Of a DNA stretch of 37,146 nucleotides, positions 1 to 37,146 are shown one piece after another. Positions within the stretch are counted from its first letter, which is position 1. Each line of letters starts with the position of its first letter. Below the pieces are notes generated by a model. It was given only the letters and a program-made list of their open reading frames with translations. It did not search any database and had not been told where the DNA came from. Position numbers and translations under genes: made by a program. Origin of the DNA: an uncultured bacterium (GTDB lineage: Bacteria > RBG-13-61-14 > CAZOMR01); assembly GCA_964580655.1 (NCBI GenBank), contig CAZOMR010000002.1, forward strand, positions 1 to 37,146. The letters are read 5' to 3'.

Positions 1-66
1 TTCAGCCAGCCACCTTATTCATCATCAAGGGGATGGTTTGCGGAATCGCTGCCAAAAGAACGCGGA

Positions 67-96
67 TTGACATAGAGGCTAAATATCTGCTATTAT
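67..96 (+). promoter_or_regulatory. sigma70-like promoter for the pilin-like gene
   Basis: TTGACA (67-72), an 18-nt spacer, then TATTAT (91-96). It lies about 40 nt upstream of the AGGAG RBS (128-132) and the ATG at 139. Confidence 0.5.
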
Positions 97-138
97 ATTA
101 AGCAAGGCTACAGCATCGTGTTACGAAAGGAGAAAGGC

Positions 139-837
139 ATGGACAGGGGAAAGAGACAGAAGTCCAAAAAATCCGGATTTACCCTGATGGAGCTGATGGT
201 CGTACTCGCCATCATCGGCATCACCTCAACCATAGCGGTGAGCGTTTATCTGGCACAGATTGAGGAAATCAGGGTAAAGGGAGATGTCCGTGCACTGGAG
301 CAACAACTACAACTCGCTAAATTGATGGCAATCTCTACAAATGTTCCCCATGGAATCGCTTTCAAAAGGCAAGCCAATATGAGGAGTTACTATTTTATAT
401 TCAAGGATACCGTAGGCGATGGAATGTTTACTGATACGGATACCGATCCGTCGAATAATGTCCTTGAGGGAGATTCAACTGCTTATGACCGCGTGATCGA
501 GGCCCGCTCCGCTAGTATCAAAGACGAAGACGGCAATCATGATCACTACGAGCATAATTTCGTACCCCATCTCCTCCACGAGCACAATCAATTCACCTGC
601 ATCTTTAATTCCACAGGCCCTTCTGGGACTAACCTGGAATACGTGCTCTTTGATCCCATGGGACGCGTCACGCCTGCTGTCGGAACTCAAAACTTTATAG
701 GGATACAAAAAAGGCCTCTTACTGCCGGAGAAAGCAAATTTCGCCAACTGGTCTTTATCCACCTAAACACCGGACTCTCCGAGTCCCTCCCGCCTCAAAA
801 CTTTACCACCAATCCGGCTGACTGGTGCACAAGATAA
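139..837 (+). CDS. prepilin-type N-terminal cleavage/methylation domain protein (type IV pilin / T2SS pseudopilin-like)
   Basis: N-terminus MDRGKRQKSKKS-GFTLMELMVVLAIIGI is the classic G/FTLxE class III signal followed by a hydrophobic helix. The ATG at 139 has a good RBS. The ORF track begins at a GTG at 118. Confidence 0.85.
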   Translation: MDRGKRQKSKKSGFTLMELMVVLAIIGITSTIAVSVYLAQIEEIRVKGDVRALEQQLQLAKLMAISTNVPHGIAFKRQANMRSYYFIFKDTVGDGMFTDTDTDPSNNVLEGDSTAYDRVIEARSASIKDEDGNHDHYEHNFVPHLLHEHNQFTCIFNSTGPSGTNLEYVLFDPMGRVTPAVGTQNFIGIQKRPLTAGESKFRQLVFIHLNTGLSESLPPQNFTTNPADWCTR

Positions 838-867
838 GAAAAGTCTGACTCCTGACCCCTTTTTCCG

Positions 868-2259
868 TTAAAAGATCATGCGACGGCGGAGTGCGGCGAG
901 TGCCCTCTGAACTGTGGGAAACACGGGATAACCAGCATCAAGTATCCTCCGTTCGAGTTTGAGCCGGCTCTCAGAGTGAATGGAGTGGAAGAAGACAAAT
1001 GCCGCGGGCCTTTTGAAGCTCTTTAGCCCGGCCAGGAACACCTTGAAGAACCAGTTAGTGAAATCGCCAAACCCGGCATCATCGAACGCGACATACTCCA
1101 TACTCATGAGCAGGAGCAGGGCGTCAATGTCAGGATCATCATTGATGGCCTTGAACAGCGGCGTGTGATCGGACAGCCAGAATATATTGGCCGCAAGATC
1201 AAGCGGGTTTTTGCAAGATGTTCCCGGCATCCTTATATGTTCGCCAATGGATCGGGCAGTGTGTGGCGAAAACGCGGGAATACGGAAACCAGCCTCGGCC
1301 ACCAGATCAGTGGCTACTACGCCGAAGCCTCCGGAAATGGTAAGCACTGCCAGATTCCGGCCACGGGGCTGGTCGAGTTTGATGCAGGCCTCAATCGTGT
1401 CAATCATCTCATCCATATCCGGGACAACCACGGCATTGGCCTGGCGGAACACGGCATCCCACGCAACCTGGTTTCCGGCAAGCGCACCGGTGTGTGAGGC
1501 TACTGCCCGACCCCCCTCTACACTCCGGCCACCCTTGAGCACTATCAGGGGCTTCCTCCGACCAGCCTCAATAAGGGCCTGCGCCAGATCGCGGCCGTCA
1601 CGCGTGCCCTCGGCATAGACCACGATTACCCTTGTCTCCTCGTCCTGGATGAAATAACGGATAATGTCCGGACCGCTCAGGTCGCTCTCGTTTCCGTAGG
1701 ATATGATCTTTCCAAAAGGAGTCCCTCGCAGAGCCGCAAGCATGCCCCCGGAGATGGCCAGACCCCCGCTCTGGGATGCCATGCCCGCAGGACCATCCTC
1801 GGTGGGCATGTCGTGCCTGAAGCTTAGCCCGGCTGATGGATGATGAATGCCCATGCAGTTTGGGCCGATCAGATGTAGCCCGCCGGTGGTGGCTATCTCG
1901 ACAATCCGGTCTTGAAGCCTGCGGCCTTCTTCATTGCCAGTCTCGGCGAAGCCGGAAGAGAAAATGGTGGCACAGCGTACGCGCTTGGCCACTGCATCAT
2001 GGATTACCGACTCAACCTTTGAGGCGGGCACGCAGATGATGATGTAGTCCACAGGACCCGGAACATCCACAAGCCTGCGAAAAGTCGGGATACCACTCGC
2101 GTCACGCTCCGGATGAATGGCATAAAGCGGGCCGGAAAAACCATGCCGAACCAGGGATTCGTAAAACATCCTGCCAGCATTGCCCGTTTTATCCGAGACC
2201 CCCACCACGGCCGCGGAGCGAGGATGAAAGAATTGATCAATCTGTTCAGGGGAAACCAT
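868..2259 (-). CDS. CoA-binding / ADP-forming acyl-CoA (acetyl-CoA) synthetase alpha-subunit-like protein
   Basis: 463 aa. N-terminal CoA-binding Rossmann (SAAVVGVSDKTGNAGRMF), a GPNCMGI motif and ASQSGGLA, as in succinyl-CoA-ligase-like domains of ACD-family enzymes. Confidence 0.75.
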   Translation of the reverse strand: MVSPEQIDQFFHPRSAAVVGVSDKTGNAGRMFYESLVRHGFSGPLYAIHPERDASGIPTFRRLVDVPGPVDYIIICVPASKVESVIHDAVAKRVRCATIFSSGFAETGNEEGRRLQDRIVEIATTGGLHLIGPNCMGIHHPSAGLSFRHDMPTEDGPAGMASQSGGLAISGGMLAALRGTPFGKIISYGNESDLSGPDIIRYFIQDEETRVIVVYAEGTRDGRDLAQALIEAGRRKPLIVLKGGRSVEGGRAVASHTGALAGNQVAWDAVFRQANAVVVPDMDEMIDTIEACIKLDQPRGRNLAVLTISGGFGVVATDLVAEAGFRIPAFSPHTARSIGEHIRMPGTSCKNPLDLAANIFWLSDHTPLFKAINDDPDIDALLLLMSMEYVAFDDAGFGDFTNWFFKVFLAGLKSFKRPAAFVFFHSIHSESRLKLERRILDAGYPVFPTVQRALAALRRRMIF

Positions 2260-2506
2260 ACTTACATCCTGAAGAAAACTTCCTAAACCCGAAAGAGAAA
2301 AAATGCAAATATATTATAAGGATAATGCCCTCTGAGGTCAAGTCACGCAAACAATTCGGAAAAGACAAAGCCTAGCCTGAAAAATTTTTTACCTCGCAAC
2401 ACTTTTTTTATCTTTTCCCTTCTAACTCACCAGAATTGAAAGCCCCTCGTATCTTTTTGTCTCACACCACTTACAGCTTGCTTTCAACTCTGTTGATCAC
2501 CCTAAC

Positions 2507-2536
2507 ATTCGGTGCAACTTTTTTACAAGGGTGAGG
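2507..2536 (+). promoter_or_regulatory. 30-nt conserved element, copy A (ATTCGGTGCAAC-N6-ACAAGGGTGAGG)
   Basis: 27/30 identical to 7295-7324. It lies 9 nt upstream of the ATG at 2546, at the first + strand gene of the island. Confidence 0.6.
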
Positions 2537-2545
2537 GATAGAGTG

Positions 2546-2689
2546 ATGCAAAGGCGTCGTAGAAAACGGATTAAGCTTCTCTGGGATGAATACCGATTAA
2601 CCAAGCAATCGTCCGAAGGGCAATGGTGGTTGATCGCGGAGCCGGACCCTCCGGCCTGGTTTCTCAAACACGAGCTGAAAGTCCTATGA
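2546..2689 (+). CDS. small Arg-rich hypothetical protein (47 aa)
   Basis: ATG at 2546, preceded by GAGGG 7 nt upstream. Product is MQRRRRKRIKLLWDEY.... Its TGA overlaps the ATG at 2686 (ATGA), which suggests translational coupling to the next ORF. It is below the ORF-track size cut-off. Confidence 0.35.
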   Translation: MQRRRRKRIKLLWDEYRLTKQSSEGQWWLIAEPDPPAWFLKHELKVL

Positions 2690-3117
2690 CAACTGACTGG
2701 GAGCTTGGAGAGGATAAAAGCCCGGCTCTTTCGCATATAGAGGAGATTCTGAAGGAGCTGGAGGTGCTCAAGAGGGTTCATCTGCAGGCGCTTTTCGCGC
2801 GCGATGAATCCGGCGCAGTCGGGAAATCGGCCAGCCTGGATGACAGCCAGATAAAGAAGGTGACATCATATCTTAGCCTGGTGGAAAAGATGGTGAGGAT
2901 ACTTGAACGCCGGGAAAAAATACGAGAGAGCACGCTTCCAGGAGAAGCTCCGTTGAGCGTGGTGCTCCAGGTTCTGAGAGAGATTCCCTTATTCAGGGAC
3001 GCCCTGGACAATCCCGAGGTTCAGGAGCAAATTATGATTTTGCTACGAAAAAAGCTCTACGAGAAGAACCTGATGCAGGATGATGAGCCTAGGCCTGGAG
3101 GGGAGGATCAATCATAG
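2623..3117 (+). CDS. hypothetical helical protein; function unknown
   Basis: ORF-track ORF. The likely true start is the ATG at 2686 (MTTDWELGED..., 143 aa) because of the ATGA overlap with the upstream small ORF. The sequence looks alpha-helical or coiled. I recognise no motif. Confidence 0.5.
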   Translation: MVVDRGAGPSGLVSQTRAESPMTTDWELGEDKSPALSHIEEILKELEVLKRVHLQALFARDESGAVGKSASLDDSQIKKVTSYLSLVEKMVRILERREKIRESTLPGEAPLSVVLQVLREIPLFRDALDNPEVQEQIMILLRKKLYEKNLMQDDEPRPGGEDQS

Positions 3118-4340
3118 GAGCAGTTGCAGGATTGCTCTGGTCCGGGCAGACCCAGTTCACGGTGCATGTCCACCGTCTCTTTGCAGAGCCCGATCTTGTT
3201 GACCTTGAGCCGCTCCATGAAAAACTCATAGATTCGCTTCCGCTCATTGAAAGGAATCCGGATACGGTTGTCCGGGTCGTGTTGGTCCTGGCCATACTTG
3301 AATACCCCGGAGCCGTAGCGAGCGAATTTGAGCAGGTTCTTGAAATAGCGAAGCGTGCCCAGGGTTACTGTTTCCGGCTCAAGTTCATTGATAGGCTCGA
3401 TGAGCTCCTGGTAATATCGGGGCCAATCTTTGACAGGGATAATAGGATCAATGCGCAACCGCAAGGACCAGCCAGCGGCCTTGAGTTTTGCCGCGGCCTC
3501 AAGTCGCTTGAGCGGAGAGGGACTCCCCTTTTCGAACCGCCGGGATACCTCAGGTGCATTGATAGAAAAGCTGGTGATTACACGGTCGGTTGGAGAAAGC
3601 TTAAGCAGGTTTTTTATCTTTGTTGATTTAGTCAACATAAGCAGTTTGTGCCGCTTCTGGTCTGCGAAAAGCGGCACTATGTTCAAGCTAAACCCGGTAT
3701 CTTCATCCCAGACAAGGCTGTCAGACAACTCCCCCGAGTTAAGCATCGAGGGCTTCTGTTGCGAGATCAACCAGTCTCGTATCTCCTGAAACATGCGCGC
3801 CGTATTGGAGAAGACCGTAGGCGAGGGGTAATGCCGGAGGGTCAGATTCAAATAGCAATACTGGCATTCGTAAGGACAACCGTTGGCATGGGCGAGAATG
3901 AAAAAGTGGGGACACACGATCCCTTCAGGGGTCTTGTCAAAGTAGTGAATGAAGCGCGTATAGCGCTTGCGCTCGATAAACCCGGGCTTGATTCCCTTTT
4001 TGCCTCTGGGCACAAAGAGCTTCTGCTGTTTCTGCTCTATTCGCTTCTCCTCGCGCTCCTTTTTTTGGCGGTAAGTGCCCATGGTAACATGGGCCTTCCA
4101 GGCCCGGATACTGCCCTCCTTGAGCCCGAAATGTCTCGCCACATCGGGCAGGGCCATGTCCGGGTTCGCATCCATGAAATCCAGCACCGCCCACCGCAGG
4201 TCAGCGGCCATACGCTGATACTCCCGCTCCGATGCCTTTTCAAGCTCCCGGCGCAACTCCATCCCTGCTTCCTCTATCTCGGCCTCAGTCTGGGTTCTAT
4301 CCCAGTCCTTATCCTTCGAGTGTCCAGAATTATCCTTCAT
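3108..4340 (-). CDS. spore photoproduct lyase (SPL)-family radical SAM protein with N-terminal HTH-like extension
   Basis: CX3CX2C motif in HANGCPYECQYCYLNLT. Blocks LLMLTKS, SFSINAPEVSRRFEKGSPSPLKRLEAAAKLKAAGW and RIDPIIP align well with my recollection of Bacillus SplB (GCMGHCHYCYLQTT, RFSINADYV...GTSPLDKRIEAAVKVAKAGYPLG, VAPII). The first ~130 aa are extra: an acidic/coiled segment, an HTH-like LPDVARHFGLKEGSIRAWK, and a Lys/Arg-rich linker. Confidence 0.85.
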   Translation of the reverse strand: MKDNSGHSKDKDWDRTQTEAEIEEAGMELRRELEKASEREYQRMAADLRWAVLDFMDANPDMALPDVARHFGLKEGSIRAWKAHVTMGTYRQKKEREEKRIEQKQQKLFVPRGKKGIKPGFIERKRYTRFIHYFDKTPEGIVCPHFFILAHANGCPYECQYCYLNLTLRHYPSPTVFSNTARMFQEIRDWLISQQKPSMLNSGELSDSLVWDEDTGFSLNIVPLFADQKRHKLLMLTKSTKIKNLLKLSPTDRVITSFSINAPEVSRRFEKGSPSPLKRLEAAAKLKAAGWSLRLRIDPIIPVKDWPRYYQELIEPINELEPETVTLGTLRYFKNLLKFARYGSGVFKYGQDQHDPDNRIRIPFNERKRIYEFFMERLKVNKIGLCKETVDMHRELGLPGPEQSCNCSYD

Positions 4341-4429
4341 CGGCTATTCCTGCTTGATGGGAATGACCTCATTATTCAAAATCTCTGCTTATATGTCAAG
4401 GCTGAAAGTTTTATTTCAATCAAATTAAC

Positions 4430-5077
4430 ATGACGGAAAAAACTCAAACAGTTGACCACGGCAATAAATATCTCAAGCTCCTTTTGCGCAAGGCCATGCT
4501 TTCTCGCATTCATCCTCAAACTGCACTGGATTTATTCGCAGGCAGAGGGGAGATTGCCCGCGTATTGTATCAAGAATTCGAGGAGTTGTATTGCGTGGAA
4601 AAAGATTCGCGAAAATTCGCATCCCTGGAAAAAAACTTGCCAAGGGTCTCTAGCCCACGCATTCATCTTCACAGGATGGATAACCGCTTATTCCTGCAAA
4701 AGATGGTGAAGGATATTCCTCAAATCAACCTGGTAGATTTCGACGCCTATGGCTCGCCTAACCTTCAGGTCAAGACCTTCTTCGCCCACTACCGCCTGGA
4801 AGGACCGACCCTGATATTCGCCACCGATGGCGGCAAAATATCCTGTCAGCGAGGCCGCCGCTTTTCGCCCGGGCTTTACTCTTCATGTCCATATCCTTCG
4901 GGCTCAAACACCGGTGGCACTGGATACAACCCTGTCCTGGTACACGGATATGAAAAGCTCATCCGGCAATTCTGGCTCGAGATGGCACATACCCATAGCT
5001 TTCGCATAGAACTCTTCAAAATCCTCTGGAAGAAAGGGAAACAGGTAGCTTATTATGGACTCCTCATATCCCCCTGA
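4430..5077 (+). CDS. class I SAM-dependent methyltransferase (Trm1-like / TcmP-like); target unknown
   Basis: Motif I-like ALDLFAGRGEIARVL, then EKD, then LVDFDAYGSP, which resembles the DPFGS(P) motif of Trm1-type N-methyltransferases. It is divergent from the radical SAM gene across an 89-bp spacer. Confidence 0.6.
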   Translation: MTEKTQTVDHGNKYLKLLLRKAMLSRIHPQTALDLFAGRGEIARVLYQEFEELYCVEKDSRKFASLEKNLPRVSSPRIHLHRMDNRLFLQKMVKDIPQINLVDFDAYGSPNLQVKTFFAHYRLEGPTLIFATDGGKISCQRGRRFSPGLYSSCPYPSGSNTGGTGYNPVLVHGYEKLIRQFWLEMAHTHSFRIELFKILWKKGKQVAYYGLLISP

Positions 5078-5831
5078 TAAACCCGAAGGAACACCTTGTC
5101 CAGGCTCCAAGGCTTTAGTAACGGAGCAAGGAGAATTCCAGGGATTCTGCTTCCGGATGATCCCGACAGAGAAGCTCCGCCCAAACCCTTGGAACCCCAA
5201 CCGGATTTCTACGGAGAACTATCGAAAACTGAAAAACGCCATTGCCGAACGGGGAATGCTCAGTCCGATTCTTGTCAGGCCAAGAGAAAACTACTTTGAG
5301 ATCGTGGATGGCGAGCACCGCTTTAAAATCGCAAGGTCCCTGAAGATAAAAGAAATTCCCTGTTTCGTGGCAGAGCTGGCTGATACCGAGGCCAGGATCA
5401 AAACCCTTCAGCTCAATGGTCTGCGTGGTGAAAACGAGCCGGAAAAACTTGCCCGGCTCATCCAGGACCTGAACCTTGAATATGTGCTCGAAGACCTTGA
5501 GCAGGTCCTTCCCCTTGACCGCTATGACCTTCAGGCATCCCTGGACATGCTCGAACTCATGGAACAAAATGACCAGACAACCCGCCTTGAAGATGAAATG
5601 GAACAAATGCTCAAACAGGTTATCTTCTCCGTCGTGGTCACAAGGGAGCAGAAGAACCTCATTGAGCATGCACTGGCACAGATGCGCAAGTCCAGAGCAT
5701 CATCACCTGTCCGCCAAAGCCCTGCAAAGGCTGAAGCACAGGCAGAAGCTGAAAGCACTGATGATCATAAAATTCCAGAAGGCCAGCTGATTGCTGAAAT
5801 ATGTGAATTCTATCTCGCAGGAATAAAATGA
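5055..5831 (+). CDS. ParB N-terminal (ParB/Srx) domain protein in the small-terminase position
   Basis: IPTEKLRPNPWNPNRIS...LKNAIAERGMLSPILVRP...YFEIVDGEHRFKIA is a typical ParBc signature including the DGxHR box. The stop overlaps the terminase ATG (ATGA at 5828-5831). An alternative start is the ATG at 5157 (MIPTEKL). Confidence 0.8.
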   Translation: MDSSYPPDKPEGTPCPGSKALVTEQGEFQGFCFRMIPTEKLRPNPWNPNRISTENYRKLKNAIAERGMLSPILVRPRENYFEIVDGEHRFKIARSLKIKEIPCFVAELADTEARIKTLQLNGLRGENEPEKLARLIQDLNLEYVLEDLEQVLPLDRYDLQASLDMLELMEQNDQTTRLEDEMEQMLKQVIFSVVVTREQKNLIEHALAQMRKSRASSPVRQSPAKAEAQAEAESTDDHKIPEGQLIAEICEFYLAGIK

Positions 5832-7264
5832 AATACCTTTCCACCCGTCAGGCTGTTCTCAAAGAATGGCTGGAATTCTTTGAAATTCAAGCAGAGAGAA
5901 AAAATCTCGCCAACCCCTTCTGGTTCATTACAAGGGTGCTCAGGTATCAGCTCAAAGATTTTCATCGCCTCTGGTGGCTCTTCCAGGAAGAACATCCCAG
6001 CTCCCTGATCCTGGCCCCGCGCGGACACGGCAAGTCCACCATTCTTAATATCGCCTATTCTCTCTGGCACCTGATCCAGAATCCGGATATCAGGATTCTC
6101 ATCGTCTCCAACACACAGGCACAGGCACAGGCATTTCTCAGGGAGATCAAGCGTCACCTGGAAGGCAATCCCGACCTAAAAAAATATTACGGAAACCTCT
6201 GTGGCACACCCTGGAGTGAAAACGAAATTGACATCTCCGCACGCAGACTCATGACAAAGGAAGCCTCGGTCACGGCTATGGGCATGTACGGCCCCGTCAT
6301 CGCCCGGCATTATGACCTGATAATCCTTGATGATGTCATTGACGAAGAAAACGGATCAAGCGCCCGGCAACGCGCGAAAACCCTCATATGGTATTACAAG
6401 GAACTGCTTCCCACCCTGGAGCCGCACGGCAAGATACACCTCATCGGAACCCGCTATCACTACCTCGACCTCTATGGCCACCTCATGGAGCGGGAATTCA
6501 AGAAACACACACTGATCTCCCGCGCTATACAGCCGCCCACGCCCCAGAGCTTCGGAAATGGAGCAAGCGAGCAGAAAAAAGAAAAAGCGCTCTGGGAAGA
6601 AAAATTCTCCCTGGAGTTCTTGCTAAAGAAACGAGAGCAATCCGGATCAGCTATATTCAACTCACAGTATCAGAACGATGTGGAAGCCATGAAAGGGGCT
6701 ATATTCAAGGAAGAATGGATACAATACTTTGATATGCTTCCACCACAGCTCAACAAGTTCCAGGCCGTAGACCTGGCCATCAGCCAGCGCGAACATGCGG
6801 ACTACTTCGCACATGTCACAATAGGCCAGGATCACAATCAGTGTTTATATGTACTTGACGCTTTCCGCGGACGGCTGAGCTTTGAAAAACAATTCAGAAC
6901 CATCAAGCGGCTTTATCAGAAACATCATTGCCAGGACTCTCCTGTGCTTCGCATCGGGGTTGAAGCAAACGCCTATCAGGAGGCCATGGCACAAAAACTT
7001 CGCTCAGAAACAGGGCTCCCCGTGAAATCCGTGTTTCGCCATACTGATAAAATTACACGCGCATACCGGCTCCAGGCACAGTTTGAAAACGCGAAAATCT
7101 TCTTTCCGCACCAAGGCGCCGAGGACCTTATAGAGGAACTCTTGCTCTTTCCAGAAGCACCTCACGACGACCTCTTTGATGCCCTGGAGTGCGCGGCCTC
7201 TTTTGCTCAGAATGCAAATACCTACGAGCAAATATTCAGGCCATGGCCGGACGTCTCTCCGTAG
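5828..7264 (+). CDS. terL: terminase large subunit
   Basis: Walker A in ILAPRGHGKST, Walker B in DLIILDDVIDE, and a C-terminal nuclease-type HDDLFDALECA motif. 478 aa, located directly upstream of the portal gene. Confidence 0.9.
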   Translation: MKYLSTRQAVLKEWLEFFEIQAERKNLANPFWFITRVLRYQLKDFHRLWWLFQEEHPSSLILAPRGHGKSTILNIAYSLWHLIQNPDIRILIVSNTQAQAQAFLREIKRHLEGNPDLKKYYGNLCGTPWSENEIDISARRLMTKEASVTAMGMYGPVIARHYDLIILDDVIDEENGSSARQRAKTLIWYYKELLPTLEPHGKIHLIGTRYHYLDLYGHLMEREFKKHTLISRAIQPPTPQSFGNGASEQKKEKALWEEKFSLEFLLKKREQSGSAIFNSQYQNDVEAMKGAIFKEEWIQYFDMLPPQLNKFQAVDLAISQREHADYFAHVTIGQDHNQCLYVLDAFRGRLSFEKQFRTIKRLYQKHHCQDSPVLRIGVEANAYQEAMAQKLRSETGLPVKSVFRHTDKITRAYRLQAQFENAKIFFPHQGAEDLIEELLLFPEAPHDDLFDALECAASFAQNANTYEQIFRPWPDVSP

Positions 7265-7294
7265 TTATTAATCCAGTCATCTTCAAAACACATA

Positions 7295-7324
7295 ATTCGG
7301 TGCAACAAATTTACAAGGGTGAGG
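7295..7324 (+). promoter_or_regulatory. 30-nt conserved element, copy B
   Basis: ATTCGGTGCAACAAATTTACAAGGGTGAGG, 27/30 identical to 2507-2536. It sits in the 94-bp terminase-portal gap, 35 nt upstream of the portal GTG. Confidence 0.6.
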
Positions 7325-7358
7325 AGGGGAAAAAGATTTCCTTTCCAGGGAGGATCCG

Positions 7359-8702
7359 GTGTTCAGAAAAAAGGAATTGAAAAAACGGATTGAGAATTTG
7401 GAGCTTTCTCTAGCCAAAAGCCAGGAATACATTACTGACATCCTGACATTCCAGGCCGGGGACAAGGCTCTGGCCGCTCAAGCCTCGCCTAACCCCTACA
7501 ACACCCGGGAAAAGCTGATAGAGGAGTTGATCCGCAAATACAAGGGCTACGCCCGCTACGGAAATCAGACCATCCAGCGGATAGTGGACACCCGCGCCGC
7601 TTTCACCATGGCAGGCGGTCTTAAAGCCGTGGCCCAGGACACGGAACGCTATACAGGGGAACTCGCCTTCATTCGCGATCTAATTGAGCTCAATCAGCTC
7701 GACGGCCAGTTCGGTCAACAGCTTGCTGTTGAAAAGGAGTTGGAGGGCCAGGTGCTGATTGTCCTGGACTGGGACACGGCCTCGGAAAACATCCGCCTTC
7801 GCTATATCTCATGGAACGACACGCGTTACCAGGTTCACTACGCTGATCATCTATACAGCCAGATCACAAAAATCACATACAGGTATGACCCGCAGGCTTA
7901 TCATACAGAGGGATCAATACCATCGCCCGCGGCGGGCGCCAGGGAGGTGGTCATTCCTGCGGACCGGTCGGTCTTCATCAAGTTCAATGCCCGGATAAAC
8001 TCAAGGGAAGGAATCCCCACTCTCTCCGGACTCCTGGTGGAAGCTGAAGAGATTGACCAGGCACTGCGCGACTGGCGCCAGATAAACCGCTATTTCGCTT
8101 CGCCCACTCCTTACTTCAAAACCGAAGACCTGCAGGAAGCAAAAGACCTTTATGACCGACTGCTCAGCCCAAGAATAAACTGGAAGATCGGAAAGGTCTT
8201 TGCCGGTCCCGCTGAATTCCGACTGGTGGGAATGGATTACGCCGGCGCCGAGAGCATTCGACAAGAAATCGAGACCAAGATCAAGATACTAGCCGGAGGC
8301 GCGGGCGTGCCCATCCAGTTCCTGGGCTTCCCGGAATTCATGAGCAACCGCGCTACTGCGGAAAATACCATGGAACCAGTGGCACTGATCAGCATCTCTG
8401 AACAGCGCTCCTGGCTCGGGGGCTTCAAAGAGCTCTTCGACAAGGCAATAGCCCTGCGAAATCTTCATGCGCAGGCCGGATCGCCAGAATTGAAAACCGG
8501 GGTCGTGGACCCGAAGATGAAATTTATCACACAGGCCCAGATTGATCGCCTGATCCGGCTATATTTTCCGCTCTGGCAAAAAAGCGCCATCTCTCTGAAA
8601 ACCTTGCTGAGCTTGCTCCCGGACATTGACCCGCAATCGGAGATGGAAGGCCTCGGGGAGATCAACTCCACCCCGTCCCGGGACAAGGAGGAATGGGCAT
8701 GA
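7359..8702 (+). CDS. portal protein
   Basis: 447 aa, immediately after terL and before the protease/scaffold gene. GTG start with GGGAGGA 4 nt upstream. The reading frame only opens at 7323, so no earlier start is possible. The call rests on position and size. Confidence 0.65.
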   Translation: MFRKKELKKRIENLELSLAKSQEYITDILTFQAGDKALAAQASPNPYNTREKLIEELIRKYKGYARYGNQTIQRIVDTRAAFTMAGGLKAVAQDTERYTGELAFIRDLIELNQLDGQFGQQLAVEKELEGQVLIVLDWDTASENIRLRYISWNDTRYQVHYADHLYSQITKITYRYDPQAYHTEGSIPSPAAGAREVVIPADRSVFIKFNARINSREGIPTLSGLLVEAEEIDQALRDWRQINRYFASPTPYFKTEDLQEAKDLYDRLLSPRINWKIGKVFAGPAEFRLVGMDYAGAESIRQEIETKIKILAGGAGVPIQFLGFPEFMSNRATAENTMEPVALISISEQRSWLGGFKELFDKAIALRNLHAQAGSPELKTGVVDPKMKFITQAQIDRLIRLYFPLWQKSAISLKTLLSLLPDIDPQSEMEGLGEINSTPSRDKEEWA

Positions 8703-9811
8703 GAACCGGAGCGACATTTACCAGCGCGGCTATCCAGGAGATGGCATCCGGCGAGGTCCGAGCCCTGATCGGCGATGACCGTTATCAGGCCATCAAGGCC
8801 AAAGACCCGCATCCGCTTTTTGTGGCCCTGACCATGGCACATGAAGGTAAAAGCTTTGGCAGAATTCTCGGACGCCGAGGAGCAAAGCAGGGAGCGGAAA
8901 AGATATGGCCGCGCTCGCGCATCCACGAGCTGGTTCAGCGGATCAATACCACATTGAATTCAATGTCTTTATCAGCCGAAAACAAAGGACAGGGCATAAG
9001 CGCCTCCGGGGTGCCGGTATATCTCTTCCACAATCAAGACAATTCTCCTCGAAACCCTGTCGGCCGCGTGATCGCCGCAGTCTCCCGATATGTCAGGGGC
9101 AAGGTTCATGCTATTGGAATAGCTTACATATCCGACCCTGAGGCGAGGAAAGGAATTCGCAACCGCGAGTTGGACACCTGTAGTATCGAGGCCGAACTCG
9201 AATTCCAACGCTCTAGTTCTAATTCAGATACTGCGGATTCACCCGGACGAGCGTGGATCGTGAATGCGGTGCAAAAGATTACAGGGCTCGCGCTTGGCTC
9301 AAAGGCGCTCCAGAGCCCCGGTTTTGCCGATGCCGGTATCCTGGCCGCGGTGCAGGAATTCGACGCGGACACTGATACTTCTAATGAGAAGGGTCAGGTG
9401 CTCGACCTGGAAGAAAGGCTAATAGAAAGGGAAAGGGAGATTCAAAATCTGGAATTGGAAGTGCAACGCTTGAGGCAGGATGCGGAAACGAATCGAAAAA
9501 CCGCGAAGATGGTGGAACTTGGTGAGAAATATCTTGACCGCGCCAACCTCTCACAAACCGAACGGTCTTTTCTCATGGATGAAATTCAAGACATGGCCCA
9601 TTCCTTCGGTGAGAGCAATGAGGAGTTTGAAGCGCAAGTAGCAAGCCGCCTGAAACAACAGCTCAAGCGTCTGGAGAAAATGCGCCGCTACTACTCATCC
9701 ACCTCCTCCATTCCGGCTCCGCCGGAGAGGGGATCGGAGAGTCTGTCCGGGGATCAAGGGATTCTTTCCAACCCACTGATTCCCCGACCTCTTTTTCCGA
9801 AGGACCTATAG
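8699..9811 (+). CDS. prohead protease (HK97/S78-like) fused to a coiled-coil scaffold-like C-terminal region
   Basis: The central segment NPVGRVIAAV...GKVHAIGIAYISDPEARKGIRNRELDTCSIEAEL resembles the prohead-protease core. The C-terminal ~140 aa is a heptad-rich coiled coil (LDLEERLIEREREIQNLELEVQRLRQD...). The ATG at 8699 has AAGGAGG 7 nt upstream and overlaps the portal stop (ATGA). The ORF track starts at 8693. Confidence 0.55.
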   Translation: MRTGATFTSAAIQEMASGEVRALIGDDRYQAIKAKDPHPLFVALTMAHEGKSFGRILGRRGAKQGAEKIWPRSRIHELVQRINTTLNSMSLSAENKGQGISASGVPVYLFHNQDNSPRNPVGRVIAAVSRYVRGKVHAIGIAYISDPEARKGIRNRELDTCSIEAELEFQRSSSNSDTADSPGRAWIVNAVQKITGLALGSKALQSPGFADAGILAAVQEFDADTDTSNEKGQVLDLEERLIEREREIQNLELEVQRLRQDAETNRKTAKMVELGEKYLDRANLSQTERSFLMDEIQDMAHSFGESNEEFEAQVASRLKQQLKRLEKMRRYYSSTSSIPAPPERGSESLSGDQGILSNPLIPRPLFPKDL

Positions 9812-9851
9812 GAAAGAACCAGATCAGTAAAATTCATAAGGAGGAATACCC

Positions 9852-10220
9852 ATGGTAACTGAAAGCGGACTAAAACTTCGCACCAAACTGGAAAGCGCGA
9901 AAACCTTGAAGGCTACCACAGGCACTGATGAGACCCACAGCGCTGGCGACATGATCGTGGTGGGTGATACCATCGGTGTCACTGTTGAGGATGTCGGAAC
10001 ATCCTCGGATTTCGTTCTCGTTTATGAGGCGGAAAAAGTCGTGGTACCCAAGGCCACCGGGGCTGGCATCAGCTTCTCTGCGGGAGGCAATGTCTATTTC
10101 GATCCCAACAATAATTGCGTCACCAATGTCAGCACCAGCAATACCAAATGCGGCAAGGCTTTGGAGAGCGCAGGCACCTCCGATGACGAGCTCATGATTG
10201 ACCTCATAGTGCTTTCCTGA
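9852..10220 (+). CDS. DUF2190-family head decoration/cement protein
   Basis: 122 aa. GDMIVVGDTIGVTVEDV...VVVPKATGAGISFSAGGNVYFD...KCGKALESAG...LMIDL matches the DUF2190 pattern. Its position just before the major capsid gene is typical. Confidence 0.75.
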   Translation: MVTESGLKLRTKLESAKTLKATTGTDETHSAGDMIVVGDTIGVTVEDVGTSSDFVLVYEAEKVVVPKATGAGISFSAGGNVYFDPNNNCVTNVSTSNTKCGKALESAGTSDDELMIDLIVLS

Positions 10221-10304
10221 TTTGAAAAAATCGAAACCAAGAACATTTACTACTCTGCGAAGCAGCGCCTCGCTGTGTAGCACGAGCCCCAAGGAGGATA
10301 AAAG

Positions 10305-11294
10305 ATGCGAGGAAAGATGATCGCTGACTGGAATAAAGTCAACCTTAAGGATTCCGAGGGACAGCACCAGTTTCTCTCTGCTGTACAGTATTTCATGGAT
10401 CGGCCCCGGATCGCCGCGGACCAGATCAGGGCACGAATTCAGGAGTTCACCACCAAAAACGACTTTCCCTCTACCCCCATCGAGGCCATTGCCCGCTACC
10501 ACCAGGTGGAAGAGCCGGACATCGGTTGGGAGCAGGTCTTTGAAGTCATTGATTTCACGAGCTCCCGCAAGAACGGCTTTGACATTCTTGACGTGTCGTC
10601 CGGCTTGAGCTTCAAGGCGATTATGCCCGGAGAAAAAGCCGAGGTCTACAAGATTTCAGGTGAAAAGGTCACGGTAAATTTCGACCTCTTTGGCGGGGCA
10701 CTGGGCTGGTCCAAGCTCTGGTTTGATGACGAGGAATACTGGAAGATTGAGGATACAGCAAAAGAGTTTCGCGCCAGGTGGTATGCCAACAAGGCCCAGG
10801 CTCACTATGACCTTATCTCCTCAAGCAGGGCTGACTCGGATGTGAGCTGGCAGGGAGATGCCTCCGACACCAAGGCTGTGCGTGATGCCGAGACCATAAA
10901 CTATGCTTGCGCGGCCATCCTTGAAGACATGGAGGCCCTTGGCATGGATGTCAACGCCAACTCCCGCTTCATCATCGTGTCCCCGGTTCAGCTCATGGCA
11001 AGAGTTCGCAATGCACTCAATACCACTCTGGCCCAAAGCGCAACGAGTGAAGTGAATTTCAATGTCGGCCTTGCCGTCACCACGCGCTTGAAGAATCAGG
11101 CTCTCACCCAGGCGGAGACATCCCAGTATTTCGTCTGCCTGCCGGGTCGCAAGATCAAAAGCGGCCTGCGCATGGACCTGACCATTCTCAGCGAGCCGGA
11201 CATCCTCGCCTACGCCGAAACCGTGGCTGGCTGGGGACGGTACGGCGCGGCCGTGGGTGAGTCCAAGCAAATTCGCAGATGTGCCACTTCTTAA
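10305..11294 (+). CDS. major capsid protein
   Basis: 329 aa, follows the protease/scaffold and DUF2190 genes. Strong RBS (AAGGAGG) and a GC-rich hairpin just after the stop. The call rests on position and size. Confidence 0.65.
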   Translation: MRGKMIADWNKVNLKDSEGQHQFLSAVQYFMDRPRIAADQIRARIQEFTTKNDFPSTPIEAIARYHQVEEPDIGWEQVFEVIDFTSSRKNGFDILDVSSGLSFKAIMPGEKAEVYKISGEKVTVNFDLFGGALGWSKLWFDDEEYWKIEDTAKEFRARWYANKAQAHYDLISSSRADSDVSWQGDASDTKAVRDAETINYACAAILEDMEALGMDVNANSRFIIVSPVQLMARVRNALNTTLAQSATSEVNFNVGLAVTTRLKNQALTQAETSQYFVCLPGRKIKSGLRMDLTILSEPDILAYAETVAGWGRYGAAVGESKQIRRCATS

Positions 11295-11307
11295 CCCTGG
11301 ATTCAAA

Positions 11308-11323
11308 TCCGAAGGATATGGAG
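11308..11323 (+). repeat. 16-nt box TCCGAAGGATATGGAG, copy 1
   Basis: Exact 16-nt match to 21306-21321. Both copies lie 11-14 nt after a stop codon, in the intergenic space preceding an accessory or lysis cassette. Confidence 0.5.
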
Positions 11324-11325
11324 GA

Positions 11326-11352
11326 GAGGAGGGGATTCGAATTCCCCTCCTC
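11326..11352 (+). terminator. GC-rich stem-loop after the capsid gene (partial terminator, attenuator or RNA-stabilising hairpin)
   Basis: GAGGAGGGGA (11326-11335) pairs with TCCCCTCCTC (11343-11352), giving a 10-bp stem around a TTCGAAT loop. No T-tract follows, so it is not a canonical intrinsic terminator. Confidence 0.4.
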
Positions 11353-11374
11353 CTTCCCTCCCCAAGGAGGATAG

Positions 11375-12136
11375 ATGAACCTGGCGGTTTGCATACCGGT
11401 AAGCTGGGATAAAGTCCCGACGGATTTTCTCATCGCCTTTTCTCGGTTGTTCAGGCCGGAGCAATTGAACGGGATGGAGCGACTGGGAGTGAAAAAATTC
11501 TGGCAGATTTTCAACCGCGTGTTTCCGCTGGACCTGAACCGGAACCGGCTAGGGCAAAAGAGCCTTGATCTAAAAGCTGATGCCATGCTTTTCCTCGATG
11601 CGGATATGACATTCCCCCCTGATCTGATCCCGCGTCTGATCCAGGATATGCGCGAGACCGGACCCGCTGTCATCAGCGGACTCTATTTCAAGAAAGCACC
11701 ACCGTTCCCGCCGGTAAGCGCCAACAAGATCTTCTCCCGCGATGAGCAGAAGATGTTCCCTGTCGAAATTGATTCCGGGCATCCAGACTCTATGGGCCAT
11801 CTGGTGGAATGCGATGTGGTGGGCATGGGCGCGGCCTTGATCTCCCGGGAAGTGCTGGAGGCAATCGCGCCGCCATGGTTCGAATACGAGGTCTACCAGA
11901 AGACCGGAGAGCGGACAGTTACCGAGGATGTCCCTTTTTGCAGAAAAGCGAAGCAGGCTGGCTTCAAGATTTACACCGATCTTGGTCTGGAATGCGGACA
12001 TATCACGGCCATCACTGTAACCCGGCGCCACTGGGAGGATCAGCGTCAAAAGATCATAGCCCGGACCGCTGGAGCGATTACTTCGTGGTTTTGCACAGGC
12101 CCAGGCGAATCTCAAGGAAAAGAAAATGGCCAATGA
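11375..12136 (+). CDS. family 2-like glycosyltransferase
   Basis: LFLDADMTFPPDLIPRLI (DxD region), VVGMGAALISREVLEAIAPPWFEY, and TEDVPFCRKAKQAGFKIYTDLGLECGHI (ED motif). This is the GT-A fold signature. Confidence 0.7.
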   Translation: MNLAVCIPVSWDKVPTDFLIAFSRLFRPEQLNGMERLGVKKFWQIFNRVFPLDLNRNRLGQKSLDLKADAMLFLDADMTFPPDLIPRLIQDMRETGPAVISGLYFKKAPPFPPVSANKIFSRDEQKMFPVEIDSGHPDSMGHLVECDVVGMGAALISREVLEAIAPPWFEYEVYQKTGERTVTEDVPFCRKAKQAGFKIYTDLGLECGHITAITVTRRHWEDQRQKIIARTAGAITSWFCTGPGESQGKENGQ

Positions 12137-12377
12137 AAGCATAACGGCCTGTCATGTTCCCACCGGGGAGCGGTTTGAATTTATTGTCGACGACGTGGAC
12201 AATGTGCCTGGTTGCGATTGTGGGATGCGGGACGATAGCGTCCCGCACATGTTGAAAAAACCGGAGGGAAAGTTTGACTACAAAGCCAAGACTTACACTC
12301 TCACCTGCCCGGCATGTGGAAAAAGACTCGCCGAGGCCAGGAGAATAGAGACCGAGGATATAAAAAATGTCTCTTGA
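12126..12377 (+). CDS. small zinc-ribbon-like protein
   Basis: 83 aa with a CDCG...(about 35 aa)...CPACG cysteine pair arrangement. It overlaps both neighbours by 11 nt. Confidence 0.5.
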   Translation: MANESITACHVPTGERFEFIVDDVDNVPGCDCGMRDDSVPHMLKKPEGKFDYKAKTYTLTCPACGKRLAEARRIETEDIKNVS

Positions 12378-13515
12378 GAAAATTATAATATACCCTTATG
12401 CCACGCTGAGTTCAGATAATAACCTTGAAAAGCTTGAGGGCTGTTCGAAGGTTGCGCTCAAGCCACGCGATGAAGATGGGAATCATATTCTCGTTTTATC
12501 TCATTTTGACGAAAGTAATATAGATACGACTTATAAATGGGCTCGGATGTTCAATGACTCGGCCTATGATGCGAGGTGGATAGGCCGGAGACTTGTAAAG
12601 TGGAACGATACAGTTCCGAAGTTCGGCGCTGGTTGTCTTTACACATACAGCCCTGACTATGCGGCTCTGGCCTTACCTTACCATGCCAGATACAACAACC
12701 TGACAGACTTCACGATAGAGGCCTTTGTCCGGTTTCATTTGGATACAGGAACCAAGACCATATTCAATGAATACTTCTATCACACTGACAAACAAGGTCG
12801 CTGGAGACTGGAGCGGAATGGAACAGAGCTGAGGCTCATCACTTATGACGCAAATGGAAACTATCATACCCTGTCTACATCCGGCCTGGGTCTCGTGACT
12901 TCGCAGTATTACCACATTCGGTTCTCTCACTCGTATGCAGGAAATGTAAAAATAAGTGTTGATGGCACAGAGGTTGCCTCGAGCTCTATCGGCAAGATGC
13001 TGGAAACCCTGGATGAGACCATCTGCCCGTTTATCACCATCGGCGGGTATTACAATCATCCATCCATGGCCTGCATCAACAGTGACAAAATCTGCGTGGA
13101 TGAGTTCATCATGTATAAAGATATCCTTCCTTCAAACTATGATGTCCGCACCGCGGCCTGCAAGCCCTTCAGCCAGGATGAGCCCACTGCAACATTGACG
13201 CTGGATACGGGACTCAAGGATGCAGTCTGGGATGCTTCGAGCATTCTTTTTGTAGATGAGACTGATTTCAACAACAATGGGATAAAAATCCGCCGGGATG
13301 CGGATGATGATAATACGCCGTCTTTCACAGGCGATCCGATAACCCTGTCGCAGTTTAGAAGCGGGGATAATCCTCTCGGGAGATACCTGCACCTGGAGTT
13401 TACATTTTACAGCGACGGGGACACAAAGAGGGTTTTATTCCCTGGCAAGATTGACCTCTGTGGAGGCAAACCTTCTATGCTTGCGCGTAGAGCGCCAGAA
13501 ATTGTAAGGAGATGA
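12367..13515 (+). CDS. LamG / concanavalin A-like lectin (Laminin_G_3-type) domain protein
   Basis: LTDFTIEAFVRFHL...RLITYDANG...YYHIRFSHSYAGNVKISVDGTEVAS matches the LamG jelly-roll pattern. By eye the gene is visibly more AT-rich than its neighbours. Confidence 0.7.
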   Translation: MSLEKIIIYPYATLSSDNNLEKLEGCSKVALKPRDEDGNHILVLSHFDESNIDTTYKWARMFNDSAYDARWIGRRLVKWNDTVPKFGAGCLYTYSPDYAALALPYHARYNNLTDFTIEAFVRFHLDTGTKTIFNEYFYHTDKQGRWRLERNGTELRLITYDANGNYHTLSTSGLGLVTSQYYHIRFSHSYAGNVKISVDGTEVASSSIGKMLETLDETICPFITIGGYYNHPSMACINSDKICVDEFIMYKDILPSNYDVRTAACKPFSQDEPTATLTLDTGLKDAVWDASSILFVDETDFNNNGIKIRRDADDDNTPSFTGDPITLSQFRSGDNPLGRYLHLEFTFYSDGDTKRVLFPGKIDLCGGKPSMLARRAPEIVRR

Positions 13516-13519
13516 ATCC

Positions 13520-14293
13520 ATGACCCTTGCTCTGCCTCAATACCAGCAGAACGAAACCGGCCGCTTTGATTTCCGCGTGCCAGATGGCCTGGGCCACTAC
13601 GTTTACCTCGACTGGGATGACCCGGACCTGAAAGTCGAGTTCCGCGACTCCCAGGGAACCCTTCGCTTCACCGCCACCACCTCATCCAGCCCCGCTTTCA
13701 CCAAGGGGGGCGATGATCAAGGCTATTACCATTATGTAGAGGGGGTTGATCTTTCCGAATTCGCGCTCGGAAATGTGGAGGCGCGTATCTACGGCAAGGT
13801 CAACAGCGCCGAGGTGGAGCCGTATCCTACGATCATCGTGGCGTTCGAGGTTATCTCAAGCTTTGGCGAGGAACCGCTATATACCACGGCGGATCGGGTC
13901 AAGGCTGAACTCCCGGATGACCTTCCCGATGAGCTGACCGAATCCCTGATCACCCGCTACATCGCGGACCAGAGCCGAAAGCTGGACGCCTACTTGAGAA
14001 CCTGCTATCCGGTTCCCTTCTCAGGAATCGGCGATAACCCTCGGACCCCGGAACTGGTGGAACAGATATGCCGCAAGTTGACGCTCCATGAGTGCCTCTT
14101 GTTTCTCGCCCGTGATAACAGGGTTACCGAAGATAGCCCCTTTGCAAAGGAAGCGCTTTCGAACCTGGAAAAGATGATCCCTCTTAACGGAAAGGTGCCC
14201 ATGATCCGGCTGGAAGGCTACTTCGGCCCGCTGGCTGGTTACTCTGCGGAAATTTCCCGGCAGGACTATCCGGATGAAGACCTGCTTACTTGA
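13520..14293 (+). CDS. head-tail connector/adaptor (DUF1320, Mu gp36-like C-terminal domain) with an N-terminal extension
   Basis: The C-terminal half (YTTADRVKAELPDDL...LITRYIADQSRKLDAYLRTCYPVPF...PELVEQICRKLTLHECL) resembles the DUF1320 family. The first ~120 aa is an additional beta-rich domain. Confidence 0.55.
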   Translation: MTLALPQYQQNETGRFDFRVPDGLGHYVYLDWDDPDLKVEFRDSQGTLRFTATTSSSPAFTKGGDDQGYYHYVEGVDLSEFALGNVEARIYGKVNSAEVEPYPTIIVAFEVISSFGEEPLYTTADRVKAELPDDLPDELTESLITRYIADQSRKLDAYLRTCYPVPFSGIGDNPRTPELVEQICRKLTLHECLLFLARDNRVTEDSPFAKEALSNLEKMIPLNGKVPMIRLEGYFGPLAGYSAEISRQDYPDEDLLT

Positions 14294-14348
14294 AAAACTT
14301 TCGTCGCCCATGCTCCAAGGTTTCGGCGACGGAGCGAGGTAGCTGACC

Positions 14349-14879
14349 ATGGCTTTGACAGATGGCGATTACCTTAAAGTGGCCGCTAAGATCGTGGCCA
14401 CGCTTTTAAGTGATACCAACTCCGGAGGGCTAAGAGAAGGGGACGAGCCCCCGGTCAGGACTATTGAGGCCCGCCTGCCGGAGGAAAACCGGTATTACGG
14501 CAAGCATGAGTTGCCACTGATCGCAGTGGAGGTGAAGGGAAAAAGGGAGGTCCATGAACCCAATATGCGCTGTGAGGCAAAAGTATTCGATGTGGAATTC
14601 ATTGTTCTCACACGGGGCGGGGACCGGCAAAAAGAGAATCAGCAATGCAAGAAGATAGCACATCGTCTGGAGAAAATCTTCCGCGAGCAGAGTCAGAGCA
14701 ACAAGCCATTCCAGGGTCTACCGGATTCGATCGAGGATTCGGAAGGCGTGCTCTTGGCCCGGCTCAGAAACACCTTTTTCGAAGCCGCGAGATCGGAAGA
14801 AGCAAGCCCTAAAAGACCAACGGCAAGGGCTGTCGTCCGCGGAGAACTCTGGATTCCATGTAATCTTGGAACCGATTAG
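14349..14879 (+). CDS. hypothetical; head-tail joining / tail terminator-like by position
   Basis: 176 aa, between the connector and the putative tail tube gene. No motif recognised. Confidence 0.35.
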   Translation: MALTDGDYLKVAAKIVATLLSDTNSGGLREGDEPPVRTIEARLPEENRYYGKHELPLIAVEVKGKREVHEPNMRCEAKVFDVEFIVLTRGGDRQKENQQCKKIAHRLEKIFREQSQSNKPFQGLPDSIEDSEGVLLARLRNTFFEAARSEEASPKRPTARAVVRGELWIPCNLGTD

Positions 14880-14906
14880 CTCAAGAGTAATACAAGGAGC
14901 ACTCGC

Positions 14907-16190
14907 ATGGCAAAAATCTTTTTGGAACAGGCCGGCAGGATCGCGGTCACAAGGACCAAGGAATCGCCCAAGGGCACTCCGCAGGCCGCTAACGGTGTCA
15001 CCATGGATTTCGATTCCGGCTCGGGTCTGGGACTGGAGAGGATTATTGAGGATGACCGCGACCTGATCACAGGGAGCGAAACTCCGGGCAACATCTTTTA
15101 CGCAAGCCACACTGCGGCAGGAGGGCTCAGCCAGAAGAGGGCAAAACCTGATTTGCTCACTTTTGTCCTGGCACATTTCTTCGGCAACTGCGAGTCCACC
15201 TCGGTAAGCACCAGCGCCTATCGGCATACCATAACCCCGCTCGCGGATATAGATCACCCCGGCTTTACCCTTATACAGCGCCGTGGGAATTCAATCTTGA
15301 AAGAGCGCTACTCAGGCAACCACATAGAGGGATTTACACTGGAGCTTGGAGAAAGCTGGGTCAGCATTTCAGCGGACATCAAAGGCTGGGGCAAACGCGA
15401 GGTCAATTACGAGCATGAGATAGTATCAGCCGAGGCCAACTCGACCCAGATCACACTTGCCGAAAATGCCGTGGAAGGCGCAGACGATGCAGAGCGCCTG
15501 GAGAATGTGTTCCGGGTCCGGGCCAGGGATGTGGGAGAAGACCACTGGACTCATGCCCCGGTCTCAAGCGTATCCTCGGATACGCCGGCTGTCATTACTC
15601 TGGCCACAGCCATAGGCACATCCACCGACTCCATTGATTTCCATGTGGACTACATCCCGGAGGAGCCGGACTGGTGTAGTTTTCCAGAAAGAATTGACGA
15701 GTCCCCGCTCAAGCTGATGGACGCCAGGGTTATAGTGGACGGGTATTACAACGGCGAGGAGGTGCTCGGGGGACAAGTTCTTCCCGGTAAAGTACTTAGC
15801 TTTTCCCTCCAGGGGAGCAATGAGATAGACATCCGACATGTTCCGGATGCATCAGGCGCTCTCCACGCAGGTGAAAGCTTGCGCGGCGGAAGACTGGTAA
15901 CCGTTAAGATTACTGAAAAGCTAAAGGATACGATCCGGCAATACCAGCAGGACCATGCGGAAGCAGAGTCCCTGTCAGTATACCTTCAGCTTCGCGGAGC
16001 CGAGATTGATCCGGGAAGCGGGATATACTTCGGCGCGGACATCATGCTCCCCAAATGCGGGATTCTCAATGCTCCGATCACGGTATCGGGAAAATACCTT
16101 GCACAAGAAGGTGACTTGATCGTGCTTGATGACGGCACTTATGACGGGGTCATCATCAAATGTTATAACCAGCAGGCGAGCTACCTTTAA
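14907..16190 (+). CDS. putative major tail (tube) protein
   Basis: 427 aa, immediately upstream of the frameshifting chaperone and the tape measure. The call is positional only. Confidence 0.45.
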   Translation: MAKIFLEQAGRIAVTRTKESPKGTPQAANGVTMDFDSGSGLGLERIIEDDRDLITGSETPGNIFYASHTAAGGLSQKRAKPDLLTFVLAHFFGNCESTSVSTSAYRHTITPLADIDHPGFTLIQRRGNSILKERYSGNHIEGFTLELGESWVSISADIKGWGKREVNYEHEIVSAEANSTQITLAENAVEGADDAERLENVFRVRARDVGEDHWTHAPVSSVSSDTPAVITLATAIGTSTDSIDFHVDYIPEEPDWCSFPERIDESPLKLMDARVIVDGYYNGEEVLGGQVLPGKVLSFSLQGSNEIDIRHVPDASGALHAGESLRGGRLVTVKITEKLKDTIRQYQQDHAEAESLSVYLQLRGAEIDPGSGIYFGADIMLPKCGILNAPITVSGKYLAQEGDLIVLDDGTYDGVIIKCYNQQASYL

Positions 16191-16202
16191 CAAGGAAAGC
16201 AG

Positions 16203-16589
16203 ATGGCTTATTTGAAAAAGACTGAAGGAGTGCTTTTGATCGAACTGGGCAAAAAGAGGGTTCATCTTCGCTATCGCCAGCCCACAGTGGATGAGATGCT
16301 TAGTGCTTTGGCAATGAAATACCAGTCCCACGATCCGGAGCAACAGGCGGAAGATATCCTGCGGGCCAACCTTGAACTGGGGTTCAATTGTCTTGAGGGG
16401 CTTATAAGCGGGGAGCTGATGATTGACTCAGGCCGCGGACCAGAGTCTTTAAGCAGTGAACCGGGACAGGAAGGTTACAGGCAGGACTGGAAAGAGAGTG
16501 TCAGGAATTCCTTTCCAGCTTTGCTCGTGGCCCTGGGCCAGCATCTCTCGGACATTCCCACCCGCATCGAGGAACTTAAAAAAAAATAG
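16203..16589 (+). CDS. tail assembly chaperone, short (G-like) product
   Basis: 128 aa, directly upstream of the tape measure. The gene ends in CTT AAA AAA AAA TAG, which is a slippery A9 tract. Confidence 0.7.
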   Translation: MAYLKKTEGVLLIELGKKRVHLRYRQPTVDEMLSALAMKYQSHDPEQQAEDILRANLELGFNCLEGLISGELMIDSGRGPESLSSEPGQEGYRQDWKESVRNSFPALLVALGQHLSDIPTRIEELKKK

Positions 16590-16876
16590 AACAGGACATC
16601 CGGGCACTGGCGCAAGGGCCGACTCCGACATGCAAGCATTGTCCGGAAAGGCAAAGCCGCTTTGCACCCTGGACATGCGCAAATTGCCCTGAGGCCACGC
16701 TGGAGAAAATGTCGCCGGACACACTCTGGCTTCTCATAATTCGCCACTTGCGAAAGGCCGGGTACCCCGTGGAAAAAAATCAACTCGGATTCCTCGATTG
16801 GATCAAACTGGGAATCATCGAGATGATCCTGGAACAGCTTGAGTCCGGGCAAGGAGTAACTTATGAAAGACTTTGA
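16203..16876 (+). CDS. tail assembly chaperone, -1 frameshift (GT-like) product
   Basis: A -1 slip on A_AAA_AAA (16580-16586) enters a frame that stays open for 96 codons (IEQDIRALAQGPTPTCKHCPERQSRFAPWTCANCPE...GQGVTYERL) up to the TGA at 16874-16876. That frame overlaps the tape measure start by 14 nt. Confidence 0.65.
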
Positions 16877-17498
16877 TGCCGACACGGAGAATTCCTTGGA
16901 CTCCCTGGAGGAAACCCTTCAGGCCAGGGAGATGTTGATCAGGGAGTATGCGGATAGAGAAAAGGCTATTCTTGATCAATCCTCCCAGGACAGGGCGCAG
17001 AAAACCTCTTTTTGGGAAAACTTGATCACCGAGACCAAGATCAACGCCCAGCGTAGCCAGGTTACAAGCTATCAGTCCACGGCCAAGAGCCTGGGCAAAC
17101 TCCTGGGAATAGGGATCAAGGAGCAGGCCAAGGTCATGATTCCCTTTGAGGTCGCAGAGGCGACAAAAGAGATGGCTCAGTTCTTTGCTACTAAAGACCC
17201 GACCCACCTGGCGGCAAGTCTCAAGCACACCCTTGCCATAAGCCAATACGCGGCCGCGGCAAAAACCAGCGCCGGAGCCGGCCAAGGCGCGGCAGGCATG
17301 AGCGGTTCGGCCCCGAGATCCCGAGGCGAAAGGCTCTCCGAAACTCAAAGTGCCCCGGAAGAATCCCTTCATCGCGCCACGGTGGTCGTTAATGTGGGGG
17401 AAGGCGTGGTGATTCATCCCAAGGAATTTGCCCGACAACTGATTGACGGGCTGAACGAAGCCTATCATGACGATGTGCATATTGATTTTGCCACCTGA
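16863..17498 (+). CDS. putative tape measure protein (unusually short, 211 aa)
   Basis: Located directly after the G/GT chaperone pair. The N-terminal half is helical and an Ala/Gly-rich segment (AAAAKTSAGAGQGAAGMSG) follows. Confidence 0.5.
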   Translation: MKDFDADTENSLDSLEETLQAREMLIREYADREKAILDQSSQDRAQKTSFWENLITETKINAQRSQVTSYQSTAKSLGKLLGIGIKEQAKVMIPFEVAEATKEMAQFFATKDPTHLAASLKHTLAISQYAAAAKTSAGAGQGAAGMSGSAPRSRGERLSETQSAPEESLHRATVVVNVGEGVVIHPKEFARQLIDGLNEAYHDDVHIDFAT

Positions 17499-17521
17499 AG
17501 AGACCGAAGGCTCCAGAGGAG

Positions 17522-18769
17522 GTGACAATGGCAATCAACGTAAAACCGATCATTGCTTATGACAATAAAGTAGCCGGGGCCACGCTCACCGCGAGCAGTG
17601 AGGCCACTGGATACCCGAAGGAGAACCTGCGGGACTGGCGGACATATACGCGCTGGAAGGGCACACAGGCGAACTCAGAGGGTGATATTACCCAGTTGTT
17701 GGAAGATGATTTAGAATCTTTCGGAAAGCCAAGTGGAACATACAAATTAGGCCAGACATTTCTGCTGTCTGGCACAAGCATTATCACAAAGATAACGGTC
17801 AAGCTCAAAAAAATAAATAATCCTGAGGATAGAGTCAAATGTGCTTTATATTCCACCATCGGCTCACCGCCAATACCTGACACTCTTTTAGTGTCTTCAG
17901 ATGACGAGGCAAATCCTACGGATTCTTTTGCAGAATACACTTTTTATTTCTGTCATGAATTGACCGCTGGAATTTATGCGCTTGTCCTCTATCGCACCGG
18001 TGACCTAGATGACACCAATTATTATCAGGTCCGTTTGAAAAGTGACAATCCCTATACAGACGGGAATTTAGTAGAAGATCACCTCTCCGGGTGGGGGTAT
18101 TCGTCCAGTCATGACATGTATTTCAAGGTTGAATTCACCGCCGCATCCGAATGGTTAAAGATAGATGCGGGAGAAGGTGAGACCCTTACTGTCTCCTGTC
18201 TCGGCATATCAGGACATGATCTCTATACGCAGGGCGCGGAGAATATAGTCCTCCAATTCAGCGATGACGATAGTGGCTGGACTAACTGTCTTTCACCCTT
18301 CACACCGAGCGACGATAGTACAATATTCAAGACCTTCGCTATAACCACGCATCGCTACTTTCGTCTCCTGATTCCGTCATGCTATACGGCATCGCCTCAG
18401 ATAGGGGTGCTCTTCATCGGTTCTTATTTTTCCTTTCCAGTCTACCCTGACCCCGGGTTTGACCCGGACGGCCAGGAAAAGGAGTTCAAAGGACAATGGA
18501 GCCGCGAGGGGCATCTACTCGGCATGATCAGCAAATATACGCGCCGGGAAATCTCTGTCCGGTTTCAGCGGCTCACCCCGGATTTTCTCGCTAATACCTT
18601 TATCCCATTCTGGCAAAATCATGTTCCTTCACCCTTCTTCTGGGCCTGGGACACCACCAATCATCCCGAGGAAGTTTATCTCGTGGCGCTGGCCAGGGGA
18701 CGGCTGTCCATGCCTTACACCGCGAACACAAGGTCCCTGGATCTGAACCTTGTGGGAGTGAAGGAATGA
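17522..18769 (+). CDS. distal tail / baseplate-like protein with an inserted beta-sandwich domain
   Basis: 415 aa. The N-terminus TASSEATGYPKENLRDWRTYTRWKG resembles the galactose-binding-like (discoidin-type) signature. An AT-richer insert spans about aa 55-200. The likely true start is the ATG at 17528 (GGAGG 6 nt upstream). Confidence 0.45.
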   Translation: MTMAINVKPIIAYDNKVAGATLTASSEATGYPKENLRDWRTYTRWKGTQANSEGDITQLLEDDLESFGKPSGTYKLGQTFLLSGTSIITKITVKLKKINNPEDRVKCALYSTIGSPPIPDTLLVSSDDEANPTDSFAEYTFYFCHELTAGIYALVLYRTGDLDDTNYYQVRLKSDNPYTDGNLVEDHLSGWGYSSSHDMYFKVEFTAASEWLKIDAGEGETLTVSCLGISGHDLYTQGAENIVLQFSDDDSGWTNCLSPFTPSDDSTIFKTFAITTHRYFRLLIPSCYTASPQIGVLFIGSYFSFPVYPDPGFDPDGQEKEFKGQWSREGHLLGMISKYTRREISVRFQRLTPDFLANTFIPFWQNHVPSPFFWAWDTTNHPEEVYLVALARGRLSMPYTANTRSLDLNLVGVKE

Positions 18770-20748
18770 GCTACTTCTCGGAGCAGACCAATATTTCAAG
18801 GAAGCCCTGCTGGCTGTTCAAGCTCAAGCTGGATTATTGCCAGAACCAGTTCGGGTCAGCCCCTTGCACCGCAAGCGGCACACCTTGTTATTACACTTAT
18901 TCAACATGCAAGGATAAAGCGAACTTCAGCAAGGGAGAGATGACCTGCAACTACTGCGAGAAACAGGGTCCACGGATACAAGGCGCTTTACCTTATATTC
19001 TCAGCGTGAAGTATATCCCTACTGAGATTGATCCGAAAAACTCAACTACCCGAAGGGGAAATCTCCTTGTCCGTCTTGCCGATGACAAGCCCCTGCCTCT
19101 CGCCAACCCGGATAAAAACCCATCACGCCCTGAAAGTGAAGGCACATACTGGAAGAATCTCCTGGCCCGCAACCCCAATTTCGAGAACCGCATTGCAGAA
19201 TTCTGGCAGGGATTCGAGGGCATTGACCCGGATGAATTCCAGCTATATTTCCGGGGAATCATTGAAAGCATCACCTATATGGAAGGGGAAGTGGAGATCT
19301 CGATCAAGGACATGCTAAAGAAGCTGAAGCGCAAGTCCCATTCAGCCCAGCGGAATGAAAATGTGCTGACGAGCGATTATTCCGGAGGCTCCACAATCTA
19401 TGTTGCCGATGCCTCCGAATTCCCCGATCCATTGGGAAATTTGCATTATCCCTCGCATGAGATCGTCAAGATCGGAGACATGTATGCGAAGTATTCGGGC
19501 AGGAATCTGAGCAATAATACTCTCACCGGAGCAGGCTGGGTCTACGGGTCTTCCGGAACTGTCTTGGCCGGCGAGAAGATTCAGCATGTGCTGGTCTATG
19601 CCACTGACAACAGCGGCATGGACCAGGGTTATCCGGTGGACTGGATTCTGCTGGACCTGATTTGCAATCGAGGAAAGATCAACGGCACTTACCTTGAGTG
19701 CAAGGACCTCGGCGTCACCCTTACAAGTGGGATCAGCGAAAGCGCATCCGCCATCCAGATAAGCAATACCGGGGCTTTCCCAGCCAGAGGCATAGTGCGC
19801 ATTGATGATGAATTGATCCGCTACGACGGCAAATCCGGCTCGGTGTTAACCGCCGTAAAGAGGGGTGAAGGCCGGACACAGGCCACCTCTCATGATTCAG
19901 GCGTATCGGTTCAGCCAACCTCTTTGACTTACGAGGCCGGGTTGTGGATACAGGGATCACTCTTCCGACGCAGAATTATCAAGCCGATCGAAATAGCAAA
20001 GCTTACTCATCAGCTCCGCGAAGCCGCATTGCTCGATGTCTGGCAGACAGAGGAGTGCAAAATTGCGGCCAAGGCCATCGCCCCTCCCTACTGGACAGAG
20101 ACCCCGAAGGAGATCGCTGACGGGTCAAATATGATTGACGGCTCCACCAAGGTCATCAGCAATCACGACCAGCGTCTGACCCGATGTACTGTTTATTATG
20201 ATCCAGACCTTCAGAAAAACGACCCCGGCGAGAAACCGGAAGACTATCAGTGCGTCTGGCTTGTCGTGGACCCGGACATGGAGTCGGAAAACTTTTATGG
20301 AGAAGAAAAAAACAAAACCATCTTCGCCCCCTGGATATATCGTTCTCCCGAAGCCTCTGCCCTGGCCAGTCGGCTTTTGATAAGGTATCGCACCGGAGCC
20401 CCGCTCTTCAAATTCGACCTGGAACTAAAGGATGCCGGGATCAAAGTCGGGGATTTTATCAGGATTACCAGCAAGGATTTCCCGGATGTAACAGGCGCGC
20501 AGAGGGAGGGAATTCTCTTCCAGGTTTTGAAGAAGGTGCCGCGAGGACAAGGTCGCTTTGAATATACTGCGATAGATACGAATTTATCCAGGAGGTATCC
20601 GGTTATTTCTCCGGCAAGCTATGCCGGAGATTATGACGATTACAGTGAAGAGGATCACCGCAGATATGGATGGATCGGCTCCCCCGGGAATCCCCCCGAC
20701 GGGAACAGGGTCGGATCCGATCAGGGTGATGGCTACTACATTTATTGA
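18766..20748 (+). CDS. tail tip/hub protein with Cys-rich N-terminus
   Basis: 660 aa, ATGA-coupled to the upstream gene. There are 7 Cys in the first 64 aa, including STCKDKANF, which is reminiscent of the gpL/BR0599-type cluster. It is the largest tail ORF. Confidence 0.5.
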   Translation: MSYFSEQTNISRKPCWLFKLKLDYCQNQFGSAPCTASGTPCYYTYSTCKDKANFSKGEMTCNYCEKQGPRIQGALPYILSVKYIPTEIDPKNSTTRRGNLLVRLADDKPLPLANPDKNPSRPESEGTYWKNLLARNPNFENRIAEFWQGFEGIDPDEFQLYFRGIIESITYMEGEVEISIKDMLKKLKRKSHSAQRNENVLTSDYSGGSTIYVADASEFPDPLGNLHYPSHEIVKIGDMYAKYSGRNLSNNTLTGAGWVYGSSGTVLAGEKIQHVLVYATDNSGMDQGYPVDWILLDLICNRGKINGTYLECKDLGVTLTSGISESASAIQISNTGAFPARGIVRIDDELIRYDGKSGSVLTAVKRGEGRTQATSHDSGVSVQPTSLTYEAGLWIQGSLFRRRIIKPIEIAKLTHQLREAALLDVWQTEECKIAAKAIAPPYWTETPKEIADGSNMIDGSTKVISNHDQRLTRCTVYYDPDLQKNDPGEKPEDYQCVWLVVDPDMESENFYGEEKNKTIFAPWIYRSPEASALASRLLIRYRTGAPLFKFDLELKDAGIKVGDFIRITSKDFPDVTGAQREGILFQVLKKVPRGQGRFEYTAIDTNLSRRYPVISPASYAGDYDDYSEEDHRRYGWIGSPGNPPDGNRVGSDQGDGYYIY

Positions 20749-20802
20749 GCCTGACAGGTCATCCAGATACTTCGGACCTGTAGGATAAGGGGAGACAAGG
20801 AA

Positions 20803-21294
20803 ATGGCATGGGATACGATACAGGCGAGCGAGGTTGATGCCAACAGCCCGCTGAACCAGACACTATTTGACAAGATCAGGAGCAACCTGGACTACCTGGC
20901 AGGTAATTTCATCTGCTTCAGCGGAGACAGCCCCGAATACGAATTAATGGCCGGGGACTCCACTTGGTATGCTGTTAAAAGTGGCAAGATATATGTGCCT
21001 TCTGTTGTTGATTCTCTGGAAATCGCAGTAGAAAACATGTTTGTGGAGGCGGGCGTATCTGGAAGGCTCGTCAGGGTAAGGGTTTCTGATGGGGCAGGAG
21101 GCTGGAACAATTCTGACACTGCGACTCCGGGAAGCGCAGGCTACGCCTGGGCTTTTCTGGCTTGCCCTGCCGAAGGTAGCTTCATCGGTGAAGGTGGCTG
21201 GAGGGACTACGAAGTCCAGATGCGACAGAGTACCCTTCAACCCAAAGGAGCTTATGTGAGAAATATTATTTTTAAAGTAAAGAGTATCAACTAG
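20803..21294 (+). CDS. hypothetical; possible tail fibre/receptor-binding accessory protein
   Basis: 163 aa, the last structural ORF before the lysis genes. The N-terminus is EVDANSPLNQTLFDKIRSNLDYL. The call is positional. Confidence 0.3.
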   Translation: MAWDTIQASEVDANSPLNQTLFDKIRSNLDYLAGNFICFSGDSPEYELMAGDSTWYAVKSGKIYVPSVVDSLEIAVENMFVEAGVSGRLVRVRVSDGAGGWNNSDTATPGSAGYAWAFLACPAEGSFIGEGGWRDYEVQMRQSTLQPKGAYVRNIIFKVKSIN

Positions 21295-21305
21295 TCGAGC
21301 ACAAG

Positions 21306-21321
21306 TCCGAAGGATATGGAG
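21306..21321 (+). repeat. 16-nt box TCCGAAGGATATGGAG, copy 2
   Basis: Exact match to 11308-11323. It lies 11 nt after the stop of the 20803 ORF and 16 nt before the first lysis-cassette gene. Confidence 0.5.
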
Positions 21322-21337
21322 TGGTTGATAAGGAGAC

Positions 21338-21652
21338 ATGAGTTTAACAGAGCTCATAATATCATCCCTGGCAGTTGCAATCATGGGCCTGAGTGGAGCG
21401 GTCTATTCTGCATTGAGGTCTAAAGTCATTCGGCTTGAGGACACCAAGGTCGAACGGAATGTCTGCGACGAGCGACATCGGAGCATCTCTGAGGACATTC
21501 AAGAGGTAAAGTCCACGCTCACCGAGGTGAACCAGAGCGTGCGGAGAATCGAGATTCAACTGGCCCGGATGTCCGTAAGACCCTTCGGGTCCGCAGGGTC
21601 CGGAGAACCCGCCAGTCGCATCATAAGCCGGGATGGCCCGCAGAATCTGTAG
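21338..21652 (+). CDS. single-pass membrane protein with coiled coil (i-spanin-like or holin/antiholin-like)
   Basis: N-terminal TM segment LIISSLAVAIMGLSGAVYSAL followed by a helical heptad region. It is immediately upstream of the amidase. Confidence 0.45.
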   Translation: MSLTELIISSLAVAIMGLSGAVYSALRSKVIRLEDTKVERNVCDERHRSISEDIQEVKSTLTEVNQSVRRIEIQLARMSVRPFGSAGSGEPASRIISRDGPQNL

Positions 21653-21660
21653 GAATAAAC

Positions 21661-22251
21661 ATGGAATTGATTATCATTGACCCGGGACACGGGGGCGATG
21701 ACCCTGGGGCTTTAAACATCGAACTCGGGCTGGAAGAAAAAGCCATTAACCTTGCCGTGGCACAAAAGCTATGGGCTCTGCTCTCAGGCCCATCTTGCGG
21801 AACACTAGTGAGGCTGACAAGAACCAGGGACATCTTTGTCTCGCTTTCGAGCAGGACTGATTATGCCAATCATCTCCAGGAATGTTTCCCGGAGACCAGG
21901 GCACTGTTTGTTTCCCTGCACTGCAATGCCTTTTCTGACCCGGCGGTCAGGGGAGTAGAGGTCTTCCATTATCCGGGTTCAAAATCAGGCCAGCGGCTTG
22001 GAGGATTTGTCCTGGATGCCATTACCAGGGCCTTCCCGGACATGCCATCACGCGGGCTGAAAACAAACCCGAATCTTGCGGTGCTGAGGAGAACCCGGAT
22101 GCCAGCGATCCTGATAGAAATGGAATTCATCTCTAACCCTGATACAGCTCGGCTTCTAGCCAGAGAGACCTTTCAGTGGCAAATGGCGCAAAGCATCCAG
22201 GCCGGAATCCAGTCCTGTCTCAAGCCCGAAGAGTCCGCAGGAATTAGCTGA
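21661..22251 (+). CDS. N-acetylmuramoyl-L-alanine amidase (Amidase_3) endolysin
   Basis: IIIDPGHGGDDPGA, EEKAINLAVA, LFVSLHCNAF, GVEVFHY and PAILIEMEFISNP are canonical Amidase_3 blocks. Confidence 0.9.
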   Translation: MELIIIDPGHGGDDPGALNIELGLEEKAINLAVAQKLWALLSGPSCGTLVRLTRTRDIFVSLSSRTDYANHLQECFPETRALFVSLHCNAFSDPAVRGVEVFHYPGSKSGQRLGGFVLDAITRAFPDMPSRGLKTNPNLAVLRRTRMPAILIEMEFISNPDTARLLARETFQWQMAQSIQAGIQSCLKPEESAGIS

Positions 22252-22384
22252 TCTCCTGGTTCCGCGGATGCCCCGGATGCGCCAGTCCGAGGGACCCGGA
22301 GAAAAGGCTTGAGAAAAAACATCCCTGGCAGAAGATCACCTGTCCATGCAGATGGGCCCGGGATTGAGATAAAAGGGACATCCA

Positions 22385-22612
22385 ATGAAGCTTTTCGAAA
22401 AAGATAAAGCATTCAGCAAAACCGCTTTCTGGTTCTCCTGCACCATGGCGCTCACATTGATCTCCACTGCGGCCATCGTCATCAAATACATCCTTGACCC
22501 AGGTCCGGAATTCATCTCAGGGATTCCCGGCATAGCCGGATTACTCGCCGTGCCCAATACGATCCTTGCCGGCGCCTATACATGGGGAAAGAAAATTGAT
22601 CGGCAAACTTAA
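22385..22612 (+). CDS. two-TM small membrane protein (holin candidate)
   Basis: 75 aa with two hydrophobic segments (FWFSCTMALTLISTAAIVI and IPGIAGLLAVPNTILAGAY) and a charged C-terminus (KKIDRQT). Confidence 0.5.
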   Translation: MKLFEKDKAFSKTAFWFSCTMALTLISTAAIVIKYILDPGPEFISGIPGIAGLLAVPNTILAGAYTWGKKIDRQT

Positions 22613-23324
22613 GATAGCCTTTGCAGGGGTGATTATCCTCGCACTCCTGATTGCAGGAACAGGGATTTACCTGCTATCGCATAAACATAAAGGACTTGTC
22701 CGGGAAAACAAGGGTCTTGCCTCGGAAATCGCGGCGCTCCAGTATCGCCTCAAGCTCACTCAAGAGAAGGCCTCAAAAGTTTTACAAAAGAAAGAGTTCT
22801 ATACAAGTCATGCAGAGCCTTCGGAAAGCCAGGAAAAGCCGCTATCCCAGGTCCCTCTTGACTGTAGCCGCTGTTTTGAATCCACGAAAATGGAAATAGA
22901 ATTGGAGGATGAAAAGGGCTGGTGGAGTTACCATGATCCCAATGCCTTTGATGATAAGCCCGGCACATTCACGCTCACAGACCGCTTCTTTTCCGAAGCT
23001 ATCCCGCCGGCAATACCAGATTACGGTCTATCAGGGAAGAAGCCGGCCGAGTCCCTTGGAGGAACCAGAAGAATCCGCCGAAATTCGGAAAAGGCTATCA
23101 GCGCAGGCATCGGACTATCAGGGTATGAACTGGAAATGTCCTACTCCCCATTCGGCATACAAGGAAAAAACTGGTCTCTCGGAATAGAGCTTCGATCACG
23201 CCTCTTATCATCAAGACCCTTCATGCCATCCAGGTCTTTCGGCACGAACTACTCCAATCAACCGGATTTTAACCCGTATACCCTCCAAGCCGACCTCGGC
23301 CTCGGCATTACTCTCCGCTGGTAA
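22566..23324 (+). CDS. membrane-anchored coiled-coil protein with beta-rich, OMP-like C-terminus (spanin-like)
   Basis: TM segment IAFAGVIILALLIAGTGIYLL, a coiled coil (LASEIAALQYRLKLTQEKASKVL), then alternating-hydrophobic beta-strand patterns ending ...LQADLGLGITLRW. The start may be the TTG at 22596, which would reduce overlap with the previous gene. Confidence 0.45.
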   Translation: MPAPIHGERKLIGKLKIAFAGVIILALLIAGTGIYLLSHKHKGLVRENKGLASEIAALQYRLKLTQEKASKVLQKKEFYTSHAEPSESQEKPLSQVPLDCSRCFESTKMEIELEDEKGWWSYHDPNAFDDKPGTFTLTDRFFSEAIPPAIPDYGLSGKKPAESLGGTRRIRRNSEKAISAGIGLSGYELEMSYSPFGIQGKNWSLGIELRSRLLSSRPFMPSRSFGTNYSNQPDFNPYTLQADLGLGITLRW

Positions 23325-23384
23325 TCTATTTCTATCACTATTCCTTTTCGCTCTCATACTGTGCTAGGATAATCTCAAAGGATT

Positions 23385-25883
23385 ATGCCCTCAGAAAAAG
23401 TCGGCTCTGCACTTCCACTTGACCGGCAGGCCCTTCTTGAAAAATCAAAGAGCCTGCTGGGGTGGCCTGAAATTCTGGAAGCACTGGCTCAACACGCTCT
23501 TTCACCGAATGGCCGGTCTGCCTGCCGGAACCTCCCACTGGCTTTATCCAAGTCACAGACCGAGGAATCCCTGGCCCATACCGAGGAGATGCATGAACTG
23601 CTAGGCCAGGCAAAAGCTGTCCCTCTTACCGGATTTGAGGATATATCTCTACATGTTGAAAAGGCGCGCGCAAAAGGGGTCTTGAATGTTGAGTCGCTTG
23701 AGCAAATTGGACACCTGCTGGAATTAGCAGGGCGGCTCAAAGCCTTTTTCCGTGACAAGAAATTCTCCGGCCCAAATTCCCGGTTCCCCAGACTTGTATC
23801 AGAGGCTCGCCAGCTTGATCCTGTTAAGCCGTTAAAGGCCAGTCTTGATGAATGTCTGGACTATCAAGGCGGGCTAAAGGATTCAGCCAGCCCGGATCTG
23901 AAAAGACTTCGCACACGACACCGCCGCCTGCGTAATCGCATCCACAAACGACTCGAAGCCATGCTCACCCAGACAGAGGTCACGCCGTATCTCCAGGATC
24001 AATTTTATACACAGCGCAACCAGCGTTATGTCCTTCCTGTCAAGGCCGAGGACCGGGCTCGCTTCGATGGAATCGTGCACGATAGCTCCGGAAGCGGTGC
24101 CACTGTCTTTCTCGAACCCGCGGAATTGATAGAGTCCAACAATCAACTAAAAATTCTCGAACTGGAGATCGCGAATGAACAACAGCGTATCCTCAAGGGT
24201 CTGAGCGAGAAAGTCGCGGAGACGGCGGAGGCCATTCTCATAAACCAGCAAGTGCTGACCCGACTTGATGTGCTCCAGGCAAAGGCTCGCCTGGCCATGC
24301 AAATGTCCGAATGCTCCGAAGGAAACGCCTCGCGGCCTTCTCTCAATGAGGATGCTCGAATTGAACTCAAAGCCGCACGGCATCCTCTGCTCCTTTTAAG
24401 ACGGGAAAATGTTGTTCCCAATGATCTGGAACTGGGGAATGAGAAAAAAGTCCTGGTCATCTCCGGGCCGAATGCCGGGGGAAAGACAGTATGCTTGAAG
24501 ATGCTTGGCCTGCTCTCTCTGATGGTCAGGGCAGGACTTTTTATCCCGGCATCGCCTGATTCCAGCCTGCCTGTTTTCCCGGAAGTCTTTGCCGACATCG
24601 GGGATGAGCAGGACTTGGCCAGGGACATATCCACCTACTCAGGCCACCTGCTTAATATCATCGGCATACTCCGTCATGCAGGAAAGCATGAAGGGTCTGC
24701 AAAAAGCGCACTCGTTTTACTGGATGAGATTGCGGCATCCACTGACCCGGTCGAAGGCTCAGCCCTGGCTGGCGCTGTGCTCCGTGAATTGCGGGACAAG
24801 GTCGCACTCACCGTGGCTACCACACACCTCGGATCGCTCAAAGTCCTTGCTGAGAATGAACCCGGATTCGAGAACGCAGGCCTTGAATTTGATTCCGAGA
24901 CCCTTGCTCCGACTTACCGCCTCCGGATCGGGGTTCCCGGTCTCAGTCTCGGAATACAAACCGCGGCAATCCTCGGCCTGCCCGAACACCTGATATGCCA
25001 GGCCAGAACCCTGCTGGATTCGGACACGGTGCGTGTGGATGAACTGGTAAGGAGACTGGAGATCGAGCGAGGTAACCTGGAAAAAGACCGCACGGCCATT
25101 CAGGCGGAAGCCAGGGGTTTGAAGGAATTAACCGAAGAGTATCGCGAGCGCCTGGAACGGCTGAAAGAACGCGAGAAGGGATTCAAGCGGGAGTTGAAAA
25201 CCCGGGTCCGCGAAGAGATCAGCCGCGCCCAGGGAGAGGTGGCCGAGATTATTCAGAGGCTCAAAATGGACCGAACCATCCGCAAAGCTAAGACCGCAAA
25301 GAGCGAGCTTGTAGTGATGAAGGAAAAGCTTGAGGATGAGTATCCCGATGATATTCCCGAAGGGCAGATACCTGGTCCGGATCAACTGAAGAAAGGAGCG
25401 ACCGTGCAGGTATTGCCCTTTCGCAAGACCGCGGTGCTGATTGAAGATGCTCCGACCAATGCTTGCGATAAAAGCATGGTTCGTGTCAGCATGGGGGGAA
25501 TCAAACTTACTGTGGATCCCAGTGACCTCCGGCTTTTGCCTGAAGAGGAAAAGAAAAAAGACACCGGGAAAAAGAAGGTCTCGCAAGGTTATCTCACTTA
25601 TGATATTGAACCCTCACCCACTCCTCCCGCGCAGTCCAACACACTGGACCTCCGGGGAATGCGCGCTCATGAGGTCGAGCCTGAGGTAGTGCGCTACCTG
25701 GATGAAGCCTGCCTGAAAGGCACGCCCAATGTGTTCATCATCCATGGCCACGGCACTGGGGTGCTCAAGCAAATGGTTCGGGAATACCTGGCCTCATCCC
25801 CCTATGTCAGGTCATTCCGGCCAGGCCAGCCGGGAGAGGGCGGCGATGGCGTGACCATGGCCATCTTGAATCCAATGGGATAA
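23385..25883 (+). CDS. mutS2: endonuclease MutS2 (MutS domain V ATPase plus C-terminal Smr)
   Basis: VISGPNAGGKTVCLKMLGL (Walker A), FADIGDEQDLARDISTYSGHL, LLDEIAASTDPVEGSALA, and a C-terminal Smr domain LDLRGMRAHE...FIIHGHGTGVLK. Confidence 0.9.
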   Translation: MPSEKVGSALPLDRQALLEKSKSLLGWPEILEALAQHALSPNGRSACRNLPLALSKSQTEESLAHTEEMHELLGQAKAVPLTGFEDISLHVEKARAKGVLNVESLEQIGHLLELAGRLKAFFRDKKFSGPNSRFPRLVSEARQLDPVKPLKASLDECLDYQGGLKDSASPDLKRLRTRHRRLRNRIHKRLEAMLTQTEVTPYLQDQFYTQRNQRYVLPVKAEDRARFDGIVHDSSGSGATVFLEPAELIESNNQLKILELEIANEQQRILKGLSEKVAETAEAILINQQVLTRLDVLQAKARLAMQMSECSEGNASRPSLNEDARIELKAARHPLLLLRRENVVPNDLELGNEKKVLVISGPNAGGKTVCLKMLGLLSLMVRAGLFIPASPDSSLPVFPEVFADIGDEQDLARDISTYSGHLLNIIGILRHAGKHEGSAKSALVLLDEIAASTDPVEGSALAGAVLRELRDKVALTVATTHLGSLKVLAENEPGFENAGLEFDSETLAPTYRLRIGVPGLSLGIQTAAILGLPEHLICQARTLLDSDTVRVDELVRRLEIERGNLEKDRTAIQAEARGLKELTEEYRERLERLKEREKGFKRELKTRVREEISRAQGEVAEIIQRLKMDRTIRKAKTAKSELVVMKEKLEDEYPDDIPEGQIPGPDQLKKGATVQVLPFRKTAVLIEDAPTNACDKSMVRVSMGGIKLTVDPSDLRLLPEEEKKKDTGKKKVSQGYLTYDIEPSPTPPAQSNTLDLRGMRAHEVEPEVVRYLDEACLKGTPNVFIIHGHGTGVLKQMVREYLASSPYVRSFRPGQPGEGGDGVTMAILNPMG

Positions 25884-25895
25884 AAGGATACCCCT

Positions 25896-27146
25896 ATGAA
25901 TCAATTACAAAGGTCTATGGCTGTGACGGTCTGCCTGATGATTTTATCCGGGCTGATGACTGCGTATGCTGATGATGCCTCGCCTGAGATCAAGATACTC
26001 GCATACAATGTCTGGGGTATCTATAATGCGAGATTCAGGGAAGAGCGCATGGCAGAGATCGTGAAAGAAATAGTCGAGCTGGACCCTGATGTAGCGATTC
26101 TTGTCGAGGCCTTTGAGAAACCTCATCGGGAGATTATCCTCCAGGGCTTAAAATCACTTGACTCTCCCCTGACCAATGTACGCTATTTTCCGAATGCTGA
26201 TTACGGCTCTGGCATCTTTGTGCTTTCAAGATACCCTGTCGTTAAAGATGATCTGGTTCCCTTCCGCGTGTATGTGCCCCCGGGCAGTGGCGAGGAGAAA
26301 ATGGGAAAGAGCATGGCGACCCTGCGTCTCCGCACACCCCATGGAGATATATTACTCGTGGGTCTGCACGCGCTTTCCAGAACCATGTTTCCCAGAATTG
26401 GAGGGAGAATCATCCAGACAGATGCGCGCAAGTGCGCCCGCCTGCTCCAGATGTATGAGATCGCAAAGACCCTTGATGAAAGGCGGAAGCAGGAAAAAGT
26501 AAACGCAGTGGTCGTGGGAGGAGACTTCAATGTCTTTCCAGGACTACTGGAATACGAACTCCTCATGGCACTCTCCGGCTTTGCCAATGTCTACGATGAG
26601 GTACATCCCGGAGAAGATGAGTCTACCTTTTCCTCGGAGAATCCCTTTACCCTTATCCCTTTGAAATGGATGGACCAGAGAATTGACCACCTGATCTACG
26701 CAGATTTTTCCGAGCGCGAAGGCCCGAGGCTTGCGGCTATGGATGCACGGGTGGTAATGAAGCAGACATTTGAAGGCCCGGATGGAAAGCAGATAAACAT
26801 GAGCGATCATTACGGGATACTCGCGCGCTTTGCCGTAGATAAGGATGCGCAGGTTTTGAAACACGCCCCGATCCGTGCCGGGACTCTAGTATCCAGGGAT
26901 GAAGATGACTGGCTGAATGCCGAGCTGAAAAAAGCCCGGCCTGATTTCAGGAAGAATCCTGACCTATGGACCCGGTTTGCTCTTTTAGTCTTAAAGACCA
27001 AGAACGACGAGATAATTTACAAATCACGCGCTGTCAAGGCCGCGGCAAAAATCATCGTCCAGATTCACGGCAAAGAAGAATTCAAGCTCAAATTCCGCGA
27101 CAGAAAAGCACTCCGGAATTTTTTAAAGGAGCAATCGGGCTTATAG
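25896..27146 (+). CDS. secreted endonuclease/exonuclease/phosphatase (EEP) family protein
   Basis: Signal-peptide-like N-terminus (AVTVCLMILSGLMTAYADD). EEP blocks ILAYNVWG, DVAILVEAF, VVGGDFN and MSDHYGILARF. An extra C-terminal region of about 100 aa is present. Confidence 0.8.
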   Translation: MNQLQRSMAVTVCLMILSGLMTAYADDASPEIKILAYNVWGIYNARFREERMAEIVKEIVELDPDVAILVEAFEKPHREIILQGLKSLDSPLTNVRYFPNADYGSGIFVLSRYPVVKDDLVPFRVYVPPGSGEEKMGKSMATLRLRTPHGDILLVGLHALSRTMFPRIGGRIIQTDARKCARLLQMYEIAKTLDERRKQEKVNAVVVGGDFNVFPGLLEYELLMALSGFANVYDEVHPGEDESTFSSENPFTLIPLKWMDQRIDHLIYADFSEREGPRLAAMDARVVMKQTFEGPDGKQINMSDHYGILARFAVDKDAQVLKHAPIRAGTLVSRDEDDWLNAELKKARPDFRKNPDLWTRFALLVLKTKNDEIIYKSRAVKAAAKIIVQIHGKEEFKLKFRDRKALRNFLKEQSGL

Positions 27147-27197
27147 CTCCAATGAATATCCCCGATCGGTTGACTTGAGCTTAAGGATCAACTATTA

Positions 27198-27470
27198 TTG
27201 AAAATAATGGTCAGAGAAAAGAGTCAGGCAAATCAGGAAATCATCTTTATGGTGGATGAATCTGCAGAGGGGGGGGTTGAGGCCCAGGCGCTTGGTTTTT
27301 CCATCTATACAGAAGCAGATACTCTTGATGAATTGAGAGAAGCCATCCGCGATGCGGTCAACTGTCATTTCGAAGAAAAGCAACGGCCCGCCATTGTTCG
27401 CCTTCATTTAGGCAATTCGGGGTCAGAGCATTACATAACACATAAGCCCATATTACTATTTTCAGTTTAA
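27198..27470 (+). CDS. HicB-like (UPF0150) antitoxin-fold protein, solo and possibly 3'-altered
   Basis: EIIFMVDESAEGGVEAQALGFSIYTEADTLDELREAIRDAVNCHFEE...IVRLH matches the HicB N-terminal-domain pattern. No HicA-like partner is adjacent. Confidence 0.6.
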   Translation: MKIMVREKSQANQEIIFMVDESAEGGVEAQALGFSIYTEADTLDELREAIRDAVNCHFEEKQRPAIVRLHLGNSGSEHYITHKPILLFSV

Positions 27471-27481
27471 GCATTAAAATT

Positions 27482-27506
27482 CTCTGTGTCCTCTGTGTCT
27501 CTGTGT
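27482..27506. repeat. short tandem repeat, 3 x CTCTGTGT (one 1-nt spacer), next to a weak AT-rich hairpin
   Basis: CTCTGTGT at 27482-27489, 27491-27498 and 27499-27506. It is followed by TTTT-AAACACACAC, which can pair with the last unit. It lies between convergent genes. Confidence 0.6.
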
Positions 27507-27522
27507 TTTTAAACACACACTT

Positions 27523-29076
27523 TTACAGCGGCATATTTCCATGCTTTTTGTGCGGTCTGTCCTCGCGTTTGCCGGATAAAAAGCTGAAGGCCCGGATGAG
27601 CGTGATGCGTGTTTCGGCTGGTTCGATCACATCATCAATTGCGCCTGTTTTTGCTGAGAAGTATGGATTAGCAAACTGCTCGCGGAACTCCTGGATTTTT
27701 TCATAACGCGTTGCATCGGGGTCCGGGGATTCTTTAATCTCTTTTCGGTGGAGCACATTGACCGCGGCCTCAGCGCCTACCACTGCCATCTCTGCGGCGG
27801 GCCAGGCGTAAATCAGGTCAGCGCCGATGCTCTTGGACCCTCCCATTGCGAGGATGCCTCCGCCGTAGCCCTTGCGTATTATCACGGTCACCTTGGGCAC
27901 GGTAGCCTCGCAGAATGCATAGAGCATCTTTGCGCCGTGGCGGATGATGCCCCCGTGCTCCTGTTCCACGCCTGGGAAGTATCCGGGCACATCCGTGAGA
28001 AATAGTAGCGGGATGTTGAAGGCATCGCAGAAGCGCATGTGCCGGGCGCACTTGTCCGAGGCGTCCACGGTGAGGCTTCCGCCCAGTACCGAGGCCTGGT
28101 TTGAGACCACGCCGATGGTATGCCCGGCCAGTCGGATGAACCCGACCACGGCCTCGGGAGCAAACTCGGGCTTGAGCTCAAGGAACCGGCCCGCATCGGC
28201 TATTGATAGAATCACATCCCTGATGTCGTAGGGCTTGCGGGGATCGAGTGGAACCATCCGTGAGAGCTCATCCGTGCGGCGCTCCGGGTCATCACCGAGG
28301 TCAACCATAGGAGGAGCGGTCAGGTGATTTGAAGGGAGATAGCCCAGGAGTTCCCTGACCGTATCAAGACAATCCTTTTCAGTGGGGGTTCGGAGGTCAA
28401 TCACGCCGGTCTTCTGCGCATGAGATGCTGATCCGCCCAGGTCCTCCAGAGAGATCTCTTCTCCGGTAACCTCCTTAATCACCTTGGGCCCGGTGATGAA
28501 CATGTGGGAAGTTTGATCCACCATGATGACAAAGTCCATGAGCGGGGGCGAGTAAACAGCTACCCCGGCGCAAGAGCCCATGATACAGCATATTTGGGGC
28601 ACTATACCGGAGGCCTGTGTATTTGCAAGGAATATGGCCTCGCCGCCGTATGGTCCGGACTGGCCCTCCTGGATGCGCAACCCTGCGGAATCATTCAGCC
28701 CGATAAGGGGAACCCCGCGTTTTCGGGCTAGCTCCGCGACCTTGAACATCTTGCGGCCATTCACCGGGCCGATGGACCCTCCGAGCAGAGTGGCATCCTG
28801 CGCGTAAAGGCAGACATCCCTGCCATCAATGGATCCCCAGCCGGCTATCAGGGCATCCCCGGGCCTTTTCTTCTCGGACATGTCAAAATCAGTGGACTGC
28901 GATTCTGCCATAAGGTTGAACTCAAAGAAGCTTCCCGGATCAAGAAGAAGGTCAATCCGCTCCCGCGCAAAGAGCTTTCCTTTTTTATGCCGGGCCTCGA
29001 TCCGATCCTCGCCCCCGGCAGATTTTGCCCGGTCTCGCAATTCCTGAAATCTCTTGATCTCCTCTTTCATGCCCAT
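27523..29076 (-). CDS. acyl-CoA carboxylase carboxyltransferase subunit (methylmalonyl-CoA decarboxylase alpha / propionyl-CoA carboxylase beta family)
   Basis: 517 aa. ARERIDLLLDPGSFFEF, IAGWGSIDGR, and two crotonase-like halves with GGSxG... and GYGGGILAMG motifs typical of the family. Confidence 0.9.
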   Translation of the reverse strand: MGMKEEIKRFQELRDRAKSAGGEDRIEARHKKGKLFARERIDLLLDPGSFFEFNLMAESQSTDFDMSEKKRPGDALIAGWGSIDGRDVCLYAQDATLLGGSIGPVNGRKMFKVAELARKRGVPLIGLNDSAGLRIQEGQSGPYGGEAIFLANTQASGIVPQICCIMGSCAGVAVYSPPLMDFVIMVDQTSHMFITGPKVIKEVTGEEISLEDLGGSASHAQKTGVIDLRTPTEKDCLDTVRELLGYLPSNHLTAPPMVDLGDDPERRTDELSRMVPLDPRKPYDIRDVILSIADAGRFLELKPEFAPEAVVGFIRLAGHTIGVVSNQASVLGGSLTVDASDKCARHMRFCDAFNIPLLFLTDVPGYFPGVEQEHGGIIRHGAKMLYAFCEATVPKVTVIIRKGYGGGILAMGGSKSIGADLIYAWPAAEMAVVGAEAAVNVLHRKEIKESPDPDATRYEKIQEFREQFANPYFSAKTGAIDDVIEPAETRITLIRAFSFLSGKREDRPHKKHGNMPL

Positions 29077-29158
29077 CCTTGTTCTCCACAGTTTTAATTT
29101 TTCTTATCATAGCTCTATGGCATGCAAGGTGTAAAGAGAATTTTAAAAACACCAGAAA

Positions 29159-29187
29159 TTGACCGTGTGGGCAGTGCATGCTAAATT
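29159..29187 (+). promoter_or_regulatory. sigma70-like promoter candidate for the 29229-cobQ operon
   Basis: TTGACC (29159-29164), a 17-nt spacer, then TAAATT (29182-29187). Confidence 0.4.
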
Positions 29188-29228
29188 GTCCGAGGGATTA
29201 GCAGGAAAATATTCCGGGGGCTTCAGTT

Positions 29229-30596
29229 TTGGGTGTGGGTGGAAGAAATGAATTTGCGGTGGTGGTATGGGGCGATTCCCTCGGCGATTGGCTGAGCGCG
29301 GCTGAACTGGCTATCGCAGGGGTGCGCACCGGGCTTATTCTCTCTTGTTCTGTGAACCCGGCGGATTTTCCCGGGACTCAAGGGCCGCCCTTCCCGGAAC
29401 TCGCCTTTTCACCTTCAAGTTCGGACATCATCGCCAACCGGTTTGGATTCAACCCCCAAGGCGAAACCGAAAGCCCGTATGAGCCGGATTTCCAGGTGGT
29501 CACGCCTCAGCACCGCCTGGATTTCTTCGGTAATGAGGAAGAATTCAAATTTGGCCTGGACAGGGATGTTCCTGAGCACTCCGGCAATATCCTGGGTGCG
29601 CTTCACGAGCTTGATACCCTGGGCCAGGAATTTGAGAGCTGGCTGGAGCACAATCCCTGTTTCCCTCCTATCGCCTGGCATGAGCGGTGGCGGTGGGGAG
29701 TCCTCTCAACTAGAATGCTTCCCGGAAAATTCTCCGAGCCATTTTCCGAACTCCTCAAGAGACATCAAATTCCGCCTTATCTCCAGGTGGTGCTCCAGTC
29801 GCCTCTGAACATGTTCTCGCCCTTTTTCACTACAAATCTGCCGGCGGCCAGCGCGGCCTGTCTCTGGCGCTTCCTGCGGCGTAATTCAAGGAATGGACAT
29901 CTCCGGGAAGACCTCCGTAGCCCGCTCAGTGAGATAATCTCGGCCAATGGCGAGGTCATCCCTTCTATTCCAGCTCGTGTGGAACTATCTGGTAAACAGG
30001 TCCGGGCGCTGAGGCTTTCTGACAACAGGGAGATCGAATTTCAAGCACTGCTCGCCCGCCCGGGAGAATTCTTCTCCCTTCTCGATTCTGACCAGCGCGA
30101 GTCGCGCCAGGCCAAAAGGATCGCAGGCTACTTCCCGCGCTCGGTTTATCACACCATGTTCTTCCGCATAGAACGATCTGCTGTTCCCGAGGCCATGGCG
30201 CGCCGCGTGATCTTTGTGCTATCAATGAAGAGAAATCTCTGGGGGGACAACCTTCTGATTCTCTCCCGTTATAAGAGGGTGCCGCGCTGGGATACACTGG
30301 CGGTCACTCTGGGGTATCCCAAGGGTGACATGGAGCCTCCTTCAGGGGATTTCATCTTCGAGTCCCTGCAATCCTTGATGCCTTTTCTTCGCTCCGACCA
30401 GATGGAGCCGGATGAAACCCTTGTCCCGAGAAGCCGGAGATTTTACCTCAAAACCGGAGGCCTGACTTTAGCGCTCAACCTTGTGACACCATTGCGAAAT
30501 CTTTTTATCTCCTTTGCCGAGCTTCTGCCTCGCATCGGTGTAGGCGGTCTTTTCCTCGCTTCCCGCAGGCTCGCCGATATACTGAAGGAAGGCTGA
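29229..30596 (+). CDS. hypothetical protein with a degenerate FAD/NAD(P) Rossmann-like N-terminus
   Basis: 455 aa with a TTG start. FAVVVWGDSLGDWLSAAELAIAGVRTGLI looks like a GxGxxG dinucleotide-binding fold that has lost its glycines. The stop is 2 nt before the cobQ ATG. Confidence 0.4.
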   Translation: MGVGGRNEFAVVVWGDSLGDWLSAAELAIAGVRTGLILSCSVNPADFPGTQGPPFPELAFSPSSSDIIANRFGFNPQGETESPYEPDFQVVTPQHRLDFFGNEEEFKFGLDRDVPEHSGNILGALHELDTLGQEFESWLEHNPCFPPIAWHERWRWGVLSTRMLPGKFSEPFSELLKRHQIPPYLQVVLQSPLNMFSPFFTTNLPAASAACLWRFLRRNSRNGHLREDLRSPLSEIISANGEVIPSIPARVELSGKQVRALRLSDNREIEFQALLARPGEFFSLLDSDQRESRQAKRIAGYFPRSVYHTMFFRIERSAVPEAMARRVIFVLSMKRNLWGDNLLILSRYKRVPRWDTLAVTLGYPKGDMEPPSGDFIFESLQSLMPFLRSDQMEPDETLVPRSRRFYLKTGGLTLALNLVTPLRNLFISFAELLPRIGVGGLFLASRRLADILKEG

Positions 30597-30598
30597 GA

Positions 30599-32164
30599 AT
30601 GAGAAGGATGCGGCTTTCAGCCTCCACTCTGATGATCCAGGGCACCGGCTCCGGGGTGGGCAAAAGCATCATGGTGGCCGGGCTGTGCCGGGCCCTTTCG
30701 GACCTTGGCATCAGGGTGGCCCCTTTCAAGAGCCAGAACATGGCCTTGAATTCTTACATCACCGCGGATGGAGGAGAGATAGGTCGCTCCCAGGCTGTGC
30801 AGGCCATGGCCGCGCGCATTGAGCCGATACGGGAGATCAACCCGATCCTGCTCAAGCCAAAGGAAGACATGGTGGCACAGGTCATCATCAACGGCCGTCC
30901 CTACAAGGATATTTCCGCAAGCGATTATTTCAGACCAGGGCCTGAAATCCAGCGGTTGAAACAGGATGCGATTATCAATGCCCTGGAGAAGCTGGCAGAA
31001 CACTTTGAATTAATAGTGATCGAGGGCGCAGGAAGTCCAGCGGAAATCAACCTCCGTCAAGTAGACATGGTAAACATGGGCACGGCCAGGCTTATCTCCG
31101 CGCCGGTCCTGATTGTCGGGGATATTGACAAGGGGGGCGTGTTTGCTTCCCTCTATGGAACCGTGGAATTACTTGATGGGCTGGACAGAGACCTGGTCAA
31201 GGGATTCATCATCAACAAATTTCGCGGGGATATGAGGATTCTCAAGCCCGGCCTCAAGGAGATTGAGGAAAAGACTGGTATCCCGGTGTTCGGTGTAGTG
31301 CCATTCATTCCGGGGCTCGGGATCGAGGAGGAGGATGCTGTTTCTGGTCTTTCACAGGGGGATGCGAATGCCGAGGTTGAGCTCGTGGTGATATATTTTC
31401 CCCACATATCCAACTTCACTGATTTCGATCCTCTTACTCATGAACCGGGGGTGCTTTTGCGATATGCGCGAACACAGCGCGAGATGGGCAGGCCGGACGC
31501 CCTGATCCTTCCGGGCACAAAAAATTCTATCGCTGACCTGGAACACATCCAGCGGAACGGAGTGGCGGAGAAGGTCATTGCACTGCGTCGTGCGGGAGTG
31601 CCCATCATAGGCATCTGCGGGGGCTACCAGATGATGGGCCGGACCCTGATTGATGAGGCTTGCCTTGAATCATCCCGGGGCAGTGTACCGGGGCTGGGAA
31701 TTCTTCCGGTCATCACACGATTTGGCCCCGGCAAGGTCACCCATCAGCTCAAACTCCGAAGCCGGGGCCAAGGCCCTTTTTTTAGCACTGAGCCAATGGA
31801 GTTCTCCGGGTACGAAATTCATTCCGGTGAATCAGATCTGAAAAAAGGCGCCACACCGGCATTCACCCGGATTTCACTGTCCGGAATGCCCGATGCCAGG
31901 CCCGAGGGTGCGGTATCACGGGACAGCCTCTGCTTCGGAACATACCTCCATGACCTGTTTCACCAAGACAAATTCCGCCGCAATTTCATCAATGTGCTTC
32001 GAGAAAGAAAAGGAATTCCTCCTTTATCATGCCCCCTCATCCAATGGCATGAACTCAGGGACCAGGCTTTTGATGAACTGGCGGAGACAGTGAGGAAATC
32101 CATCAATATCCAGGCAATCCTGGAAATAGTCAGAATTCCTTCTTCCAAAATCTGCGATAAATAA
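30599..32164 (+). CDS. cobQ: cobyric acid synthase
   Basis: LMIQGTGSGVGKSIMVAGLCRAL...VAPFKSQNMALNSYITADGGEIGRSQAVQA, plus a C-terminal GATase1-like domain (GICGGYQMMG). Confidence 0.9.
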   Translation: MRRMRLSASTLMIQGTGSGVGKSIMVAGLCRALSDLGIRVAPFKSQNMALNSYITADGGEIGRSQAVQAMAARIEPIREINPILLKPKEDMVAQVIINGRPYKDISASDYFRPGPEIQRLKQDAIINALEKLAEHFELIVIEGAGSPAEINLRQVDMVNMGTARLISAPVLIVGDIDKGGVFASLYGTVELLDGLDRDLVKGFIINKFRGDMRILKPGLKEIEEKTGIPVFGVVPFIPGLGIEEEDAVSGLSQGDANAEVELVVIYFPHISNFTDFDPLTHEPGVLLRYARTQREMGRPDALILPGTKNSIADLEHIQRNGVAEKVIALRRAGVPIIGICGGYQMMGRTLIDEACLESSRGSVPGLGILPVITRFGPGKVTHQLKLRSRGQGPFFSTEPMEFSGYEIHSGESDLKKGATPAFTRISLSGMPDARPEGAVSRDSLCFGTYLHDLFHQDKFRRNFINVLRERKGIPPLSCPLIQWHELRDQAFDELAETVRKSINIQAILEIVRIPSSKICDK

Positions 32165-32876
32165 GCGCGATCAATTCCTTGCTTGCTCGAAGGATCACCT
32201 TGAGGCTTCCACCCGTGGCCCGGCCATGCTGTCTCGGAAAATGACTCACCGGTATCTCAACAGGCTTAATTCCCTTTTCTCGCGCGATGATCAGGAGCTC
32301 GGCATTGACCAGTGCGCCAGGAGACCTGAGTGTGACCCCTTCAAGAGTTCTTCTGCGAAAGACCTTGAACGCGCAGTTGACATCCTGAACCGGAACGCGG
32401 AAGATGACCCGGATAAGTGCGCTGAAGAGCTTGCCATAGAGGATTCGAGACCACGGGTCAGATCGGAGCGACCTGAATCCCACGACCATATCATTCTCGG
32501 CAAGATGAGGGATAAAATTCTCAAGATCAAGAGGCTGAAACTGGCCGTCCGCATCCGTGAAGAACACTAAAGGGTTCCGGGCCGATGAGAAGCCAGTCCG
32601 GAGTGCCGCACCGTAGCCAAGGTTTTGCTGATGATGAAGGGCCCGCACCTGCGGCTTATCAGCGGCAAGCCGACGACCAAGTTCTTTAGTGCCGTCAGTG
32701 CTTCCGTCATCCACGATGATGATCTCAAAATCATCAAAGAGCCTCTCCAGAGCCTTACGGCAGGACTCCACCGTAGACCCGAGGTTTTGTAACTCATTAT
32801 AAGCAGGAAGAATACACGAAACCGACTCGGGATACTTCTTTACCTTCTCTTTCTGTGTGAAGGTCATGAACCCCAC
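32130..32876 (-). CDS. family 2 glycosyltransferase (dolichyl/polyprenyl-phosphate glycosyltransferase-like)
   Basis: VSCILPAYNELQNL, IIIVDDGSTDGT, NLGYGAALRTG and FFTDADGQF are canonical GT2 blocks. Confidence 0.85.
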   Translation of the reverse strand: MGFMTFTQKEKVKKYPESVSCILPAYNELQNLGSTVESCRKALERLFDDFEIIIVDDGSTDGTKELGRRLAADKPQVRALHHQQNLGYGAALRTGFSSARNPLVFFTDADGQFQPLDLENFIPHLAENDMVVGFRSLRSDPWSRILYGKLFSALIRVIFRVPVQDVNCAFKVFRRRTLEGVTLRSPGALVNAELLIIAREKGIKPVEIPVSHFPRQHGRATGGSLKVILRASKELIALIYRRFWKKEF

Positions 32877-32911
32877 TTAAAATTCTACACGAAAAAGACA
32901 AAAAGTTCCAT

Positions 32912-33348
32912 GTGGTGTGTGACATATTGGTCCGGGAACAGATTGCCAACCATGACCGGTTCCAGGACTGGTTCCGGCGATGGCAAGAGCTTAAGGAGAA
33001 GGAAGCCGACCTGAAGTTGGAGCAGGTGAAGACCGCGTCCTGGGACAATAAAGAAAAACACCAAAAAAAATTGCGGAGGCGCTCAAGGAAGAAGTCCTCC
33101 GGGAGGTCGGGCGGCTGATCGAGCTTGCTTTATCGGACAGGGAGCGGCAGGGAGGTTTTGACCTGGCGGAGGTTTGCTTTGACAATGGGCGGGACTTTTT
33201 GTTGGGTCTTGCCGAAGGGCGAGGACGGGATTGCCCGAAGCCGGGCATGCACTGGAGCGTGAGGGGCGCTAACTCCATCATCGCCCTGCGTTGCTGCCTG
33301 GAGTCCGGATACTTCGAGGACTACTGGGAGTCCCGCCGCGCAGCATGA
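32912..33348 (+). pseudogene. relic of an IS transposase (C-terminal fragment, frameshifted)
   Basis: Two frames join across an A8 tract (33063-33070). The downstream frame ends ...KPGMHWSVRGANSIIALRCCLESGYFEDYWESRRAA, which is like the conserved GMRWS..GA...L.LR...W..FW C-terminus of ISKra4-type transposases. No DDE catalytic region is present. Confidence 0.45.
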
Positions 33349-33508
33349 CCACCAAATATGTCGCACACCCATTTTAGAGAAAAAGCGAATAAACCTGGCA
33401 CCTGATTGGAGAGCCCGGGGAAAGTTGTTTAGCATCAGGCAGGACTTGTCCCCCCCAATAACCCCCTAATTCAAGATTTTGTTTCAATTTTACAAAAACA
33501 GGTAGCCC

Positions 33509-35437
33509 CTATTTTTCTTGAAGGCGCGCATGGTTTTTGAATTCCACTGGCACGAGACCTCGGACTGAATTGGCCACAAGAATCTTGTCTGCATTCTCCA
33601 GGTCAGAAATGGAGAGTCTTGTTTCCGAGACCCTGCTGGGATTTTTCTCAATGAACTCCTGGCGGAACACGCCGTTCAAAAGCCCGCATTCAAGCGATGG
33701 GGTATAATAGCGGTCTCCTTTTTTCAGAAAGAGGTTGGTGAAGGACCCCTCGGTCAGTTCATGCTTTTCATTCTGGAAGATCACCTCAAAGAAGCCCTTT
33801 TCTCGCGCGTGCTCAAGTTCTCTGTCATATAGATCGCGCAGGGTTGTCTTGTGGAATAAAAAGGGATTCGAGGAGTGGGTCCGATGCGAGGACAGGGTTA
33901 TCAGTTTGAGGCTATCCGGGGAATTCTCAAGCTTATTCCATTCCAGGCATATAACGCCTGATTTGGAAAGCAAAAGCCGCACCCGGAATGAGCCATTTTC
34001 ATTAAACCTTGCCTCCGTCTCCTTCAGACGCTTTTCAAGCTCTCCCCCGGGATAGCGGAATTGAAAATATTCCGCGGATGCCTGAAGCCTCTTTAGATGT
34101 TTATCGAGCAGATAATACCCTGATTCTTTTTTCCAGAGCATTGTTTCGATCAAGTAGAACTCAGGCCTGGGCTGAGAAAGGAATCGGCCCTTGAGCACGC
34201 ATTCCTCGTATTCGGCCTCAGGATCCGAATCATACACTATCCCGCTTCCCACACCCATCTCCCCTTTTTGTCCTTCCAGAACCACTGTCCGGATAGCAAC
34301 ATTGAACACCGCTTCTCGCTCCGGGGTTATGAAGCCGATTGAACCGGTGTAAACCCCGCGTTCTTCCTTTTCCAATGAGCGGATGATCTCCATTGTCCTG
34401 AGTTTCGGCGCGCCTGTTACAGACCCGCAAGGAAAAAGCGCACGGCAGAGCTCACCTAACTTGATCCCGTCTTTCATCTGCGCCTCGATGGTTGATGTCA
34501 TCTGGAATAATGTCTCGTAGCGCTCCACAGTGAAAAGCCGCAGAACCTTCACGGTCCCTGTCTTTGCGAGCCGGCCCAGGTCATTCCGGAGAAGATCAAC
34601 GATCATGAGGTTCTCGCTTCGGTTCTTGAGGTCGTTTGAAAGGAACTCCGCCTGCTCTTGATCCTCTGTCAGAGTCCGGCCTCTTTCGGCTGTGCCCTTC
34701 ATGGGCTTCGCCGTGACAATATCCCATTTTTTGCGAAAAAACAGCTCGGGCGAGAGAGACAATATCTGCCGGGTCCCTGTTCGGATAAAAGCGGAATAGG
34801 CTACCGACTGGTTATTCCGGAGCGCCAGATACAATGCATGAGGCGAGCCGGAAAAGTTGAACTTGTATTTGAGAGTGAAGTTGACCTGGTATGTCTCGCC
34901 CTGCTCGATATATCTTTTGATCCTTTCAATGGCGGCCTTGTATTCTGCTTTTTCCATGTTGAGATTGAGACCTTCAACCCGGTATCCGGGATCATCCTGC
35001 GCAACCTTTGTCGGATATGACCAGGGCGGGCTGAACCGGCCACTGGCATGGTCAAACACGATAGGCTCGCGGAAAGCACCGAGCCATGCCAGAGGAAAAT
35101 CATTCCTTACCGGGCAATAGAGCCGCGGCTCGAAGAAATAGCCCAGTTCATAAGACAGAAAGCCTGCAAGGTAAAAGCCGGAATCCAGCGCGTTCTCCAC
35201 CCTGTTGAAAAAGGATTCGATCTCCTCCGAAGACCGGCACTCAAGAATCTCCACAGGTTCAAGGAAAAGATATGAATAGCGATTCCTCTCATCCGGAAGA
35301 TTGCTTTCAAGAAGCACGTATACCTCTTTATCAGCTACTGCACTCAGGGCTTGGCTGACTGGAAAGGATGAATAACCGGAATCTTCGGTCATCTCTCCGC
35401 GAGGCCGGGGATGAAAATGCGACTTATTGAGACCCAT
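33509..35437 (-). CDS. pabB: aminodeoxychorismate synthase component I fused to an aminodeoxychorismate lyase-like (class IV aminotransferase fold) domain
   Basis: Chorismate-binding blocks FPCGSVTGAPKLRTMEIIRSLEKEERGVYTGSIGF and GVGSGIVYDSDPEAEYEE. The C-terminal ~200 aa has a fold-type IV pattern (FEVIFQNEKHELTEGSFTNLF...LLNGVFR). Confidence 0.8.
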   Translation of the reverse strand: MGLNKSHFHPRPRGEMTEDSGYSSFPVSQALSAVADKEVYVLLESNLPDERNRYSYLFLEPVEILECRSSEEIESFFNRVENALDSGFYLAGFLSYELGYFFEPRLYCPVRNDFPLAWLGAFREPIVFDHASGRFSPPWSYPTKVAQDDPGYRVEGLNLNMEKAEYKAAIERIKRYIEQGETYQVNFTLKYKFNFSGSPHALYLALRNNQSVAYSAFIRTGTRQILSLSPELFFRKKWDIVTAKPMKGTAERGRTLTEDQEQAEFLSNDLKNRSENLMIVDLLRNDLGRLAKTGTVKVLRLFTVERYETLFQMTSTIEAQMKDGIKLGELCRALFPCGSVTGAPKLRTMEIIRSLEKEERGVYTGSIGFITPEREAVFNVAIRTVVLEGQKGEMGVGSGIVYDSDPEAEYEECVLKGRFLSQPRPEFYLIETMLWKKESGYYLLDKHLKRLQASAEYFQFRYPGGELEKRLKETEARFNENGSFRVRLLLSKSGVICLEWNKLENSPDSLKLITLSSHRTHSSNPFLFHKTTLRDLYDRELEHAREKGFFEVIFQNEKHELTEGSFTNLFLKKGDRYYTPSLECGLLNGVFRQEFIEKNPSRVSETRLSISDLENADKILVANSVRGLVPVEFKNHARLQEK

Positions 35438-35528
35438 TTCAGCGCATATATTATGAAGAACATGGTGAATAAGTCAATGCAGGCATGTGCATTTGCCGTG
35501 ATTCGGCTCTTCATGCTAATTTAGAGTC

Positions 35529-37058
35529 GTGACGGAAAGAGGCCACAAAGAATTCCCGTTGCTCTTTCAAGTGGGCCTGGTCTTCTTCGGCGTAGTCCTG
35601 ATCATTCTCGTAGAGGGCCTGCTCCGCATAAGCACCGCTCCGGCTCCGGCCTGCCAGGAGGACCCCTTTGTCGGGTTTGCCGGCAAGGACCCGTTTTTCA
35701 TCCGAGCAGAAAAGCATGGCCGGGCCATATATCAGATCAATCCAAAGAGGGCCGGATTTTTCAACCCTTCCTCCTTCCCTGCCAGGAAATCCGGGAACGC
35801 GTTTCGCATATTTGTCCTGGGCGGCTCAGTAGCCATGGGTTTTCCCTTCCATGAGCCGGGCTCTTTCTCCCGGTTTCTCGCCATAGGCCTGAGCAAACTT
35901 GATAAGTCTAAAACTTACGAGGTCGTCAATGTGGGAGGGTTTGGATATGCAAGCTACCGGGTTGTCCGGATACTCCGCGAGGTTATAAACCACGACCCGG
36001 ACCTCATCATCGTAATGAGCGGGCATAACGAGTTTCTGGAGAAGCGCACCTACGGTGAGATAGAGGCCCAAAGTCCGGCCCTTGTCGCACTCAAAACCCG
36101 GCTTGCCGGATTCCGCATTTACTGCCTTCTCAAAACCGGGGTCTTCAAAATCCGCGGCCCGGATGCGCGGCCCCTGCTCGCTTCGGAGGTCACCTGGGAG
36201 AAATATGTTCGCGACCCGGTCCAGGTAGAACGCACCATCAGGCATTATGAATACAACATCCAGGAAATGACTCGCATCTCAAGGCATGGCAATGTTCCCA
36301 TATTGTTTCTGACCCTGCCGTGCAACCTCCGTGAATTCCCGCCGTATTACTCCAGACATGATGACACGCTCTCGGAAACCGAGATGGAGAAATGGAACCG
36401 GTTTTACAAGAAAGGTCTTGAAGGCATTGAGCGGGGTGAACTTGATCAAGCACTGAGCTGGCTTGCCCTGGCGGAAGAGATTGACCCGGACTATGCTGAT
36501 CTCCAGTTCCGGATCGGTCGTGTCTTGTGGCATAAAAAGGAATGGGACAAGGCCAGGGAAAAATTCTGGACCGCGGTCCGCACTGATGCCCGGCCCATGC
36601 GTGTCTTTCCTGAGATGAATCAGATGATCCGATCCCAGGCCCGGGGCCGGGGGGTCCTTCTCGCGGATGCCGAGCGCGACTTTTCAGATAACTCCACAGG
36701 ACGCATCCCAGGGGACGACTGGTTCCTGGATCACTGCCACCCGGACCTGCATGGACATATCGCCATGGCCCGCACAATTATCACAAGCATGATCAACGCA
36801 CGCATCATCCAGCCTGCGCCGGATTGGCACGATGTTTACGACAAGGCCTGCGAGAATTATCAGAAGAGCCTGCCAGACTACTGGCTTGCAGGGGCCTACT
36901 ATCGCGCCGCGTTTGAGACCGGTCTGAATGTAAAGCGACTGAACCGCGGAATCCGTCTGGCCGAAATAGCTAAAAAACTTGATCCCGAAAATCCGAAAAT
37001 TTCAGGCCTGATCCAGACACTCACCCATCTGAAAGAAACCACTGAAACCAGAGAATGA
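35529..37058 (+). CDS. membrane-anchored SGNH/GDSL-like hydrolase-fold protein with a TPR-like insert
   Basis: N-terminal TM segment (VGLVFFGVVLIILVEGLL). Block I-like IFVLGGSVAMG, block V-like FLDHCHPDLHGH, and helical-repeat-like LALAEEIDPDYADLQFRIGRVLWHKKEWDKA. Confidence 0.5.
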   Translation: MTERGHKEFPLLFQVGLVFFGVVLIILVEGLLRISTAPAPACQEDPFVGFAGKDPFFIRAEKHGRAIYQINPKRAGFFNPSSFPARKSGNAFRIFVLGGSVAMGFPFHEPGSFSRFLAIGLSKLDKSKTYEVVNVGGFGYASYRVVRILREVINHDPDLIIVMSGHNEFLEKRTYGEIEAQSPALVALKTRLAGFRIYCLLKTGVFKIRGPDARPLLASEVTWEKYVRDPVQVERTIRHYEYNIQEMTRISRHGNVPILFLTLPCNLREFPPYYSRHDDTLSETEMEKWNRFYKKGLEGIERGELDQALSWLALAEEIDPDYADLQFRIGRVLWHKKEWDKAREKFWTAVRTDARPMRVFPEMNQMIRSQARGRGVLLADAERDFSDNSTGRIPGDDWFLDHCHPDLHGHIAMARTIITSMINARIIQPAPDWHDVYDKACENYQKSLPDYWLAGAYYRAAFETGLNVKRLNRGIRLAEIAKKLDPENPKISGLIQTLTHLKETTETRE

Positions 37059-37146
37059 TTAAAACCATATCCGGGTAATCTTGAGTTTACAGGACATTCC
37101 CCAAAAATCACCCTGATTTTCTGTAAGTAAAATCGCTGTAAGGATT

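Follow-up and report, generated by a model that had tools for sequence, protein, structure and literature searches.

The gene complement of gene transfer agents (GTAs) is limited to packaging and structural genes and is often spread over several loci, and GTAs have several independent origins (PMC11841831); the genes of FpGTA form two operons 125 kb apart (PMC12946183). The window analyzed here, a 37,146-nucleotide stretch from an uncultured bacterium, harbors an intact set of phage packaging, head, tail and lysis genes at 2507-23324 (20.8 kb) amid ordinary chromosomal genes, in agreement with a previous sequence-only reading of this DNA. The gene-content profile of this island matches exactly that of known GTAs (PMC11841831).

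The same reading had proposed a GTA-like or domesticated phage element. This proposal is supported: the refuting tests named in that reading, as far as they could be run, all favored it, and two observations that go beyond it, the unlinking of the modules in other genomes and a duplicated upstream element common to both, point in the same direction. On balance, the island is probably a GTA-type particle system that derives from a phage and is fixed in the chromosome. What the data show directly is the gene content and its intactness, the constraint on the genes, inheritance at the same site, the split of the modules in relatives and the duplication of the cis element.

Gene content and organization of the island

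The left flank contains a CoA-ligase-type gene and a pilin-like gene, and the right flank encodes MutS2, an Exo_endo_phos protein, a carboxyltransferase, CobQ, a GT2 glycosyltransferase, PabB/C and a GDSL-TPR protein. Both sides are host-like by gene content, as had been claimed; the further claim that no early region lies outside the window draws its support mainly from relatives, with the left flank visible for only 2.26 kb. The flank-like base composition noted previously was reproduced by all three measures (GC 0.521 in the island vs 0.532 in the flanks; RSCU r=0.90; tetranucleotide r=0.95), and codon usage and tetranucleotide composition of island and flanks are indistinguishable. No tRNA genes were detected in the window, an Rfam search gave no matches, and no direct repeats were found flanking the island. 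The ORFs are intact, as previously stated, with no internal stop in any main island ORF and no inactivating mutations, and frame analysis showed the four reported ATGA overlaps to be real. The genes fall into a packaging module (o52 peptide, o143, SPL-like radical SAM, methyltransferase-like, ParB-like and TerL) and a structure-lysis module running from the portal gene to o252.

Table 1. Genes and sequence elements of the island, with the main evidence for each.
Feature	Position	Strand	Evidence or remark
Shared upstream element, copy 1 (ATTCGGTGCAAC-TTT-TTTACAAGGGTGAGG)	2507..2536	+	Ends 11 nt before first ATG of packaging module
o52, small basic peptide	2547..2689	+	First gene of packaging module; 47 aa from ATG 2547; ORF opens at GTG 2531
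o143, helical acidic protein	2686..3117	+	55% identical in L002; weakly conserved in L003, L041, L042
SPL-related radical SAM protein (spore photoproduct lyase)	3108..4340	-	PF20903 E=8.8e-22; PDB 4fhg E=1.8e-13
Sigma-70-type promoter of SPL-like gene, TTGACA-17-AATAAT	4371..4399	-	11/12 match
o215, weakly like SAM-dependent methyltransferase and TcmP (three-Cys-motif partner)	4430..5077	+	PF03602 E=6e-5
ParB/Noc-like protein	5055..5831	+	Usual small-terminase position; PF02195 E=1.2e-15; phrog_723
TerL (terminase large subunit)	5828..7264	+	phrog_38 E=1e-106; TIGR01630 above cut-off
Shared upstream element, copy 2	7295..7324	+	35 nt before portal start
Predicted portal protein	7359..8702	+	Position and size; phrog_27684 E=7e-18 (function unknown)
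Predicted scaffold protein	8693..9811	+	Between portal and decoration/capsid; weak PHROG matches only
Head decoration (cement) protein	9852..10220	+	PF09956 E=1.4e-11; phrog_122
Predicted major capsid protein	10305..11294	+	phrog_24071 E=7.5e-25
Strong G+C-rich hairpin (repeat D1)	11321..11356	+	Directly after capsid gene
Glycosyltransferase-like protein	11375..12136	+	phrog_1574 E=1.5e-18; PF00535 at its threshold
o83, small Cys-rich protein	12126..12377	+	40% identical in L002
Laminin_G_3/concanavalin-like virion protein	12367..13515	+	PF13385 E=3.4e-11
Head-tail adaptor (DUF1320/Mu gp36-like)	13520..14293	+	PF07030 E=2.7e-6; phrog_195
o176, neck or tail-terminator candidate	14349..14879	+	Position between adaptor and tube conserved throughout the relatives
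Tail tube protein, long form	14907..16190	+	AlphaFold2 pLDDT 84.5; Foldseek
Tail assembly chaperones G/GT	16203..16876	+	G, 16203-16589; GT via -1 shift, ends 16876
Tape measure candidate, 211 aa	16863..17498	+	Follows G/GT; Ala/Gly-rich as in tape measures; conserved
Distal-tail or tip protein, F5/8 type C-like domain	17522..18769	+	phrog_11633 E=5e-22; PF00754 E=6.5e-6
Tail fibre or tip protein	18766..20748	+	phrog_11439 E=7.8e-50
o163	20803..21294	+	After fibre gene; conserved in relatives
o104	21338..21652	+	Hydropathy: N-terminal transmembrane segment, then charged region; 72% identical in L210
N-acetylmuramoyl-L-alanine amidase endolysin (Amidase_3)	21661..22251	+	PF01520 E=1.7e-42; phrog_435
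o75, two-transmembrane holin-like protein	22385..22612	+	Hydropathy; 86% identical in L210
o252, membrane-anchored, weakly Rz-like	22566..23324	+	Last island gene; phrog_739 E=0.006; transmembrane segment at residues 10-40

Within the packaging module, the core of o52 (IKxLWDEYRxxKQxxEGxWWLIAEPDPPAWF) is conserved in both subfamilies. The o143 protein, a possible TerS-like or accessory protein, found no family match in profile searches, and an ORF of ~130 aa occupies its position in L004, L007, L161 and L163. The SPL-type radical SAM gene named in the sequence-only reading is present, but on the minus strand; its product carries CxxxCxxC at residues 155-162 and scores below the cut-off of NCBIfam photo_TT_lyase, and the gene is linked to o215-ParB-TerL in at least 12 loci. 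The o215 gene is kept in all packaging modules, its product matching TIGR04474 below cut-off (E=0.0018) and a PDB methyltransferase motif at E=0.13. The claim of a ParB-like gene in the small-terminase slot was borne out by the PF02195 match and by matches to Spo0J (1vz0, E=7.5e-15), with 4umk aligned over residues 37-192; the protein combines an N-terminal ParB domain bearing a DGEHR motif with an HTH region, and no small terminase was recognizable in the island. TerL has the complete invariant P-loop (G66, G68, K69) and every conserved acidic column of its family alignment.

The portal, scaffold and capsid genes claimed previously were placed only from their positions and from matches to PHROG families whose function is unknown; we infer the portal and capsid assignments, as we do that of the tape measure. 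The portal is 53-85% identical in relatives, where it is always the first structural gene, and had no match among 50,697 phage records. The scaffold, possibly a protease-scaffold fusion, showed no detectable protease family; many charged heptad-like repeats in its C-terminal part suggest a coiled coil. The capsid shares 31% identity with an ORF in the head module of Microcystis phage MACPNOA1, and its profile found nothing in the PDB. The glycosyltransferase-like gene occurs in only some relatives, and the Laminin_G_3 slot is variable, seven relatives having there a ~460-aa ORF that is beta-helix-like where annotated.

Among the tail genes, o176 found no family match. The AlphaFold2 model of the tube protein matched the P74-26 tail tube (8ed0, Foldseek E=4.9e-10) and the T5 and DT57C tubes; the protein, a long form, aligns over its length with tubes of the T5 pb6/P74-26 type. 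A PF18906 match to the tube was obtained in the relative P0128. The programmed frameshift site reported previously is preserved: an A9 slippery run at 16577-16586 is followed by a -1-frame extension of ~93 aa (o55), 44-67% identical in relatives. The tape measure had likewise been claimed; the candidate has only 211 aa, which under the usual length rule would correspond to a tail roughly 30 nm long. The o163 protein, without a family match, is a possible fibre accessory or assembly protein, and a lysis accessory role (holin- or spanin-like) for o104 is a guess. In L210 the stop codon of o252 is conserved, as is the mutS2 promoter block downstream of it.

Absence of integration, lysogeny and replication genes

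The lack of recombinase, repressor and replication genes claimed in the sequence-only reading was upheld by Pfam and PHROGs searches, in which none of the main island ORFs matched an integrase, transposase or repressor at E<=0.01. The sole match to a replication family, between o104 and Replication initiator protein A (E=0.005), reached 16.9 bits against a cut-off of 27 and was read as spurious. A Pfam search of 121 alternative-frame ORFs (>=45 aa) gave zero matches. No recombinase family recurred beside 22 related loci in a Pfam survey of their flanks, which shows only families matched by at least two ORFs and would let a single-locus recombinase escape; none was present among the listed neighborhoods of further relatives. 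By sequence searches, the island retains neither integration nor lysogeny functions, nor any credible function in replication. Since it would have no means of excision or replication, any packaged DNA must be cut from the chromosome.

Conservation at the mutS2 junction and splitting of the modules

A comparison of the mutS2 locus in related genomes, as suggested by the sequence-only reading, located the island at the same junction in a diverged genome, MAG GCA_975968295.1, where o104, amidase, o75 and o252 are followed by MutS2, the Exo_endo_phos protein and the carboxyltransferase. The island-mutS2 junction aligns at the nucleotide level between the two genomes, whose MutS2 proteins are 69% identical; divergence is comparable for host flank proteins (63-84% identical) and island proteins (49-87%). 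That reading had named recent deletion from a full prophage as an outcome that would count against it; the only same-site relative has the same reduced architecture and no full prophage. In every gene with a defined estimate pN was far below pS, as in the capsid (0.068 vs 0.605) and portal (0.090 vs 0.702) genes. The island appears to have been inherited together with the host chromosome.

The two modules show no linkage in at least six other genomes. The TerL and tube genes lie ~31 kb apart on a 480-kb contig, with ~18 kb between the modules, and on a 141-kb contig the modules are divergent, ~9 kb apart, with Fer4 and TMEM43 genes between them. TerL is absent from the L187 and L189 loci. Host genes directly bound the structure-lysis module in all three loci checked (L175, L187 and L189); they encode an MshE ATPase together with an SBP_bac_5 protein, a hydrolase together with DAHP synthase, and a polysaccharide deacetylase. 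The packaging module occurs by itself next to purD, alr, dnaN and dnaA in one genome, and within a 768-kb contig in another. A neighbor-joining tree built from the tube protein points to three or more independent splits.

Upstream elements of the two modules

An element of ~27-30 nt heads each module, with two copies in the window against zero expected by chance. Four copies from two genomes have an invariant core, whereas the intergenic DNA around it does not align. Both copies are kept in L002, related motifs precede the portal gene in relatives, and element copies precede both o143 and o215 in L041. Modules recovered in one genome, even if unlinked, can still have an upstream element in common: 45 nt at 89% in L161 and 198 bp at 96.5% in the split 480-kb genome. 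The element, a candidate regulated promoter or operator, has no RNA fold and is unlike the sigma-70 promoters of neighboring genes. For the SPL-like gene, TTGACA-N17-(C/A)ATAAT is kept in the corresponding intergenic region of relatives. The hairpin after the capsid gene (minimum free energy of 11295-11375, -38.4 kcal/mol) is possibly an attenuator or mRNA stabilizer.

Proposed function and alternative explanations

Under the GTA-type reading, the island would retain only the genes needed to assemble a small siphovirus-like particle, load it and release it. Two transcription units, packaging (with the SPL-like gene divergent) and structure-lysis, would be turned on together by a trans-acting regulator, probably encoded elsewhere in the genome and acting on both element copies. 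Heads would be built by the portal, scaffold, capsid and cement proteins and filled, presumably by a headful mechanism, by TerL and accessory proteins. The tail would be short and non-contractile, formed by the DUF1320 adaptor, a T5/P74-26-type tube, G/GT, the 211-aa tape measure and tip/fibre proteins. The holin-like protein, amidase and membrane proteins would lyse the producer cell, and the cargo would be host DNA.

Some points weigh against this reading. Strong purifying selection and host-like codon usage also occur in active temperate phages. Horizontal movement, rather than ancient vertical descent, could account for the distribution of the island, with all more distant relatives carrying it at other chromosomal sites and the same-site evidence being one genome pair. 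A self-packaging 21-kb unit is also possible, since the modules are contiguous in the window itself. Known GTAs have DNA-binding-deficient small terminases (PMC11841831), whereas a ParB-like HTH protein occupies that slot here, which suggests sequence-specific DNA recognition. We favor the GTA-type particle system over these explanations.

Relationship to phages, known GTAs and a sister subfamily

By sequence comparison, IMG/VR contains almost no members of the family, and its distance from isolated phages is very large. No relatives of the tube protein were found in IMG/VR, the capsid had one distant relative there, and TerL was 44% identical to its best IMG/VR match and at most 31.5% identical to isolated phages. 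Profile searches revealed no homology to RcGTA-type families, and for this reason an independent origin, as the sequence-only reading had framed it, is apt. The island, as known from its genes, is a strong candidate for a new GTA-like lineage that is no relative of RcGTA.

A sister subfamily (L208 and L209) shares this integrase-less layout, which there spans ~18 kb and is flanked by host genes, with an o52-type peptide encoded directly upstream of TerL. A sigma-70 region-4 protein is encoded at the left end of these loci, joined in L209 by a LexA/CI-type S24 repressor.

Gene content of the island

An independent assembly (L001) is nearly identical to the window, which is an entire metagenome contig of 37,146 bp. 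Between a CoA-ligase-type gene and mutS2 lies an island of 26 ORFs, 25 of them on the forward strand, with phage-derived packaging, head, tail and lysis functions (see the table). All 26 ORFs are intact, the frameshift site described below included, as the sequence-only reading had claimed, and the four ATGA start/stop overlaps that it had listed proved to be real.

Features of the island and its flanks (oNNN, ORF named by residue count; SPL, spore photoproduct lyase)
Feature	Position (nt)	Strand	Basis or remark
CoA-ligase-type gene, left flank	868-2259	-	
Shared upstream element, copy 1	2507-2536		ahead of the packaging module
SPL-related radical SAM protein	3108-4340	-	CxxxCxxC motif
ORF antisense to the SPL-like gene	3648-4433	+	261 aa
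Sigma-70-type promoter of the SPL-like gene	4371-4399	-	TTGACA-N17-(C/A)ATAAT
o215			weak methyltransferase and TcmP likeness
20-nt repeat, inverted copy	4888-4904		
ParB-like protein	5055-5831		PF02195; DGEHR motif; Spo0J/Noc resemblance extends through the HTH region
TerL	5828-7264		phrog_38, E=1e-106
Shared upstream element, copy 2	7295-7324		ahead of the structure-lysis module
Portal, scaffold, major capsid			putative; position and PHROG families of unknown function
Head cement protein			PF09956
20-nt repeat	11304-11323		past the stop codon of the capsid gene
Head-tail adaptor			DUF1320/Mu gp36-like
Tail tube protein o427	14907-16190		427 aa; AlphaFold2 pLDDT 84.5
A9 run at the 3' end of o128	16577-16586		
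Tape measure candidate			short (211 aa), Ala/Gly-rich; inferred from location after G/GT
Tip protein			F5/8-type-C-like domain; after the tape measure candidate
Tail fibre			660 aa; phrog_11439, E=8e-50
20-nt repeat	21302-21321		past the stop codon of o163
Lysis genes			N-terminal-TM protein, Amidase_3 endolysin, two-TM holin-like protein, membrane-anchored last gene
mutS2, right flank	23385-25883		
CobQ-like gene	30599-32164		

In a 37-sequence family alignment, TerL keeps the invariant P-loop and all of the conserved acidic columns. No small terminase was recognised in the island, and the slot in which it would be expected is occupied by the ParB-like protein with its HTH region. The AlphaFold2 model of the tube protein o427 matches the tubes of P74-26, T5 and DT57C (Foldseek E=5e-10 to 5e-6), and PF18906 is matched by a relative of this protein. 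The likeness to T5 pb6 and to the P74-26 tube extends over most of the length of the model, with target-normalised TM-scores of 0.48-0.66, whereas sequence identity to these tubes is just 8-12%. The 3' end of o128 is formed by an A9 run, at which the -1 frame runs on for about 93 residues in a segment that is conserved in relatives; judging from these reading frames, o128 and its extension are the classical G/GT chaperone arrangement. PDB sequence searches gave no significant match for the tube profile, for the capsid (as a single sequence or as a profile), or for the portal, scaffold, fibre and tip proteins. The single-sequence AlphaFold2 model of the capsid protein (pLDDT 33.8) was unusable, and an HK97 fold gains no support from it.

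The forward-strand ORF antisense to the SPL-like gene has an ATGA overlap with o215 that mimics the real junctions. It has no family match, runs across the SPL-like gene in antisense and was read as probably spurious. A 20-nt repeat, CAA[A/G]TCCGAAGGATATGGAG, is found in two direct copies, each about 10 nt past a stop codon, and in one inverted copy. The two direct copies are not kept in relatives and may be due to chance.

Search for mobility genes and composition of the island

The sequence-only reading had recognised no integrase, replication or repressor gene between the flanks. Among the main island ORFs, searches of Pfam and PHROGs (E<=0.01) gave no match to an integrase, transposase or repressor, and NCBIfam added no mobility or replication family. 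The sole replication-family match, that of o104 to Replication initiator protein A (E=0.005), scores 16.9 bits against a cut-off of 27 and was read as spurious. A further 121 ORFs of at least 45 aa, taken from all frames between 2260 and 23384 in search of a hidden recombinase, had no Pfam match. These searches bear the claim out. No att-like direct repeats were found to bracket the island, and neither tRNA genes nor Rfam matches were found in the window.

The flanking genes have ordinary metabolic and repair functions, and composition is even along the window. GC and GC3 of the island match those of the flanks, codon usage (RSCU) of island and flanks correlates with r=0.90, which equals the value of one flank against the other, and tetranucleotide frequencies correlate with r=0.95, in agreement with the flank-like base composition noted earlier by eye. 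An integrase is also absent from every neighbourhood of a relative for which precomputed Pfam annotation exists. The flank ORFs of 22 loci, 131 in all, were pooled for a Pfam scan that reports only families matched by two or more of them, and no recombinase family was among these.

A family of two modules that are repeatedly found apart

Only 56 clusters were found for the tube protein in a set of 5.8 billion proteins, and each of them derives from metagenomes or metagenome-assembled genomes (MAGs); an exhaustive search of 1.84 billion representatives with its profile retrieved 99 at E<=1e-30. When all window proteins were compared by tblastn with 212 fetched loci, the island resolved into two units, namely a packaging module (the o52 peptide, o143, the SPL-like radical SAM protein, o215, the ParB-like protein and TerL) and a structure-lysis module that extends from the portal gene to o252. 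The modules adjoin each other in the window and in the relatives L002, L010, L161 and L163, while at least six related genomes have them in unlinked positions. On a 480-kb contig, about 18 kb separates the modules and TerL lies about 31 kb from the tube gene; on a 141-kb contig the modules are divergent and 9 kb apart, with Fer4 and TMEM43 genes in between; and on a 68-kb contig TerL is located outside the 21-kb structural locus. Three further loci (L176, L187 and L189) have no TerL, ParB or SPL homologue anywhere within the fetched sequence. The packaging module is found by itself next to purD, alr, dnaN and dnaA in one genome and within a 768-kb contig in another. Standalone structure-lysis modules with annotated flanks are directly adjoined by host genes, which encode an MshE-type ATPase and an SBP_bac_5 protein, a hydrolase and DAHP synthase, or a polysaccharide deacetylase. 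In a neighbour-joining tree of the tube protein the split loci fall in three separate positions, which suggests that the modules were repeatedly unlinked from a contiguous ancestor. Dozens of diverged loci, as well as a sister subfamily, have the reduced gene layout of the island.

Several genes accompany the modules in relatives. A DUF523/2-thiouracil desulfurase gene lies beside either module in four genomes (L002 1182-1601, L003 8175-8621, L173 20804-21253 and the P0004 contig), and extra SPL-like or radical SAM genes are present in L002 (1547-3643) and L003 (8757-9911). Together these genes hint at nucleic-acid chemistry linked to the element. Genes of AbiEi/AbiEii toxin-antitoxin (abortive infection) systems adjoin one or the other module in L003 (294-2476), L007 (3380-4255) and L203 (1-188). 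The o52 peptide gene has an in-frame stop within or next to its WW motif in L003 (~3244-3330) and L012 (~546-659), which could reflect decay, sequencing error or recoding.

A duplicated upstream element heads both modules

A 30-nt repeat is present exactly twice in the window, against a chance expectation of none. The end of copy 1 lies 11 nt ahead of the packaging module's first ATG, and that of copy 2 lies 35 nt ahead of the portal start. Both copies are also carried by L002, and a 27-nt core is invariant in four of the four copies, amid neighbouring intergenic DNA that is unalignable. Related arrangements are found elsewhere in the family: 45 nt (at 89%) are common to the regions upstream of both modules in L161, copies of the element precede o143 and o215 in L041, and in the genome with the 480-kb contig the regions upstream of the unlinked modules have 198 bp in common at 96.5% identity.

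An RNA structure was considered for the element and rejected, its fold being not above shuffled controls (z=0.53). A sigma-70 promoter was likewise discarded, no such site being reported at either copy, and the sequence read by eye does not fit the sigma-54 consensus. The element is also unlike the sigma-70 promoters ahead of the SPL-like gene and of the left-flank gene. Within the window island there is no regulator gene, and both modules are headed by this conserved, duplicated cis element. We infer that it is a candidate for a regulated promoter or operator that would keep both units co-expressed wherever they are located. Wired in this way, the modules could drift apart in the chromosome with their co-regulation retained.

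The SPL-like gene, which is divergent from o215-ParB-TerL, has a conserved sigma-70-type promoter of its own, found in the same intergenic region in L002, L004, L007, L161 and L163. The expression of this gene probably does not depend on the 30-nt element that heads the modules.

The same chromosomal site in a diverged genome

L002, from the MAG GCA_975968295.1, carries the island most closely related to that of the window, with an identical gene order between the o52 peptide and the tape measure. The mutS2 contig of this MAG (L210) has the order o104-like, amidase, o75, o252-like, MutS2, Exo_endo_phos, carboxyltransferase, o455-like and GT2. Its MutS2 homologue is 69% identical to that of the window, and the stop codon of o252 and a 25-nt block ahead of mutS2 align at the nucleotide level. 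Between the two genomes the host flank proteins are 63-84% identical and the island proteins 49-87%. The orthologous junction and the matching divergence imply that the island was already at this junction in the ancestor common to both genomes; judged from these identities in the one genome pair, it has diverged at about the pace of its host.

A comparison of this locus among relatives, together with a test for low dN/dS, had been proposed by the sequence-only reading. The former now yields vertical inheritance, as expected of a GTA (gene transfer agent), for one pair of genomes only, the more distant relatives sitting elsewhere in the chromosome. The latter gives pN << pS over the whole island (capsid, pN 0.068 and pS 0.605; portal, pN 0.090 and pS 0.702), an inequality being the only form in which dN/dS is expressed here, as synonymous sites are saturated at a pS of ~0.6-0.85.

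A sister subfamily with candidate regulators

The loci L208 and L209 form a sister subfamily with tube proteins 45-48% identical to that of the window and an element of ~18 kb. The L209 element is flanked by topA and a pyruvate formate-lyase gene; the right end of L208 abuts HGD-D (dehydratase) genes, and its left flank is without annotation. Both elements start with a sigma-70 region-4 protein (L208 20-394; L209 2380-2889), which in L209 is preceded by a LexA/CI-type S24 repressor (1033-1872). There follow an o52-like peptide, TerL, the portal, other structural genes, a Kelch-repeat fibre and lysis-type genes, which encode a Peptidase_M15_3 protein in L208 and a PG_binding_1 protein in L209. 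Neither element contains an SPL-like gene, a ParB gene or an integrase. Of the packaging-module sequences, the core of the o52 peptide is the one best conserved between the two subfamilies. The sigma region-4 protein and the S24 repressor of L209 are candidate regulators for the whole family. The window protein o143 was considered as a homologue of the sister sigma region-4 protein and was rejected, having no similarity to it.

Distance from catalogued phages and comparison with known systems

Among isolated phages, TerL has relatives of at most 31.5% identity and the portal has no match. The virion module other than the tube has no detectable relatives there, save for the capsid, which has a single distant match (31%) within the Microcystis phage MACPNOA1 head module. 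In IMG/VR, a single-sequence scan with TerL found no close relative, and its profile found only relatives of up to 44% identity that have no other island gene in common; the tube-protein profile found no relative, and the capsid profile one truncated relative at 38%. In the literature we found no description of an SPL-like gene, ParB and a terminase together in a prophage, and TcmP receives only passing mention in prophage papers.

Several classes of element can be set against the island. It lacks the integrase or transposase, att repeats, immunity repressor and replication module of a temperate prophage. With Mu-like phages it has only the DUF1320/gp36-like adaptor in common, and no rve or transposase match was obtained. 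Phage-inducible chromosomal islands (PICIs), capsid-forming ones included, do not fit, as the island has no integrase or credible replication gene and has a full tail module. An R- or F-type tailocin does not fit either, since it has genes for TerL, the cement protein and the adaptor, along with those in the portal and capsid positions, and these are under constraint.

PBSX of Bacillus subtilis is myovirus-like, carries its own repressor and a late sigma-like regulator inside the element, and is mainly a killing particle. Like PBSX-type defective prophages, the island is phage-derived and chromosomal; PBSX forms non-propagating particles that are released by lysis and package host DNA, in chromosomal fragments of 13.4 kb (PMC12946183). 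Unlike PBSX, the window island is without a regulator of its own, a sigma region-4 protein being found only in the sister subfamily and an S24 repressor in L209.

As a class, GTAs comprise no more than packaging and structural genes, which are often spread over several loci, and they have several independent origins (PMC11841831). The functions of the island are confined to packaging, structure and release, and its loci are dispersed in related genomes, not in the window. With RcGTA and alphaproteobacterial GTAs it shares a head-tail cluster of ~15-20 kb with terminase, portal, capsid, adaptor and tube, as well as G/GT chaperones, a short tape measure, tip proteins, the lack of integrase and replication genes, and fixation in the chromosome. 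GTAs of the RcGTA type have further loci elsewhere in the genome and regulators outside the cluster (PMC11841831; PMC6363796). Unlike RcGTA, the island has a cement protein, a long T5/P74-26-type tube, an in-cluster lysis cassette, a packaging module with ParB-like, SPL-like radical SAM and MTase-like genes and no recognisable small terminase, and a host from a deep uncultured lineage. GTA-type small terminases are without a specific DNA-binding domain (PMC11841831; PMC6854486), whereas the protein in that slot here is ParB-like with an HTH region. No structural or packaging protein matched a GTA-family NCBIfam or Pfam model, in agreement with the earlier remark that the gene set does not look like that of described GTAs. 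At the level of sequence, the family fits the GTA profile and is unrelated by descent to the RcGTA-type families.

FpGTA of Faecalibacterium is podovirus-like, is encoded by two operons about 125 kb apart, and was found experimentally to package host fragments of 8.4-8.9 kb (PMC12946183). The island resembles FpGTA as a candidate GTA outside the Alphaproteobacteria with two units that can lie far apart. It differs in being siphovirus-like.

Interpretation and alternative readings

We consider it rather probable that the island is a host-fixed particle regulon made up of two modules. The GTA-like interpretation of the sequence-only reading is upheld as far as sequence reaches, and its observation on the gene set holds. 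More specifically, the family may be an independent and undescribed GTA lineage of a deep uncultured bacterial group, with a two-operon regulon in which the ParB-like protein, coupled to its SPL-like and MTase/TcmP-like partners, replaces the classical small terminase, a proposal that we make tentatively and at somewhat less than an even chance. The ParB-like protein could confer packaging specificity. Should it set a chromosomal pac site, the island would be an inbuilt machine that exports adjacent host genes directionally, in the manner of lateral transduction, instead of packaging DNA at random.

The contiguity of the modules in the window, in L002, L010, L161 and L163 and in the sister subfamily would also suit a temperate phage or phage satellite, minimal but still mobile, that uses host (e.g. 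Xer) or helper functions and packages its own ~21 kb from a pac site recognised by the ParB-like protein. The different chromosomal sites of relatives, the HTH of the ParB-like protein, which could define a specific packaging site, and the prophage-like CI/LexA-type repressor of L209 point the same way. We nevertheless regard this as unlikely. No integrase, excisionase or credible replication gene was recognised in the window, no recombinase family recurs in the flanks of the 22 loci, no att-like repeats flank the island, and an orthologous mutS2 junction is present in a genome in which host genes and island have diverged to the same extent. Moreover, the modules are unlinked in at least six genomes, and host genes directly bound the structural module where this was checked, an arrangement that is incompatible with the packaging of a unit genome. 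A content of late genes only is also the look of a deletion derivative, and a GTA and a prophage remnant are indistinguishable by gene content alone (PMC11841831). That the island is a functionless defective prophage which lost its early region and is still undecayed is, however, highly improbable in view of its intact ORFs and frameshift site, the island-wide pN << pS at saturated synonymous divergence, the recurrence of the reduced layout in dozens of diverged loci and in the sister subfamily, and a noncoding element of ~27 nt that is invariant in four copies amid unalignable intergenic DNA.

A domesticated particle might also have another role, as a directional exporter of DNA beside a ParB-defined pac site or as a killing or lysis device with incidental packaging. 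The island has no excision or replication functions, yet it encodes a complete terminase together with a DNA-binding protein of the ParB-like type; its lysis cassette is conserved; and the tight linkage of the packaging module to the SPL-like radical SAM and MTase/TcmP-like genes hints at DNA chemistry beyond plain packaging. Such a role appears quite unlikely to us, as no parS-like site was identified and as capsid, cement, portal and terminase are all constrained, which argues that DNA-filled heads matter.

To our knowledge, the independent GTA lineages known amount to a handful, and the well-studied ones are nearly all alphaproteobacterial. Spotting new lineages from sequence alone is regarded as very hard because GTAs look like prophage remnants (PMC11841831). 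From the probably host-fixed, two-module family described here, sequence-level criteria can be drawn for distinguishing domestication from decay, namely inheritance at the same site and at a divergence in step with that of the host, repeated separation of the two modules with host genes immediately beside them, and a conserved, duplicated cis element. The family also offers handles for experiments in the candidate promoter, the unusual ParB/radical-SAM packaging module, and the sigma-like activator of the sister subfamily with the S24 repressor of one locus. If the island is functional, GTA-type gene exchange would reach into uncultured lineages known only from metagenomes, and virus catalogues would be shown to miss such elements systematically.

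Host flank and host lineage

The CobQ-like gene to the right of the island is missing from the otherwise syntenic stretch of L210 (7220-9315), the result of an insertion or deletion on the host side. The best named relatives of MutS2, from Nitrospira and Nitrospinota, are only 39-41% identical. The packaging module is also carried by the MAG of L041 (MGQK01000080.1, Deltaproteobacteria bacterium RBG_13_61_14), whose name RBG_13_61_14 is presumably that of a candidate phylum in GTDB and a possible lead to the host lineage.

What the first reader, a model, noticed from the sequence alone, without database searches (positions are those of the whole stretch)
3108..5077. SPL-family radical SAM enzyme with an HTH extension, divergently paired with a Trm1/TcmP-like methyltransferase at the head of the packaging operon
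The only minus-strand gene of the island encodes a protein whose C-terminal ~280 aa match spore photoproduct lyase block for block. The matching blocks are GCPYECQYCYL, SFSINAPEV and SPSPLKRLEAAAKLKAAGW. The context has no sporulation connection.

The protein carries an extra ~130-aa N-terminus with an HTH-like LPDVARHFGLKEGSIRAWK and a basic linker. That predicts sequence- or structure-directed DNA binding.

In my from-memory alignment, the position of the Bacillus SPL H-atom-donor cysteine (EASCTSD) reads NSGELSD here, i.e. Glu. The Tyr after the third cluster Cys is kept. This alignment must be verified.

Across an 89-bp divergent spacer sits a SAM methyltransferase (LDLFAGRGE; VDFDAYGSP). 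It resembles Trm1-type enzymes and the TcmP partner proteins that accompany three-Cys radical-SAM-like phage proteins.

A radical SAM enzyme, a methyltransferase and a ParB nuclease-fold protein directly upstream of the terminase could be one of two things. It could be a repair function for packaged DNA, or an undescribed DNA modification or processing module tied to packaging.
Basis: partly seen in the sequence, partly recalled or inferred. Interest (0 to 1): 0.7.

Follow-up and report, generated by a model that had tools for sequence, protein, structure and literature searches.

The report
Phage radical-SAM, methyltransferase, ParB DNA-modification module
A defective-prophage-like element carries an uncharacterised trio of genes that most likely writes an unknown chemical mark on DNA: a DNA-binding radical SAM enzyme shaped like the repair enzyme spore photoproduct lyase, a small methyltransferase-like partner, and a ParB protein.

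Summary
ORF 3108-4340(-) encodes a 410-aa protein: an N-terminal helix-turn-helix domain, a basic linker and an SPL-fold radical SAM core. It is not an SPL orthologue: it scores 98 bits against NCBIfam's 400-bit cut-off.

It belongs to a distinct family of about 800 clusters at 50% identity. The family has seven near-invariant cysteines: CxxxCxxC, C143, and a C-terminal C-K-E...C-N-C. It also has a conserved Glu where Geobacillus SPL has its H-donor Cys140.

The 215-aa neighbour is a compact remote homologue of TcmP (hhalign 93%). Co-conservation is strong:
- rSAM lies upstream of 16/16 close methyltransferase homologues that have room for it.
- ParB lies downstream of 20/20.
- A TcmP-type partner is adjacent or fused in 63/87 rSAM loci.

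Family members are also fused to ParB, to an HsdS specificity domain inside a BcgI-like restriction-modification operon, to DuOB, and to HTH domains. These fusions point to DNA as the substrate.

My best reading (confidence about 0.5) is a site-directed DNA base-modification writer with unknown chemistry. Precedents are phage M6 gp53 and ParB-activated phage thymine dioxygenases. Repair, defence-effector and RNA-modification readings are not excluded. I rate it a new variant of a known kind.

The parts
3108..4340 (-). HTH-radical SAM protein, 410 aa. It is a member of a distinct SPL-fold family with seven conserved cysteines.
   Evidence: ORF. Pfam SPL 77.9 bits. Foldseek SPL E 4.6e-16. Family alignments A1/A2 and hallmark census over 269 members.
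3981..4340 (-). N-terminal extension, residues 1-120. It has an acidic start, a long helix (9-58), a tri-helical HTH (about residues 44-108, with the invariant motif RAWKAHxTMGTY) and a basic disordered linker (110-120).
   Evidence: AF2 secondary structure and pLDDT. 19/20 members hit HTH_Tnp_1, 14 hit HTH_23, 9 hit DUF1804 and 5 hit Terminase_5. N-terminal alignment A4.
3855..3878 (-). Radical SAM cluster motif C155-x3-C159-x2-C162 (CPYECQYC), followed by Y163.
   Evidence: The three Cys are essentially invariant across 269 members: C155 250/250, C159 249/251 and C162 253/253 of non-gap positions. Position 161 is Y or W and position 163 is Y or F.
3120..3185 (-). C-terminal motif C386-K387-E388 ... 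C405-N406-C407. Together with invariant C143 it is a candidate second metal or Fe-S site that SPL lacks.
   Evidence: Conservation: C386 255/255, C405 251/251, C407 243/245, C143 248/248. The 3D proximity of these cysteines could not be checked because no model coordinates were available.
4371..4399 (-). Sigma-70-type promoter for the rSAM gene: TTGACA, 17 nt, AATAAT (11 of 12 positions match).
   Evidence: Consensus scan. An equivalent TTGAC[AC]-16/17 nt-TAnAAT-like pair sits in the rSAM/MT spacer of 6 distinct related loci (L008, L009, L010, L011, L029=L088, L072) although the rest of the spacer has diverged.
4430..5077 (+). Compact TcmP-like class I SAM-dependent methyltransferase-fold protein, 215 aa. 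It is the first gene of the MT-ParB-TerL operon.
   Evidence: Invariant motifs D34xFxGxG40, E57, N85 and D103-F-D-A-Y-G-x-P110. hhalign to TcmP profile 93.3%, E 2.6e-7 over 174 columns. AF2 pLDDT 88. Foldseek hits to RNA methyltransferases and Trm1. PADLOC mad2 E 2.2e-8.
5055..5831 (+). ParB N-terminal-domain protein, 258 aa, with no recognisable ParB HTH. It overlaps MT by 23 nt and TerL by 4 nt.
   Evidence: Pfam ParB_N 57.7 bits. Directly downstream of 20/20 close MT homologues. Homologous ParB domains are fused to this rSAM family in at least 8 proteins.
5828..7264 (+). Large terminase. This is context: it is linked to the module only in this clade.
   Evidence: phrog_38 E 1e-107. TerL lies downstream in 12/14 MT loci with room and is absent in L102 and L114.
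2623..3117 (+). Small helical ORF convergent with the rSAM gene. The annotated product is 164 aa; the true start may be the ATG at 2686. It is a weakly conserved accessory gene of this clade.
   Evidence: Homologues in the same position in L008, L011, L029/L088, L089 and L094. No family hit.

Best explanation
The three genes form a DNA-directed modification module carried by a phage-derived element.

**Proposed mechanism**
1. The HTH-radical SAM enzyme binds DNA through its N-terminal HTH, helped in trans by the ParB protein.
2. It places a target nucleotide in an SPL-like active site.
3. It reductively cleaves SAM at the C155/C159/C162 [4Fe-4S] cluster and abstracts a hydrogen atom from a base.
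4. The Tyr163, Cys143 and Glu204 environment and a probable second metal site (C143/C386/C405/C407) complete the radical chemistry.
5. The TcmP-like partner uses a second SAM to add a methyl or related group. Its D-[P/A]-aromatic-G-S-P motif resembles that of exocyclic-amine methyltransferases such as Trm1 (recalled from memory). This step comes either before or after the radical step.

**Proposed outcome**
- The product is a non-canonical base that marks the element's DNA as self or hides it from restriction. The role is like that of orphan ParB-methyltransferases next to phage terminases.
- In cellular relatives the same pair is aimed by other DNA-targeting modules (HsdS, ParB-HTH, DuOB) inside R-M-like operons.

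**What is shown and what is inferred**
- Shown: folds, motifs, co-conservation, fusions and the promoter.
- Inferred: DNA as substrate, the order of steps, the second metal site, and the biological role.
- Unknown: the chemistry of the mark.
For: **Fold and catalytic motifs**
- SPL is by far the best structural match: E 4.6e-16, against 2e-5 for the next radical SAM enzyme.
- The cluster motif and both tyrosines are kept.

**Functional coupling of rSAM and partner**
- The MT family or canonical TcmP is adjacent or fused in 63/87 rSAM loci, including 12 TcmP-rSAM fusions.
- The two partner types are mutually exclusive and homologous (hhalign 93.3%).
- The reciprocal survey gives 16/16.

**ParB belongs to the module**
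- ParB lies downstream of 20/20 close MT homologues.
- ParB_N(-HTH) is fused to the rSAM at the N- or C-terminus in P0166, P0167, P0168, P0174, P0200, P0209, P0259 and P0260.

**DNA targeting**
- P0161 is an HsdS/MAD5-like specificity domain fused to the rSAM. It is followed by TcmP (E 2e-74) and preceded by a BcgI-like nuclease-N6-methyltransferase.
- DuOB fusions exist, as do HTH fusions.

**The methyltransferase looks active**
- Its SAM-binding motifs are invariant, so it is probably an active transferase.

**Published precedents**
- Phage M6 gp53 is an SPL-like radical SAM enzyme that isomerises glycinyl-thymine in DNA (PMC8989533). It is a distant relative of this family (hhalign 89.9%).
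- A phage ParB homologue activates a thymine dioxygenase on dsDNA. ParB (27%) and terminase (19%) are among the commonest neighbours of such enzymes (PMC13229309).
Against: - There is no experimental datum for any family member, and the modified base is unknown.
- 24/87 rSAM loci have no recognisable partner, and some of those sit among housekeeping genes.
- The rSAM gene has its own conserved sigma-70 promoter and points away from the late operon. That suits a lysogen-expressed moron or defence gene as well as it suits a late-acting modifier.
- The catalytic inventory of an SP-lyase-type repair enzyme may be intact, if Cys143 does occupy the clostridial donor position.
- TcmP-like proteins match candidate defence systems in PADLOC (PDC-M30A, PDC-M41A).
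- The best structural neighbours of the methyltransferase are RNA methyltransferases.
Confidence: 0.5

Rival explanations
1. The module is a defence or superinfection-exclusion system. The rSAM/TcmP-like pair, possibly with ParB, is expressed from the resident element. It damages invading DNA, or marks self DNA for a restriction partner. In this reading its main role is host or prophage immunity rather than protecting packaged DNA.
For: - The rSAM gene has a conserved constitutive-type promoter and is oriented like a moron.
- Relatives sit in defence islands: AbiEii, RadC, a BcgI-like RM enzyme, MNT/HEPN and Fic in L095; SIR2-STAND in L092; a GHKL ATPase plus DndB-like protein in L098.
- TcmP hits PADLOC candidate systems PDC-M30A and PDC-M41A, DuOB hits PDC-M45A, and MT hits mad2.
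- TcmP lies next to hna in S. meliloti (PMC12445080).
Against: - The rSAM itself has no PADLOC match.
- In the window there is no nuclease or other effector beside the trio.
- MT and ParB are translationally linked to the terminase operon.
- In the BcgI-like operon restriction and methylation are already provided by the 627-aa subunit. There the rSAM/TcmP pair looks more like an extra writer.
Confidence: 0.15
2. The rSAM protein is a genuine DNA-lesion lyase. It would repair spore-photoproduct-like or other thymine-methylene or cross-link lesions in densely packed DNA by the SPL mechanism, using Cys143 as a clostridial-type H-atom donor.
For: - SPL is the closest solved structure and the closest sequence family.
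- Both SPL tyrosines are kept.
- Invariant Cys143 aligns with Ser76 of Geobacillus SPL, the residue changed in the C140A/S76C variant 4rh0. From memory, that variant restores activity by mimicking clostridial SPL.
Against: - The score is far below the SPL equivalog cut-off, and the SPL N-terminal roughly 80 residues are missing.
- The Cys143/Ser76 alignment has low posterior probability and appears only against the S76C mutant chain.
- SPL needs no partner. Here a SAM-dependent transferase is adjacent or fused in 72% of loci.
- Three further invariant cysteines have no counterpart in SPL.
- The hosts are uncultured anaerobes and archaea from sediments and groundwater, not UV-exposed spore formers.
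- Fusion to an HsdS sequence-specificity domain makes no sense for lesion repair.
Confidence: 0.12
3. The module modifies RNA. The pair would act on tRNA or rRNA of the host or element, by analogy with Trm5 plus TYW1 or with other RNA methyltransferase and radical SAM pairs.
For: - The methyltransferase's best structural and HMM neighbours are RNA enzymes: RlmI-like Tt1595, Trm1, TYW2, RsmD and RrnaAD.
- Dehalococcoidia TcmP-rSAM fusions lie in a conserved chromosomal neighbourhood with MtnA-like and MTAP-like genes.
Against: - The fusions are to DNA-specific modules: ParB_N plus HTH_ParB, HsdS target-recognition domains, and HTH.
- Both characterised SPL-fold enzymes act on DNA.
- The phage, R-M and ParB contexts also point to DNA.
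Confidence: 0.08
4. The N-terminal HTH makes the protein mainly a regulator or a small-terminase-like recognition factor. It would bind the divergent promoter or a pac site, and the radical SAM domain would be secondary or sensory.
For: - The HTH resembles IS3-transposase and small-terminase-type HTHs (DUF1804, Terminase_5).
- No canonical small terminase is recognisable upstream of TerL.
- The gene sits at a divergent promoter.
Against: - All catalytic residues are under strict conservation.
- Most family members lack the HTH (194 of 263 have an N-terminal extension shorter than 60 residues).
- The similarity to terminase HTH families is weak (best E 0.003-0.04).
Confidence: 0.05

Closest known systems
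Spore photoproduct lyase (SplB; Geobacillus thermodenitrificans structures 4FHC/4FHF; TIGR04070)
   Same: - Partial TIM-barrel radical SAM fold (TM 0.67 over 283 columns).
- The C-x3-C-x-Y-C-Y-L cluster motif with both tyrosines.
- The T/S-S-D segment after strand 2, and the R-I/V-D-P segment.
- SPL acts on DNA.
   Different: - About 20% identity, and 98 bits against a 400-bit cut-off.
- Lacks the SPL N-terminal roughly 80 residues.
- Has Glu instead of Cys140.
- Has four additional invariant cysteines (C143 and C-K-E...C-N-C).
- Has an obligatory-looking methyltransferase-fold partner, and ParB, HsdS, HTH or DuOB fusions.
- No sporulation context.
Pseudomonas phage M6 gp53, an SPL-like radical SAM glycinyl-thymine isomerase of the 5-NedU DNA hypermodification pathway (PMC8989533)
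   Same: - A phage-encoded SPL-fold radical SAM enzyme that installs, rather than repairs, a DNA base modification.
- Detectable distant homology (hhalign 89.9%, E 1.7e-6, 164 columns).
   Different: - Only about 19% identity.
- gp53 lacks the GELSD and C-K-E...C-N-C hallmarks.
- gp53 works with an aGPT-Pplase amino-acid transferase, a 5-hmdU kinase and a PLP decarboxylase. None of these was found in the window.
[quoted passage not shown]
   Same: - The window's 215-aa protein is a remote homologue covering the whole domain.
- It occupies the same genomic slot beside the same rSAM family.
- TcmP itself has no described function in the searchable literature.
   Different: - It scores only 18.3 bits against a cut-off of 53.
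- It is 215 aa, against about 260-370 aa for TcmP.
- Its motif IV is D-A-Y-G-S-P rather than D-P-x-G.
- From memory, canonical TcmP was defined as the partner of a different three-Cys family (Gp37/Gp68, DUF5131). This was not tested here.
ParB-dependent phage thymine dioxygenases (5mYOX plus ParB; PMC13229309), and the ParB_N-DNA methyltransferase fusions of phages
   Same: - A ParB homologue without an obvious DNA-binding domain, encoded beside a post-replicative DNA-modifying enzyme and often near the terminase.
- The window ParB also hits ParB-methyltransferase fusion families (phrog_498, PADLOC MTase_II).
   Different: - The enzyme served here would be a radical SAM plus methyltransferase-fold pair, not an Fe/2OG dioxygenase or an N6/N4 methyltransferase.
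- The activator role of this ParB is inferred only.
Trm5 plus TYW1 logic in wyosine biosynthesis (my own knowledge; an analogy only)
   Same: A class I N-methyltransferase paired with a radical SAM enzyme that carries a three-Cys auxiliary cluster and an essential Lys. The radical SAM enzyme elaborates the methylated base.
   Different: - No homology was demonstrated.
- That pathway acts on tRNA.
- The auxiliary cluster here is hypothetical.

Membership tests
Spore photoproduct lyase orthologue (TIGR04070 equivalog) | Score at or above NCBIfam's curated equivalog cut-off over the full-length model | tested here: not met
   98.2 bits against a cut-off of 400. Only profile positions 81-252 of 338 are matched. 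Pfam match covers 82-258 of 338.
Spore photoproduct lyase orthologue (TIGR04070 equivalog) | Radical SAM CxxxCxxC motif with the two SPL tyrosines (Y96 and Y98 in Geobacillus numbering) | tested here: met
   CPYECQYCYL aligns with CMGHCHYCYL. The three Cys are essentially invariant; position 161 is Y or W and position 163 is Y or F in the family.
Spore photoproduct lyase orthologue (TIGR04070 equivalog) | H-atom-donor cysteine at the Bacillus/Geobacillus position (C141/C140) | tested here: not met
   The aligned residue is Glu204, both pairwise and by profile. It is Glu in 254 of 263 family members.
Spore photoproduct lyase orthologue (TIGR04070 equivalog) | Alternative clostridial-type donor cysteine (Ser76 position of Geobacillus SPL) | tested here: inconclusive
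   Invariant Cys143 aligns with the Cys of the S76C mutant chain 4rh0, but at low posterior probability. The alignment does not extend there for wild-type chains. 3D superposition was not possible.
Spore photoproduct lyase orthologue (TIGR04070 equivalog) | SPL three-dimensional fold | tested here: met
   Foldseek: 4fhf E 4.6e-16, TM (target) 0.67, 283 columns.
Spore photoproduct lyase orthologue (TIGR04070 equivalog) | SP lyase activity; occurrence in endospore formers | not testable with these tools
   No assay was possible. The hosts of homologues are MAGs of Planctomycetota, Zixibacteria, Dehalococcoidia, Thermoplasmata, Methanoperedens and others, which are not endospore formers.
Pfam SPL superfamily (PF20903) | Score above Pfam's gathering threshold | tested here: met
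   77.9 bits against 27.
TcmP (TIGR04474) | Score above the curated cut-off | tested here: not met
   18.3 bits against 53, E 0.0018.
TcmP (TIGR04474) | Homology to TcmP over the domain, and the same genomic partnership | tested here: met
   hhalign 93.3%, E 2.6e-7, 174 columns. MT and canonical TcmP are mutually exclusive neighbours or fusion partners of the same rSAM family.
Trm1 (tRNA m2,2G26 methyltransferase) | Match to the Trm1 family model, and the Trm1 C-terminal domain | tested here: not met
   No TRM family hit in Pfam or NCBIfam. The protein is 215 aa and has only the Rossmann domain. The fold resembles Aquifex Trm1 (E 2.9e-8, TM query 0.65). The D-x-aromatic-G-S-P motif resemblance is recalled from memory.
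ParB/Spo0J N-terminal domain family | ParB_N domain above the gathering threshold | tested here: met
   57.7 bits against 26.3, residues 33-117. No HTH_ParB was detected.
Phage thymidine-hypermodification cluster (M6 type) | SPL-like rSAM together with aGPT-Pplase, 5-hmdU DNA kinase and a PLP enzyme | tested here: not met
   Distant homology to gp53 only. No such partner domains were found among the window ORFs scanned.
Known anti-phage defence systems (PADLOC 2.0) | The rSAM protein matches a defence-system model | tested here: not met
   No hit for the rSAM. MT hits mad2 at 2.2e-8 over the SAM-binding half only. TcmP hits candidate systems PDC-M30A and PDC-M41A.

The most novel reading that the evidence does not exclude
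The rSAM/TcmP pair would be a new class of sequence-directed DNA 'writer' that uses radical chemistry.
- The TcmP-type enzyme installs an N-methyl (or related) group on a base.
- The seven-cysteine SPL-fold enzyme, carrying an auxiliary Fe-S cluster on C143/C386/C405/C407 and the invariant Lys387, elaborates that group into a hypermodified base. This follows the Trm5/TYW1 logic, transferred to DNA.
- Specificity comes from swappable modules: HsdS, ParB, HTH and DuOB.
- The result would be a previously unknown epigenetic mark, used both by R-M-like systems of anaerobic bacteria and archaea and by their phages at the packaging step.
Probability: 0.15. Interest if true: 0.88.

Novelty: new variant of a known kind. 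Interest (0 to 1): 0.68.

Why it matters
To my knowledge only two radical SAM activities on DNA have been characterised: SPL (repair) and M6 gp53 (isomerisation within a hypermodification pathway). If the reading is right, this family adds a third, widespread activity.

- The family has about 800 clusters at 50% identity and spans bacteria, archaea and their viruses.
- It has a dedicated SAM-dependent partner and interchangeable DNA-targeting domains.
- That would mean a new DNA base chemistry and a new type of self/non-self mark.
- It would give TcmP its first functional context. TcmP is a widely annotated but uncharacterised 'partner protein'.
- It would extend the newly described role of phage ParB homologues as cofactors of DNA-modifying enzymes.
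- It would also be of practical interest as a possible new site-specific DNA-labelling enzyme.

Tried and rejected
**Searches that gave little**
- A single-sequence scan of viral contigs found nothing. The profile scan found only 7 viral loci at 36-40% identity.
- A tblastn search of 50,697 GenBank phages gave one weak hit.
- BFVD has no close structure (best E 7.9e-9, TM 0.53). The family is essentially absent from cultured phages.
- PADLOC has no model for the rSAM.

**Literature**
- Six literature calls failed with time-outs (five searches, and one paper look-up; the failed searches counted against the cap).
- The searches that ran found no paper on TcmP function, on DuOB, or on SPL-like enzymes with ParB.
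- Two Aravind-lab surveys that I checked mention none of these proteins.
- Subscription-only papers are not covered.

**Tests I could not complete**
- I could not test whether C143, C386, C405 and C407 cluster in space, because model coordinates are not exposed.
- More distant MT-like proteins (about 30% identity or less, L119-L153) have no rSAM nearby. I therefore did not count them as the same family.

**Ideas rejected**
- 'Trm1 orthologue': no family hit, and the protein is a single domain.
- 'Canonical SPL': see the membership test.
- 'Chance ORF': E-values and conservation exclude it.

**Boundary search**
- No tRNA genes were found in the window.
- No flanking attachment-site-like direct repeats stood out for the element.

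Full report

Yes. The ORF listing gives 3108..4340(-) 410 aa, 4430..5077(+) 215 aa, 5055..5831(+) 258 aa and 5828..7264(+) 478 aa.
- MT and ParB overlap by 23 nt and ParB and TerL by 4 nt, so MT-ParB-TerL is one operon.
- The 410-aa protein passes Pfam's SPL threshold (PF20903, 77.9 bits against 27, residues 150-325).
- It matches Geobacillus SPL in the PDB at E 1.8e-13.
- The downstream genes are a ParB_N protein (57.7 bits) and a large terminase (phrog_38, E 1e-107).

**2. What the radical SAM protein is**

An AlphaFold2 model built on 118 homologues is confident (pLDDT 92.9).
- Its best PDB matches are the six SPL entries (E 4.6e-16 to 1e-14, TM about 0.66, about 283 columns).
- The next radical SAM enzyme, SuiB, scores 2e-5. 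The fold assignment is therefore secure.

Orthology to SPL is not supported.
- NCBIfam's SPL equivalog gives 98 bits against a cut-off of 400.
- Only the central part of the SPL model is matched.

A search of 5.8 billion proteins returned 629 relatives. An exhaustive profile search of 1.84 billion 50%-identity representatives gave 806 proteins at E<=1e-30. Across 269 members of every architecture, the following residues are essentially invariant:
- C143.
- C155, C159 and C162.
- An aromatic residue at 161, and Y or F at 163.
- G203 and E204 (254/263), and D207.
- K238, S259, E270 and R279.
- C386-K387-E388, and C405-N406-C407.

From my own knowledge, SPL has only the three cluster cysteines plus one donor cysteine. 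This is therefore a separate seven-cysteine family within the SPL superfamily. The four extra cysteines suggest a second metal or Fe-S site. I could not test their spatial proximity because coordinates are not exposed.

**3. The Cys/Glu question**

- The Glu is family-wide and follows an invariant Gly about 41 residues after the cluster motif. That is where radical SAM enzymes generally carry the 'GGE' SAM-binding motif (general knowledge, inference). It need not be a catalytic replacement for the cysteine.
- The profile alignment also puts the invariant C143 on the cysteine of the SPL C140A/S76C variant (4rh0). From memory, that variant mimics the clostridial donor position.
- That stretch has low posterior probability and is aligned only for the mutant chain. 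I treat this point as unresolved.

**4. The N-terminal extension**

The model shows a long helix (9-58), three short helices (64-108) and a disordered basic linker.
- Of 20 family N-termini scanned individually, 19 match HTH_Tnp_1 (best E 2e-6) and 14 match HTH_23.
- Smaller numbers match DUF1804 and Terminase_5.
- RAWKAHxTMGTY is invariant.

The HTH reading is supported. About 40 of the homologues have this extension, and most members have none.

**5. The methyltransferase-like partner**

The 215-aa protein has only weak family hits: Cons_hypoth95 at 6e-5, TcmP at 0.0018, and PADLOC mad2 at 2.2e-8. It has only 32 close relatives.
- Its SAM-binding motifs are invariant: D34xFxGxG40, E57, N85 and D103-F-D-A-Y-G-x-P.
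- The model (pLDDT 88) is a class I methyltransferase fold. The nearest structures are RlmI-like Tt1595 and Aquifex Trm1 (TM 0.65).
- A profile of the family aligns with a profile of canonical TcmP domains at 93.3% probability, E 2.6e-7, end to end.

It is therefore a compact, divergent TcmP relative. It is not a member by the curated threshold.

**6. Co-conservation**

I fetched 87 loci encoding rSAM relatives: 7 viral and 80 from GTDB genomes, the best 80 of 314 confirmed.
- All six loci of the HTH clade keep the arrangement rSAM <-> MT-ParB-TerL.
- The MT family is adjacent in 16 loci.
- Canonical TcmP is adjacent or fused in 45 loci, including 12 TcmP-rSAM fusions such as L071 (TIGR04474, 174.5 bits).
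- The two partner types never co-occur.
- With relaxed thresholds, 63 of 87 loci have a partner and 24 have none.

I then surveyed 55 metagenome loci found with the MT profile. Among the 20 close MT homologues:
- rSAM is divergently upstream in all 16 that have room.
- ParB is directly downstream in 20/20.
- TerL is downstream in 12 of 14 with room.

In a Mu-like prophage (L090) the MT <-> rSAM pair lies between head and tail genes rather than beside the terminase. The pair plus ParB is therefore the conserved unit. The terminase link is specific to this clade.

**7. Domain fusions point to DNA**

Long family members fall into these types:
- TcmP-rSAM.
- ParB_N(-HTH_ParB)-rSAM: P0166, P0167, P0168, P0174, P0200, P0209.
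- rSAM-ParB_N-HTH_ParB: P0259, P0260.
- DuOB-rSAM: P0005, P0008.
- XRE-type HTH-rSAM: P0184.
- P0161, which has an HsdS/MAD5-like specificity domain in front of the rSAM.

Two contexts are informative.
- P0161 sits in a defence island, in the operon [HSDR_N_2 + N6_Mtase + Eco57I, 627 aa] - [312 aa] - [HsdS-rSAM] - [TcmP, E 2e-74].
- P0167 (ParB-HTH-rSAM) lies beside a GHKL ATPase and a DndB-like protein.

A sequence-specificity subunit, ParB clamps and HTH domains are all DNA-targeting devices. This is the strongest evidence that the family acts on DNA at defined sites, and that the window's ParB is a working part of the module.

**8. Expression**

The spacer holds a near-consensus sigma-70 promoter facing the rSAM gene: TTGACA-17 nt-AATAAT at 4399..4371.
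- An equivalent hexamer pair is present in 6 distinct related loci although the rest of the spacer has diverged.
- No comparable promoter faces the MT operon.
- The rSAM gene is thus probably transcribed independently of the late operon. This is compatible with a moron or defence role and tempers the 'tied to packaging' idea.

**9. Literature**

TcmP appears in the searchable literature only as an annotation label. Nothing was found on DuOB or on SPL-like enzymes with ParB. Two precedents matter.
- Phage M6 gp53 is an SPL-like radical SAM enzyme that isomerises N-alpha-glycinyl-thymine in DNA. It was described as the first radical SAM enzyme installing a DNA modification (PMC8989533). gp53 is a distant relative of this family (hhalign 89.9%, E 1.7e-6) but lacks the family's hallmarks.
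[quoted passage not shown] ParB (27%) and terminases (19%) are among the commonest neighbours of such enzymes (PMC13229309).

The pattern 'DNA-modifying enzyme + ParB + terminase' is therefore established. This enzyme pair is not.

**10. Verdict**

The most likely explanation (about 0.5) is a DNA base-modification module with three parts:
- an HTH-targeted SPL-fold radical SAM enzyme,
- a TcmP-like SAM-dependent transferase, and
- a ParB cofactor.

Here it is carried by a phage-derived element. Elsewhere it is built into R-M-like systems. The chemistry is unknown.

The rival readings are a defence effector (0.15), a true lesion lyase (0.12), RNA modification (0.08) and a regulatory or small-terminase-like role for the HTH (0.05).

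I rate it a new variant of a known kind, with interest 0.68. The family is sizeable, unstudied, mechanistically suggestive and directly testable.

**Caveats**
- Locus ORFs were called with a simple script.
- The loci are a capped sample.
- No experiment exists for any member.

Noticed in passing
window 2508-2536 and 7296-7324 (+): A 29-nt intergenic direct repeat, TTCGGTGCAAC-N6-ACAAGGGTGAGG. It has exactly two copies, against 0 expected from shuffles. The copies lie just upstream of the first small ORFs of the block and just upstream of the portal gene, so they bracket orf164-rSAM-MT-ParB-TerL. It could be a late promoter or regulator site, or a cassette boundary. It is absent from all 154 fetched loci.
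   Followed up: partly
window 2531-2689 and 2623-3117 (+): A 52-aa basic ORF ends in an ATGA overlap with an internal ATG (2686) of the 164-aa ORF. The conserved small helical protein convergent with the rSAM gene may therefore really be 143 aa and translationally coupled to the upstream ORF. Weak homologues occupy the same position in L008, L011, L029/L088, L089 and L094.
   Followed up: partly
window about 2.5-22.3 kb: The phage-like block contains only packaging, head, tail and lysis genes: TerL, a putative portal, a Mu Gp36-like protein, lectin-like tail proteins, and an Amidase_3 at 21661-22251.
- No integrase, repressor, replication gene, tRNA or obvious att repeats were recognised.
- Host genes flank it on both sides: a pseudopilin and an ADP-forming acyl-CoA synthetase on the left, and MutS2 from 23385 on the right.
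- It may be a defective prophage or a gene-transfer-agent-like element.
- In L088 and L094 the TerL-ParB-MT/rSAM block is separated from the head genes.
   Followed up: partly
window 11375-12136 (+): A glycosyltransferase family 2-like ORF (Pfam 23.3 bits, exactly at threshold) sits between the capsid gene and the tail genes. Glycosyltransferases are the commonest partners of phage DNA hypermodification enzymes (PMC13229309). It could be related to the module or could glycosylate virion proteins.
   Followed up: no
L095 5183-11519 (JGI Ga0315547_1000025): Operon: BcgI-like nuclease/N6-methyltransferase (627 aa) - unknown 312 aa - HsdS-rSAM fusion (802 aa) - TcmP (365 aa). It lies in a defence island with AbiEii, RadC, MNT/HEPN and Fic. 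It appears to be a restriction-modification system whose specificity subunit is welded to the radical SAM enzyme.
   Followed up: partly
L098 330-7598 (JGI Ga0315279_10006412): A ParB_N-HTH_ParB-rSAM fusion is followed by a GHKL ATPase (HATPase_c_3), a PP_RS20740-family protein and a DndB-like protein. This may be another uncharacterised modification or restriction system.
   Followed up: no
L036, L040, L047, L050, L051, L061 (Dehalococcoidia): TcmP-rSAM pairs, fused or adjacent, are flanked by MtnA-like (methylthioribose-1-phosphate isomerase-like) and MTAP-like (methylthioadenosine phosphorylase-like) genes. These are enzymes of MTA and 5'-deoxyadenosine salvage. The arrangement may be simple synteny, or it may be a link to disposal of radical SAM by-products.
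   Followed up: no
L013, L016, L018, L020-L024 (Zixibacteria and relatives): A D12-class (Dam-like) N6-adenine DNA methyltransferase (98 bits) lies next to the MT <-> rSAM pair in this clade.
   Followed up: no
L089 2070-5055: Close relatives (61-64% identity) of the window's rSAM protein carry an N-terminal DuOB (dual OB) domain and are preceded by two DUF488 genes. MT-ParB is still divergently upstream.
   Followed up: no
L154 21686-22249 (phage M6, NC_007809): GenBank annotates M6 gp54 as 'terminase small subunit' and gp53 as 'DNA repair photolyase'. The literature shows they are a 5-hmdU DNA kinase and a glycinyl-thymine isomerase. This is a reminder that automatic 'spore photoproduct lyase' labels on this family (the JGI names) are unreliable.
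   Followed up: yes
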